Assembly (NCBI GenBank): GCA_024137785.1
Contig: JAHRHZ010000029.1
Span: 35,521,137-35,585,136 of the forward strand
Source of the DNA: Ginglymostoma cirratum
Taxonomy: Eukaryota
Reading direction: 5' to 3'
Length of the DNA: 64,000 bases
A program made the position numbers and the translations under genes. Positions 1 through 64,000 of the stretch are shown here, one piece after another; the first letter of the stretch is position 1, and every line of letters starts with the position of its first letter. Below the pieces are notes generated by a model that saw only the letters and a list, made by a program, of their open reading frames with translations, was not told the origin of the DNA and made no database searches.

Positions 1-1985
1 CCCCTCATGATTTTATACACCTCAATAAGGTCACCCCTCATTCTCCGATGTTCCAAGGAATAAAGTGCTATCCTGTCCAACCTCTCCCCATAACTCAGGC
101 CGACTAGTCCTGGCAAGATCCTCGTAAATCTTCTTTGCACACTTTCCAGTTTAACTATGTCTTTCCTATAGCAGAGTGACCGAAACTGTACACAATACTC
201 CAAGTGCGGCCTCACCAACAACTTATACAACTGTAACATAACTTCCCAACTCCTACACTCAATGCCCCAACCAATGAAGGATGCCGTCGTCACCACCCTG
301 TCCACCTGTGACGCCGCTTTCAATGAACTACGTACTTATACTCCTAGGTTTCTCTATTCCACAACAATCCTCAGGACCTTACCGTTTACTGTATAAACCC
401 TACACTGGTTTGACTTTCCAAAGTGCAACACCTCACACGTATCTGTATTGAATTTCATTTGCCAATCCTCAGCCCACTTCCCCGTCTGACCAAGATCCCT
501 CTGTAATTTTTGATAACCTTCTTCGCTATCAATGATACCTCCTTATTTTGTATCAATCACAAGCTTACTAACCATCCCTTGTAAATTCACATCCAGATCA
601 TTCATGTAAATAACAAATAACAAAGGTCCCAGCACCGACCCCTGTGGCACACCATTAGTCATAGACCTCCAGTTTGAGAAACAACCTTCAGCCATCACCC
701 TCAGCTTCCTACCATTAGGCCGATTTTGAATACAATTAGCTAGCTCTCCCTGGATCCCATGTGACCTAACTTTCATGACTAGCCTGCTGTGTGGGACCTT
801 GTCAAAGGCCTTACTAAAGGCCATATAGACGACATCCACTGCCCTACCCTAATCCATTCTCTTGGTTACCTCTTCAAAAAACTCTAGAAGATTTGTCAGA
901 CATGATTTCCCACGCACAAATCCATCCCGACAATCCCTAATCAGACCTTGACTATCCAAATGTTGGTCGATCCTGTCCCTCAGTATCCTCTCCAATAACT
1001 TGCCTACCACTGATATCGGGCTCACTGGCCTGCAGTTCATTGGCTTGTTTTTGTTCCCTTTCTTAAACAATGGAATAATATTAGCCACCCTCCAGTCTTC
1101 TGGAACTTCACCAGTGGCTAAAGATGAGGCAAAAAAGGCCTTGCAATTTCTTCCCTAGCCTCCCACAATATCTGAGGATGGACTTGATCAGGTCCAGGGG
1201 ATTTATCCACCTTAATGCGCTTTCAGGCTACAAACACCACCTCTCTGGTAATATGTATGTGGTCCAAAACGTCCTCACTGTTTCCCTTATTTCCTCAGCA
1301 TCCATGATTCTCTCCTCAGTAAACACTAAGGAGAAAAATTCAATAAAAATTTCCCCTATCTCCTGTGGCTCCACACATAGATGACCATGCTGATCTTTAA
1401 GGGACCTATTCTCTCCCTAGACAACCTTTCATTCTTAATATAGATTTCGAACCTCTTGGGGTTGTCTTTAACCTTATCTGCCAGATCCGTCTTATACCCT
1501 CTTTTTGCTCCTCTGATTTCCTTCTGAATTATGCTGCTACATTTTTAATAGTCATCTAGATATTCACTTGAGCCCGATAGCTTAAACCCAATGTATGCCT
1601 TCTTCTTTTTCCTGACCAGGGCCTCAATATCCCTCGTGAGCCAGGGATCCCTAAACCTGCAGCTTTTCCCTTCACCCTAACAGGGACATACTATCCCTGG
1701 ACTCTTGAAATCATATTTTTAAAAACCTTCCATTTACCAGTCATTCCTTTTCCTTCAAACAGACCCACCCAATCGACCTCTGCTAGATCCTGCCTAATGG
1801 CCCCAAAATTGGCCCTGCTCCAGTTTAGCACCTTAACCTGTGGGCCTGTCCTATATTTTTCCACAACTATGTTAAAATTGAGATAGTTATGGTCACTGGA
1901 CCCAAAGTGCTCTCCAGCTGACACTTCAGTCAATGCCCGATCTCGTTTCCTAAGAGGAGGTCTCGTGTTGCACCCTCTCGAATAG
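1..1985 (-). mobile_element. CR1/HER1-type LINE ORF2 fragment (end of APE endonuclease through RT), disrupted
   Basis: Minus-strand ORFs 1691-2179 (EHFGSSDHNYLNF, VLNWSRANF), 849-1088 (IIPLFKKGNK, RPVSPISVVGKLLE, GKSCLTNLLEFFEEVT) and 543-839 (SKAFDKVPH, GVPQGSVLGPLLFVIYMNDLD) are colinear CR1 ORF2 motifs broken by frameshifts. The element runs off the left edge of the window. Confidence 0.95.
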
Positions 1986-1989
1986 CAGT

Positions 1990-2485
1990 ACATATTGTTC
2001 TGCAGCCACTTGAAGCCTATCACTCTCCTCGTTACATTTCCCACTACCTCTAATGTTTGTAATGGAGTTGAGCTTTGTACATCCAAATCAAGGTCATTAA
2101 CATGTATAAAGAAAAGCATGATCATGATCTCGATTTTTGAGGAACTCCACTGCCTACCTTCCCCCAGCCTGAAAAGCAACTGTTCACTGCTTAACTGTGA
2201 GGTTCGGGAGGTTTTGAATTAAAAAGAGGAGCCATTTCATCTCTTCTCATGGGGACTAATAAAGAACTGTAACAGATTTCATGAAAAACTCAAACAAATT
2301 GGTTCACCACTAGATATATTTAACCCATCTGTGTGGCTTTTCTTGATTAATCAATATTTGTCGTAGTTACTGCTAATTTTGTAACAGATTAACATATCTG
2401 AAAGCTTTCCCTTGTTGGTTTTATCCTCATGCCTTTTCTTTTGGACAAAGGTGTAACATTCACAATTCTCCAGTCCTCTGGCATT
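1990..2485 (-). mobile_element. Older, degraded CR1 RT fragment
   Basis: Minus translation FIHVNDLDLDVQ resembles the CR1 RT 'IYINDLD' region; sequence is heavily decayed. Confidence 0.6.
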
Positions 2486-3376
2486 TAAAGATACTTAAAG
2501 GAAATCAATTAGATACAATTAGGAAATCTATAAATGTTTCTATTCCAGGTTTAACAGAATACTCTGCCAAATCATTTCAACACAATAAATCTCTATGAAG
2601 CAGTCTGTTTCAAGGGTAGATTTATGCTGGATAAAAGACTTGTGTTCCCTGAGGAATGGGATGTGACTATCATTTCTCAACAGCTTTCAGAGAATAATTC
2701 ATTCCCTGACCTTTGCATATTTTAAAAAATTAAATTCGAAGTGAAGGATTGATGATCCAATTGTCAAAATGCATTTTGTTTGCTCGTTGTAAGGGAGTGG
2801 TCTTTTATTAACAGATAATGAAAGTTTTGACTAAAATGAGACTCTGCATCAGTCTCATTTCATCATTACAGTTCATGGACAGGGCAAATTGTTCTCGTGG
2901 TAAACATCAAAAATAAAGTTGAAAAGAATTACAAAGCAACATAAGCTACACTAAAGATGCACCCAATTACATGGCAAATCCCGTCTGATTACGAGGGTGT
3001 CAAAGCTCAGTTAGGCTCCTTCAGTTTTATTTTCTGCTGTGAAAAGAGACTGCTAACGACACACTTTTCTGTCCTGTGCGATGCTTCACTTCAGCTGACC
3101 TGAAAAATATGAATTGGTTGAATCTTTTCAGCATATTTAAACCTATGTTGTCTAAGATATGATTGTATTATCTTGGAAATTTCTTTGCGAGAAATAAACT
3201 GAGCCAATCATGACTGAGCGCGCACTCCACCACTAACTATCAGGCAATTTATTCTCCGGGGTAATTCCTCTGAATGTTGCAATGGCTGACAAAATGGTTG
3301 CCAATGCATATGCAGATGGGACCAGTGTCATCACTGTTCTGCTTTTGAGTGTGTGCAGGTACGGTCTGTTGAACTG

Positions 3377-3865
3377 GAGATAATAGGTACTGCAGATGCT
3401 GGAGAATCCGAGATAANNNNNNNNNNNNNNNNNNNNNNNNNNNNNNNNNNNNNNNNNNNNNNNNNNNNNNNNNNNNNNNNNNNNNNNNNNNNNNNNNNNN
3501 NNNNNNNNNNNNNNNNNNNNNNNNNNNNNNNNNNNNNNNNNNNNNNNNNNNNNNNNNNNNNNNNNNNNNNNNNNNNNNNNNNNNNNNNNNNNNNNNNNNN
3601 NNNNNNNNNNNNNNNNNNNNNNNNNNNNNNNNNNNNNNNNNNNNNNNNNNNNNNNNNNNNNNNNNNNNNNNNNNNNNNNNNNNNNNNNNNNNNNNNNNNN
3701 NNNNNNNNNNNNNNNNNNNNNNNNNNNNNNNNNNNNNNNNNNNNNNNNNNNNNNNNNNNNNNNNNNNNNNNNNNNNNNNNNNNNNNNNNNNNNNNNNNNN
3801 NNNNNNNNNNNNNNNNGATGCTGCTTGGCCTTCTGTGTTCATCCAGCTCCACACCTTGTTATCTC
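3377..3865. mobile_element. Penelope-like (PLE) fold-back insertion spanning an assembly gap, 14-bp TSD
   Basis: Inverted pLTR ends gagataatagg... and ...gttatctc match the end of the PLE at 52952-54784. Direct repeat ggtctgttgaactg at 3363-3376 and 3866-3879. Confidence 0.85.
3417..3816. other. Assembly gap (400 N)
   Basis: Run of N. Confidence 1.
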
Positions 3866-6157
3866 GGTCTGTTGAACTGTCTGTTTTCTGTGAAGGATTT
3901 TGCTTCTGTGAAAAGGGAGTCTCTCACAGGCAGCAATGCAGATTGTTCTGTCCCCTAAAGTTTTTTTTCTGGAGTCCATTAAGGTTCATAGTAAATTTGA
4001 AGCCTTGTAGAGATTCTTATCTTTTGTTCAATAGATTGCAGATGATGATGGGGCTGTGGGATAGGCATTGCTTAATTAAACCCACAGACAGCAGAAACCC
4101 ATGCATCTGATCACTCCTGAGCAATCCATGGTGTGAATCCTGCTCCACTCCAGTCAATATTTACAGTAACTAGGACACAGGAAAGAGCTCAGTAAAGTCA
4201 GGGAGTTATTTCTTCAAACAAAACAACCTCCTAGGAACTTCTTCCAAAGTGCTCAATTTCATCTTGAAATGTTTTTGGCAATCATCTCCTCAGGAAATTT
4301 CATTGATTTCAGTGAGCTCAGGAGTTTAACTGCAGTACTGTGCCCTCATTAAACTGGCAGTACCATCTTTGATCCAGGCAGCTGTCAGTTTACTGCCAAG
4401 CGGTGTTTGAATAAACAATGATCTTTGCTTTTTTTATTGATATGCCATAAGTTCAAATCTGGATCTTTCCCCATATAAGTGGGTGTTCAGTAGATCTTCA
4501 GTGCTGGCCTATTACTTACAGTTAAACTATAGGCCTGGACTGGTCAACGTGTGAAATTGTTTAATCTGCTTTTGGAACTTTAAACTGGACAATTGATAGA
4601 CTTAAATGTAATTATTTGAATGTAGGTTCACTGGGGCTTACAATCATTGTTAATGATACCACTTCATCAGCTCTGACATTACGTTTATAACAGCAATATC
4701 ACTAATTGTGGGCACTCAGATGAATCTTCCTGAGCTCACAAGTTGCCTGATCTTTTCACACAATATCAGACCAGATTTTCCTGCAAAATAAACCATACAT
4801 TAATCACCAAACATCTCAATCTCTTCGTTGCTAACTTGTTCCTTATCTTCCAGCATTTCTAAGTACAGCATGTTGGGGAGCAACGCAAACATTTCCTTCT
4901 AACAATTCCACAAGTGCTTTTGGTACAAGGTGTTCCTCTGTTTATGAACCACTGGGGATTAGTTGTTAGAAATAGCACCAGCTAACGGCCACAATGTCTT
5001 TACTTTCATAGAGTGACAGAGAGAACAGACCCCTGAGCTGCAATAGGTAATGCCACAGCCTCTTTTACTTTTGTTCAACATTAAACTTATATTGTCAGAT
5101 TAACAGAGTTATAAATCTGGTATTTAATACTGTTGGACAATAGTTTAATTAAAATATGATGGAAAAACTGGACTTAGCATCGCCTATCATTATATCAACT
5201 TCAAGGGACTGGCAGTCTTAACTTTGGCTGCACCCAATAACCCATTTGATTTTCAAAAGAGCTTCTGCAATTGGTTCCCCTTCATTGTAAAGCAAAATAT
5301 TTTTCAATAAAACTTACTTGAAGAAAACTAAATGTTAATATCACACTTTTATTAAACGCCGATACACTGGGTTAAGAAATTGTCTTCTAGCACGTAAGCA
5401 CATTTTAAATGAAGAATGGTCAGAATAAAGTTTTGTCAACAACTCAATACTTTTCCAAGCAATATTGCTTTTATTTTCCAAATCAAAGTAGAATTAAAAC
5501 TAGCTAATGTGAAGAAAAATCATAATTGTTGATTTGATGGAAGTGGAGTTACCATAAATATTTTCTAATTGTACCCTGTGGGAATAACAGGAGAGCTCTG
5601 GGAAAGATACAAGTGGCACAGTTATTTTTGTAAGTCATTCACTCCATGATTTTCTTTTTTATTTTGCTTGAATCAAGTGTCTCTGTGCAATGGAACAACT
5701 TCCCAGGAAAATCTGGGCTAGAGCAATTACTGTTTGTAGCTCCGTAAAGTAGCAATCAAAGATTTTTCTTTTTTTTTTGCAATGACAGAGCTTGAATGTA
5801 ATCAATGCTTATCTTTCATGAGTGAAAATGAAATATACTGACAAAATCATTGAGTTCAATTAGACCTCATCCCAGCTACTTCCAGAGAAGACAATCTGTT
5901 TGTTTTAGAACTGCAATAGAACCAGCTACTCAATATTTCACAAGATAAATGAATAATTTTTGAATATGTCGTGCCTAGGTTTCCATTATCTCCCCACCTC
6001 ATACTTTGTAACTGTGAGGAACTGCAGTGAGATTCATTCTGTTAACATTCTGCTTAAGTTATTATTATCTTTCACACAGGGTGGATATTCTAACAACTTT
6101 AGAACATCTACTGAATGGTCTAATTTACCAATGTCCCCATGAGTTAAAGAAAGGTCA

Positions 6158-6281
6158 TAATGTGGAGGTCCTGATACTGGACTGGAATGGACAAAGTCAG
6201 AAGTCACATGACACCAGGTTATAGTCCAACAGGTTTATTTAAAATCACAAGTTCTCAGAGCACTGTTCCTTCATCAGGTGA
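6158..6281 (-). mobile_element. Short PLE pLTR copy (family D) with decayed hammerhead core
   Basis: Matches the arms of 39385-40354. Reverse complement begins tcacCTGATGAaggaacagtgctctGAGAacttgtga. Confidence 0.8.
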
Positions 6282-6390
6282 CTGTAAAGGGAGAGGTGGA
6301 GAAGGAGAGCCCTTCACAGTAATTTTGGCATGAATTGAATTCATGCCGTTGACACTACACTATGGAGTCATGCCAGCCTTCCCTACTGTC
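6282..6390 (-). mobile_element. tRNA-derived SINE fragment (same family as 32085-32290)
   Basis: Reverse-complement similarity to 32085-32200 (ttactgtgaagg...ctccttctc). Confidence 0.55.
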
Positions 6391-6922
6391 TGTAACCTCT
6401 TTGTGACCTTTGGTAGTTTAATAACTGCGTCGTCACCCATTGGGTTTTCTCTACCTTTGACTCTGTCAGGGTTTTACTCCTAGCTGTCACAATGGGGGTC
6501 ATCATTTCTCTTACCTTAGGTTCCCCTTTCCTGCTTCATTTTATCACATTGCCTCTTTCTATTTATCATCAACTTACAGCCTCCTTCCAGCAGCATCCAT
6601 AACCTGGAGGTAGATTTCCGATTATATTATGACGAACTCATTTTAACCTGTATGTCATAGCTGCTGCTGTCCTGCTTGTCTGAAATGGTGTCATGGGTGG
6701 CTCAGACCCCGCTGTAACATAACATCAGAAAACCAAAGCGATCAGCTTCACTCCCACTGGAAACATGTCATCCCTTTCCCATGTTGTCTGCACAGCCTGG
6801 TTGTTTGTTCAGGCTGTGTCTGATAGCAGGATCGTCTTGGTGCTTGAGCTGAGCTAGATTGTATTATTGCACAGGTCTCAGAAAGCAGTGTACCTGTGAG
6901 ACTGCTAGATGACATCTCAACT

Positions 6923-7836
6923 TGTGATGCTGTGGTAAAAGCAGTTTCTTTCTTACTCTCTGTACAGTTATTCTGTTAGCAATCAGTATGTTAGCCAGTT
7001 AATTAGTCAGCCAGTTAGTTAGTCAACTAGGCAATTCTATATTGTGATAATGCTGTGGATTTAAGAGGTTATTGTTCTTTTTAAAGAGAAGTTTAAAGAT
7101 AGAGGTGATGACCTGTCTCGTTGGAAAGCCAATAAACAGCTTGTGAGGCCTTTGGTGTTCTATTTTTTAAAGTTAGAACAATAGAAGCAGCCTGAGTGGG
7201 TGTGGTCAAGCTCTCACAGAATCAGGATCTTTTGCTTTTGGCACAAGCTACTAGGGTTGGGAAAAGTTGCCACATCTCTCTTTGCTACAGCTGAAAGTTG
7301 GAATTCTTTTCCTTTAATTATTGTCCTTTGATCTTCTTTCCTCATGGATTTGAGAACTGCATGTGAGACAATCTGTTTTCTGGAATTACCTTTTACCAAG
7401 GGGTGTGTTCATGGAATGTTACTGTATTGGAACAGCTAATTAGTAATAGTTTCTGTATCTATTATTAAATTAAGTTTTCCATCAGAGTTAAGCTATCCCA
7501 ATTTCTTCTTTCTTTTGTTATATTTTAACTAATGTGTAAAGTGGTTTTTTTGCTATAAATCTAGTAGTTTAACCAATCGAATTGCATCCGGAATGCAACA
7601 CCTTACATTTAACTTTTACCAGAAGAAAGCATTAGCGTCTCGACTATCTTCTGAGTAGTTTTCGGGGTTTTGGTGCAGTCCATTTCAGTATATAATGTAG
7701 TAGTAGAATAAGCAAGCAGAGCTCCCAGAGTATATATGTAAGTTTGAGATGACATACCAGTATATGTAGTTAGATGTTAATAAGCCTCCAGATATCTGTT
7801 TCAATAAGGACACAAATCTCTGTGATACATGTTACA
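6923..7836 (+). mobile_element. Putative outer solo LTR interrupted by the LTR at 7043-7687
   Basis: TGTGAT...GTTACA termini, TATA-like and AATAA signals, and (AGTT/AGCC)n U3-like repeats. Confidence 0.45.
7043..7687 (+). mobile_element. Solo LTR (ERV/Gypsy-type)
   Basis: TG...CA termini (tgtgataa...catttca), near-duplicated flanks ctatat/gtatat, and resemblance to a common shark LTR end. Confidence 0.7.
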
Positions 7837-8899
7837 TGGGCAAACATTTCGAAATTCACATCGCGTCACATTAAAGTTTAAATTCCATGTGTTATCCATC
7901 GCTAAACCATCAATTTTCATGTCTGAAATGTTGCCTGCCTCTATTTGACATTGTATCCAACCACCATTTTGCCACCTCAAAAATTAATTTCCTACACGGC
8001 ATTTGCAAACATCTCACGACTGTTTTGAGCTTCATCTCCACAAACATCAACTCATTTAAAATTCTGATGTCCACATCCCATTTTTATTACATCCAATACA
8101 TCAATAATCCCTGTTCTATCCGACTTTTACTAGCTTTATGCATCTTTACATATTCATTTCCAAGTCACATTCACATTTACAAATCTGTTCATAACTTTAG
8201 ATTCCTTTATCAACTTATATCAGGCTAAATCCTCTCTATTCCAGCTTGAATATCCTGCTGTTATGACTCAGTCCTATGGATTATCTCCTCTTTCCAACTA
8301 TTACTGTTGGCAGATTTTTCAGCTCAAGTTCTGTAATATGGAGTTCTTTTTCTGAACCCAGACAATTTGTGTTAGCTTTTTTCTTGGCTTCTGTTTCAAA
8401 TCTATTTTCTTGTATGGTATAGAATCATAGGGTAAAAGAGGCCATTTGGGATCCTGCACATGGCTTGGTTTCAGCTCTGTAATTGTTATAATTCCATCTG
8501 GTTTCCATATTGTACCATACTCTCTATTTCAAATACCCAATTAGAGTTTAAACTATTTGGTACTTTCTATTTTAATTTTTTTTAAAGAGTTCGTTATTGC
8601 GCTCTACCCAGAATCACAGCCTCTGGGTAACGAATCCATTGGTCTCCTGATGTGGTGTTTCCTCAATCTCTTGTTAATGTGCCTAACAGTTAGTGTAACT
8701 GGTCCATCAATGCTGCCTTTACTTGTCGTCCTGAAAAGTGCCTCTTCTGTTGAGGATTCTTCATGGTCCATCCACCAACACAGACTATGGCACAGTCCCT
8801 TAGCCTAACATCGAGTGGAAGATGGTAGCTGCACTTGCAAGCCACCAGTGACTGGAACATAGGACACATATCATTTATGAGTTCCAGATTCGCCACCAC

Positions 8900-9200
8900 C
8901 CTTTTGGTGAAAGTTTTTCCTCACATCGTCTCTTAACCTTCTGCTCCTTTGTTTAAATCTATGCCCCTGGTCATCGATCCCTCCTTCAATGCGAAAGGTT
9001 TCTTCCTGTCTACAGTATCTATGTCCCTCAATTTTACACATCTCAAGAGTGGGATCCTTTCAATGTTCCAATGAGAAAACCAAGTCCTGATGTTTGCAAC
9101 ATTTTTGCTATTTTCTGGTGTGATTCTAGTGAATCTGAACATGGCCCTTTCCAGAAATCTATTATCCTCCTCCCCTTTATAGGGTAAATGGAACTTTGCT
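8900..9200 (-). mobile_element. CR1 3' ORF2 fragment
   Basis: ORF 8933-9142 (DTVDRKKPFALKEGSMTRG) resembles the CR1 C-terminus. Confidence 0.7.
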
Positions 9201-9207
9201 CAGTTTA

Positions 9208-9300
9208 GGGCTTTTGTGGTGCAGTGATAGTGTTTCTACCTCTGAACCAGGAGGCATGGGTTCACATCCCAACTGCTCCCTGAACAGGTTGATTTAAAAA
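9208..9300 (+). mobile_element. Short tRNA-derived SINE (about 100 bp; related copies at 20012-20115 and 61095-61200)
   Basis: A-box-like tggtgcagtga and B-box-like ggttcacatccc; shared ctacctctga..agg and ctgaaca.gttg across three copies. Confidence 0.65.
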
Positions 9301-9545
9301 AAGGCAAGCCTAATCATTGTCTGATTCAAAATCAATCAAATTGCTTCCAAGGTCTTAAATATAATGCTCAGAATCCAACTTTTCTTTCATATTTATGAAG
9401 ATGTATGTCCCTCAAAGTTTTATTCTTTAATCTTAGAGTTCTTTCTAACAAAACATATTGTGCATTTTTCTCCATTAAACTGTGATCTCTGTTTATTGGT
9501 CCATTCTTTGAGTGCCAGCAACCATATGGTTTCATTAAATGGTTA

Positions 9546-9890
9546 GGACACAGAAAGAGGCCATTTGGCCCATCATGTCTAAATCAGCTCACTGAACAAG
9601 CAATTCACTTAGAACGTGGAAACATAGGTATTAGGAGTACAAATAGGCTTACTCCACCAGTCAATGTAATTGTGGCTCATTGTTCAACTCAGCCCCCTCT
9701 TCCTGCTTTCACCCCATTCCTTTGATCCTGTTAGCCTTAAGAATTATATCTGCCTTCTTCTTGAAAGCATCCAATGGTTTCATCTTAACCACTTTCGGTG
9801 GGCAAAAATTCCACAGTCTCCCCGCTCTCTGGATGAAGAAATTTTCTCCTCATCTCAATCCTAAACGGTTTACCCTGTATCTTTTGGTGC
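9546..9890 (-). mobile_element. CR1 3' tail fragments
   Basis: Typical CR1 3' UTR reverse complement (gaggccatttggccc..., aaattccacagtctc...gatgaagaaattttctcctcatctc). Confidence 0.65.
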
Positions 9891-10039
9891 AATTCTGTTC
9901 CCTTTTCTGTCTAATCCTGCACAATTGTCCTTCTCAGACAATTATCTCTTCCCACTTGAAAACCTCGATTGAACCATACCCTCCACCTGCTCACTCCCAG
10001 ACAGCATGTTGCAATCTCCACTTGCTCACCACACTATCT

Positions 10040-10680
10040 GCTCATGTTCCCACTTGCGTGAGAATCCTGAGCTAGGGAACTTAGTTACAGAGTAAAGGGA
10101 CACACTTTTAAAACCGAGGGAACTTCTTCACTCAAAGGGGAGATGATGGCCTAGTTGTATTATCGCTAGACTATTAATCCAGCAACCCTGGTGATGTTTG
10201 GTGACCTAGTACAAATCCTGGCATGGCAGATGGTGGAATTTTAATTCGATAAATATCTGGAATTAACAGCCTCGTGGTGACCGTGATTGTCTATTGTTGA
10301 AAAAAAAATCTGGTTCACTAGTGTCCTTTAGGGAAGGAAACCGCTGTCCTTACCTTGTCTGGCCTACATGTGACTCCAGACCCACAGCAATGTGGTTGAC
10401 TCATAACTGCCCTCTGGGTAATTAGGGATGGGCAATAAACGCTGCCCTGGCCTGTGATGCCCACACCCAGTGAATGAATTTAAGAAAAAGATAGTTAATG
10501 TCAAGAATTCACTGCCCCAAAGAGTTATGGAGGCTCGATCACTGAACGTGTTTAAGGAGGAAGTAGTCAGATTTTTGAAATATTGGATAGTTGAGGCTAT
10601 GAGGAGCCTGTACTAAAGAGAAGTAGAGCTGGCACAGATCAAGTTTGAGTGGCAAAAGGATCAAGTCCTGCTCCTATTTT
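10040..10680 (+). mobile_element. CR1 3' end split by a SINE insertion
   Basis: aggaacttcttcactcaaagg at about 10120 resumes as atagttaatgtc..gaattcactgcccca at about 10490; tail ends tcctgctcctattt. Confidence 0.7.
10139..10480 (+). mobile_element. tRNA-derived SINE sharing its 3' tail with the CR1/L2-group LINE
   Basis: tRNA-like head, conserved body gtgactccagacccacagcaatgtggttgactc, and tail ggcaataaa...cccacacccagtgaatgaat shared with LINE 51175-52553. Confidence 0.85.
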
Positions 10681-10699
10681 TTTCAATATTATATGCTAT

Positions 10700-11110
10700 T
10701 GTTGCTTCATCTGTGAATTACTTTATCATTGCCTTTGTCCACTTCATTTATATAAATTAAAAACCAAAACTGCAGCACCGTAAGTGTTTATAACTCATTG
10801 ATCCCCAAGGTTCCCACCTCCTAATCACTAACCAACCATCATTTTAACTGCTGGCTGCTTTGTATTCACTGTTCACACAGATACATTCCTTTTCATTCCA
10901 TGTACGAGCTCTTTAATGAAACATCTTATCAAATGGCCTCTGAAAATTGTGTATTCATTTGCCACATCCCTTTCTTTACCCTGTCTGTGATTTCTTCAAA
11001 TAGTTCAGTTCGATTAGCCAAGCGTGACTGTGCTTTACAAATCCATGTTGCTTGTCCCTGATTAATCCATGTCTTTTTAAGGATTCGCTAAACTAATCTC
11101 TTATTGTGGA
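10700..11110 (-). mobile_element. Old CR1 RT fragment
   Basis: Reverse complement of the GKSCLTNL/DFQKAFDKV region (tttacaaatccatgttg, cttatcaaatggcctctgaaaat). Confidence 0.55.
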
Positions 11111-11939
11111 GGAAATGTCCTGATTTTCTCCTGAGCTTTGTTACATCATTTTGACGTTTCTTTCAATTTTCTGTTCAAAACTTAATCAAAGATTTTCCTG
11201 GAACTGCTTCTGTTTTGTTGTCTCTTTATTGATGGAAACCAGTTTTGATCCAGGGCCAGAGTTTCTGCCTCATCCTGCTGAAAAGCAGCTTTAATGCCCA
11301 ATGGGTTGAGGGGACTGGAAGTTCTCTAGACCCGAGGCCAGAGAAAAGAGTAAATAATATTCGATCCTTTATGACTTTTTCTCTAATTACGTTTGATTTC
11401 TGAGGAAGGAGGTCAGTTGAGATGGCCATGTGTGAACAGATCACTGGATCTAACAGCTGGTTTAATTGCTTCAGGTGTCTGACCATATCAATGCTTCTGT
11501 ACACTACAGTAGTCAGAGAGGCTTCATTGCACCAGCTGCCCTGTCTTACTTTGACTTGAAACCATCTGCATCGTTATATGTCCTGTCGAATTCCATTACA
11601 TCCAATAACACTCTAGGCACCTGGAGATTCTGCACAGATGCCTTTGTACATTGTGAAGAAAGTACAATTACCAAGAAGTCTTTCAACATAAAAGATCACA
11701 AGGAGTGCTCGCTTTTATGTCCATGACTCTTTTCACTTGCACTTGCAAGTTAATGTATTCCTGGCCTAATGACAATGGCTGTCAAATTGGTGAGGACACA
11801 GATGGTCATCATTAAGAATACTTCTATCGTGCGAAACCTCAAATAAAGCTTATAAATATGCGCAGATTTCGAATCATTCCAAAACCTCATTTCCATAAAT
11901 GATATGTAAACAGTGCAAAATGTGTAATTTTGTATCAAC

Positions 11940-12910
11940 TCTTGGTTAGACCAGACTTGGAGCATTGTATTGATTTTGTAAAGAGTATGTAGAGGTTCTG
12001 AACAGGGTGCACACAAAAATTGGCAAAGATTATCCAAGAAAGCTGGGGTTACACTTGTTGGCCAAGAGTAGTCTATCTGTATCTATTTTCCCTGAAAGGA
12101 CAAGCTGGAGAGATGACTAAATAGATGTCTTTAAAATTATTATAATTTTTAATAGAGTGTTTTCCCCTTCTGGTAGAGAAACCATTGACATAATATGTTA
12201 GCAAAGTGTCTGACAGAGTATTTCACAGCAACCTCCGCACCAAGACAGTACTGAAAATGTGGAGCGTGCGACCACGAGGTATTGTTGAAGGGAAGAGTGC
12301 ATATGTGTTTAAGGAGAGCACATTAACCATATGAGGGAGAACTGAGGCTATGTGATTGGACTCTACTGAGAAAGGATGGAAAGAAGCTTGAATAGCAGAA
12401 ACTGCAGCATAGCCTGGCTGTGCTATGCATTTTGTTCCTGTGTTGTTAGATAAGGTTTTCTATGTGTCTCTAACCTAGAAACCAAAGGAGAAGTAGGCAT
12501 TTGGCCTAATAACCTTAATCTGTGATTTCATGTAATCATGGCTAATCCTCTCTCTCAATACCATACTCTTGCACTCTCCCCTTAACACCTTTAACCTCTA
12601 GAAATCTATTTTCTTTCTTAAATATATTTAATGAATTGACCTCCACAGCCTTCTATGGTAGAGAATTCCATAGTTTCACCGCGCTCTGAAGAAGAAATTT
12701 CTAATCTCAATCTGAATGGATAATTCTGTATCCCGAGACCATGGCCACTAATTCAAAAATTCATGGCGAAAGGAAAAACATTATCGTGTATCTAATTTGT
12801 CAGAAGTTTATGTTTCAGTGGAATCCCTTTTCATTCTTCTATCAATCCTGCCATCCCAGGAATCAGTCAGGTCAATCTTCACTTGATGCCCTTGAGACTA
12901 AAACTGCATA
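11940..12910. mobile_element. Two old CR1 3' fragments, tail to tail (+ about 11940-12450; - about 12475-12910)
   Basis: LVRPDLEHC-like ttggttagaccagacttggagcattgt, and an inverted tail ctccacagccttctatggtagagaattcc. Confidence 0.6.
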
Positions 12911-13129
12911 TGCTAGTGGTTTTGAGTTAGTATGTATTGTTTTACCTGGAATACATTGGTGTTCAGCAAGTGATTCATGATGTTTTGTTTCATGTAATAT
13001 TTTAGAAGTGATATTCTAAAATTGTTTTGGCTTAAAGTCATTATTGTAATTAGAGAACACACTACAGACTATCACATAACCCATTAAACCCCAGGAGAGA
13101 TTGCCTGTTCTGTATAAATCCTGTGGAAG

Positions 13130-13779
13130 ATTCTAATCTACTTGGGTAATGACTTGCTTCTTTCTGATACATTATAAGCATCAAGACAGATGAATCAGAG
13201 CTCAAGATTAATGATTTTCTTAAACAAAATGAAGTTGAACTGGTCAGTTCTCCATCGAAAGCAGACAGACATCTGCAGATGAATCCCATGGTTACCAACA
13301 GCCTGCTCTGAATATCCAGCACTTCACAAGGGAAAAAAAACATCCTTGCTTCAAGAGAACAGCCATCTACCATGAAATTCCTGACAAGAAAGAGCCCTCA
13401 GGAAAAGCTATAGGGTGACTGCTTGAGTCAACAGGGAAGAGTTCTTCTGTGAAGGAAATTGAGAAGATGATTATCCCTCCGGATAAGGTGACGGAGCAAC
13501 TACAGGGATGACATTTCCCAAGAGAACATCCAGGAAATGAAAGATTCTCCAGCAGAGAAATGGCTCACAGGCCAATCAAGATCAAAGTCAACAGCCCTTG
13601 AGCCACAGATGTTCAGAGCTTCCAGGTCTGGGGGGGATGAGTCTTGGAAGAACTGTATAGAGTGTTTGTATTTTTGAAGGAAGAGCCTTGGGGAGAAACG
13701 CACTCATGGTGAATGTAAAAATAAAGATATGCGTGAGTTTTAAATGTTAAGTTTCAAAATGAAAATATTTAAGGGAAGC
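13130..13779 (+). mobile_element. Putative decayed 3' internal region of an LTR retrotransposon
   Basis: Purine-rich, coding-like but stop-riddled sequence ending in a polypurine tract (aagggaag, 13771-13778) next to an LTR-like unit. Confidence 0.4.
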
Positions 13780-14045
13780 TGTTGTCTCAGGTCACTGTCC
13801 TGAAAGTGTTAACGCTGAAGGTGCACGAGGTCCACCTAATCTGATTATGTAGCAAAGTCTTTCTGTGGTGAATTGGGCAGTCTTATGTGGTGTCCTGATT
13901 AAAACAGGAGTATCATCTGTGGCTCCTGAGAGTTCCAATTATGTGTAACTAGTCAATGTTAATTGTACTTATTGCTATAATGCAATAAACCATGTATGAT
14001 AGTGTGTCTTTTTATTAAGAATCTCTGATGGTTTCTCCTCTAACA
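13780..14045 (+). mobile_element. Putative 3' LTR
   Basis: Starts TGTTG directly after the PPT, contains AATAAA (about 13984) and ends TAACA, an imperfect terminal inverted repeat. Confidence 0.55.
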
Positions 14046-16289
14046 CTGATAATTACTCAGTTTAGAAGGTAGGATTGACGATAACTCCCAACCACAGACT
14101 ACCAGACATTGCTGCATACAACCCATAGTGATAATGACCTGGGAGTTCTCCAGTTTGATTTCTGTTGGGAGATAGCCAAGAGACGTTTTAGCTACAAATT
14201 TTGGTTAGGAGAGTTATTCCTTATAGAATAATTTGGAGTTTTAACCATTCATTTAATAGTGACAGGATGGGAATTTACACCTGAATAAAAACTGAATACC
14301 ATCTCAAAAAATTGTCAAAAACATTTGAGGCACTCAATTTCAACAGGCCTCATGTTGTCAACTACAGGTATTTGTATTATTCTCTCAAATTCTGGTGCTG
14401 GAATCTTGCACAAATCAAATTGCTCCACAGAATGCCTTAACTTGCTCCAAATTTAATCGTGTGCATTTTGTTTTCATAACCCTGAAAACTTACAGATTTT
14501 TAACTTTGGGGTGTTATTACCTTCTGTCTGTTTGGAATCTCTCTGGGATTCCACACTATTTGTAATGTTCATTAACCCGGGCTTCTCAAATGAACTGGAA
14601 TGTAGGTTGTTATATATTCATAAACCATCTCCCTGCCTGACCCAGGAAAGTTTTAATTAGATACAGAGTAAATCTTCATTCAACTGTATCTTTTAATGGA
14701 ATAATTAGCTACTAGTTGCAGTATCAATGATGGGTATTATATTGTACAATGTTCATTTGGTTAGAAACTCCCATACAAACTGAACTCTTAGCAAACAGCC
14801 CAAACCTAATTGGCTAGGACATGACTCCTCAGTTTACAAACATGAAGGGAATGGGTATTCTTATCTCTGAGGAATGGACATTTGAATGTTTCAATGCTCC
14901 CTTGATTAAAATTATACCTTTATTTCAAGACGATCTCCTTGAAGCAAAGTGCATATAATTTTAAAAACACCTTCACAGTTAGAATAATTGGAAAGAAGGA
15001 TATACTTGACCATCTTGGAAATGATAAGGTTTATTTTATAATTTTCCATTCAAAAGATAGATATTGCGTGGAGAAGAATCAATAATTATTTTCCCATTCT
15101 ATGATGTCCCCAGGGAATTTTCTTCCTGGAAATTGACACAAATTGGGAAAGTCTCAATTTCAGTCTCTCATTTCTACTGAGTTCAATGATCCTCATTATC
15201 AGAGCAGTAGAAGGGTGCATGATGGACACAGAACCTTAGGGCACCTTGGTACTTGCTTCCAATCCCTATCTCATGAACATAAGCCTAAGATAAAGCACAC
15301 ATTTGTGAATGGCTTGTCAGAGCACAACAATGTCTACACAGTCAAGAAAGTTTGGCAACAGCGCGGACAAAGCTGATACTAACAATGAGAACAATACAAA
15401 AGCTTAGGAGACAGTCACGGTGCCAGTCAGATTGTTTGTAAAAGGATGGCAGAAGGGTTAGCAAACAAAACAGGCAGGAAAACGAAAACTGATACTCTTT
15501 CCAAAATGTTATCTTGTGCTATGACTTTTTAATACTTTTTCTTCAACTGATCTGAATGTACAAAAATAAGTATACAGCACCAGAAACAGACCATTCAGCC
15601 CCACTGCTTGATTCTGTTATAGTTTCCTCCCATTCTATCACTGTCATCTTAGTCTTTCAGCTTATCTTTCCATTGCCTTTTCTCTCGCCTACTGCACTAA
15701 TTTCCTTTTGAATACTCTAAGCTATTTGTCTCGTCCATTTAGTATGTTCAAAATTCTAATATTTAACTAAGAAAGAAGAGATATTTTGACTGAATAACTC
15801 AAGGAATTATTCTTGATGATTTTTCTATTTTTAGGTAAAAGACATAATTTAAAAACTGGTAGCATGTTAAAGAAAAGACTTGGACACTTAAGATTCAATG
15901 TGACATTGCCTTATGTGACACTGCAGCAACAACTGAGAGCAGAAATAAATAAGCTAAATTTGTTACGAGTGGGACAAAGAATAATCACCATCCACTACAA
16001 TGTGGTTGATTATTTATTCCCTTTTGAAATGACCTTGCAGGACATTCTGTCTCATTGGAAAAAGTGGCTACCAACTACCACCTCATGGGAAAGTAGGAGC
16101 CGTTAATAAATGATGACATCACATTCCATCAATTCATTTTAAAAAATCAACAACCAGACAAAGAACTTTCTTACACATGCCCTGTTCTCCAAATACACCC
16201 AAGAATATATGAAAATAGAAACCTCTGTTTCAGTGGTAATTAACATCAGTGCATAATGTTTTGCAAAACTGATACTATTGTTTGGTGGG

Positions 16290-16550
16290 GGATCGACTCA
16301 ATTACTGATACACCACAGTTTCTAACAAGCCCATAAAAGATCAATCATCAGTTAATTTGTTTTTGTTAAGTGCTAATGCTTGAATGAAAAATGTTTTCCA
16401 AGAAGAATGCTTTGCTGTTCTTCAAATCATCCTTGTTTTCCACTTGAACATGCAGATGGTATCTTAGTTTGTCATCTTTCTCTAAAGGAGTGCACCCTGG
16501 TAACAGTTTCACCAGTGCAGCCTTGGCAAATCAGCTTGAGCCACATTTCC
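16290..16550 (-). mobile_element. Ancient Deu-domain SINE relic (SacSINE1/AmnSINE-like)
   Basis: Decayed similarity to 38810-39145 (tgctgttcttcaaat, cagatggtatcttagtttgtcatc). Confidence 0.45.
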
Positions 16551-16909
16551 TGATCTAAAGGGGTCCATGCCGCATGTAGCTTCATGTAAATATATCAGTG
16601 GGTGTGCTTAAAGCTCCTCATCGACAGTTGCAGACCCAGTTACAATGTGTGCTGATGCGGCTTGCTGGAATTATCAGGCCAAAATTACTTTGCTTCACTT
16701 CTTGGCTAAGGATTGCATCTGAATATCTTTCTCTGTTCAAAAGATAATAATACTCCAAGATTATAACCTCTTGCAATGTTGTACTGTGTAGTGGCAGTAT
16801 TTAATCAGATCATCAGACCTGGGTTATTAAAACGAGTTCACATGAAGCAACAAGGGTTGGAGCAGGCATGATGGGCTGAATGGGCTACTCCTCCTAAATC
16901 CAAGGGCCC

Positions 16910-17200
16910 TGAGGAAGCAGTGGTGTACTAGCAATGTTACTGAGCTCATAATCTAAAATCGCATAGGCTGATGTTCTAAGGACATGGGTTCAAATCTCAC
17001 CATGGTTGATAGTGACATTTAAATTCAATGAAAATCTGGAACAAAGGGGTAGCCGAATGGTGACCAGTGGGACCCATCTTGAGAGGAGGAAATTTGTTAT
17101 CCTTACCCATGTGTGACTCCAGACCCACAGTAACATGCTTGACTGTTAACTGCCCTCTGGAAATTAAGGATGGGTAGGTCTAGCCAGCAACACCCACATA
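16910..17200 (+). mobile_element. tRNA-derived SINE (family of 10139-10480)
   Basis: B-box ggttcaaatc, gtgactccagacccacag and the shared tail. Confidence 0.8.
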
Positions 17201-18532
17201 GCATATGTTCATGCTTTTAACTTGAAAAGCACAGTATCCTTCAAAGGATTATAATTCGAGTTGATATTCTTTACAGCTTGTTAAATGTGGGAAAAAATAT
17301 TTGTCGGAGGAACACCTTGGAGTTGACTTGCAGCTTATCCCCATAATTTCCAGGATGCATGCACTGTGAAGCATCACCAGTAGAATCCTTGCTGTGAGAA
17401 ATACATAATTATTCTGATAATTACTTTATGTTTGTTTCAGAGAACAAGTTCACAGTTAATCTTTTAAACCTCGTTTGAATTAAGCATGATTACAAAGCAA
17501 TTTTTTAAAGTGTTCATTTTTATTTTTGAGAGATAAAGGTTAATGCAGGTGACACAGAAGGTGATTTGTTGAACCTAATGTTTTGATTTAATACCAGAAA
17601 TATAATTGTAATAATCTGAAGTAAAAAGAGAAAATGCTGTACATACCCAGCAGGGCTTGTGATGGCTGCGGGCTGGACTGATGATGTGTTAAGTTTAGAA
17701 GCTAGCAGCATCTGTACTGATCGTCTGCCTATCAGGATTTGTAGAAAACCTAGCACTATCCCTGTGACAGCCAACCTCAGAAACTTTCTCCCAGGTCAGA
17801 TATGAAGATCCGTGGATTGTCCTAACTCTGAGCTCCCAGATTGAGAATGAAAATTCACACATATGTTTAACCAGCATGTTGAACATAATTTTTAAAATTG
17901 CTTATAGATATCGAAAACCAAGGTTTAATTACAAATTGTATTGCAAACAAATATTACTCATTATAATATTTACCTGTTTCTTCCATCAAATGGTTTGAAG
18001 ACGTAATCAAGAATATGATCTGACCACATGATTTGATAAATTCCAGACAAACACTAGTTTTATACCTTATAAAAAAAACCTCATTTATGAGCAATAATTG
18101 TGGATATCATTTGGTTTTCAATCTTCATGCATGATCAGGATGGGCTAAATGGACACTCTGTAATCTTTTTGCTTCCCTATATTTAGGCAACCAAGTTTGA
18201 AAAATAACACCGAATCAAATCAAAAAATAACTGATTCTGTAGCAAAAGCTTAGAAGTACAGTCCAAGTCTGTTAAAACTGCTACAATGATCAGATGAAGA
18301 GTTCAATAGAAGTGTAATGTGTTTGTCTTCCTCTTGCATTAGTACTTGTTGGTAATGATCAATTTTAGGAATTATTTATGGTTAGGTTGTCTTCTGTCTT
18401 CCAAATATGGTCAATTGTAGCACTCCCATTCTCAGCACTACTCAGAATTCCAGACTCAGATATAAGTGCTGTAAGTGAAGGCTTGGCTCTGTTTTGGGCG
18501 CATTTGCAAATGAGCAGCCAACTTCATGTTTA

Positions 18533-18674
18533 GTGATAATAGGTACTGCAGATGCTGGAGAATCCGAGATAACAAGGTGTGGAGCTGAATGAACACAGCA
18601 GGCCAAGCAGCATCATAGGCCCGAAACGTCAAGCTTTCCTGCTCCTATGATGCTGCTTGGCCTGCTGTGTTCAT
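18533..18674. mobile_element. Short PLE fold-back insertion, 10-bp TSD
   Basis: Inverted arms (gaacacagcaggccaagcagcatcatagg / cctatgatgctgcttggcctgctgtgttc). TSD ttcatgttta at 18523-18532 and 18670-18679. Confidence 0.88.
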
Positions 18675-20132
18675 GTTTAATGAACAGCTAACTCATATGA
18701 ACAAATCAGAGTCACTTATGAAACAAACGTAATTTACATATCCAAATAACATTTTCACTGCAGTCTACTTTATGTACAATTATTAGACCATAGTTAATAA
18801 TACTACATTAGATCTGCTACTGTCTAGTTTTATTGACAGAAATGCTGATGACATTTTGCAGGTGGAAGAGCATTATGTTTTGGAATAAAATATTACAAAT
18901 GCAGGAAGTAAAATCACGAATAATTTCTCTGGAGTTTTTTTTCTGTGTTTGTTAATCAACTAGCACAAATATTTTTGTGGAAAAGTGTGACATTATTTTC
19001 TTGGATCCATTAAATAAAGCATTTGTGACAGTCCACTGCAGCCTCATATCATTTTTAAATGAAGAATTTATTCCTATATTCCACAGAGAGTATGTGGTTG
19101 ATTCTGCTGATAGATTAAGGCTGAGAACAGTCAAGAATTATCAACATAAACATGAAATGTTCTGGTTCCTGTCCCTCACTAGACCTCAAGCATGGTAAAG
19201 CTGTTCTATTGGGGTGCTTAACAGAGTGACATTTTGTCTGCATTGAGGACATAAGAATGTCATAAAAATAAAGGACTCTGTCAGTTCCTCAAGTTCAAAT
19301 TGCAGCTAATCATTCATAGGTACAACATTTGACTATGTCTGAAATGATCTGTGACAAGTGTGTATGTGCGCAGGAATTGAAGTTGCCACTATGGTAATTG
19401 GCAGGTTATGCTTTTGTATGTCAAGTTGTCCTGTCTGTCCTTGATGCTTTTGCTTTGTACTGTTCCCTTCGCTTTCCTTCCACATTCACTGGTTTACTTC
19501 AGCTCAGATTACGATTGTGCAGCCTAAAGTGATTTTTGTTATTAATTCGATGCAACATTGTTTTAAAGGTCGGTCATTTTAGCTTCAGCGTTTGTTGAAA
19601 GTGTTGATTATATAGAAGACAGATGAAGAATGCCCAGAGACACATCTTGTAGCTGCACTAATTTGTTGAACAATGAAATGGTGAAACTTGGACTCATACC
19701 GAATGATTTCAAGGGATCTATCAGTTGATTAAGCATTTACCCAAAATTAAGGAAGGAAAATGAGCTCAGTCTGAATGGAATAATAACAGCAATAATAATT
19801 TCACTTTTCAGTAAGGGTGACTTGATGCAGGATGTAAAGGAATTTGAAAACAAAGAGTGTGAAAATCTGATGTTGGAAGCATTGAAATCTCAGTAATTAA
19901 CAACTTGGAGATTTTTCTGCACAGCTTGATTTCAATTCCACTGATGGCCACTTCCCCCATCATTCTTATCCAAATTATAAACTAAAGAATCACATTTCCT
20001 CTTTCTGTCACTTGGCACAGTGGTGATGTCCCTACCTCTGGGCCAGGAGGCCTGGGTGCTAGTCCCAGCCACTCCAGAGAATTGTAACAATATTTCTGAA
20101 CGTGCTGGGTTTGAGTTATAAAAATAGGCTTG

Positions 20133-20548
20133 GACTTTTTTCACTGGAATGTAGGAAGTTCATGGGTGACCTTCTTGAGATTTATAAAATCAATAGGGCC
20201 AAAGATAAGGTGAATAGCAAGGGTATTTTCCCTAGTGTAGGGGAGTTCAAAACCAGGGAGGAATATTTTTAAGGTGAGAGGAGAAAGCTTTAAAAAGGCC
20301 AAGAGGGGCAACTTTTTTTACACAGAGAGTGGTTCGTGTCTAAAATGACCTGACAGAGGAAGTGGTGGATGCAGGTACAGTTACAACGTTTAAAAGACAT
20401 TTTGATGGGTACATGAATAGGAAATGTTAGGAGGAAAATGAGGCAAATGCAGGCAAATGGGACTAGTTTAGTTTGGGATTATGGTCAGCATGGATTAGTT
20501 GGATCAAAGGGTCTGTTTCCATGCTGTATGACTCTGTAACTCTATGAT
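20133..20548 (+). mobile_element. CR1/HER1 3' end
   Basis: aggggcaactttttt.acacagagagtgg... and terminal gggtctgtttccatgctgtatgactct repeats. Confidence 0.85.
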
Positions 20549-21287
20549 TGGTAAGTATTTGTAGTTGTGTTCTCAACGATGATACAGTGACAATTTTCTT
20601 TCTATCAACAAGAGAGAGAGTATTTCCAGAAAGAAATACAAATAGAAAATTGTACATGTTGGGCATCTGATCTAAGAATGGAAAGTACAGTGTGATTCAG
20701 TCACTGTCTGAGAAAAGAGAATGATAGACAATCATTACACCTGTGTTGCTCACTGAAGGAGTGGCAAGTGTTTATGTCAAATTATCTCAGAGCCATTGAA
20801 GCCCCTGAATCTCAGTTCAGGATTGCCAAGAAGTGTCATAGTGACACATGAGTGAGTGATCTCCAGGTGGTAATATATAATTTCAACATATTATATGGAA
20901 AGGAGGGTAATAGTAGGGTAATTATCACCTTCAAGAAAATACCCACGATGGAATTAAATCAAAATCAGAAAACTTCAATCCATCATGGATTTAGCTTTAT
21001 AAAGGATGAAACTAATAATTTTAAATTTTCAACCGAATGAAGATTTACCTTTACTTAATCTCATAGAATTCAGTCCAATTTATTTTCTCAGTTGTGCAAC
21101 TGGTTTTGAAAAGCCAAGGATTGTGATATTTGTCCTGTAGCCTACAGCAGACATTTCAGTTCTGTATCTTTTCACCTTAATCACCTGCAGCCACAAATTT
21201 AGCTGTTTTATTGATGTAATATTTGTCTTGATGGGTTTCAAAATAGTTCATTTGAATCACAGCTGTCCAGTGGGAAACTGACTGATC

Positions 21288-21454
21288 AAACTCCAGACCC
21301 TACAATAACCTACACATCTGCTTTACACATTGCATCAAAGTTGCTGGACATTAAAATCCAGCTCTACACCCCTTTACACCTTGCTGGATTTTAATGTCCA
21401 GCAACTTTGCAATGTGTAAAGCAGATGTGTAGGTTATTATAGGGTGTGGAGTTT
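21288..21454. repeat. Long inverted repeat (arms about 72-75 bp, 20-nt spacer)
   Basis: 21288-21362 is the reverse complement of 21383-21454 with 2 substitutions and one 3-nt indel. Confidence 0.95.
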
Positions 21455-22259
21455 TGCTACGAGGTGAGTAACTCAAGTCAGGAAATCTCTGCAGGCCCAC
21501 CTCAGTATAAAGATCACCTTTTCAGTCCAGGAATGCAGGAACAGGATTGGACCAGGCCTGATGACCCGAGCTCAAGATTATAAAGGCACCCTTGTTAAAA
21601 GGCCTGCCTTGGTTCTATAGGACTTTAGTCTAGTTATTTGAGATGCTGTTAGGCTGTCCGACTCATGCCCATCACAACCTCTCATTCACAGCCTCTCCAT
21701 CTCCATGGTCTCTCATTCATCTGTGTCAACTCAAACCTCCTTCAACTCAGGGCAAGCCATTGACATGAATAATATCCATTGTTTTGAAGTCAACATTACG
21801 TGTTTTTGAAGTAAGTAAGGATTACACAGCTTGAGCTACTCAAAAGTTACCTTTAATCCAAAAGATGAAAGACTTGACAGCTAACAACAATCAGCTCAGT
21901 TGCCTGACTCCTGTTCACTCAGCAAAGATTGACTGAGGGAATAATACGTGACCATGGAACCCACCTCAACTCCAGAGAATATAAGGAATTGGCTGAACAT
22001 TATCACCTTATCATCATGGTACCCAAATGAGATGGGGGAGGCTTTCTTTTAGAAAAAACTCAGAAGTCAAAAATCCTCACCAAAAGCCAAGAGGCAAGAG
22101 AGGATCTAAATTTATTTTATTGTCAATCTGCTCGACACCATTCAAGCTTGACGAGACCTTGCCTTTAACAACTGTTAAATGGACGAAAGTAGAAGACAGT
22201 TCCAGCAAGCACAATTCTCCCTCCACGTCTACCTCTGCATGTAAGACACAGTCTCACAC

Positions 22260-22550
22260 ATGCTCAGGTAGAAAGAGGTGATGACTCCAACAAGTCTGCT
22301 GAGTCCCTACCTGAACTACTGGATGGACAATCCATTCACCATCTCTGGATCGCGGTAGCAGTGTTTATCATTCACAAATGTATGTCAACAACTCACCTCC
22401 CCTTCCTCAATAGCACCTTCTAAAGCCACAACTTAGAACTATATCACCATTCCTTCACTGTCACCAGGTCAAAATCCTGGAACTGCCTTGTAAACAGCTG
22501 TGGTTATGACAATGAGGACTGTTGTGGGTGAAGAAAGTGACTCATCATGC
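22260..22550 (+). mobile_element. Decayed 3' part of the CR1/L2-group LINE
   Basis: ttccttcactgtcaccaggtcaaaatcctggaact matches 38550-38585. Confidence 0.6.
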
Positions 22551-23671
22551 TGATATTATTTGAAATAAACCAAAAAACAGGATGAAACAAAATGGCCATA
22601 AGAATATAAGAACAGGAATAAGCCATTCAGCCCATCCTGAGCCAGTTCTACATTCAATGAGATCATGGCTGATCTGTGGCCTAACTTCCTCTACCTGCCT
22701 TTGGCACGCAGCCCTTCATACCATTGCTTAACAAAAAAAAAATCGGTCTCAGATTTATGACCACTGTTATGTGCAGATCAGAATAACCAAGTTAGACTCC
22801 AAATTCATGCAAATTATGACCATATAAAGTATATATAAATTTGCACAGATAAGATTCAAGGCCTCCACATGTTTTGTAATAATTCTGTGGTTCTCTGATA
22901 GTTACCTGTAATTGCAAATTATGGTCTGAGATGTATGACTGATTCAAATCAATGGAATCTTCACCATTTAATCTGTGTTACTTACCACTGAGACAGTAAT
23001 ATGACCACCGACATATTCAAGCATAATTAAAAATGAATAATAAATGCTGGACTAGCCAATGATGGCAACAGCCCACGAAATGATTTTAACATGTCCAGAA
23101 TTGAATTCTGAAAACCTCAAACTGAGGAAAAAGTATTGGTGGTGGTAGATGATCACAGATATGACTAACTTTTTACTGACCGGCAGCATCACTGAGCTGA
23201 GATATTACAGACTAGTAACTTTACTGACTACGGACCAACAAGAAAGTTACACTGGGTTTTATGAATATAAGAACAGGGTTGTCTAACAGATAACGCATGG
23301 ACAAAAAAAATGGGCCTTCTGAGGGGTTCTTTGTGGCACTTGAGGGGGCTGGTTGACTGAGCGGTGGAGGATGGGGCTACGTCATTGTGTGTGTTTACAG
23401 AGCGTGTTAATGAGGTTAGTGTGTGGAGCAGTGGGCAGAGCAGCCTGTGAGCAAATTAATGAGTTGATGAGTGAATAAGTCACTGACTGAGCCAAACACA
23501 TATCTATCCTTCCACTCCTCCTCCAGACCTGTCCTGTCCAGATCTCTATCCTAAAATCATGTCCGAGAGGAGGAAACTCCAGGATCAAAGGCAATGAACA
23601 TCCAACCCAATCCCATTAAAGGCAGCCTGGAGTGTATGTAACTAAACTTCAAACCATGGTCAGTGTTATTG

Positions 23672-23901
23672 TAAAGACAAAATACCTTAGATGCTGGAAA
23701 TCTGAAATAAGCACAGAGAAGGTTAGAGAAACTCAACAGGTTTGGCAGCACCTGTGGAGAGAGAAACAGAGTTAACGTTTCATGTCTGGAATGATTCTCA
23801 GCTTTGAAGAAGGGGAACTGGATCCAAAATGTTTAATCTGTTTTCTCTTCACAAGTGCTGTCAGACCTGCTGAGTTTCTCCAGCATTTTCTGTGTTTGTC
23901 T
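23672..23901. mobile_element. Short PLE fold-back insertion (family B)
   Basis: Inverted arms aaactcaacaggtttggcagca / tgctgtcagacctgctgagtttct; decayed TGAAGA...AAAATG core. Confidence 0.8.
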
Positions 23902-23944
23902 AAACTAATTCCTTTGTTTTGCCCTGTCCAAAATCCCTTCACTG

Positions 23945-24287
23945 ATAGAATCCCTACAGTGTTGAAGCAGGCCTTTTGACCCGTTCGAGTCAACACCAAC
24001 CTTCTGAAGAGCATCCCACCCAAATCTACCCCACTACCATATCCCTGTAACCCTGCAATTCCCATAGATAACCCATCTAGCCTGCACAGTGTGGGCAATT
24101 TAGCATGACCAATCCACTTAACTTGCACATCTTTGGACTGTGGGAGGAAACAGGAGCACCCAGTGGAAGCCCACGCAGACATGGGGAGAATGTTCAAACT
24201 CCACACAGACAATTGCCTGAGGGTGGAATCAAACCTGGGTCCCTGGTGCTGTGAGGCAGCAGTGCTAACCACTGAGCCATCGTGCCC
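23945..24287 (-). mobile_element. HE1-type tRNA-derived V-SINE
   Basis: Reverse complement: tggctcagtggttagcactgctgcctcacagc (A box), ggtttgattcc (B box), V-domain gtggagtttg..cattctcccc..gggtgctcc.gtttcctcccacagtccaaaga, and a CR1-derived tail. Confidence 0.92.
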
Positions 24288-24331
24288 CTCTTGAGGCAGT
24301 CTGACACTTTTGTTGGCCTCCATTGTCAGTT

Positions 24332-24556
24332 ATGACGCAGTGTGGAGCTGGAGAAACACAGCAGGCCAGGCAGCATCAGAGGAGCAGGAAAGCTGATGTT
24401 TTGGCTTGGGACTGTTCTTCAGAAATCATTTCTGAAGAAGTGTCCTGATCCGAAACATCAACTTTCCTGTTCCTCTGATGCTGCCTGGCCTGCTGTGTTT
24501 CTCCAGCTCCACTCTATGTTATCTCTGACTCTGGCATCGGCAGTTCTTACTATCTC
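24332..24556. mobile_element. Short PLE fold-back insertion centred at 24427
   Basis: Centre reads cttcagaaat-c-atttctgaag; arms are about 95 bp and only the right arm carries the tail. Confidence 0.9.
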
Positions 24557-27014
24557 TATTGTTGGTGAGTTTGCTTGGCAGGAAGTTCTGTAATGAGTTT
24601 AAGAGTGGTCAGAGGCTGTGAAAGGGCTAATAAAAGGTAACAATAGTGATAAAGAGTTGCAAAGAACAATTTATTCCTTCCAAAGATATGATGAGATGAG
24701 GGCTCCTGCTGTAAGGTCAACCCTTATGTTGATCAACTAATTAAAAGAAAGGCAGATTTGAATGAGGCATGGGAGTGGTCTTCCATTGTGTTTCTGGCAT
24801 TCTAGAATGGAACTGCTGCAAGAATGTGATCCTTTATTCCCCCATTTCTAATTCATCCCATTGCACTCATATCTGTTTGTGGAAAAGTATCAAATTAGAG
24901 GAGATTTTACAATGAACTTTACAAAGGCAGTATGTTGCATAACTGGCAAGATGTAGTTATAAGCACAGACTGTTAGTGACTAAAAGGACAAGGCATGTTA
25001 ATGCAGCAAATAAGGAAAACACATTTCTATACATTACCAAAGGAGCACAATGAGCAGTTCATTCTTAACAGTGAAAACTTTGAAGCATTTAAGAAGCTTT
25101 CTGAGAAATGTATTAGAAACTTTTGACACAGGTTTTTAATGAAGTAGAATTGTCTACTTTTTTTCAAAAAATGATTGAAACAGGATTTATAAAAGCTTTA
25201 AAAAGCAAAGGAAAGACATACTTTTATGTCCAGCTGAGGAGTGGAGAATCATCTCTCTGCTTGTTACCTCCTCTATTGATCACAGTAGTTTTTTTTAATA
25301 TATTGCTTTTAGTACGCAGCTATATTGCATTACAATGAAAACAGAGTACTAGTCAAAGTTATGAGCCAATTACAAGGTTTTCTTCAGTGTAAGAAAGAGG
25401 AATTGTATCACTTACTGAATCTAAATAAAATGATAAAACAGGGTGAGCACACAGAAACGCGAGCATGACAGTTAAAAGGGGGAGGGTGTCCAATAAAATA
25501 AATATGTATAGATAAAGATAAGATAAAGAACATGTAGTTTAAAAAAAAAGTTCTGAAAGCCTTTGAGTAGTTATGTTTGAACCTGAGACCATGGTTGCTT
25601 AGGTGGTTCCTTATATCCTCAGCAGCAGTGAAATTTGTTGGATCCTTGAATTCTTGGTAAACAGATGAATCTCTGATTTGTTTTATTACCACTGCTGGCT
25701 TTTGAGATTATGAAAAAGAAACAGGAAGAGAGAGAGTGTGTATTTTTTTTCTCTGTCTGCTGCTCTGTGAAATAGCTACTGAAATATGGTTTGTTTGTAT
25801 ATTACCAAGTCTAGCTCCATTTTCTTTCCAAGCTGGATAGTTAGAGGTAACCATTTCAAGTCTAGTATATACGATACCTCATAGTAACAAAAAGTCAAAC
25901 AGGAGATGTGTGTTTCTTGCTGCCTGACTCAGTTAACTGGCTTTAATGTCTTGAAATAAAATGGTGGTTTCAGTTCTGATCAGATTGTTAACTTTACATT
26001 TGTTTCCTGAATTTGCCTCAATCTGTGATCGGGTAATTTCTGGTCATATTCGGTCCATGCTTTTTTTTAAATTTTAAGAACTATTTTAGTCTAAGCCTCA
26101 GGTTTGGACATCAAATATTGGAAGGTGAAAATGAATAGTCTATATTTTACCACTATCATGAAAACATAAGACGAATATTTAAAGTACACAGTAAAAAGGT
26201 TAAGGCTTGAAACCCAGGAATAGCATGGTCAATATTTACTGTTGTAAAGGCTGATGATTCTATAATTTTCTGCTAGACATGGAAGGACAAACAGGGAAAA
26301 AAAAATGGGGAAAAAAATGCTGCAATTTACCAGCTGCTCATACAGATTTTTTTAGCTCAGTTACCTCCAGGATCCAAAGTCATGAAACTATTTACAGTTA
26401 ATGATCAGGTTTCTATTACAGGTAGGGCGGAGATTAAACCTATTAGCTCAGTATTTGCAGAGGTGTGTAGCGGTACTTGGGGAATTATTTTCTGAATATT
26501 TTCTAAATGATGATGTCTTTAAAATGTATTGACTCCATGATTGGCATAATTTGGTTGCTGTCTATTTATTTTAAGGTAATTCCGTGGAAGTTGTGTTATT
26601 TGAATGTTGAAATTTTTTTTCGGTTAATTGAAGAATGTAGATTGACTTTAAAAATGCACTCAATAAATCAAAACCTTGCAAAAAGAGAGGTCTTACAAGT
26701 AATTGGAGGGTGGGAGAGTCAGATGGATAGTGTATGCGTGTGAAGATCTTCATTTGTACTTAAGATTTTTAGTATCAAACAATATAAAGCATCTCGGTAT
26801 TTATGACAGGTAGTAAGTGTGAGTTTATGTCAAATAATCACGTATAAAACTATCAAACAAAGCTTTGTTCCTACAGACAATTATCAGATAGAAAATGCAA
26901 TTTAAAGAAGAATGAAATAGTAAGATTGGCATTGTTATGAGAATGTGTAGCTAATAATAAACAGAGTTATATCTGCTTCATCAATGAAAAAACTGCAATC
27001 GGAACATAATAATA

Positions 27015-27636
27015 GAAAAACAGAAATTGCTGGAGAAGCTCAGCAGATCTGGCAGCATCAGTAGAGAGAGAGAAAAACATTTACTTTTGAGTCTGGTCTG
27101 ACTTTTACATGAAACTGAAAGGGGCTGGAAAATTATGTTTTTATGCTGTTGGCAGAGGGGCAAGAGGAGCAAGTGGAAACAGATGGAAGGTGTCCAGACC
27201 AACAGGCAAAGGGCATGCAAATGGTGATAGAGTGGATTGTAAAGATTACAGGTTAATGTTCGGTGTTAATAGCAGAAAATAGATCAGTTCTGCTGAGAGC
27301 AAACCCATCAAACAGGGCACAAAAACAGAAATTGCTGAAGAAGCTCACCAGGTCTGGCAGCATCTGTAGGTAATAATCAGAGTAAAATGCTTCAGGTCGA
27401 GTGACCCCTTCTGAGGGGGGAATATTAACATGCCACTCCTCCAGGGTGGCCACTTATTTTGCTTCTCTTCCCCTCTGACCACAACATCAAAACCATCATT
27501 TTCCTGGTCTCTTAGTTCAGAAGAAACATTAAACTCTGTTTCTCTTTCCATAAATGCTGCCAGACCTGTTTAGTTTTTCCAGCAATTTCTGCTGTTATGT
27601 CGGATTTCCAGCATCCCACAGTATTTTGCTTTCATT
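27015..27636. mobile_element. Older PLE fold-back with a nested short PLE (about 27318-27415)
   Basis: cagaaattgctggagaagctcagcag occurs twice on minus, with a plus arm tgctgccagacctg...ttccagcatc. Confidence 0.75.
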
Positions 27637-28720
27637 TGAGTAAAATATAATGACAGTCTTAGAAGTAAATTAATTAATTTCTTCAGGAACCACTACTGCA
27701 AAAAGTGCAACATGAACCAGTATCTAAGTCTGTGATTGGATAATTATGATAAACCTGACATTGTTAATCAGAGTGATAGATGGGATTACAGCGGTTGGAT
27801 TTCCATTGCCTTAATTCATTATTATCACAGTTGTTGCACCAAAATTACCTGTCTTCATTTTGTTACATACTTCACAGTAATTTGACATTTTTAAATGTTT
27901 TGACTTGATTGATCTATTATCTGGTTTAAATAATTATCCATTCAGTTTTTTTACCTCTGTAATCGCACACATCTGTGCAATATCCTAACAGTACTGTCAA
28001 CATTCTATTTTCAGTTAAAAGGTTTCAATATGTCAAATTCTCATTCATTGAGAAAACGACAAATGGATTTTTTTTTGTCCAAGAATGAGCTTGTATACAG
28101 TTGAATTTTTTTCCTGAGAGGATTCTCATTGTAATTAACTGACTCCCCTTAGGAGTATACCTGCCTGGTTTGAAAGCTGGACTTCTTTGTGTGGTGATAT
28201 TGAGATGAATTTGGAATCTGCACAGTTGCGGACTGCTGCAAAGTTGGGTAGTCAGCACTGCTGGGATCAGAAGGAGGTCCATTTTTGGATGAGGCAGAAC
28301 ATTTCCCCCCCTCCCCCCGCCCCGCTCCTAAGAGCCAACAATGGTGCTGCCAAAGCAGGTGCAGTCCAGACTGGGTTTCTCAGAACTTGACAGGGGGCTG
28401 CATCAGTTTACCTCGATGAAACTCCTAAACCATTGTCAGCTGCTGGGAATCCTACTTCTATCCAGTTATGTCAATTCTTTTAATATCGTAGGACCAATGA
28501 TTTGTATTTTTAAAGCGCCTGCCATCTGGTGGTGGGTTGATCAGGCTGCCTATAGGACCGAGGAAACACTGTCATAGACTTGAACCAATAACAATGAGCC
28601 AGTTGGTCAACATTCCTCACTGTGAGCACAAACAGAAGACCTGATAGGTCTCTCGATGTAGGTGGGGAAACATTGAAGTTGTGGTCAGTTGATGTTGAAC
28701 AAACTGTAATATTAATTGAC

Positions 28721-29727
28721 GAGAGACAAAAAAAGCTGCAGGTGCTGCAATCCAAGGTAGACAAACAAGAGGCTGGAAAAACACAGTAAGCCAGGCAACA
28801 CTTGGAGGAAAGGAAAAGTCAACATTTTGTGTATTACCCTTCTTCAGGACTGAACGTGGAGGAGAAAGAGTTGCAGATAAAGTTGGGGGTGGGGGTAGAA
28901 GAATGGTGATGCTAGTTGGACACTGGTAGTAGGTACAACCTGGTTGGTTGATGGGAGGGATGAATCTGGGTGGTAAGCGGAATGGAAGGGAGTATGCAAG
29001 GCAAGAAAGGGGGCTGGGGGATGGGTGGGAAGGTTATTTGAGATTAGAGAACTCAATGTTAAGTCCTGAAGGCTGTAGACTGCCCAGGCAGAAGATAAGG
29101 TGGTGTTCCTCAAATTAGTGATCTGATTCACTGTGACACTGGAGGAGGGCGGGGATGGGGGGGGGGTAGGGGAGGGGTGGGGTAGTTGAAATGGGCGCTC
29201 AGCGAAATGGTCACCTGGTCTATGTTTGGTATCACCAATGTAGAGAAGACCACATTGGGAGCACCGGATGCAGCCTAACCTCCTGGTCACCGCCTATTTC
29301 AAATCACTACCCCCACCCCACTCCCCCTCCGACATGTCCATCCTCGGCCTCCTCCAGTGTCACAGTGAATCAGATCGCTAATTTGAGGAACAGCACCTTA
29401 TCTTCTGCCTGGGCAGCCTACAGCCTTTAGGACTTAACATTGAGTTCTCTAATTTCAAATAACCTTCTCACCCATCCCCCAGTTCCCTTTACAGCTCTGC
29501 CTCCTCCCTTACATTCCAGCTACCACCCAGATTCATCCCTACCATTGACCAACCAGGTCATACCTACTACCGGTGTTTACCTATCACCACCATTCCGCTA
29601 TCTTACCCCTCCTCTCTTTACCTGCAGCTCCCCCTACCCCCACATCCAGTCCTGCAGAAAACGTTGACTTCTCCTCGTCCAGATGTTGCCTGGCTTGCTG
29701 TGTTTTCCCAGCCTCCTGTTTGTCTAC
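28721..29727. mobile_element. PLE fold-back including GIY-YIG end (family C), degenerate 13-bp TSD
   Basis: Minus ORF CIRCSQCGLLYIGDTKHRPGDHFAE; arms of about 430 bp are inverted. Flanks aatattaattgac (28708-28720) and aatgttattcgac (29728-29740). Confidence 0.9.
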
Positions 29728-30412
29728 AATGTTATTCGACTGATGATTAATCATACCACATCAGGTTAATGTTGACTATAGCATGTTTAAAAACAAGAAA
29801 TTTCCTCAATTTAGTTATATTACCAGAATAAGTAAAATCTTTTTATTTATTTATACATGGAATGTGAACATCATGGGCTGGGCCAGTATTTATTGTCCAC
29901 TCCTAAATTGTCATGCTTATTGCTGATGTGAAACTTCAAAGCTACATATTGTGATGAAGGGTGAGTGTAAATATTGAAGGCAACACTGTACTTTTCGTTT
30001 AGAATAATCAAGGTTTGATTTTAACTTTCAAACACCAAGAGTTTGAAAACATTTAGAATAATTTTTGGCGCAGATATTTGGAGTCAGAAGAAAATGTATT
30101 TGATAATTTCCCCTTATTTTTATGAGCCCAGCTGATGACACTACTGGTCAATTCAGCTGTCGGAATGTAATCTGACTTGACAGACTACGCACTTTTTTAA
30201 CTTCATGGTGATTCATTGAAACACAGAGACAAAAGGCTGCAGATTTTCTTTCACAATAAGATAAATATTTATTATGTAAAGAAAGAAAAAGATCTAAAAC
30301 ATGCCAAACCATATAAATATAGAATCCAGCTTGAAAGATCTTAAAACACAGAGTAAAACAAAGTCTTATCCATTTCCCAACAGCCTCACTTTACAACGAT
30401 TTCAAATCCAGA

Positions 30413-30704
30413 GAGATAACAAGCATGGGGCTGGATGAACACAGCAGGTCAAGCAGCATCATAGGAGCAGGAAAACTTGACGTTTCGGGCCTAAACCCTT
30501 CATCAGAAAACCCTGTCCCGCAGAACGGACCAATCCCCCTCCACCGACACCCTCATCCGCCTAGCCGAACTCGTCCTCACCCTCAACAACTCTGTCCCGC
30601 AGAACGGACCAATCCCCCTCCACCGACACCCTCATCCGCCTAGCCGAACTCGTCCTCACCCTCAACAACTCGGATTCTCCAGCATCTGCAGTACCTTTTA
30701 TCTC
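30413..30704. mobile_element. Internally deleted PLE with a tandem 79-bp RT fragment, TSD up to 16 bp
   Basis: pLTR arm, then 2 x 79 bp (30513-30591, 30592-30670) matching 53096-53174, then the tail. Flanks tcaaatccagagagat at 30402-30417 and 30703-30718, partly overlapping the element ends. Confidence 0.9.
30476..30509 (-). ncRNA. Minimal type I hammerhead ribozyme motif (intact core)
   Basis: Reverse complement UUU-CUGAUGA-A-GGG-UUUAGG-CCC-GAAAC-GUC-AAG; stem I is weak. Confidence 0.7.
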
Positions 30705-32084
30705 AAATCCAGAGAGATTACCCTTCAATATCAAAGTTGTAGGTTTGACTCAACTATTTCTCGTTAGATCTATCCTGTGAACCATGACATCATCTGATAT
30801 TAATTCTCATGAAACAGAAAGTTTTGACTTTCTCAGTCTTTTAATGATCTGCTGATTTCGAACCAAACATTTCTGACCGGGAAGTTTAACAATGTAAGCT
30901 TATATACCAAGGTAACTGAATTTTCTTGCACTGTGCTAATCTCTTATCTGTGGGAGACACGATATTTGCTTTTGACTCTCGTCAGGTCTCCTCCAAAATT
31001 CTGTCCTAAAAGCTGTCAATTACTTTTTAAAGACTTCATAAAACTAACCAACATCAATATGCCACTAGGTTGAAATCCAAAGTCTAAAATACAGTATCTA
31101 TGTGTTTTAAATCAGTCACCTTTCATCACAATTGTCACTCATAAAATAGTTCTTGAGGGTGACCAACATTCATGTTCCTTTGACATATTATACCAGCAGT
31201 TACAATAGCTGACAAATAGCTCTAGTTACTCAACCCACTGGGAATAAGCAAAGTATATATTATTAATTGACTTTGTAGTGTTAACATTTTATCATCCCTC
31301 TTGTCCATGCATCTGCCTCACTGCTGGTAGCAGTAAGCTCCAATATTATGAGCTTTCTTGTTATTGACAACACAGTCAGATGCACGTAGCGCCATCAGCT
31401 CTGCGTCTGTGCTGTTAACTGTGAGTCACCATTGAAATATATGATATTTTCACAGTTTGTTGCTGAACTCAGAATGTGGAATCACTTCTAATTGCTACTG
31501 TAACTAACACAGATGAAAACAAAACATAACAATGTTTTTCCTCATTTATGATGCCAAACCCATGTGACAGCAGAGTGTAAAGATATGAAAACTTAATGAG
31601 ATTATTACAGAATATTTACAGCACAGACACAGAACATTTGGCCCAACCATTTGTGCCAGTGTATATGTTTCACATGAATCTCCTCCCCCTTTCTCACCCC
31701 GTCCGCAAATCCTTCAAATCCTTTATCTTTCCTGTGATTCTCCAACATCCGCCTAAATAGACCTCTGGCATTTATTAAGACAATTCTTTGGGGCAGTGAG
31801 ATCCTTGTTATAGAGTCATAGAGTCATATAGGTCTACAACGTGGACACAGGCCCTTTGGCCCAATTTACACATGCCACCCAATTTATGAGTGTTCTCATC
31901 CTCCTTGAATAGATATATTTCTTCTGAGTTCCTTGTTATATTTATTATTGCCTGACTAATATATGCAGTTCTTAGTTCCGGTAGTGTCCATGAATCTCAT
32001 TGTATGCGTCCAATTAAAACACTTCCAGGTTTTTGGAAGATTTTGATCAAGTCCACTCCCTATCTTTCCCTCCCTGGGGTAAGA

Positions 32085-32290
32085 TTGGTCAGACAGTCGC
32101 TTTGCAATGCACAGTGATGCCAACAGTGTACATTCAATTTCCATACTGGCTGAAGTTACTGTGAAGGACACTCCTTCTCAATCACTATCCGCACCTGAAG
32201 CATGGTGACCCTCAGTTTAAATCACTAGTAGCCGTCTCTGCTCTCTCTTAGAGAGCCGTATGGTTCTCTGGGACTGTGGTGACTTTACCC
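32085..32290 (+). mobile_element. tRNA-derived SINE
   Basis: Decayed tRNA-like head (gatgccaacagtgtacattcaatttcc); a second copy lies at 6282-6390. Confidence 0.55.
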
Positions 32291-32440
32291 CTGCTGCTTT
32301 AAAGAACTGAATAAGGTTACTTTTAAATGGCTGTTCCATTTTAGAATCTGTGCTCACCAGTCTTTCCATTCTTTTTACTTTCTACATGTTTTTCTGATCA
32401 CAGTTTGAGGAAGGATTACAATAACTATTGCAATAGTGAT

Positions 32441-32930
32441 CAGGGATGTGTAGATTAAGTGGGTTATCATAGAATCATAGAATCCCTACAGTTTGGAAAC
32501 AGGCCCTTTGGCCCAACAAGTCCACACCGACCCTCAGAGCATCCCACCCAGACCCATCCCCCTATAACCCACCAAATCTACACATCCCTGAACACTACGG
32601 GTAATTTAGCAGTTCTGAGGAAGGGTCACTGCACCTAAAACGTTAACTCTGTATTTTCCTTCACAGATGCTGCCAGACCTGCTGAGCTTTTCCAGCAACT
32701 TTGTTTTTGTGGCAATTTAGCATGGCCAATCCATATAGCCTGCACATCTTTGGACTGTGGGAGGAAACCGGAGCACCTTGAGGAAGCCCACACAGACACA
32801 GGGAGAATGTGCAAACTCCACACAGACAGTTGCCCAAGGGGATGGGTCTGGGTGGGATGTTCTGAGGGTCAGTGTGGACTTGTTGGGCCAAAAGGCCTGA
32901 ATGCACACTTTAGGGATTCTATGATTCTAC
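32441..32930. mobile_element. Nested HE1 SINEs: a + copy (32441-32467 and 32838-32930) split by a - copy (32468-32837)
   Basis: cagggatgtgtagattaagtgggttat resumes at ggggatgggtctgggtggg; the inner copy has the V-domain on minus. Confidence 0.85.
32612..32710 (+). mobile_element. Short PLE (family B) inserted in an HE1 SINE, 12-bp TSD
   Basis: gttCTGAGGAagggtcactgcacctAAAACGTT core; ggtaatttagca (32600-32611) and ggcaatttagca (32711-32722). Confidence 0.88.
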
Positions 32931-33537
32931 GATCTATGGTCGACTGGGCTTGTTCTAGCTCCCTTTGTAACTATAGGAATCATATTGCTGTCTGCCAGTC
33001 CTCTATCAATATTCCTTTTCAGTATATATATTAGAGTATTGCCTGTTTGCTACATTCTTCAGTAGGTACTGGAGAAAACAAGAATCATTCATCAATTAGA
33101 ACAAAGCTGTACATTCTATAAATAGTATTTCTGTCAATGTATTACTAGGATTTTTCATTGAAGCATTTTTCTCGTTAATATCTTTTTGAAGTAATAGTTC
33201 CATTTTATGTGTCAAAATCAGGCATTTGTTATAGCATTTTATTTTTCATTTTTGATTTATACACTCCACATTTCCCCAAAGTTATTCAGCAATACTGCCC
33301 ATCACAATCTGTTTAGTTCTTGCATCTCAGGCATTCGAAATGCCTGTGTGTGACTCGACTGATATTGGTAAAGGTTCAATGTAAATCTTTCACAATATGC
33401 TTCAAGAGGCACTGATCTGGAATTACCAGTTCCACAGGCAGCAATAACAATCAAAACCCGTTTCTGAATCATCAGTTTTCATTCAATTGCAGAGAAAGTG
33501 GCCACTCGGCCTCTTACTGCCTGTGCTTGCCCTTTGA

Positions 33538-33878
33538 AACATAGAAACATAGAAAATAGGAGCAGGAAGGGGCCATTCACCCCTTCGAGCCTGCTCCGCC
33601 ATTCATCATGATCATGGCTGATCATCCAACTCAATAGCCTAATCCTGCTTTCTGCCCATAACCTTTGACCCCATTCGCCCAGGTGCTGTATCTAGTCACC
33701 TCTTGAATACATTCAATGTTTTGGCATCAACTACTTCTTTGGGTAATGAATCCCACAGGCTCACCATTCTTCTGGTAAAGAAATGTCTCCTCATCTCCGT
33801 CCTAAATGGCCTACCCCGAATCTTCAGACTGTGACCCCTGGTTTTGGACACACCCACCATCGGGAACATCCGCCCTGA
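33538..33878 (-). mobile_element. CR1 3' end
   Basis: ORF 33696-33935 (SKTRGHSLKIRGRPFRTEMRRHFFTRRMVSLWDSLP) and a (catagaaa)n tail. Confidence 0.9.
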
Positions 33879-35501
33879 AAGTGCTTCCAAATCATTCCAG
33901 TTCCCCTGCCCTTTGATGTGACATTTTGTTTTCATTCAGAAGGGTACTAACTTGTTAATCCTGATTTCAGGATTTAAAAATTGTCCCCCAAGTGTCCTTG
34001 CTGTTTATTTTAAGATTCTCCGGACCCCAAGTTTACTGGAGTCAATTAGACAACCACTTGCCCTGTGAACACAGCAGAGGAGATAACAAGCCTACAGCTA
34101 GTATTCTGGTCCACAGGAAGCAGTTATAAACTTGGAAGAATGGTTAAGAATTGAGATGTGAAGAAACTGTCACAATAAACCGAAATGTAACAAGCTCTGA
34201 GTTGGCAACACTTCTGAGTTTTTGAATCTTTAGCGTGTCATTTAGTTTTTAAGGAGTAAATATCCACCCAAAGGTTGCTGCATTAATGTTTTACTGTAGC
34301 TTAATCAAACTGTGTTTTGCCCTCATTAACTCTCATGGTATGCCTGGCTTCTGTTAAATTACTAGTGACTTAAAGTCAGAAGTTGTGTTATTAGCTATCG
34401 CTGCTCATGGTGTAATCCACTCAAAGTAAAGGGATAATGGATAAAGCAAAAGAATTGTGAAGTATTTTGAACTTTGTATTTTAAGTAGGGCCCGACTGGG
34501 CATCAAAACTTGCAAAGATTACGCCAATTTAAAATGTAAAATTAGCCATACTGTTTCAATTTGGAGGCAGTAGATTTGGACAGTTTATTAGTTGCAGAGC
34601 AATGAGATCCATTCAGCCAGCTTTCTCTGTGGTAGGATCAGCTCCGTAGCACCCTCATTTTCTGAATTAGTGCTTCTTCATGCTTCTAATTGAAAAGTGG
34701 AGAAGACAGCATTTTCTGAGGTTTTGAATTCTTCAGCTAGTGCCTGCAGCTTATATACTTGTAAATGAAATGTAAATAATCAGAAGTGTTTTGATGCTTT
34801 GATTGGCCTTTCAGTTTGTTGTTTCTGCCTAATTAAGGCAATGGAACTATGGAGGACTCAGCAATGTCTTATGACATTATTTAATTTTGAGTAGAGAGCA
34901 ATTACATTCTCCTGTAATACCCCTAGGTCGGGGTTTAATTACTGAAATGGCATTCTTATTAACATGCATTACTTTATCTATCAAAAAAAATACTCTTTTA
35001 GACAAGTTGAAAGTTCTTCAAAATCATTATCTGTGTATGTAATGTCTCAACAGCCGCAGGCAGTACATCCCATCAGACGCTGCGTGGATGAGCTTCACTA
35101 ACGTTCGATAGCAAATTGCATTACGTCAGTAGAATGCACATTTAAGTGGTTTTACACAGCAACAAAGACAATGTGAGACTTTGTATTGATCACAAAGGCA
35201 GAAAGAGAACACAGGCTGAACATCTTTTTGTTTTCGTTCTGAGTGTTTTGTCATTTTGTTCCTCACCTGTGGACATACGTTACTATATAGCTCAGAGACA
35301 GGCAGCCAATAGGGGACAAAGGTCATTCAGGCCACTTAGCTGGCCTATACCTCATCCATATATAAAATCTACTCGAAACATCTGTTTTGCTTTTTTATGA
35401 AGCACAGGTGCCTCTACCCGTATTTAATGGGAACTGATCCATCATCTTGTTGTTCACAAAGTTGTGTTAGAGCAATTCATTAGAAACATACTTCTAATGA
35501 T

Positions 35502-35630
35502 CTGTTCTGGGGAAAGTTCACTGGACCCAAAATGTTAACTCTGATTTCTCTCCACAGATGCTACCAGACCTGCTGAGCTTTTCCAGCAATTTGTTCCTGA
35601 TTTCCAACATCTGCAGTCATTTCAATTTTT
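35502..35630 (+). mobile_element. Short PLE (family B), perfect 14-bp TSD
   Basis: atacttctaatgat at 35488-35501 and 35631-35644. Confidence 0.88.
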
Positions 35631-35891
35631 ATACTTCTAATGATTTTAACTCAAAATATTGAGCTTATTCCATAAGCTTTATTTTGACAATATGATGTTA
35701 AGAAAGTAACTCTCAGCTCTTCAGTTATCTTTCTGACTTAAGGAAAATCAGACAATGTCCCCTTATTTTATTTTTCACTAATTAATGTAACTTAATTTTC
35801 TTAGTCTGCGCTATTTGGGAAGACATTCAAGATCAAGATGTTTGTGAAACCTGTTTAAGAATTGAAGAATAGATCATTCTTAGAGGAAACT

Positions 35892-36052
35892 GAGATGACA
35901 CAGTATAGAGCTGGAGGAACACAGCAGGTCAGGCAGCGTCAGAGGAGCAGGAACGTTGAAGGGTCCCGACCCAAAGCTACCTGGCTTGCTGTGTTCTTCC
36001 AGCTCCACACTTTGTTATCTCTGACTCCAGCATCAGCAGTTCTTACTATCTC
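35892..36052. mobile_element. Short PLE fold-back, about 15-bp TSD
   Basis: Inverted arms; flanks tcattcttagaggaa (35874-35888) and tcattcttggtggaa (36051-36065). Confidence 0.85.
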
Positions 36053-36289
36053 ATTCTTGGTGGAATTTCCTTTACAGTCAAACATTGTGCTCCACGTGAC
36101 TGCCAGACAGTATTTGTATTGTACAAGGGTAAAGTACTGAAAGGTCACCCTTTCAGGTTGTCAGTTTCATTGAGTGTTCTTTGAGAGAGATGAACAGATC
36201 CTTGTTAGGTAGGAAATATACAATTCATACAGACAGAGTGACCTTGATCTTACTGAATGGTAGAGGGTCCCCTATTGAAGGAAATATGT

Positions 36290-36830
36290 GCTAGTCTCAG
36301 TGGGAGTCCAGAAGAGGTTTACAAGAATGATCCCAGGGATGAAAGGCTTATCAGATAAGGAGTGGATGGGGACTCTGGGTACTCAATGGAGTTTAAAAGG
36401 ATAAGGGAGAATCTGATTGAAATTTACAGAATACTGAGAGGCCTAGATAGAGTGAACATGGAGAAGACCTTTTTATTTATTCATCCCTAATTGCCTAGAG
36501 GGCAGTTCAGAGTCAACCACATTGCTGTGGGTCTAGAATCACATGTAGGCCTGACCAGGTAAGGATGGCAGTTTCCTTCCCTAAAGGACAGTAGCGAACT
36601 AGGTGGGGTTTTTTCCGGGTCATCAGTAGATTCTTAATTCCAGATATTTTATTGAATTTAAATTCCACCATCTGCCATGGTGGGATTCAAACCCAGGTCC
36701 CCTGAATATTATCTGGGTCTCCTGGATTAACAATCCAGCGATAATACCTCTGGGCCATTGCCTCCCCTAATTTCCACAAGCAGGTGAGACTAGGACCTGA
36801 TGATACAGCCTCAGATTGAAGGGATGACTC
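36290..36830 (+). mobile_element. CR1 3' fragment split by a minus-strand tRNA-SINE (about 36470-36767)
   Basis: gtccagaagaggtttacaagaatgatcccaggg... resumes at tttccacaagcaggtgagactagg. Confidence 0.8.
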
Positions 36831-37550
36831 TGTGTGTAGTCCATCTGGTCTAGGTGATTGACTCCACCTTCAGACCTTTCAGCTTCCCAGCACCTTCTCC
36901 TTAGTGATGGCTGCTCACCTCTGCCCCCTGGCTCTCTTGAAGTTCTCATCTGCAGCTGGTGTCTTTCATTGTGAAACCTATGCAAAGTACCTATTCAGTT
37001 CCTCTGCTATTTCCTTGTTCCCCATTAGTACGTCTACAGCTGTATTTTCCAGTGGTCCAATGTCTACTCTTGTCTCTGTCTTACCTTTCGTATATCTTCA
37101 AAATACTCTTGCAATCTTGTTTTATATTACTAGCTAGCTACTCTCACATTTCATCTTCTCCATCCTTACAGTTTTGTTAAAGTTATCCTCTACTATTTTT
37201 TTAAAGGCTTCCCAATCCTCTGACTTCCCATTAATCTTCATGACATAGTGTGCTTTTCTTTTGCTTTATGCTATCCCTAACAACCCTTGTCAGCCATGGT
37301 TGCCTCATCCTCCCCTTAGTATGTTTGTTCTTCTTTGGGATGAATTCCTGCTGTGCCTCCCAAATTACTCCCAGAAATGCCTGCCATTGTTGCTCTATCA
37401 TCTTCCCTGCTCGGCTCCCATTCCAATCAATTCTGTCCAGCTCCTCCCTCACATCTTTGTAGTTACCTTTACTCAGTTGTAATACTGTTACATCTGGTTC
37501 CATCTTCTCCCTCTCAAACCACAAGGTGAATTCTATCATATGATGGCCAC
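36830..37550 (-). mobile_element. CR1 ORF2 fragment (EN-RT linker)
   Basis: ORF 37231-37668 (SGHHMIEF...KGNYKDVREELDRIDW...QPWLT). Confidence 0.85.
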
Positions 37551-37639
37551 TAATACGATGGCAGCAAAGCTCCGACATGGTGAGGAGCAGACTTGGTTCA
37601 CCTGGACATAAAACTAATACCATTACGGCCAATTCTTTA

Positions 37640-38200
37640 TTAGGAACACAAAAACAGGAATAGGCCATTCAATCCATCGAGCCTGCCCCATTATTCGATG
37701 CGATCATGGCTGATTGAATACTTCAGTGCATTTTACCAAAACCATCTCCTTAACCTTGTATGCTATGGTTAATCAGAAAACAGTCAATCTCTACCTTAGA
37801 TAGCAGGAACTGCCGATGCTGGAGAATCTGAGATAAGAAGGTATAGAGCTTAATGAACACAGCAGGACAAGCAGCATCAGAGGAGCAGGAAAGCTGATGG
37901 TTTGGGTCTAAACCCTTCTTCAGAAAACATTCAGATTTTTGGCTCCACACCTTGTTATCTCACAATCTCTACCTTAAACAGGCATGAAGACAGAGCTTCC
38001 ACAGCCTTCTGTGAAATTCAAAGTTTTACAATAATCTGAGTAAAAATATTTGTCATCATCTCAGACGTAAATGCCATCCCCCCCTTATTTTTAAACTGAG
38101 CCCTTCTCATTCTAGATTCTCCAACCAGGGGAACCAGCTAACCTCAATCAACCCTGTCTGTCCTTTTAAAGTATTTTATAATTTTTGTTGAGATCACTTA
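37640..38200 (-). mobile_element. CR1 3' tail containing a PLE insertion
   Basis: caggaataggccattc...gatcatggctga tail. Confidence 0.7.
37798..37961. mobile_element. Short PLE fold-back, 14-bp TSD
   Basis: caatctctacctta at 37785-37798 and 37963-37976. Confidence 0.88.
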
Positions 38201-38280
38201 CTTCCAATGAAATAAACTAGATCTTTATTATATTGTGCTCATTGCACCTCGCAAACAGCTCAACAGCTTTCCAATACAAG

Positions 38281-38335
38281 TGAAATGACTCTACAGAGGC
38301 CAGTACTCTTTCACCAAGGCACCCTTTATTTACAC
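38281..38335 (-). mobile_element. LTR end fragment (family of 50550-50785)
   Basis: tgaaatgactctacagaggcc...caccaaggcaccctttatttacac. Confidence 0.7.
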
Positions 38336-38733
38336 TGCCGCTACGGAGCATCAGCGGTGGAGGGAGTGAATGTTTGTGATATCATCGATGAGATGCACTG
38401 CAGAAATTCAGCAAGCCTCATGACTTAACATCTTCCAAACACATAGCCATTTCCATCTAGATGGACAAGGGCAGCAGATACATGGGAACACCACCACCTT
38501 AACTTTCCCCTCCAAGCCACTCACCAACCTGACTTGGAAATATATTGCTGTTCCTTCACTGTTGCTTGGTCAAAATCCTGGAATTCCCTCTATAAGGACA
38601 TTGTGGTTCTACATACAGCAAGTGGACTGTAGGGTTTCAACAAGGCTGCTAATCACCACCTTCTCAAGGGCAACTAGGGATGGCAATAAATGCTGACCCT
38701 TCCAGCAACATTCACATCTCATGACTGAATAAA
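38332..38733 (+). mobile_element. 3' end of the CR1/L2-group LINE with a short 5' inversion
   Basis: 38391-38733 matches 52210-52553; 38332-38378 matches the reverse complement of about 52152-52200. Confidence 0.85.
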
Positions 38734-38809
38734 TGTTCACTTGCTTCAGTGATGTCAATTTTATGTTCCAGGTTAGTGGTGAAGCATGAGGGCATTCCAA
38801 ACCTCGTCC

Positions 38810-39145
38810 CAATGGAGAACTTTCTGAAATGTAGTCACTGTTGCAATGTAGGAAATATAGCAGCCCAGTTGCACACAAAAGAATCCCATAGATGCTAATT
38901 TATTACTGACCAAATAATTTGGTTTTTTGATGTTAATTGCATGATAAATATTTGCTGCGACATCAAAGAATAACACACATGCTTTTCTTCAAAACAATAC
39001 CATCAACAGTCACATATTGGCCAGAGAGGAGGCTCAAGGCATCATAGATCATTTAAATGATGACACTTTGAACAGTACAGTAATCACACAGTACCAGAGC
39101 ACAATGCTGGCCTGATGTTTTGTGTGCTTATATGTCATGGAATTA
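38810..39145 (-). mobile_element. Deu-domain SINE relic (SacSINE1/AmnSINE1-like)
   Basis: Reverse complement resembles the Deu core and 3' part (gaagaaaagc..tcttt..aaatatttatc..aacatca; gctgct..ttcctacattgcaacagtgactaca). Confidence 0.65.
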
Positions 39146-39384
39146 TTCAGCACATGGAAATTACTTCATAATGGTTTCTTGACAATCCTTTGGTTTTTCT
39201 GTTTTAAGGAATGATTGCTATTTATGCCACACTTTTCACCACCTCTGGATATTTAAACCAGTTTACAGCCAATCTCACTGTCAATAGATGCCACTAGATT
39301 TCAGCAAGATATTAGATTAGATTCTTCACTCAATGCCATTGGTTTAATACAGCATCTACAACTCTTACCAGATGCAAATAGTCA

Positions 39385-40354
39385 GAAGTCACACAACACC
39401 AGGTTATAGTCCAACAGGTTTATTTGAAATCACAAGCTATTGGAGCGCTGCTCCTTCATCAGGTGAAGTAGAGGGAAGCACACAGGCACAGAATTTATAA
39501 GCAGAGAGGTCAATGCAAGACAATTCTAGGTAATTAAGAATGTCAGAGATTGTACAAATGCTGTGAGTGGAGTTGTCAACAGCTGAATAACAAGCAAAGG
39601 GATGACCTATACTCTGATTAAATAAGGCAGAGAAATAATTTCCAAAAATCAAAAATAAGGTGGCGCTGGAGATGAACCAACTGCCTAGAACAACATGATT
39701 GGCATAGGAGTCAGATGATGAGGGTCTAACCAAAGTAACAAGTAATCCAAAACTGTACAAACTAATTAAGGTAGAGAAATCATACCAAGTTATCAAGGTG
39801 ATGGTGTAAAAACAGGACAGTAAGGAAGATTTTACAATTAGAGAATTTATATGGTCAGGTTATATATAGCGCCACATAAACCCAAGATCATGGTTGAGGC
39901 CACCTTCATGGGTACAGAATTGGCTATCAGTTTCTGCTCGGTGATACAGAACAACGCAGAATCTTGAAGTCCACCTTGAGGGATGTTTACCCAAAAATTG
40001 GGGGCTGAATGTCCTTGATCATTGATGTTTCATCCTTTTACGTGCTATTCAGCTGTTGACACTTTACTCACATGGTTTGACACTTTTAATCACTTGCAAA
40101 GATTTGTTATTCAGCTGTCGATGCTTCACTCAGATCATTTGTACTATGTTTTGACATTCTTAATTAACTAGAATTATCTTGCAATGATCTTTCTGCCTGT
40201 AATATCTGTGCCTTTTTTCTTCCCTCCACTTCACCTGATGAAGGAGCAGTGCTTCGAAAGCTTGTGATTTCAAATAAACCTGTTGAACTATGACCTGGTG
40301 CCATGTGATTTCTGACATTGTCCACCCCAGTCCAACACCAACACCTCTGCATCA
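39385..40354. mobile_element. PLE fold-back (family D), 16-bp TSD
   Basis: Inverted pLTR arms; cagatgcaaatagtca at 39369-39384 and 40355-40370. Confidence 0.92.
40231..40267 (+). ncRNA. Minimal type I hammerhead ribozyme (best copy)
   Basis: UCAC-CUGAUGA-A-GGAGC-AGU-GCUUC-GAAA-GCUU-GUGA: stem I UCAC/GUGA, 5-bp stem II, and palindromic AAGCUU in place of stem III. Confidence 0.85.
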
Positions 40355-40629
40355 CAGATGCAAATAGTCACAAAAACACACAGCTTCTTGGAGTTTCACA
40401 GTTTTAGATAAAACAATAAAGTAAGCAATACTGGAAGACTGTGACACTGGAAGATGGCTGGTGTAAACACAAGTAGAATTTGCACGCCTGTGGGATGGGG
40501 AAGACATTAAGAGATGACTCAACAATGAAGAATAACAAAGAAAATCAATGCATTTAAATTGCTATTCCCCAACATGACAGGAAAATAAATAGTAGTTCAA
40601 GTTTAGAATATAGGAGGTGAATTTTTTTT

Positions 40630-40931
40630 TCATAGAATCTTCACAGCATGGAAACAGGCTGCTTGGCCCAACAAGTCCACACTGACTCTCCGAAGAACAT
40701 CCCACCCAGACACATAACCTACACATCCCTGGACACAATGGGCAATTTAGCATGGCCAATCCACCTAGCCTGGACATCTTTGGACTGTGGGAGGAAACCA
40801 AAGCACCCGGACAAAACCCATGCAGACACAGGGAGAATGTGAAAATTCCACACAGACCGTTACTCAAGACTGGGATCGAACCCAGGTCTTTGGCACTGTG
40901 AAGCAGCAGTGCTAACCACTGAGCCACATGT
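40630..40931 (-). mobile_element. HE1-type V-SINE
   Basis: Same head, V-domain and tail as 23945-24287. Confidence 0.92.
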
Positions 40932-41111
40932 CATACCGTGTTTCAGATCTACTGCTAACTGGAGTCATCAGACTTGATATTTTCAACTTTTTTATTGGGC
41001 AGGATGTAGAACAGGGGATAGAATGGATGGTTGATTCACAACTCCCTGTGGTGTGTGGTTATTAAAGAACAGCTTCCCTCTTCTGTAAAAGATCGGGGGG
41101 GGGGGGGGGGG

Positions 41112-41432
41112 CGGCATCCGCCTAGTGGTATTAACTCTAAACTATTACCCAGAGACCCAGGTAATGTTGTGGGCACCTGACAGATCGTGGAATTTGAATT
41201 CAATAAAAATCTGGAATTAAAAGTCTAATGATGACCATGAAACCATTGTCAATTGTTGAAAGAATCCATCTAGTTCAGTAATATCCTTTAGGGAAGGAAC
41301 CTGTCATTGTTTCCTGGTCTGACCTACACATGTCTCCAGAGCCACAACAATGTGGTAAATTCTTGACTGCCATCTGGGTAATTCAGGTGGGCAGTAAGTG
41401 CTGGCCTGCCAGCATCACCCACATCCCATGAA
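41112..41432 (+). mobile_element. tRNA-derived SINE (family of 10139-10480), preceded by a G17 run
   Basis: gcctagtggtatta head, conserved body and tail; poly-G at 41095-41111. Confidence 0.85.
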
Positions 41433-41959
41433 TCCTTCCCAATGTATTGTCTCTTCCCTTTATTTGTCCCTCTTGCCTCTTTGCACATTTCTACATGATC
41501 GTTCTCTTCAATGAGCTGCTGAACTCCCTGTGGAGATGGTGCTCCCATGATGGGTTAGGTTGTGGGTTTAAGAGCAGAGGAACATTGAAGATAAACAAAC
41601 AGTAATATGTGTCACACTCAGGATGAGGAATGATTCACAGGGAGCTTGGAGATGATGGTGTTTTCACAATATTGCAGCTTCTGTTCTTCCCAATGATCGA
41701 GTCACAGCTGGAAAGAAAGTGCCAAAGTAGACACAGCAAATAGCTGAAGTGGTCATAAAGTGTCATTGCTGTGTTACCATGGTGCACTGATGGAGGAGAG
41801 AGTGGATATTAAATCCAGTTGCAGAAGCATTAACAAACTCATTTGTTTTATCCCATCTGACTAAGGTTATCAGACATTTTTACAACCACACATAAAAAAA
41901 TACTTTTGGTTATCATATGTGACAATGTGGAGTGTTTAGAATAATGTGTGGCAAGGATT

Positions 41960-43740
41960 TAGGAACATAGAAACAGCATTACCCATTCAACCTGTCAAAC
42001 CTACTTTGTCATTCAGTTTGATCATGGCAGAAACATAGAAACAGAGGAAACAGAAGCAGGAGTGGGCTATTTGACCCCTCGAGCATGTTCCACTATCCAA
42101 TATGATCTTGGCTGGTCATTGAGTTCAATACTCTAATCCCACCCACCACCATATCCCTTGATTCCTGTAACTACAAGAGCTGTATCTACCTCCTTCCTGA
42201 AAACACACAATGTTTTGGCCTCAACCACTTTCTGTGCCAGTGAATTCCCCAGGGTCACCATTCTTTGGGTGAATAAATTTCTCCACATCTCAGTCTTATA
42301 AAGTTTACACCTTATGTTTATACTGTGATCCCTGGTTCTGGACTCCCCCACCATTGGGAACGTCCTTCCTGCATCTATCCTGTCTCATCCTGTGAGAATT
42401 TTATAGGTTCTTATGAGATCCTTCTTCATTTTTCTAAACTCCATGTAATCCTACTTTCCCATGTTCTCCATCTCCAGAAAGCTATTATTTTCTGCTTTGA
42501 ACAAGCTCAATGTTTGAACTTCCACATCCCTGTGGTGGAAAGAATTCCCTTATCTGAGGATTATTTCTCCTGGTTTCAGACTTCAGACTAGGGGACAACC
42601 CTATCTGCATCTGCCATGTCACATCCTGTAAGAATTTTGTTAGTTTCATTTAACCCACCTCTAATTCCCTGAAACTCTAGTGAGTCCAGACAATGTTTTC
42701 TCAATCTGTCTATATAAGATAACCCTGCCATCCTAGGAATTAAGCTACTGAACCTTCATTGCATTCTCTCTATGACTGATATGTCCTTCCTTATATAAGA
42801 ACAATAAACCTGTCCACAATACTCCAGGTGTAGTCTCACCAAGGGTTGATATAACTGCAGCAAGACTTCCTTACTTCTGTACATATAACCCTTTCTAATG
42901 AAAGCTAACATGCTGTTTGCTTTCCTAACTGCTTTTGTATCTGCCTACCTACCCTATCTGACTCATGATCAAGGATGGCCAAGTTGACTTTGGATACCTG
43001 TACTTCTCAAACTCTCACTATTTTATAAATATTATGCCTTCCTGACATTTTTCTATGAAAGTGAATAACTTCACATACATTCACATATATTCCATCTATA
43101 TGTTCTAGCCCATTCATTTAATCTGTTCAAATTGTGTTGAAACGTACAGGAGCAGAAATTGCTGGAGAAACTCAGCAGATCTAGCAGCATCTATAGAGGG
43201 AGAAACAGAGTTAACTTTTCAAATCCAGTGATCCTGCTTCAGAACACCTCTTTAAGCCTCCTTGCATCGTCTTCACAAATTATGTACCACCCAGTATAAA
43301 GTTATCAATAAAATTGGAAATACTTTAATTGGTCTCCACGTCTAAATCATTAATATGGTGAACAGACATAAACTTAGCAAAGATCATTGTGATAACCACT
43401 CCGACCAGCCTAAAGAGGATTTGGTTATCCCTATTGCCTGCTTTCTGTCTATTAGCCAATTCACATCCATTTATTTCTCCCTATCCTTTGTGTTATAATT
43501 TTATTTACCAACTTCCTGTGTTGGAACATTTCAAAACTTTCTGACAATCCAAATGCACAAAAACTACTTATTCTCATTTATCAATGTTATAAGTAATATA
43601 CTCAAAAAGACCTCAAAAAGTTTGTCAATTGCGATTGCTTTTTCATAAATCCAAATTGATTTTGCACATTCTTATCTAGAAACGTAGTTATCACATCCTT
43701 TCTAGTTGACTCTTAACATTTTCCCTTTTACTGACGTTCT
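41960..43740 (-). mobile_element. Old CR1 RT-to-tail copy with a younger CR1 tail nested (about 42030-42440)
   Basis: ORF 42133-42354 (ESRTRDHS..KTEMWRNLFTQRMV); caatactccaggtgtagtctcacc; ataaatcca RT motif. Confidence 0.75.
43150..43245 (-). mobile_element. Short PLE (family B)
   Basis: cagaaattgctggagaaactcagcag...cttcagaac. Confidence 0.8.
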
Positions 43741-43829
43741 CACGCCTGTAGTCCATTTATTTAGTTAATTCAATTATGTTTGATAATGAAATAAAGCTTC
43801 AAACTAATTAAAGCAACTAGTCCAATTTC

Positions 43830-44200
43830 ATTTTATTCACTCAAGGGATTGGGTATTACTGGCAGGGCTGCATTTATTGCTCATCCCTGGTTGCCCTTGA
43901 GAAGGTGGTGGTGAGCTGCCTTCTTGAACCACTACTGTGTGCGCTGTAGGTAGACCCACAATGCCCTTAGGAACGGAGTTTCAGAAATTTGGCCCAGCAA
44001 CAGTGAAGGGACAGCGATATATTTCCAAGTCAGGAAAGCAAGTGCTTTGCAGGGAATCTTGCAGGTGATGGTGTTCCCATGTATTTGCTGCCCCTGTCTT
44101 TCTAGATGGAAGTAGTCATGGGTTTGGAAGGTGTTGCCCGAAGATCTTTGGTGTTTTTTCCTGCAGTTTTTTATGGATAGTACACACTGCTGCTACTGAA
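43830..44200 (-). mobile_element. 3' end of the CR1/L2-group LINE
   Basis: gcatttattgc..ttgcccttgagaaggtggtggtgagctgccttcttgaacc. Confidence 0.85.
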
Positions 44201-44430
44201 TGAGAAACTTACAGAGGGTTGTGAGTCTTTGAAACTTCCTCTTCAAAAGGTACTGGAAGCTGAGTCCTTGAATATATCTAAGGCAGTGGTAAACAGATTA
44301 TTGATAGGCAAGATGGTTAAACATTATCAAACATAGGCAGGAATGCAGTGTAATCAGCTCCTTCATGATATTATTGAATGGTACAGCAGGCTTCAGGGGC
44401 TGAGTGGCCTCCTTTCATTCTTTATTCCAA
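44200..44430 (+). mobile_element. CR1 3' tail
   Basis: cagagggttgtgagtcttt...gaatggtacagcaggcttcaggggctgagtggcct. Confidence 0.7.
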
Positions 44431-47314
44431 TGTTTGCATGTACTGTGTTTGCGCTGAGCTGCTTTAAAGCAGTATTCCCTGAGTAAAAGTCCTTCTCGTA
44501 GCCTGGTGGTTTTGGTTCATTTAATTAGTTGATACTGTTATGTATGAAAAACAAGTGGTGAATTTGTTTGTAGTGCGTAAAGAGTTAAATTAAATATTCT
44601 CAAATAACCACGGCAGGCTGTTTAGATGATAATGTGCATACTAATCGTGTAAACTAATTATTCAAGACTCTTTAAAATAGCAACTTGAATCATCGGATTT
44701 AACATTGATGACGCATCAAGAAATTTGACAACTCAATTTGGCTTCTTATTGTGAGCATTCATTGATTAAGTTATGTTACCTACATCAATATATTGCCTAC
44801 ATTAATATAGTTAGATAATGCGATTGAAATTATTGAATTGAATATTGAAAAAAATAACAAATATAGATGTCCTTCAATAATTGCAATATAATTATGCTTC
44901 TTTTTTATGATTACTTGAAAACTGTTTATGTAAGATGTTAGTCTTTGAATATTCGGCATAAACTGAATGTAAATGAATTTTACATAAGGTCCACATACGA
45001 AAGGCTTAACGTATTTACTGTCTGCGTTGTTTGTCACTCTGCTGCGGTTTTGAGTCAACATTTGCTCATTTCCTACATTGGAAAGCACATTGTTCTGCTT
45101 CATTGAGAAAACGAAAAAGAGGCAGGGAGCTCAACACTCTGTGAAAATTCATCAAAATGCAGAGTATCTGAACCTACTCGTCATTTTGCACTTTTAATTA
45201 CTCTTATTAGAATTTGCAAGATGACTCCCCCAAGAGAGATCAAAGTCTTTCCTCTGTAATTTAAAAATATTTGACACATTTATGATCACTCAGATTAAAA
45301 CTTTGTAAGTTAATAAAATGTGTTGTTATTGCACGCAGCTTACTACAAACAGAATGCCTGAATAGTAAATTATTTAATAATAAATTTACTCAATTCAAGA
45401 TGTTGCCTCACTGTTTGGCCTGCAATATTGTCCTCTCTGTCTGTGCCTTTCTGTTCACAGTGGTTCCATGCTGTCTAACAAAGATCTGTTTTTCTTCGCA
45501 GGAGCGGTAAATTCTAAAGCACTTAACAATAGAGAATCATGTGAAATCATCATCCTAACCCAGACAAGTTGCCCAACCTGCATATGGGTGTCAATCCTTC
45601 ACTGTGTAAAATGTAGTTGAGTTGCCTTTGAGGTAGGTGTTGCATGCTGTCCTTAATTCTGATTTTAACTCCGTGTGTAACCCCTTACATTTCTGCAGCT
45701 TTCCTTAAAAAAATGTAAACAACATGTACTTTTTTGATAAGCTCCAAGTATGATTACAATATCAGATCCAAACTCCGTTTAATGACAGAACAATAAATTT
45801 TAAATAAAAAGTCCAGGCAGCTTCCAACTTTTCACTATTTGTCTTTATATTGTGACACAATTGATACATGACTTTTGCCTTGATTCCAAATTGTGAAACA
45901 ATTCCTGTTTCATTTAAGGATGTACAGTACAGTTTGAAAGTATTGCTGCACAAATGAACATGAGAAATATGAGTAGACCATGTGGCCTCTTGAAAATAGT
46001 TAAAGATGGAGTCTGTTGATCAATGGATTGGTAACAAAAGCCTTAAATTCATGCAGGTGAGATACAGAGCTACATGAGAAGAAATTGTTATGTGTAAAGG
46101 CTTGTCAGCTATTAATTCATGTGAAGGCATCCTGTGGTGTGTCCACATGAGACCGATGTTGCTGCCGTTGCAGATCTTGAGAAGACGGAATTAGATTTAA
46201 TTATAGAGGAATTGTGAGACCTGGGAAAAGTACATGTGAGATAACTGTAGAACCGTGGAAATGATCCAAAACAGAAACAAGCCATTTGGTTATCTTGCCC
46301 GTGCTAACCAAAAGGCTTCCTGATACCCTTTTGAACCCAAGTTTTATGAGCTGTCACAATGCAATTTGAACCCATGACCCCAGAGCCTTAGTCTGCTATC
46401 CTAGATTACTGTCTCAATGACGTTAACATTTCACCAACACATCCCTGCATCCCCACCACGACACCTGGGAAAGAATTAAAGTGAATTCCAGCACTGTTTG
46501 TCAGGGTTCTGTCCTAGTACAAATACAGCCCTAAAGCAATTATATGCAATTAAAAATTGAATAGAAGATTGGAAGATATGGAGATGGTAGAATTTGGCTT
46601 GAGCTTATTCAAAACTATACAGGACATTAGATGCATTTTTTGTCCTCTTAAGATTTTAAGTCTTTGAAGATATTCATCTATTTTATAGAATAATCATGGA
46701 ATAAGAATGGAAATTCAGTCTTATTTTGCACCGTAATATTGCAATATAAGTTTCAGGGGAAACAGTCACCTGTTGTTAATGTCACTGGCGCTAGTATTCG
46801 AGAATCCCAACCTCTGTCCCACCTCAATGGGAGTATCACACTGAAAGTCCCACTATTCCCAGAGTTGGCATAAAAGTTAAAAAATGTTATCAAGGTTCGC
46901 AAACTACCCAATTGATCTACCAGGTAGACTTGGGCTAACAAAAAACATGGACCAAGTTTCTGTACTTAAAAGGACTCCTTTTTATAACAGATAAATGGAT
47001 TCGAACCACAGGTAAACAATTATGAACTGTTGACACTTAACCCTGTAGTTAAAATGCTGACCATCTCTACATACAGACAGACTCAGTTAGATAAACTAAA
47101 ACATTAATGTTTTGGGTAGAAGGAAGTAGATCTGGGAAGCATTTAAATGATCTCAGTCCACAGGGTTCACAGAGACAATCCTTTGCTCTTGAGGACTTGC
47201 AGCTTTTCAATTTCTCTTCTTCGGGTCCCTTTCACTTCTTTGCAGGAGGCACAGAACAATTGGTACGCAAATTGCAAAATCTATTAACTACTGAATAAAG
47301 ACCACAACTTACAT

Positions 47315-47632
47315 CAACTCTTTTCCCCAGGTGGGGAGGTTCTAAAACTAGAGGTTATAGGTTTAAGGTGAGATGGGAAAGACTTAAAAAGGACATGACA
47401 GGTAACTTTTTACGCAAAGGGTTGTGTGTGGATAGAATGAGCTGCCACAGGAAGTGGTGGAGGCTGGCACAATGACCACATTTAAAAGATATCTGGATGA
47501 ATAAGAAGGGCTTAGAGGGATATAAGCCAAATGCTGTCAAATGCGACGAGGTCAGATTGGGATATCTGGTCAATGCGCATTAGTTGGGTCAAAGGATCTG
47601 TTTCCATGCCATGCGACTTTATGACTCTGTAA
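47315..47632 (+). mobile_element. CR1/HER1 3' end
   Basis: tctaaaactagagg.tataggtttaaggtgaga... and tail ctgtttccatgc...tatgactct. Confidence 0.85.
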
Positions 47633-48629
47633 TTGGTGGTAGAAATTAAACTGACTTTCTTGAGACTTGAGACGTTTTAATGCAAAGAAAGATACTCCAT
47701 CTGACCCCTGCAGCAGTCCAAAAGCCTCTGATAGCATTGCTCGCACCCTCAAGCTGTCCATTTAACCAAGCAACAATCAGAAAGTCAGTGTCGGGCTGGT
47801 ACCTTTGTCATCCACAAGTCATCACACCTGCACAAACCAATAAGCAACTTGTCGCTGGCCAAATCATACGTAGTTCACACTCCCTGGTTCCGACCTGTCT
47901 GCACTGTCTTTCTCCCTGCTTGAGAACAAAGCAGCGGCATAAACACAGCTCACAATAAGTTCCAGTAACTTGCTTTTCAGATATTCAGCAATCCATCTAC
48001 AACCCTTAGTTTTCAAAACAGCCCTATCCACAATGAAAAATACATAAAAATAAAAAGATACAGGCTTTACAAGGACATTCATGCAAATGTCACTGTGGTT
48101 GCTGGTAACATTTGAATTCAATTAATTAATCTGGAATCTAAAATTAACCACAATCAGGGTGACTATGAAATTCTAAAAGATTGCTGTAAAAACCCATTTT
48201 TCTCACCGCTGCCCCTTAGAGAAGGAAATCTGCCATTCTAACTCCATCTGGCTGACATGTGGTTGATTATTAACTGAGCTCAAAAGTAACATGGTGTCTG
48301 AAGGCCAACAATGATGATAACTTCTCACAAAAGATTAAAGAAAATGAACACATTGGGCAAAGAATGAAAAAAAAGTGAACAGTTTGGAGAGGAGGTTTGA
48401 ATGATGGTGATTCCTTGCCTGCCACTGAATAACATGATAAACGCCTGAAGCTGTTTACTGCTCTGTGCTGCTTTAATCGGAGCAAATCCAAATTTACTTC
48501 TTACAGGGACAAAATCCCACCTACAATCTGTTGGTTAAGTCTGACTGTTGGAATGAGGGGGTTTTGCTGAAAAGCCACAGGAGCCAACACTTGATGGAAA
48601 TGTTGCGCTGACCCTGGACAGGGGATTTT

Positions 48630-49070
48630 GTTTTTGTTCACTCGTGGGATGTGGATATCACTGGCTGGGTCAGCATTTCTTGCCCATTCCTAGTTGCCCT
48701 TGAGAAATTGTTGGTGAGTTGCCTTCTTGCACTGCAGTAGCCCACCTTCTGTGGGTTAACCCACAATATTCTTAGGGAGGGAATTCCAGGATTTTAACCC
48801 AGTGACAGCGGAGGAACAACGATATATTTCCAAGTCAGCATGGTGAGTGGCTTGGAGTAAAGCTTGCAGGTGGTGGTGTTCCCATGTATCTACTGCCCTT
48901 ATCCTTCTAGATGGAAGTGGTTGTGTGTTTGGAAGGTGCTGTCTGAGGGACTTTGGTGATTTTTTTGCAGTGCACCTTGTCAATGACACATACTGCTGCT
49001 ACTGATCATATTAGGGAGCGGATGCCTTTGGATATAGTGACAATCAGGTGAGCTGCTTTGTTCTGGATGG
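48630..49070 (-). mobile_element. 3' end of the CR1/L2-group LINE
   Basis: ORF 48756-48989 (LRQHLPNTQPLPSRRIRAVDTWEHHH). Confidence 0.85.
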
Positions 49071-50517
49071 GCTGGGGTGTCCGATCAGGAAAAGGTGTCA
49101 GTCACTGATAGATGACTCTCCTTCACACCAAAGGAGGACAACACACTAGCCATCCCTCCTCCCACCAGCCTCAAAATTGCAACCAAACTTGGAGCAGCCA
49201 ATCAATGGACAATAATTGACCACTTATCAGGGCATTGATTGGGACTAGGGTATATGTACCAACCCTGACATCTTGCAGACCCTGGAAAGTTCCAACAGGT
49301 CAGGAACAAATGGTTCAGAGGTGGAATGGAGGTGGAAAGGGAACCAGGAAATTTGCCCCCATCAGTCTAAACACACAGTAAATTTATTTTTGGAAGTGTT
49401 TGTAATTTTGTTGCATTCAGAAAACTTTTTTTCTATATATTCCACGCTTCATGGCAAATAGTAGAAGGCTTTAGTTTCAAATTATAGTTGGACTATTGCA
49501 AAGTATGGCTGTTCTGAGTTGTTTCAGGACAGTGGTAATAATGGTGAAATAATTCCCTTTTACCTGATATATGCTTCCTCATCCTAACCCTAACTCCATC
49601 GCTCGCAGTTTAATGTTCACAGTAGTAATAGCAAGACGTAAAACCTCAAATTCAACTTTATACATTGACTGTTTGGTGTCAGTTTACATTTAATGGTTTA
49701 TGTCTCATGGGACTTGCTAAAGTAAAGGTTGGAACAGGAATTGTGCTTCAGTGTAAGCACATTCTCTTCACCTAACTAGAAATCTAAGAAGTATAGAATA
49801 GAACAAACCCAGCTCATCAAGTTCAATTTCTCCCGTCCTGCGAACTGTATCAAGCAATGATAATAGAGTTATTGACAAATCAGAGTGATCAATCTCTAAC
49901 AATGAGTGTAGAGCAGACTCAGACTCGAGGGATGGAATGTAATATCCTCACCCTCTGCCATTGGTGGTTTTGGAGGGAGGGCAGGGCAGGCATTTAATTG
50001 GGCAACAGTGTGTTGTGGGAACTTCACCACCTTCCAGATGCTTCCTGATTAGGTCTGTGGTGGGAACGCTTATGGATGGCCTTCCTGATTGGTCACTAAT
50101 TGAAAGTCCACCAATCAAGTTTCTTTAGTAATGTCAGAGGAAAGTTTGGATTTTTAGACTCTAACGTTACATTGACACTTTCAAATTAGGAGTAGGATGC
50201 AAGCTTCAACTTTACATGGAGTGAACCTTATGCAGCTCTGGGACTATTAACAATGGGATTCCCGCAGGCATCTGTATAAACAAAGACAATGTTAATGAAA
50301 ATGTGGCTGTGGGACGAGACAGAGTAGCTCAGAAACTGATAAACGAAGACACAGCGACCTCCAGGGAGAGATTGAATTTTGTTTTATTTATCCATTCTCA
50401 AGATGTAGGCTCACTGGCTAGGCCCACGCTTATTGCCTAGCCCTAATTGCCCAAGACAGTTAAGAATCAACTGCATTGCTGTGGGTCTGGTGTCATGTGC
50501 AGGCCAGACCAAGTAAG

Positions 50518-50935
50518 TGTCATACCTGTACTTGTATGGTGTTGCCCAATGAACTAACTCCACAGAGGCCGGTATCCTGTCACCAAGTCACTCTTTATTT
50601 ACACGTGGAGAGTCCTTGACATTGATCCAGCTTCCTCAGAGCCAGCTCTCAGAGTGAACAGAACCCCTGACACTCCTATTATTATCTGTCATCCAGGGTT
50701 CCCTGTTTGGCCCAGATTAACAGCCCCAATCAGGGAACTCATATTCTATGAGGTCCACCTGACTGACGTTGTTACAATCATGGCACCATTCAGAGGGTTA
50801 CCTGGAGCGGGAGCTTGGGGACGCAGAGTGGGATCATCTGTGGAGCTGAGAGGACACAAAATAAAGTATTCTGTGTTCAAACTTACCCTCCATCTACCTC
50901 ATGTTCTATTGTTCTAGTGAACCACAATTATAACA
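50518..50935 (+). mobile_element. Outer solo LTR
   Basis: TGTCAT...ATAACA termini, AATAAA at about 50860, flanks gtaag/gtaaa. Confidence 0.7.
50550..50785 (-). mobile_element. Inner solo LTR
   Basis: TG...CA termini, minus-strand AATAAA (tttatt at about 50594), flanks ccaa/ccat; related pieces at 38281 and 63784. Confidence 0.8.
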
Positions 50936-51174
50936 GTAAAGATGGTAGATTTCCTTTTCTGAAGGACATCAGTGAACCAAATGTGTCTTTCCAAGAATCA
51001 ACCGTGGTTTTGTGGTCATCATTAATTTTTAAATTCAATAAAGAAAGATCCAGACTTAAAATTCCACTATCTACCATGATGGGATTTGAGACTGGCTTCA
51101 AGAACATTACTTGGGTCTCTGGATTACGAGTTTAGCAATAATACCACTCGGCCATGACCTCCCCAGATTGTTTC

Positions 51175-52553
51175 AGACCTTAACAAAGGCTAAGGGCTAC
51201 AAAAACCTTCCAGCAATACTACTTCCCTGGCCAAGCTGTTCCAGTACAGTCACAACACTGGCATCTAACCAACAATGTGAAAAATTGCCCAACAATGTCC
51301 TGTACACAAAAACCAGGACAAATCCAACTCAGCCAATTACTGCTCTATCAGTCTAAATTCAATCAGCAGTAAAGTGATGGAAGGTGTCAGTAACAGTGCT
51401 ATCAAGCAGCACCTGCTCAGCAATAACCCGCTCAGTGACACCCAGTTTGTGTTCTGCCAGGGCCACTCAGCTCCTGACCTCATTGGTCCAAGCATGGGTA
51501 TTCCAGAGGTGAGGTGACAGTGACCTGACACTTAGGAAGATGATTGTGGTTGTCGGAGGTCAGCCATCTCAGATCTAGGACATTTCTGCAGGAGTTCCTC
51601 AGGATAGTGTCCAAACATCTTCATCAAAGACCTTCCCTCTGTCATTAGGTCAGAAGTAGGGATGTTCACTGATGGTTACACAATATTCAATACCATTCCC
51701 AACTCCTCAAACACTAAAGCAGTTTATGTTCAAATGCAACAGGATCTGGACAATATCCAGGCTTGGGCTAAAAAGTGGCAAGTGAGATTTGCTCCACACA
51801 AATGCCAAGCAATGACCATCTCCAATAAGAGACAATCTAACCACTTCCTCTTGACAATGATGTTACCATCACTGAATCTTTTACTATCAACATGCTGGGG
51901 GCTATCATTGACCGGAAATTAAAACTGCCCTCACCACATAAACACGGTGGCTACAAGAGCAAGCCAGAGGCTCAGAATACTGTGGTCAGTAATTCACGTC
52001 CTGAATTCCCAAAGCCTGTCCACCATCTACAAGGCAAAAGTCAAGAGTATGATAGAATTGTCCCCACTTGCTTGGATGAGTGCAGCCCCAACAACACTCA
52101 AGAAGCTTGACACCACCCAGGACAAAGCAACACGTTTGATTGACACCACATGCACAAATGTCCACTCCTTCTGCCACTGACGCTCAGTAGCATCAGTGTG
52201 TACTATTTACAAGATGGGCTGCAGAAATTCACCAAAGTTTCTTTGACAGCACCTTTCAGACTCACAACTGCTTCCCTCTAGAAGGACAAGGGCAGCAGAT
52301 ACACGTGAACACCACCAATTACAAGTTCCCCTCCAAACAACTCACCATCCTGATTTTGAAATATATCGGTGCAGCTGCAGTGTCATGAGGTAAAAACCAT
52401 GGAATGCCCTCCCTAAGGGCATTGTAGGTCAACCTACAGCAGGTGGAATGCAACTGTTCAAGAAGGCAGCTCACCACCACCTTGTCAAGGGCAACTAGGG
52501 ACAGGCAATAAATGCTGGCCAAACTGTGGTGTCCATGTCCCATGGATGAATGA
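51175..52553 (+). mobile_element. CR1/L2-group LINE, RT to 3' tail, with internal deletions
   Basis: ggagttcctcaggatagtgtc (GVPQDSV); MFTDG..MQQDLDNIQAWAKKWQVRFAPHKCQAM; STIYKAKVKSMIE; tail atgaatgaa. Confidence 0.9.
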
Positions 52554-52952
52554 AAAAGACACCATGATGCTTCGGGGCTTCTATTATTCGTTGTGCATGA
52601 AAAGAGATTGAAATTTGGATGAAGATACTAATTGAATGAGATGATCAACTTTTCTCTATGCTTTAGAGTTTGGCTTCAGTTTGATTGCTTGCATCACTCG
52701 GATAACCCAACCATGGGCTCGAGCAGTTAATTATTTTAGAATAGAAACAACAATAAACACAAAATTATAAATTTATTATAAAGCAAAACCCATTTATTGA
52801 GATATGGAATTCGTTAACACACAAAATTCATTTTATGAAAATATAAATATGTACAATGCTAAACAGAACAAAAACACACACGGCTCAGGTAAAGGGAATA
52901 AAAAAGTTTTCTCTTGGCAGAATTTCACTTCAAAAAGAAACAAAAACTCTTA

Positions 52953-53049
52953 ACTATGGACGTCTAGTCCCTATAAACACCTCATTTTTACTATGGACGT
53001 CCAGTCCCTATAAACACCTCATTTTTACTATGGACGTCCAGTCCCTATA
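52953..53049 (+). repeat. 37-bp tandem repeat (about 2.6 copies) at the PLE 5' junction
   Basis: actatggacgtc(c/t)agtccctataaacacctcattttt starting at 52953, 52990 and 53027. Confidence 0.95.
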
Positions 53050-54439
53050 CACCTGTATTCCCCATGCTGATGGCCTAAAGGCCCTCCGCTTCTTCCTGTC
53101 CAGCAGAACTGACCAATCCCCCTCCACCGACACCCTCATCCACTTAGCCGAACTCGTCCTCACCCTCAACAACTTTTCTTTCAATTCCTCCCACTTCCTA
53201 CAGACAAAGGGGGTGGCCATGGGTACCCACATGGGTCCAAGCTATGCCTGCCTCTTTGTAGGTTACGTGGAACAATCCCTCTTCCGTACCTACACTAGCC
53301 CTAAACCCCACCTCTTCCTCTGTTACATTGATGACTGTATTGGCGCCGCCTCGTGCTCCCACGAGGAGCTCGAACAGTTCATCCACTTCACCAACACCTT
53401 CCACCCCAACCTTAAGTTCACCTGGACCATCTCTGATATCTCTCTCTCCTTCCTGGACCTCTCTGTCTCCATTTCTGGCAACCACCTAGAAACCGATATC
53501 TATTTCAAGCCCACCAACTCCCACAGCTACCTAGAATACACCTCCTCCCACCCACCTTCCTGAAAAAAGGCCATCCCCTGTTCCCAATTCCTTCGCCTCC
53601 GCAGCATCTGCTCCCGAGATGAGGCATTCTACTCCCGGACATCCCAGATGTCCTCATTTTTCAAGGACTGCAACTTCCCCTCCATAGTGGTCGAAAATGC
53701 CCTCGACCGTGTCTCCCGCATTTCCCGCAAATCATGCCTCACACCCCCTACCCGCAGTAACAACCAAAACTGAATCCCCCTCATCCTCATGTACCACCCC
53801 ACCAACCTCCAAATCCAATGCATCATCCTCCGACACTTCCGCCATCTGCAACCTGACCCCACTACCAAAGACATTTTTCGCTCCCCACCCTTATCTGGTT
53901 TCCGGAGGGACCACTCTCTCTGTGACTCCCTTGTCCGCTCCACAATCCCCTCCAGCCCCACCTCACCCGGCACTTTACCCTGCAACTGCAGGAAGTGCTA
54001 CACTTGCCCCTACACCTCCCCCCTCACCCCCATCCCAGGCCCTCAGAAGACCTTTCACATCAAACAGATGTTCACCTGCACATCTACTCATGTGGTATAC
54101 TGCATCCGCTGTACCCGTTGTGGCCTCCTCTACATCAGGGAAACCAAGCGGAGGCTTGGGGACCGCTTTGCGGAACACCTATGCTCGGTTCGCAACAAAC
54201 AACTACACCTCCCAGTCACGAACCATTTCAACAACCCCTCCCACTCCTTAGACGACATGTCCATCCTGGGCCTCCTGCAATGCCACAATGATGCCACCCG
54301 ACAGCTGCAGGAACAGCATCTCATATTTTGCTTGGGAACCCTGCAGCCCAAGGGTATCAATGTGGACTTCACCAGCTTCAAAATCTCCCCTCCTCCGAAC
54401 GCATCCCAAAACCAGCCCAGCTCGTCCCCGCCTCCCTAA
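53012..54439 (+). pseudogene. PLE RT/GIY-YIG ORF, one frame with two premature TGA stops
   Basis: Track ORFs 52856-53563 and 53789-54439 share a frame; in-frame TGA at 53561-53563 and 53771-53773. Confidence 0.9.
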
Positions 54440-54684
54440 CCATTCCTCCCACCTCAAGCCCCACCCCCATCTCCTACCCACTAATCTCATCCTGACTCCT
54501 TGACCCGTCCATCCTTCTTGGACCGACCTATCCCCTCCCTACCTCCCCACCTACATTCATCTTTACTGGCTCCAACCCCGCCTCTTTGACCTGTCTGTCT
54601 CCTCTCCACCTATCTTCTCCTTTATCCATCTCCTATCCACCTCCCCCTCTCTCCCTATTTATTTCAGAATCCCCTTACCCTCCT

Positions 54685-54721
54685 CCATTTCTGAAGAAGG
54701 GTCTTGACCCAAAACATCAGC
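54685..54721 (+). ncRNA. Inr-like motif plus decayed hammerhead in the pLTR
   Basis: CCATTT-CTGAAGA-AGGG-tcttga-CCC-AAAAC-ATC; GAAAC and GTC each have a G>A change at a CpG. Confidence 0.6.
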
Positions 54722-57299
54722 TTTCCTGCTCCTCTGATGCTGTTTGGCCTGCTGTGTTCATCCAGCTCGACACCTTGTTATCTCAAAAACTCTTTCTGGC
54801 TATTTTGTTTATTGTTGAGGCAAAAGAATAAAATATAAAATGTTCCGATGAGCTGCTTTTTTTGCACCAGTGGCCAATTACATCTACGGCCTTGACAGAC
54901 ACAGCTTGCTCAGGAAGTACAATATTGAGAAGTTCAGTCACTCTTCCAGACAAACAATCAGGTTTCACACTAAATGTACCACAAAATGCTTCAGAAGGAG
55001 GAGACATGAACTGGGTAACCTTTCCCAAGCAGATTTTATCTAAGTGATTCCAAACAGAAACAATTTTCTGAGCCACACTCTGTTCAAACAAGATAGGCAT
55101 AAAGCTCAGGCAGGTAAGATCTGAAAAGTGACTCTATGTAATTATCTGAGGACATATTATTTCCAAGAACCTTGAACATCATTTAAAAAATGCTTAAACG
55201 TTCAAGATTCTTCTAGTGACCTTTCTTTAAACTAATTCAAATACCCAAGTAGAATCTGAAAGGTTTATATTTGCGCAATTCTTTAAAACTCAAGTCCTCA
55301 AAGAAATATCAAAGTGAAGTGGTTTATTAACAATGGAAATAATTAATTTCACTTTACAATCTTCACTGCTGATTTTGGTGCCTCTTAATGTTGTCAACAT
55401 CATTACCAATAAATGCCGGCCTGGAGATGGGGTGACTGTCACTAGGAAATATCTTTAATTAATCAACTCTACCTTTAAAAAAAGGATACTCATCAAACAC
55501 TGAGTATAATTCATTTCTATCAGGGCAACAGAATTCACTGATTTCATCAACACATTTGAGCTATGCATCTGGTAACCAAAATTTCACAAGAGACTATCAA
55601 GCTTCCTCCACTCCTGTCAGAATTCTGATCGGTTGATTTGATGGAGATGCAGTTGTAGATAGAATTGGGAAACCTACCAAAACCTGACTGTGATTATGAA
55701 ATACAAGATCGTCAATAATTATTAATTTGTCCGTACATACTAGTAACAGACTGGTACAAGTCAGTAACAATGAATTGTTGCAAACCTTGATTGCTTTTTT
55801 AGGAAGTGCCTCTTTCAAAATCTGAATTTTGGTTCATTGTCCACAAAAATATCCTCTCATATTGAAAATCACAAAGAAACTGACTGGCTGTGAACTGAAG
55901 AGTTAGGTTGAACGAAGTTGTATCCAGCCCAGTGAAGACAAGTTTCCATTTAAGATCTTTAGGACATATTACAGGAATTACTAAAAATATTATTGTTTTA
56001 TTTATTCTGTACAAGGCAATACTAAGGGAATCTGTCTCTTTAATAAATGATCCCTATTAGTGCTTTTACGATCACTTTATCAAATGACATATTTTATTAT
56101 TGCATGATGACTCATTAAAATAACAGTTCCAGATGTTAGTATTTTAGAAATTTTACAATCCTTTTGGTCGTGTGCAAACAGCAGACCCATTCTGGGCATG
56201 GTACTGTGTGTCATTTTAGAATATCTTTAAGAATGATTTGAGTAGCTTTTCTTCAGACTGTGAAAAGTGTCTGTGTATTCACTATGTGTCAGCAAGATGA
56301 GAAGGAACCTTCTTAAAAAACCTCAAGGATTCGATGAGCAAAAATGTCAGAAATTTAAATCTGGCCTTTTACCGTTTTTTCTATTTCCCTTGCTCAGTGT
56401 AAATATTCTGTGACTGTCTGGGAATAATATTCCTTTAAAACTTTCCCATCTGAAGTTTTGTTATAAACCTGACTGTAAGTCCAATTTTTACTGAGTTGGA
56501 TTGACTGGTGAGCCTGAGAGATAGGCTGGATGAGGAGTGTGGGAATGGCGTGGATTGGGGGAGTGGGCATTTTTTTTTTAAAACACCTACCCCTGGGGTG
56601 GGCCTTTTAACCAATCTGCCGTGGCAAACAGTCGTCCACATGGCTCTTCTGAACTTTGTCCAGGGTCATCTGATCAAAATTCTGCCAGCACTTGAGAATG
56701 AAAATGCTGCCTCAGGAACCACTCTTCCCACCGCCCACCTCCAGAATTCAAACCAGGCTATCCATTGCATTGCTAGTTAATGTACTGGAGACATGTGCTG
56801 CAGAAATTGCTGTGCCCCCAGTTAAGTTATTCCAGTCCAGCGACAACCCTTGACCTCTTCCCAATTATGTGGGCAATTATCCAGATTTGTCCTGTCCACA
56901 AAAAGTAGGACAAATCCAACTTGGACTGTTGCGTCTTTGGTCTCTTCGCAATCATTAACGAAGTGACGGAAGGCACCGTCAACACATTAATGTCTTTGAT
57001 TTTCAATTTCAGTTCTGCCAGGGCCATTCAGCTCCAAGCCTCTCTATAATTTCAGTCCAAATTTGGACAAAAGAGCTGAATGCAAGATGTGAGATGAAAG
57101 TAGCTGCCCTTCATATTACGGTAGTGTTTCAGGAGCCCTTGCAAAAGGAGTGAAAAAGAATCAGGGTCAGGGGGGGAGAGCTCTCCAGTGGTTGGATTCA
57201 CTTTCAGAAGAAAGGAAGGGTATTACAATTGTTGAAGATCAAAAACTTCACTGCAAAACATTGCTGCATTTGCATAAGGGTCACTGCGAACAGAATACA

Positions 57300-58175
57300 T
57301 TGAGAATGCTGTAAAGGAAAGATTATGACATTCTCAGCTTTGTGCCTAGAGTCATTAACTACAATGACAGACTCTTGCTATCACTTTACAATAAGTCAGT
57401 GAGGCCTCAGCTAAAATACTGTGCAAGGTTAAAGGTGGGGGTAAGGGGAATGGGGAGTTTTATTGGTGTTATGCCAAAATATGACAGAATTTGATTCAGC
57501 AGTTAGGAAAAAGATATCTTCTCGTATGGCTGTATAATTAGTAAAAGTTACTAAGAGGGTAGTTAGAATTTCCCTAGACTTGAGGGTGGTGCCAGAAGCC
57601 TGGAAAATTACAAATATTGCAAAAAGCCCAGGATTTACAGACGAGTCAATTTCACTTCAGTGGTGGGAAGCTTTTGGAACCAATTATTTGGGATAGAATT
57701 AGTAATTACATAGAAAAAAGTAGGTTGATTCAGAAGAGACAGCTGGATTTCTGAAGGGGAAATCCTGTTTAACTGACTTGAGGGAGTTTTTTTGAAGAGG
57801 TAACAGAAAGGCTTGATGAAGGTAATGTTGTTGAGATGGTACACATCAGCTTTCAGAAAGCATTTAATACAGTGTCACACAACAGACTTATGTGGAAAGC
57901 TATAAGTCATGGTATAAAAAATTCAGAAGTAAGAGTATAGTAAGCAAAAGCTTTTTCGCACAGGAAGCTGTTAGAATAAAGAGTGCAGCCTGGAAATGTG
58001 GTGGAGACAGGTTCATTAAGACATTCAAGAGGGGCATTGGATGATTATTTGGATGAAAATAAAGTGTAAGATTATTGGGAGGAAGCAGGAAATTGGCATT
58101 AGGAAACACTTGCTTAATGATCTGGTAAATGCATGATGGGTAAAATAACCTCCTTCTGTTCCATAACAATCCTTT
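57300..58175 (+). mobile_element. CR1 fragments (RT and 3' end)
   Basis: aaggggaaatcctgtttaactgacttg (GKSCLT), tttcagaaagcatttaata (FQKAF), and a 3' tail. Confidence 0.75.
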
Positions 58176-58309
58176 GATTCTGACAAGTGGGTCAGAAGAC
58201 TAGAGGGAGATGGAAGAGAAGTTTGATCACACAAAATGTTGCTGTAATCTGGAAGGACAGGGCAGGCTGGTACTCTTGGAGCTTTGAAACACAATGCTTA
58301 TGTATTTGA

Positions 58310-58441
58310 GAGATAGCAGGAACTGCAGATGCTGGAGAATCTGAGATAACAAGGTGTAGAGCTGGATGAACACAGTAGGCCAAGCAGCATCAGAGGAGCA
58401 GGAAGGCTGATGTTTCGGGCCTAGACCCTTCTTCAGAAAAT
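58310..58441 (-). mobile_element. Short PLE pLTR unit with tail and hammerhead core
   Basis: Reverse complement ATTTT-CTGAAGA-AGGG-tctagg-CCC-GAAAC-ATC..., running through gttatctc and the tail. Confidence 0.9.
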
Positions 58442-58940
58442 TGATGTAGGGCTGCAGGAGAATTGTTGCCTGTTACAATTAAATTGGACATTGTTTCAAG
58501 GCACCAGCTCAGTTACAAATTGAGGGGGTCTTTCTGTGATTCTAAAATTATAATCATTCATTGGTGGGGGTGTTGGAGTGGGTGTGGGAAGGGGTTTATT
58601 CAATTGCATTAGAGCTACAAATATGTTCAACAGCAGTGTAACCAATTTGATTGGTGTTGGGGGTTCAGGGGCGAAAGGAAGTCTCTAATCAGAGAAGGGA
58701 CAGAACTGAAGCAGGAATATTCATTCACAGTCTTCTATAGCTGTGATTCTGCTCCCCAGCTCTTACTGGAGAACCTGCAACTGTGTAACTCATAGTCACT
58801 GATTAGTGCAGTCAGTGTTTCTGTTTCCAATTGCCCCCTAATTTCCTGTGTGACATAATCATTTAGTTCAGATGAGGATTAAACAGGGGTGTGGGGACCA
58901 CTGTGGACAGGATCTTGTGGAAGCTCTGGTTGGAGAGATA

Positions 58941-59889
58941 TTGAAAGACCAAGGGACTTCCTCTTGGGAATGGCAGTCATGTGCTTTGTCAGTCAGGCAA
59001 GTCAGCAGTGTCTGGTCTTCCGCACAGTATCCTGGACCCCCACACCCACCCCAATCGCTTCCCCTCACTGCCACCACATCCTGGGGCAGGAATCCCACCT
59101 GTTGAGATCCAGTGGCAAATAAAAGGTTAGGAGCTCTTCGGTGCTCAACAGCAACACTGGGAGACAGTGGCAGCTGCTGGAACTGCACTCTGTACAGCCT
59201 CAGACTGAGGCGTGACTGAAACGAAAGGTTGGGGGATGGCAGGAAGGAGGTCAGGGGCAGTAAGTCGAGGGCTAAAGGGAGCTCACAGTAAAGGCAGGGG
59301 GATTTCCATCAGTGAGCTTCACCCAGCCTAATACCCGGTTTGGTGATGAAGTGTGTTTGAATGAGGAATGCCCCACTCCAGGTGCCCAGAAGCTGACATG
59401 TCAGGGCCTGGATGGCATGCTCCCAGCTGGTGAAGCCCCTCCCAGCCCCACAGCTGCATTGATACCAGTGGAGACAGATGGGCTCCTTCACTGGGCATTA
59501 AGTCCCAATTCACAGCCTGAAATGGCAGTGGAGAGTGAAGGCTGTGGAGTAGACAGGTGAAGGCAGCCATTCATTAAACTTCCTGATGAAATTCCCCATT
59601 GCCCACAAATCTATCATGAATAATGCACAAGATTCTCTTTAATTTGACCTTAATGTCACTCATTGCACAGTAAACATGAACCGTGCATTGTTAATCCTGA
59701 CAACACTGTTAGCAGTAATTGCATTGTAAACCCCTCACTGCACCGTTAATCCTCACTATACTGGTAACTCCCGACTGTCCTGCTAACTTTCAGCACACGC
59801 GTAATCATTTGAAAGGCCAAGGGACTTCCTCTTGGAAATAACAATCATGTGCTTTGTCACTCAGGCAAGTCAGCAGCGTCTGGTCTTCC
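58941..59889 (+). repeat. Dispersed 81-bp direct repeat (58941-59021 and 59809-59889)
   Basis: 74/81 identity by manual alignment. Confidence 0.9.
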
Positions 59890-59893
59890 TGCT

Positions 59894-60093
59894 GTTAAAA
59901 CACAGAGCTGGAGGAGCACAGCAGGTCAGACAGCATCAGAGGAGCATGAAAGTCATCGTTTTGGGTCTGGACCCTTCGCCAGGATCTGAAACATCGACTT
60001 TCCTGCTCCTGTGGTGCTGTCTGACCTGCTGTGCTCCTCCAGCTCCACGTTTTATTGACTCTGACTTTCAGCATCTGCAGTCCTTGCTATCCC
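59894..60093. mobile_element. Short PLE fold-back
   Basis: Arms gagctggaggagcacagcaggtcagacagca / tgctgtctgacctgctgtgctcctccagctc; tail on the right arm only. Confidence 0.88.
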
Positions 60094-61599
60094 CCTAACT
60101 GTGCTGTAAACTCTCACTACACTGTTAACCTGAACTACCATGTTAATCCTGATTGCCCTCTTCCTGCCAGGTCCTCTGTTGGGGTGGCTACAGAAAGGCA
60201 CTGATTGAAACTAGCCAAACGTCTGTGGGCCTGTCGTCATTTTCAGTGAAAATTATTTCATTGATTCCAACAGTTTCACAGTGTGTGAATCCGGTCTGTT
60301 TTGAATCCAGTAGAGGAGTAAGTTGACAAATTATATTTGTATAATTACTCCCTGATATTCCTTGCAGTGTACAGAACTAGTTTTATAACTTTATATAAAA
60401 CAGTCCAAGGAACTCCTGACAATGTGTCCAATGTGAAGTGGCAATCTAGCAGCTCCATCTGTTTACATGGAGACCACTGAGAATTTCAAAGTGCCAGATG
60501 ACTGCTTTATTGATGCTAACTTATCTTTGGCTGCTACTGTGACTCAAGTGATTAAACTCAATCTGAAGGGAATCCAAAACAGCGGAAATTAAGGTTTATT
60601 CTATGAGTCGGGAATCTTGTCACTTCATTACTTTTCACACAGTTGATTTTCTGATATGTAACTGATCAGTTCTTACATTGTCAGTACAACTGAGTACTGT
60701 TGTAAAACTGTGTGTGTCTGATCAGCATTGTCAGGGAAGATTTATAGCCACAGTCCCCACAGGAATGTGAGTTTACAGTCTCAGGCCAACGTTATGACGC
60801 GGTTGTACCTAATTCCTCTCCTCCAGAGAAATCCGTAAAATCTCCCACTTTGAGCATATTGTTTAATATATCCTTCTGTGACTCATTGTCAGATTTTGGC
60901 TGATAATGCTCCTGTGCAGGGCCTTAGATCATAAAAGATATTATAGAAGTAATATTATTGTTGGTACGTCTGGCTATAGGCTGGCTGCAATGATGCACTA
61001 AGACATTTAATGGGATTATGGTTGCTTTGTGAACAATGGGGTGCAGCAGTTTGCAATGGAGAGCACAAGCTCCTTCCTATAAATGAACCTGAGAGTTCAG
61101 TGGCAATATCCCTACCTCTAAGCTGGAAGACCCATGTTCAAATCTCACCTGCTCCAGAGGTGTGTTGTAAATTCCTGAACAAGTTGTTTGCCAAATATCT
61201 ACAAATGAACATACACCCAACTGTGCACTTGCAAATTAATGTGTGATCACAAGGACTGAAACGAATATTAGAGGCTCAAAAGATCCTACTCAAATTGTGA
61301 CTTTCGTCCTGTCCCTTTCTAGTTGCAAAATGTTGAGCTAGATTCCCTGGAGTTTAGAAGGTTGAGGGGTGATGTAATTAAGGTGATTCAGAAAGGATTG
61401 ACTGCAGGGAAGTGATTTAAATTGGATAAAATTCTGCATAAGCAGGCACGATCTGAATATTAGCGTTAAACTATTTTAGTTAAACTATAAACTACAAAGG
61501 CTGTGAATGTCAGGGAGAAATTTAAATTTTCAAAATTGTGATTAGTATTCAATTCTATGAATAAAGATCATCAAACATGGGTAAATTGAGCTTTAATTT

Positions 61600-61760
61600 G
61601 ATTCTTTCATAGGATGTGAGCATTTCTGGCAAGGCCAGCACTTACTGTCTATCCTTAATTGTTCTGGAACTCAGTGACTTGTTTGGCCTTTGCAGAGGGC
61701 TGTTAGGGGTCAACCACAGTGCTGTGGGTCTGGAGTCACATGTACACCAGAACAGGTGAG
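61600..61760 (-). mobile_element. tRNA-SINE 3' half
   Basis: gtcaaccacagtgctgtgggtctggagtcacatgt. Confidence 0.75.
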
Positions 61761-63205
61761 GTGAAGGTCCAGTGAGAATAACAGCCCTTGACATGGAGGC
61801 TGCATACAACTGAGTCTATCATCAAGGAGCCCTAACAAAACTGTAATCGATGGGTATGAGGGAACGAAGTCCATGCTGGTTGGAATCTTAAAAACTGAAA
61901 GAACTGCGGATTCTGTAAATCAGAGACAAAAATAGAAATTGCTGGAAAACCTCAACAGCTCAACACCACCTTGTTGAGGGCAACAAGGGAAGGACAGTAA
62001 ATACTGGCCCAGTCAGTGACACCCATCTCCAGTGAGTGAATGAACAAAAGATACAGCACATAGATTTCTTTCCTAAATGACATCACTGATCCACTCTGGC
62101 AGCATCCATGGAGGGAAATCAAAGTTAACATTTTGGGTGAGTGACCCTTCCTCAGAACTGGAGTCATATCTGGCACATAGGAAGATGGCTGTGGTTGTTA
62201 TAGGTCAGTCATCTCAGGTCTAGGACATCTCTGCAGGAGTTCCTCAAGGTAGTGTCCTAGGCCCAACCATCTTCAGTTGCTTCATCAATGACCTTCGCTC
62301 CATCATAAGGTCAGAAGTGGACATGTCTGCCGATGATTGCACAATGTTCACCACCATTCGTGACTCCTCAGATACTGAAGCAGTCCATGTTCAAATGCAA
62401 CAAGATCTGGACAATATCCAGGCTTGAGTTAACAAGTGGCAAGTAACATTCCAGGCAATGACCATCTCCAGTATGAAACAACCTAACCAGCAACCCATTG
62501 ATATTCAATGGTGTTACCGTCACTGAATCCCCCACTATCAACATCCTGGGAATTACCATTGACCAGAAACTTAGCTGGACTCACCACATAAACACAGTGG
62601 CTACAAGAGCAGGTCAGAGTCTTGGAATGAGTACTGCAATGAGTAATGCCCCTCCTGACTCCCCAGAGCCTGACCACCATCTACAAGGCATAAGCCAGGA
62701 GTGTGATGAAATGTTCCCCAGTGGCCTGGATGGGTGAAGCTCCAATAACATGCAAGAACCTTGACATCATCCAGGACAAAACAGCCCGTTTGATTAGCAC
62801 CACATCCACAAACATCCATTCCCTCCACCAATGATGCTCAGTACCAGCAGTATGTACTATCCACCAGACACACTGCAGAAATTCACCAAAAATTCTTATG
62901 CAGCACCTTTCAAACCTGTGACCACTTCCAACTGGAAGGACAAGGGCAGCAGATACATGGGAACACTAACCCCTGCAAGTTGCTCCCGAAGCCACTCACC
63001 ATCCTTGGAAATATATCGTTGTTCCTTCAGTGTCACTGGGTCAAAATCCTCGAAATCCCTTCCTAAGGACATTATGAAACTACCTATAGCACAAGGACTG
63101 CAGTGGTTCAAGAAGGCAGCTCAACACCACCTTGTTGAGGGCAACAAGGGAAGGACAATAAATACTGGCCCAGTCAGTGACACCCATCTCCAGTGAGTGA
63201 ATGAA
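61757..63205 (+). mobile_element. CR1/L2-group LINE, RT to tail, interrupted by a PLE
   Basis: GVPQGSVLGPTIFSCFINDL and SADD (62236-62337); same family as 51175-52553. Confidence 0.9.
61891..62159 (-). mobile_element. Short PLE (family B) carrying a 139-bp templated insert
   Basis: pLTR halves flank 61956-62094; degenerate TSD tggaatctta / tggagtcata. Confidence 0.85.
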
Positions 63206-63284
63206 CAAAAGATACAGCGCATAGATTTCTTTCCTAAATGACATCACTGATCCACATGCATTCTCGTTACTAGTTTATCATAAA

Positions 63285-63783
63285 AACATAAAGCAGAAGC
63301 AGGCCATTTTGTCCATCAAGCTTGATTTACCTTTAATTCAGATCATGGCACATTCCTGTTTTACCAAAGAACTGTTGATTACTTTCGAGATGAAAAGCCT
63401 TCTATCTCAGCCTTGAATATACCTAATGAGCCAGCCTCTACTGCTTCTGCATTAAGAACTTCCACAGGATCATTACCCTCTAAAAGAAATAAAAAGCTTT
63501 TCATTTCTGCCTTAACTGGGTGATCTCTTACTCTGAGATGATGCCCTCTGGTCTAAACTCTCCCACAAGGAAGGACAACTTTTCTATATCTATCTTGTCA
63601 AGTTCCCTAGGGATCTTGTATGTTTCAATAAAATAAACCACTCACTCTTCCAAACTCCCCTGAATACAGAGCTGGCCTACTTAACTGTTCCTCATAAGAC
63701 AGTCCTTTCATACCTGGAGCAGCCTAGTGAACTTTCCCTCGACTGCCTCTGATACCAATATATCTTTCCTTGGATAAGGGGCC
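63285..63783 (-). mobile_element. CR1 3' region
   Basis: gcagaagcaggccatt tail; tgccctctggtctaaactctcccacaagg. Confidence 0.75.
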
Positions 63784-63872
63784 TGAAATAACTACAGAGA
63801 CCAGTATCCTGACACCAAGTCACCCTTTATTTACATGTGCACTGTACATGGGCTCTGACCAGCCAGCTCAGC
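63784..63872 (-). mobile_element. LTR end fragment (family of 50550-50785)
   Basis: tgaaataactacagagaccagtatcctgacaccaagtcaccctttatttac. Confidence 0.7.
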
Positions 63873-64000
63873 CGTACAGTTGCCGTGCTTATTTTCCTCA
63901 GCACTCGTGTTGTGTGTGTGAAGGTGCAGGACACAGTGAGAGACAGCAGGAGTCTAAATAACTTTGTCAATGTTCCACCACCAGGAAAAACACCCATGTG

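Follow-up and report, generated by a model that had tools for sequence, protein, structure and literature searches.

The fold-back insertions of Penelope-like elements (PLEs) in Ginglymostoma cirratum almost always carry a tail at one outer end and lack it at the other, and this one-tail pattern is more than chance. The outer ends lie at a canonical short end (S) and a tail end (T), both positions in the element RNA, and we consider it likely, with a probability of roughly 0.55, that they are produced by one dimer on one RNA, one nick being primed at each site. The core idea of an earlier note on this DNA, a programmed priming at two RNA positions, is supported and is not new. What is new is the strictness of the tail/short pairing, which refines a known class of elements and does not constitute a new system.

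In the window, the whole stretch of 64,000 nt that was analysed, the tail is found on exactly one side at 11/11 named sites: on the left at 3377, 28723, 37798, 23672 and 18533, and on the right at 24556, 30704, 36052, 40317-40354, 60093 and 27636, as had been listed earlier. The tails at 3377-3409 (33 nt), 28723-28756 (34 nt) and 40317-40354 (38 nt) likewise have the extents first given for them; the general length of 33-38 nt was wrong, the range being 31-39 nt, with tails of 31 nt ending at 24556 and 36052. The observation that the short end and the tail end of family A both finish in (T)TATCTC was confirmed. Similar T-rich ends occur at both sites in families B and D and are absent in C.

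Among the family A pairs, the one at 3362..3879 has its tail on the left, a short arm on the right ending at 3865, an N run between the arms, and an exact TSD of 15 nt (3362-3376 / 3865-3879). At 18523..18683 the left tail (18533-18565) is paired with a right arm ending at 18674 (TSD 13/14 match), and at 37785..37976 a tail arm from 37798 is paired with a short arm of ~20 nt ending at 37961, with an exact TSD of 14 nt. The tail is on the right at 35874..36065 (short left end 35892, 31-nt tail 36022-36052, TSD 13/15 match), at 24329..24556 (31-nt tail subfamily, short end left, tail 24526-24556) and at 59893..60093 (tail ~60062-60093). The family A insertion at 30399..30718 has a short arm on the left from 30413, while on the right a duplicated RT fragment carries nothing but the tail (30672-30704), with a TSD showing microhomology; as this right arm consists of just tail on an ORF fragment, it does not repeat the left arm in inverted orientation. 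Family B provides a pair at 23672..23899, with the tail left and the short end right at 23899, and an insertion at 27014..27636 with two left short arms (27014, 27319) and a right tail arm (27599-27636). The pair at 28708..29740 belongs to family D, a relative of A and B; its short end is on the right at 29727, both arms extend to the endonuclease C-terminus, and the TSD (28708-28720 / 29728-29740) is weak, with a 10/13 match and a score of 4. In the family C pair (39369..40370) a left short arm of 680 nt (39381-40060), reaching up to the endonuclease C-terminus, is followed by a right tail arm (40104-40354); 4 nt of the exact 16-nt TSD are common to the short end. A TSD score of at least 9 was obtained at 6/11 named sites (3377, 18533, 30704, 36052, 37798 and 40354), and the search at these 11 sites found no TSD at 23672, 24556, 27636 and 60093. 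The partner arm ends before S at two sites, by 23 nt at 18533 and by ~12-16 nt at 60093. Two one-armed copies lie on the + strand: a 5′-truncated family A copy (52941..54794) ending at the short end 54784, with an 11-nt TSD and no tail at either end, and a family B copy (35488..35643) with a tail at its end, a 14-nt TSD and no short-end partner.

By their sequence features the elements are EN+ GIY-YIG PLEs with a Neptune/Nematis-type linker. The family A copy at 52941..54794 comprises RT, a CxxCxxC linker, GIY-YIG endonuclease, 3′ UTR and a putative minimal hammerhead motif; Pfam matches RVT_1 at E=6e-7 and GIY-YIG at E=0.012, the latter short of the curated cut-off. The order is RT, then C-terminal GIY-YIG endonuclease, then terminal repeat, and homologous RT/EN lies upstream of the A, B and D arms; upstream of C arms the C-terminal half of EN was read by eye from broken frames. 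The endonuclease CCHH motif (VVYCIRCTRCGLLYIRE, EHL, NHF) lies within 53774-54439 and the DKG motif upstream of RT reads KPADKGG in copy L174, both motifs being as defined in PMC8557442. The pLTR is the 5′ part of the ORF-bearing RNA with an optional tail of 30-40 bp and a TSD, and read-through copies extend past the end region and into the ORF. A putative minimal hammerhead (CUGAnGA-stem-GAAAC-GUC), of a form described in PMC4209133, was recognized by eye in all families, Rfam giving no match. Between RT and EN a CX2-5CxxC linker reads CRKCYTC in A and CRRCNTC in B, with a weak linker-like motif in one broken C copy; the Penelope/Poseidon clade, which requires that no linker zinc finger be present, was rejected on this ground.

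The rule was examined in ~1 Mb of sampled sequence, where 39/39 TSD-bounded pairs are tail/short. These were assigned from TSD position alone, for which the null is 2/300; they belong to families A (17), B (15) and C (7), have the tail on the left in 19 and on the right in 20, and have TSDs of 13-14 nt in 21/39 (range 10-19). With the window itself excluded, 38/38 TSD pairs are one-tailed (p=6e-11). Among pairs shorter than 700 nt, 63/70 have one tail, six none and one two (Fisher p=9e-13). A further 13/13 insertions that have a TSD and whose second arm is short were T/S by eye, and the rule is kept in the ORF-bearing insertions L187 and L192. A genome-wide search with sequence patterns gave 5,926 family A pairs, at most 181 of which have the tail tag on both arms versus 1,098 expected by independence; in family C there are 20 both-tail pairs versus 75 expected. 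The pairs thereby pass the test that the earlier note had suggested, and the independence of the two tails that would have spoken against the proposal does not hold in A, B or C. The one-tail rule stands for these three families, though not without rare true exceptions: these are one S/S-like pair (TSD score 9), one T/+72 pair, and L213, the single true T/T pair with a TSD among twenty both-tail cases inspected, six of which end outwardly at S next to a TSD. Selection against hairpins was rejected as a cause, as an asymmetry of the outer ends would leave the hairpin core unchanged.

The start windows are each ~10 nt wide, from S-8 to S+3 and from S+28 to S+41. Two primed nicks with RNA positions about 35 nt apart are upheld in principle, by the start sites of PMC11167929 and the failure of independence, while the "fixed" positions of the earlier note become windows. 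Both sites are upstream of the ORF and must be internal to the RNA, because copies read through T into the ORF with the DKG motif (L174); tandem read-through copies also exist. Each site can prime by itself: among the TSD-bounded copies with a single arm, 11 terminate at S and 10 at T. Microhomology averages 2.3 nt at T (at least 1 nt in 27/28) and 2.1 nt at S, with a null of 0.8. The pair span is often alike, about 190-205 nt, with arm lengths from ~20 nt to >1 kb, and inner junctions vary between copies. Internal inversions that vary as in L1 (L043-type, e.g., bL150 43161 and C29w 261175) are present as well.

Of 123 family A arm ends, 53 fall at S-92 to -101 and six at S-62 to -71, short arms being under-detected in this count; run-off at the hammerhead cut site, which would correspond to the latter interval, was rejected. 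An apparent fixed jump at S+170 proved to be an artefact of the reference copy. A transcript start at ~S-98/S-99 is putative and marked by an initiator-like motif; reads from two of the 23 listed RNA-seq runs are uninformative on it, with equal depth in both directions, steps that mirror genomic copies and no visible start. With RNAalifold, 30 A+B ends yielded no consensus structure and 11 C ends yielded a weak one, and single folds have z of +0.6 to +1.6, which leaves a core-tail stem spotted by eye unsupported.

In the mechanism that we favor, a single RNA would span both active sites of one RT-endonuclease dimer, with one nick directed to S and the other to T. Two nicks 13-15 bp apart would yield two free 3′ ends, each annealing to the RNA across 1-3 nt. 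Extension of both cDNAs would then proceed toward the 5′ end of the RNA; on passing S, the T-primed strand would displace the other, and many cDNAs would run off at ~S-98, probably the transcript start. Joining of the cDNA ends would give the head-to-head fold-back, a single surviving cDNA would leave a one-armed copy with its end at S or T, and template jumps could insert tandem segments internally while the outer ends remain one S and one T. The coupling of nick to site is read from genomic products, because PMC11167929, as far as its reported data go, saw no strand difference in start site. T-arm stops are not piled up at S (197, 222 and 186 across three adjacent windows), which speaks against collision on one RNA, so that the model would need efficient strand displacement. 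The true exceptions, and the lack of RNA structure support at S and T, also count against it, as do the in vitro findings of PMC11167929 that the start site showed no strand bias and lacked homology to the cleaved DNA. With somewhat less assurance, at a little under even odds, PLEs may normally integrate by this two-primer reaction, the tail being the RNA between the RT sites and inverted, solo and tandem pLTRs being run-off by-products. If so, this reaction would supersede the self-priming and endonuclease-resolution accounts across the Poseidon and Neptune clades, and would present a retroelement writing both sides of a staggered cut off one RNA.

The absence of a stall at S would suit coupled twin priming on two templates, in which an asymmetric dimer holds two RNAs, or two pLTRs of a tandem transcript, with its subunits working from S and T, respectively. 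The two arms differ in subfamily in 3/19 typed pairs, which weighs against a single RNA and for two, and the tandem read-through copies also favor two templates; within-pair identity exceeds that to other arms moderately in family A (0.935 versus 0.897) and not at all in C. However, 16/19 pairs share a subfamily versus ~26% by chance from pool frequencies, though age alone could explain this, and an extra source of asymmetry would be required to bar T/T and S/S; we regard this explanation as rather unlikely. Fold-back self-priming, in which a single strand folds and is copied, with the tail arising from a fixed stop or from endonuclease resolution, accounts for arms that abut (spacer -12 to +12 nt in 21/32 pairs) and mostly derive from one subfamily, and it is compatible with the junction microhomology. 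Self-priming was proposed in PMC3846280 and endonuclease resolution in PMC8557442. An S arm copied from a T-primed cDNA cannot outreach it, yet in 32 pairs the arm reaching further in is T in 11 and S in 10, with 11 ties, the S arm being longer by up to 870 nt (40 versus 910, 213 versus 680, 693 versus 1040). Later central deletions could obscure arm lengths, and arm length alone spares a version with antisense RNA. Nevertheless, tail-only arms occur without overlap with the partner (30704), many TSD-bounded insertions have S alone, and both sites were primed directly in vitro (PMC11167929). The arm lengths and one-armed copies argue against the cDNA form of this explanation, which we consider improbable.

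If both nicks primed at T, and an endonuclease or host repair then trimmed 31-39 nt from one side, the end products would be identical, and the D. virilis Penelope endonuclease is cited in PMC11167929 as needing the tail for recognition. Such trimming is very unlikely in view of the target microhomology at S, which resembles that at T, of the full TSD kept beside S, not easily preserved under trimming, and of the use of S as a direct start site in vitro (PMC11167929). Finally, copying of a master fold-back mini-element, whose single tail would be inherited, might explain the common span of ~190-205 nt; it is largely refuted by inner junctions unique to each copy, by the wide spread of arm lengths and by the rule's extension to L187 and L192, and is scarcely credible.

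Earlier papers already describe the tail on one side (PMC3846280, PMC8557442) and the pair of reverse-transcription start sites that delimit it (PMC11167929); the formation of inverted and tandem PLE structures is called open in PMC8557442 and PMC11167929. In the literature searched we found neither near-strict S/T coupling and equal solo use of both sites, nor microhomology of 1-3 nt at both sites and evidence against fold-back self-copying. A near-strict rule of one S and one T in thousands of insertions ties the start sites seen in vitro to the inverted arrangement, yields sharp predictions for the existing in vitro system, and would aid the setting of PLE boundaries in annotation.

The canonical EN+ PLE unit, with an inverted pLTR and a one-sided tail, was described by Arkhipova et al. 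2013 (PMC3846280) and Craig et al. 2021 (PMC8557442), whose relevant sections attribute the inversion to self-priming and derive the tail from endonuclease resolution, and give no counts. For PAc, a Poseidon element of the green anole lizard, Frangieh et al. 2024 (PMC11167929) report in vitro initiation at two internal sites that flank the tail, cutting and extension of both target strands, and a predicted dimer; the start site had no strand bias and was non-homologous to the cut DNA, and the main text reports neither coupling nor per-molecule pairing of start sites. PAc uses uncleaved hammerhead RNA as template. The elements described here probably resemble PAc, as reported, in the two internal start sites around the tail, in the nicking and extension of both strands and in an AC-rich tail-end sequence, and differ from it in their linker, PAc being of the Poseidon clade, and in the 1-3 nt of microhomology. 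Twin priming of L1 was reportedly described by Ostertag and Kazazian in 2001. There, the position of the second site varies, the two arms share no overlap, and the first cDNA halts at the second site. As in L1, both nicks prime on element RNA and the inversion is TSD-bounded; unlike L1, both sites are fixed here, the arms mostly cover a common stretch of 100 nt and there is no stall at S, so that L1-type twin priming proper was rejected in favor of a process that works similarly in a different form.

The window, at G000:C29:35521137-35585136, is rich in short inverted repeats belonging to Penelope-like elements (PLEs), which fall into two groups: families A, B and D, which share homology in their end regions, and family C. 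In sense order, each end region comprises a minimal hammerhead motif, approximately 66 nt, the short end (S), a tail of 31-39 nt and the tail end (T). Families B and D are homologous to a family A copy (52952-54784) encoding a reverse transcriptase (RT), a CxxCxxC linker and a GIY-YIG endonuclease with CCHH, for which the Pfam score is weak; the endonuclease of family C is divergent. By the criteria of PMC8557442, the linker motif points to a probable place in the Neptune or Nematis clade. DNA past T runs on into the N-terminus of the ORF, so both S and T lie inside the RNA. At locus L174 a long Pro/Thr/Ala-rich repeat segment in this N-terminus precedes the conserved PLE motifs.

The earlier note had claimed that one arm of nearly every inverted pair carries a tail of 33-38 nt while its partner stops short. 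At the 11 sites it named, the tail is confined to a single side in 11/11, but the length range was too narrow, measured tails spanning 31-39 nt; target-site duplications (TSDs) there score ≥9 in six cases, are weak in one and absent in four. A sample of 1.604 Mb (window included), of which 0.996 Mb is not N, was searched with models built from the core alone, which excludes the tail, so that detection was unbiased by it. This yielded 353 arms (159 A/D, 162 B and 32 C), the 3′ ends of which are bimodal with peaks at S and T, and 93 outward-facing pairs ≤4 kb apart; four were excluded for N or edges, leaving 89. A class-blind TSD search gave scores ≥10 in 39/89 pairs (2/300 shuffled pairs reach this threshold), and TSD position alone classed the 39 by left/right outer end as 19 T/S, 20 S/T, 0 T/T and 0 S/S; at score 9 there are 43 pairs and one S/S-like pair joins. 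Classed from sequence alone, pairs <700 nt comprise 63 with one tail, six with none and one with both, and all 89 pairs up to 4 kb comprise 73, 13 and three, respectively. TSDs also flank 37/184 unpaired arms, about four of which may be false given the null rate of 2.3%. After two duplicates and one element-internal repeat were dropped, 34 remained; read by eye, 13 possess a short second arm, of the opposite type every time, and the one-armed insertions are 11 S-only and 10 T-only.

Exact patterns were used to count pairs of families A and C throughout the 4.36-Gb genome, and the predicted excess of tail/no-tail pairs over independence was borne out in family A and, on the tag counts, in family C. 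Among 5,926 family A pairs (span 132-207 nt), an 8-nt tail tag occurs on the left in 2,561 and on the right in 2,541; both arms are tagged in at most 181, an upper bound obtained with a looser core, against 1,098 expected if independent. One-tagged pairs make up 80%, and the 1,005 untagged pairs include mutated tags and other subfamilies. In family C, where S is ragged, 736 pairs (tag left in 254, right in 218) include 29 both-tagged by a loose count or 20 by a strict one made by eye, against 75 expected.

In the first 20 of the 181 both-tagged family A cases, six end on the outside at S and are flanked by a TSD, in most instances beyond an internal tandem segment, and one reaches S at an edge; five continue into the ORF so far that their other end was not reached, two run into N, four lack a TSD, and the remaining two, each flanked by a TSD, are one T/+72 and one true T/T. 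Of 2,467 copies extending 10 nt past T, the first 30 include nine with a TSD, with S opposite in 9/9; two of 12 ORF-bearing loci, L187 and L192, are TSD-flanked T/S insertions. On other contigs, G000:C4:19904844-19904950 holds two outward tail ends 37 nt apart, each 10 nt past T, a candidate true tail/tail pair, and at G000:C268:15419739-15419912 a family A insertion lies within a family C end, its TSD duplicating C sequence. The one-tail asymmetry is genuine and strongly non-random.

The best explanation for this asymmetry is that two internal sites are used for priming in a coupled manner. Junctions occupy two ranges, S-8 to S+3 and S+28 to S+41; mean microhomology in the 42/58 junctions retained is 2.1 nt (S) and 2.3 nt (T) versus 0.8 by chance, TSD scoring itself mildly favoring microhomology. 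Were the S arm copied from the T arm by fold-back, it could hardly reach deeper into the element; in 32/39 TSD pairs (five were set aside for N and two were unaligned) there are 11 ties, 11 pairs in which the T arm reaches deeper and 10 in which the S arm does, with a lead of as much as 870 nt. A simple collision on one RNA is opposed by the stop rate of T arms, which is flat through S with no sign of a stall, and by arm-to-arm similarity just moderately raised within pairs.

In 53/123 family A arms the inner end falls between S-92 and S-101 (next bin, 3). This pile-up coincides with the 5′ edge of the hammerhead motif and with an initiator-like CCATTTC whose A is at S-99. Run-off at the predicted hammerhead cut near S-67 was rejected on this distribution. 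The same pile-up is seen in A arms genome-wide (e.g. 54686, 58440 and 24427 in the window), extra T or A letters are frequent at its junctions, and families B and C share an inner-end edge just 5′ of the hammerhead. Tandem units at six loci (L160, L164, L184, L203, L207 and L216) run from about S-97 through T for 40-200 nt and then return to S-97 or the 3′ UTR, which suggests template jumps following run-off. Short RT tandem duplications at 5′ junctions (52952-53050, three copies of ~31 nt; 30513-30669, two of 78 nt) are consistent with RT slippage.

The window also contains an inverted pair of a different, presumably SINE-like repeat (32434-32933), into which a family B arm has inserted (32626-32710). 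Unconnected with PLE ends are a presumably LINE-like ORF fragment at 1691-2218 (minus strand) and, at 48668-52520, inverted copies of 296 nt separated by 3.3 kb.

PMC3846280 and PMC8557442 describe a tail at one end and put forward self-priming or endonuclease resolution; PMC11167929 has two start sites flanking the tail, extension on both strands and a predicted dimer; and PMC4209133 reports the minimal hammerheads, as well as opposite-strand pairs 100-700 bp apart. The words "tail" and "priming" are absent from a 2026 retrozyme preprint, and the literature searched, mostly outside subscription journals, yielded neither counts of tail coupling nor a paper on PLE twin priming. The component parts are already known; what is new is the strictness of the asymmetry, its reach into clades that bear the linker and the findings that speak against fold-back copying.

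Follow-up and report, generated by a model that had tools for sequence, protein, structure and literature searches.

The sequence at positions 40231-40267 of the window (the whole 64,000-nucleotide stretch of Ginglymostoma cirratum contig JAHRHZ010000029.1 analysed here) is an old copy of the hammerhead motif of a Penelope-like retrotransposon, an element with a reverse transcriptase (RT), a zinc linker, and a GIY-YIG endonuclease. The copy itself is likely inert. In the active parents of such copies, the transcript likely opened with the motif, as roughly its first 35 bases, and the template of newly inserted copies would have been RNA that had not been cut; to this reading as a whole we assign a probability of roughly two in three. 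We infer the start site, the capping of the RNA, and any cleavage from sequence; a dependence of cleavage on dimers fits both the layout of the motif and the literature.

The motif opens with a stem I of four Watson-Crick pairs, followed by the core CUGAUGA with an extra A, a stem II of five pairs (one of them G-U) closed by a 3-base loop, and GAAA. A G-C pair occupies positions 15.2/16.2, the triplet is CUU, and the predicted cut lies after 40263. This is the layout given in a preliminary description of this DNA, and each of its parts (stems I and II, core, extra A, GAAA, and CUU) is confirmed. The same description took the palindrome AAGCUU to be a reduced stem III. The six bases are self-complementary, as stated, but they cannot all serve as stem III; under standard hammerhead numbering the first A and last U are accounted for as core A14 and cleavage-site U17, which would leave the AGCU between them as helix III of an active dimer. 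The six-base form is typical of family A (defined below), in which U17 is present in 58 of 59 copies. A descriptor of the minimal type I layout finds 25 motifs, 20 of them with a stem I of at least 3 pairs, in 591,466 readable bases comprising the window and 100 blind 10-kb genome stretches. The corresponding means in 20 Markov simulations are 0.55 and 0, and the reversed sequence gives 0. A smaller scan gave 10 motifs in 277,025 readable bases vs 1 in 12 simulated controls together. None of the 19 Rfam matches in the window, taken up to E=10, is to a hammerhead family. The motif at 40231-40267 is a real hammerhead motif, beyond chance.

The motif lies within a single old Penelope-like insertion (39381-40354) that consists of two inverted arms flanked by a duplication (Table 1). 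The arms are 84-86% alike, the tail is present on the plus arm only, and one arm of this inverted pair carries a decayed motif. This combination of arms in inverted orientation, a single tail, and a duplication at the flanks matches published Penelope layouts, as far as the available sections of those papers go (PMC8557442, PMC3846280). The closest genomic relatives of the arm that carries 40231 are 82-85% identical to it, and the genome contains just 60 exact matches to the 31-letter motif of family A; thus, family A is old. The 40231 copy is likely a fossil, inert at its locus. When the motif is folded in isolation, stems I and II are predicted, but the addition of downstream context replaces stem II, and the hammerhead fold is not the predicted minimum for this copy in its own context. 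Folding z-scores are unsupportive: -0.27 for the 37-mer, 0.05 with 89 bases of context, and -0.20 and -1.20 for family B.

Table 1. Hammerhead motifs, element parts, and related copies in the window
Feature	Position	Strand	Remarks
Minimal type I hammerhead motif, family A	40231..40267	+	All core letters kept
Inverted pseudo-LTR arm	40030..40354	+	Start approximate; optional tail at about 40317-40354
Other arm, without tail	39381..40029	-	Decayed endonuclease end (about 39860-40029), 3' UTR, TATAAA 39494-39499, decayed motif 39430-39466
Flanking duplication, left copy	39369..39384	+	16 bases; last 4 bases shared with element end
Flanking duplication, right copy	40355..40370	+	
Initiator-like YYANWYY	40226..40232	+	A at 40228, 7 bases before core; putative transcription start of the family
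Position of family A TATA box	40198..40203	+	Mutated in the 40231 copy
Intact motif, young family B	30476..30509	-	Triplet GUC; copy starts at -3
Short family B copy	58311..58439	-	Starts at -3; palindrome broken
Two decayed family B copies, head to head	24320..24534		Both start at -4/-5
Short family C copy	32610..32710	+	Starts at -5; G12 lost
Short decayed family A copy	6165..6291	-	With tail
Family D insertion, two inverted arms	28757..29727		Endonuclease remnants; decayed motifs (28847, minus strand)
5'-truncated family B element	52850..54785	+	RT, zinc linker, GIY-YIG, 3' UTR, TATA-like box at 54656, decayed motif from 54688

Eight sites in the window had been named as intact or decayed examples of the motif. 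All eight exist, but the whole core and palindrome are kept only at 40231 and at 30476-30509, where the intact minus-strand motif is as described. The 15.2/16.2 pair is lost at 58436, 24432, and 54691, and the core is changed at 32615, 39462, 54691, and 6277. Rather than about four divergent families, the named sites represent three: A (40231, 39430, 6245), B (30476, 58409, 24432, 54691), and C (32615). A fourth family, D, is present at 28847 on the minus strand, a site not named before. There is also a fifth (E), whose decayed motif follows an endonuclease with 47-48% identity to that of B (locus L132, position 1027 on the minus strand and 2306 on the plus strand).

Other repeats share the window. 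Head-to-head hairpins of short copies at 24320-24534, 59896-60054, 35885-36028, 18589-18674, and 23709-23897 give weak, sub-cut-off Rfam microRNA matches; such hairpins are potential double-stranded RNA if transcribed. A near-perfect inverted repeat at 21288-21454 (arms of 47 and 27 bases), which has no match to the hammerhead seeds, is possibly a small DNA transposon. Two 1-kb copies of another repeat, 75% alike, lie at 51525-52562 and 62170-63215, and the frame at 62798-63196 resembles a LINE remnant. Copies of a further short repeat, at 40630-40800 and 32430-32600, may resemble the HE1 SINE of sharks and rays.

The view that the hammerhead-bearing repeats are the ends of Penelope-like elements rather than ordinary SINEs is borne out by family B, in which the order is RT, zinc linker, GIY-YIG, 3' UTR, motif. 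The short copies are colinear with the element's own 3' end. Pfam matches of the family B element in the window are RVT_1 (E=7.8e-7) and GIY-YIG (E=0.012), and GIY-YIG is above the cut-off at two other loci (L062 and L093). A single frame in L093 holds both RT and GIY-YIG, which in the window (52850-54436) are present in separate frames. In family A, motif and tblastn comparisons show that RT loci run via a cysteine (zinc) linker and a GIY-YIG-like region to the family A repeat. Identity between the endonucleases of A and B is only 27-31%. In families C and D, the link is to the endonuclease only: the motif lies downstream of endonuclease remnants 51-72% identical to that of B. Pfam gave no match for the family A RT piece or the family D frame, a PDB sequence search with the RT-endonuclease frame gave 0 matches, and no host exon was identified among the long frames listed in the window. 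In families A and B a CX2-5CxxC linker precedes the endonuclease, a feature common to the Neptune and Nematis clades. In the available part of PMC8557442, these clades share with the shark elements the RT, this linker, a GIY-YIG with two internal cysteines, and inverted and partial-tandem insertions; the linker does not distinguish Neptune from Nematis. The young family B copy at 30476-30509 follows a piece of the RT gene in the opposite orientation; in this young insertion the 84-base piece is tandemly duplicated (30509-30671, 98.8%).

Compensatory change in the stems, to which the preliminary description had pointed as a check, is present across families. Between A and C both sides are changed in 7 of the 10 stem pairs, and the commonest pair still pairs in all 10. 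Given in the order A, B, C, the commonest pairs of stem I are C-G, U-A, U-A (I.1); A-U, U-A, U-A (I.2); C-G, U-G, G-C (I.3); and U-A, mixed, A-U (I.4), with only 2 pairs in the stem I of older B copies. In stem II, II.1 and II.2 are G-C in all three families, and the remaining pairs are A-U, G-C, G-C (II.3); G-C, U-G or U-A, U-A (II.4); and C-G, none, C-G (II.5). The 15.2-16.2 pair is G-C, C-G, C-G. The extra A is present in all 139 copies of A, B, and C together. The double-sided changes between A and C and the constancy of the extra A indicate that selection acted on the fold in the parents.

Single copies, once inserted, decay like dead repeats. All 11 invariant letters are kept in 20 of 59 copies of family A, 37 of 49 of B, and 11 of 31 of C, and CpG decay at G12 amounts to 12-44%. 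Selection on single copies was ruled out: among 48 family A copies the core is kept at 0.886 vs 0.92 for the flanks. In each of the three families, non-CpG core sites depart a little less than the flanks do, which may be explained by subfamily differences in the flanks. A conserved start codon within the core was also considered and ruled out, position 7 being U in A and young B and A or G elsewhere.

Family B includes young copies. The 33 bases of its intact motif (30476-30508) have 28,821 exact matches in the genome (control, 0), and the young copies have a mean identity of 98.4% to one natural copy among the matches listed. By comparison, totals of about 4,000 (coelacanth) and 9,000 (Xenopus) are given in the available part of PMC4209133. 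Extrapolation from the blind sample yields 1.2-2.8e5 intact motifs in the genome, a figure that is about twofold too high, since that sample held 8 exact 33-mers vs 3.5 expected.

The ends of the copies carry the argument about the RNA template. Positions are numbered here from the C of CUGA, so that a cut would follow +27 in B, +28 in A, and +29 in C. The sequence YYANWYY is the initiator consensus, and the A of a site of this kind is found at the foot of stem I, at -7 in A, -4 in B, and -4 in C. In copies that retain the upstream part, a TATA-like hexamer precedes this A by 30 (A), 31 (B), or 29 (C) bases. By chance, such a hexamer lies 28-32 bases before 55 of 7,331 initiator-like sites in the genome. 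The TATA boxes of families D and E, known from 1 and 2 copies, respectively, fit poorly.

In families A, B, and C, the copies tend to begin at this site. Of the family A copies, 28/30 start at -3 to -10, 12 of these at -7/-8. For young family B, the first 100 exact matches listed gave 90 distinct copies, 86 of them scorable; 41 of the 86 start at -2 to -6, 4 at -9 to -40, and 41 beyond -40. These two sets are blind to ends inside the motif, because the patterns by which they were selected include bases -3 to -1 or -2 to -1; the blind sample can show such ends. In that sample, 30 of 93 family B copies start at -7 to -1 and 19 reach further upstream (p=2e-14 for starts at -7 to -1 vs a flat spread over -30 to +60, 77 copies), and only 4 of the 93 start near the cut site (+27 to +33; p=0.85 for an excess). 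Family C is similar, with 17 of 58 starts at -7 to -3 and 7 further upstream. Some starts are unexplained, namely 9/58 at +22 to +24 in family C and 5/93 at +21 in family B. The start limit shifts together with the initiator, from -7 in A to -4 in both B and C, though the three sequences differ. Among 30 loci with the start of the gene, the core was found in 9; 4 of these (L219, L221, L223, L235) start at the boundary and 5 continue into 3' UTR. Since the copies end at the initiator-like A and not at the cut site, uncut RNA would have been the template. Among the 16 non-template letters before the initiator A that are not C, 9 are G (p=0.009, a small, post hoc test), and such a G is what a copied cap would give.

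The sharp 5' boundary might also be made at the DNA level, if the endonuclease cuts an AT-rich site of its own or if the cDNA joins the target via a T-run; the match to TATA and initiator sequences would then be incidental. The endonuclease of the green anole element cuts ATT, a preference that extends to its own repeat (PMC11167929), and the boundary of family B is ATTT. T-runs are lengthened as well, with extra Ts at 17 of 41 young family B ends, and many short copies are head to head. However, the boundaries of A (ACTTCAC) and C (CAGTT) are without ATT or a long T-run, yet the limit still lies 29-31 bases behind a TATA-like box, and other AT-rich runs in family B (-35 to -27; +31) gather few ends. 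A boundary made in this way is judged unlikely.

The scarcity of ends near the cut site bears on the model of 2014, in which efficient cutting of dimers would produce unit-length RNA that is circularised and templates new copies, with the cut site as the boundary of the replicating unit. Because the motif would be made whole again in a circle, no ends need be left at the cut site, but a circle without a 5' end cannot explain the pile at the initiator. The palindrome is kept through the G-C/C-G swap, and for A and C the folding energies favour a dimer (-13 to -17 kcal/mol), whereas for the family B monomer the preferred structure is a hairpin in which core and cut site are paired (-9.3 vs -2 to -3.4 kcal/mol). 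Direct motif pairs, 147-570 bases apart, are present in 5 of the 30 gene-start loci. Dimer cleavage is reported for other elements in the accessible portions of PMC4209133 and PMC6765202; activity in vitro is low, however (PMC4209133), and 1 of 9 dimers was cut according to the accessible portion of a recent preprint (bioRxiv 10.64898/2026.07.22.740005). Nor do read ends pile up at the cut site in a poly(A) run, which is of low power. Replication through such circles appears distinctly unlikely, more so than a boundary made in the DNA.

The poly(A) run placed 34,928 of 12,895,792 records on a young copy, with no pile-up of ends at the start or the cut site. Reads of this copy have about equal directions, and 91% run into unrelated sequence; thus, the run has little power and mostly samples copies within host transcripts. 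A second raw RNA run gave 10 reads. The 2,610 reads at the gene start showed no pile-up of ends and no splice joint. At L225:1215-1578 about 0.27% of the poly(A) records of run X18 match a 364-base repeat end, mostly as passengers of host transcripts.

The 3' ends of young family B are also discrete: 50/90 fall at +86 to +98 and 33/90 at +125 to +134, two sites ~34 bases apart. About half of the young copies are short (100-135 bases), and, with discrete ends on both sides, these could be taken for an independent non-autonomous family, SINE- or retrozyme-like, made from its own short transcripts. Short tandem runs do occur (L203), and the available part of the same preprint (bioRxiv 2026.07.22.740005) reports retrozymes from such repeats in one cartilaginous fish; animal non-LTR retrozymes are likewise non-coding, hammerhead-bearing, and derived from Penelope-like repeats. 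However, they form tandem arrays with intact motifs, whereas the copies here are mostly solo, inverted, or joined to gene remnants. In addition, the short copies are without an upstream TATA-like box, and their motif is identical letter for letter to that of gene-bearing copies. An independent origin is very improbable.

Under the reading preferred here, that of copying from the 5' end of uncut RNA, RNA polymerase II would start at the initiator A, with the TATA box supplied by the 3' UTR of an upstream copy. The element protein would then start reverse transcription inside the RNA (at about +93 or +127 in family B), and its run-off at the 5' end of uncut RNA would yield promoterless copies of 100-135 bases as well as head-to-head pairs. 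Longer copies would derive from the downstream repeat. Cutting would require two motifs that pair via the 4-base palindrome, probably with the help of the element protein; it would shorten the RNA by a capped piece of about 32-36 bases and would not set the ends of inserted copies. A stronger version is possible, though doubtful: the hammerhead would be the first thing transcribed, half of the insertions would be strong-stop-like cDNAs off capped, uncut RNA, and the ribozyme would be a protein-triggered self-decapping switch: with the element protein bound a little way downstream, cutting would take off the cap and would stop or redirect translation, and no unit-length replicon would be released.

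The 5' leader of family B, one stretch of which has 1,105 exact matches, extends to a long frame that starts at about +166. In young copies (L225, L242, L219, L223, L235) the leader contains a chain of upstream frames: one from within the core (+3) stops at +45, and a start at +44 overlaps it and leads to a stop at +161, two bases before the long-frame start at +166. The chain looks like an arrangement for stop-restart translation; older copies differ. Mini-elements were also observed (L219, L223, L235, L236, L239), in which a 5' end, leader, and gene start are joined directly to a second short copy that starts at -4, as if RT had jumped templates at the end of the RNA. They contain two same-direction motifs about 260-410 bases apart.

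Many of these features have precedents. Minimal hammerheads in the pseudo-LTRs of metazoan Penelope-like elements, together with the dimer model and low activity, have already been described (Cervera and De la Pena 2014, PMC4209133). In the sections available, those motifs have the same type I layout without loop 3, the palindrome at 15.2/16.2, the extra base between 9 and 10.1, and G10.1-C11.1; they too occur in many families, mostly as single truncated copies, with pairs on opposite strands. No shark is named in the available text or in the one supplement searched. A literature search on hammerhead, Penelope, and shark found no report on a shark as an organism, the sole 'shark' match being a shape. 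A link between initiator, stem I, and copy ends was not found in the literature searched, which consisted mostly of papers outside subscription.

The closest parallel for the copying itself is PAc, a Poseidon element of the green anole (PMC11167929). Protein is required for its hammerhead to cut, and reverse transcription starts internally, on uncut RNA, at two sites that bound a 30-40 base tail; extension on both strands fits head-to-head pairs, and no reads end at the cut site. PAc differs in that its reading frame starts inside the hammerhead, whereas the long frame of family B starts further downstream, and in that Poseidon is without the zinc linker of families A and B. In the part of the literature available, the role of the ribozyme is called unclear, and insertion in vitro does not require it. 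Pseudo-LTRs with a transcription start inside them are known as well, as far as the accessible sections show (PMC2377424, PMC8557442). The start of the Drosophila virilis Penelope lies inside the pseudo-LTR (PMC2377424); unlike the TATA-like arrangement here, its internal promoter is TATA-less, an intron follows 46 bases after the start, and the hammerhead comes after the intron, to go by the portions at hand (PMC2377424; PMC4209133). In the shark families the putative start abuts stem I, and no intron is seen. The repeat of rotifer Pen2a, in the available part of PMC3846280, contains a putative TATA box and initiator.

Penelope-like hammerheads were already known, and what is added here is the mapping of copy ends and, with it, a testable point on how the elements are copied. 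In this genome, the near-identical young copies number in the tens of thousands, and their ends preserve a record of the RNA template. If the reading of the start site is true, the ribozyme would be fixed at the capped 5' end of the RNA, and the solo and head-to-head repeats would be run-off products of internal priming. It would also account for the dependence of expression on a tandem layout, and it would narrow the role of the ribozyme to 5'-end processing or the control of translation.
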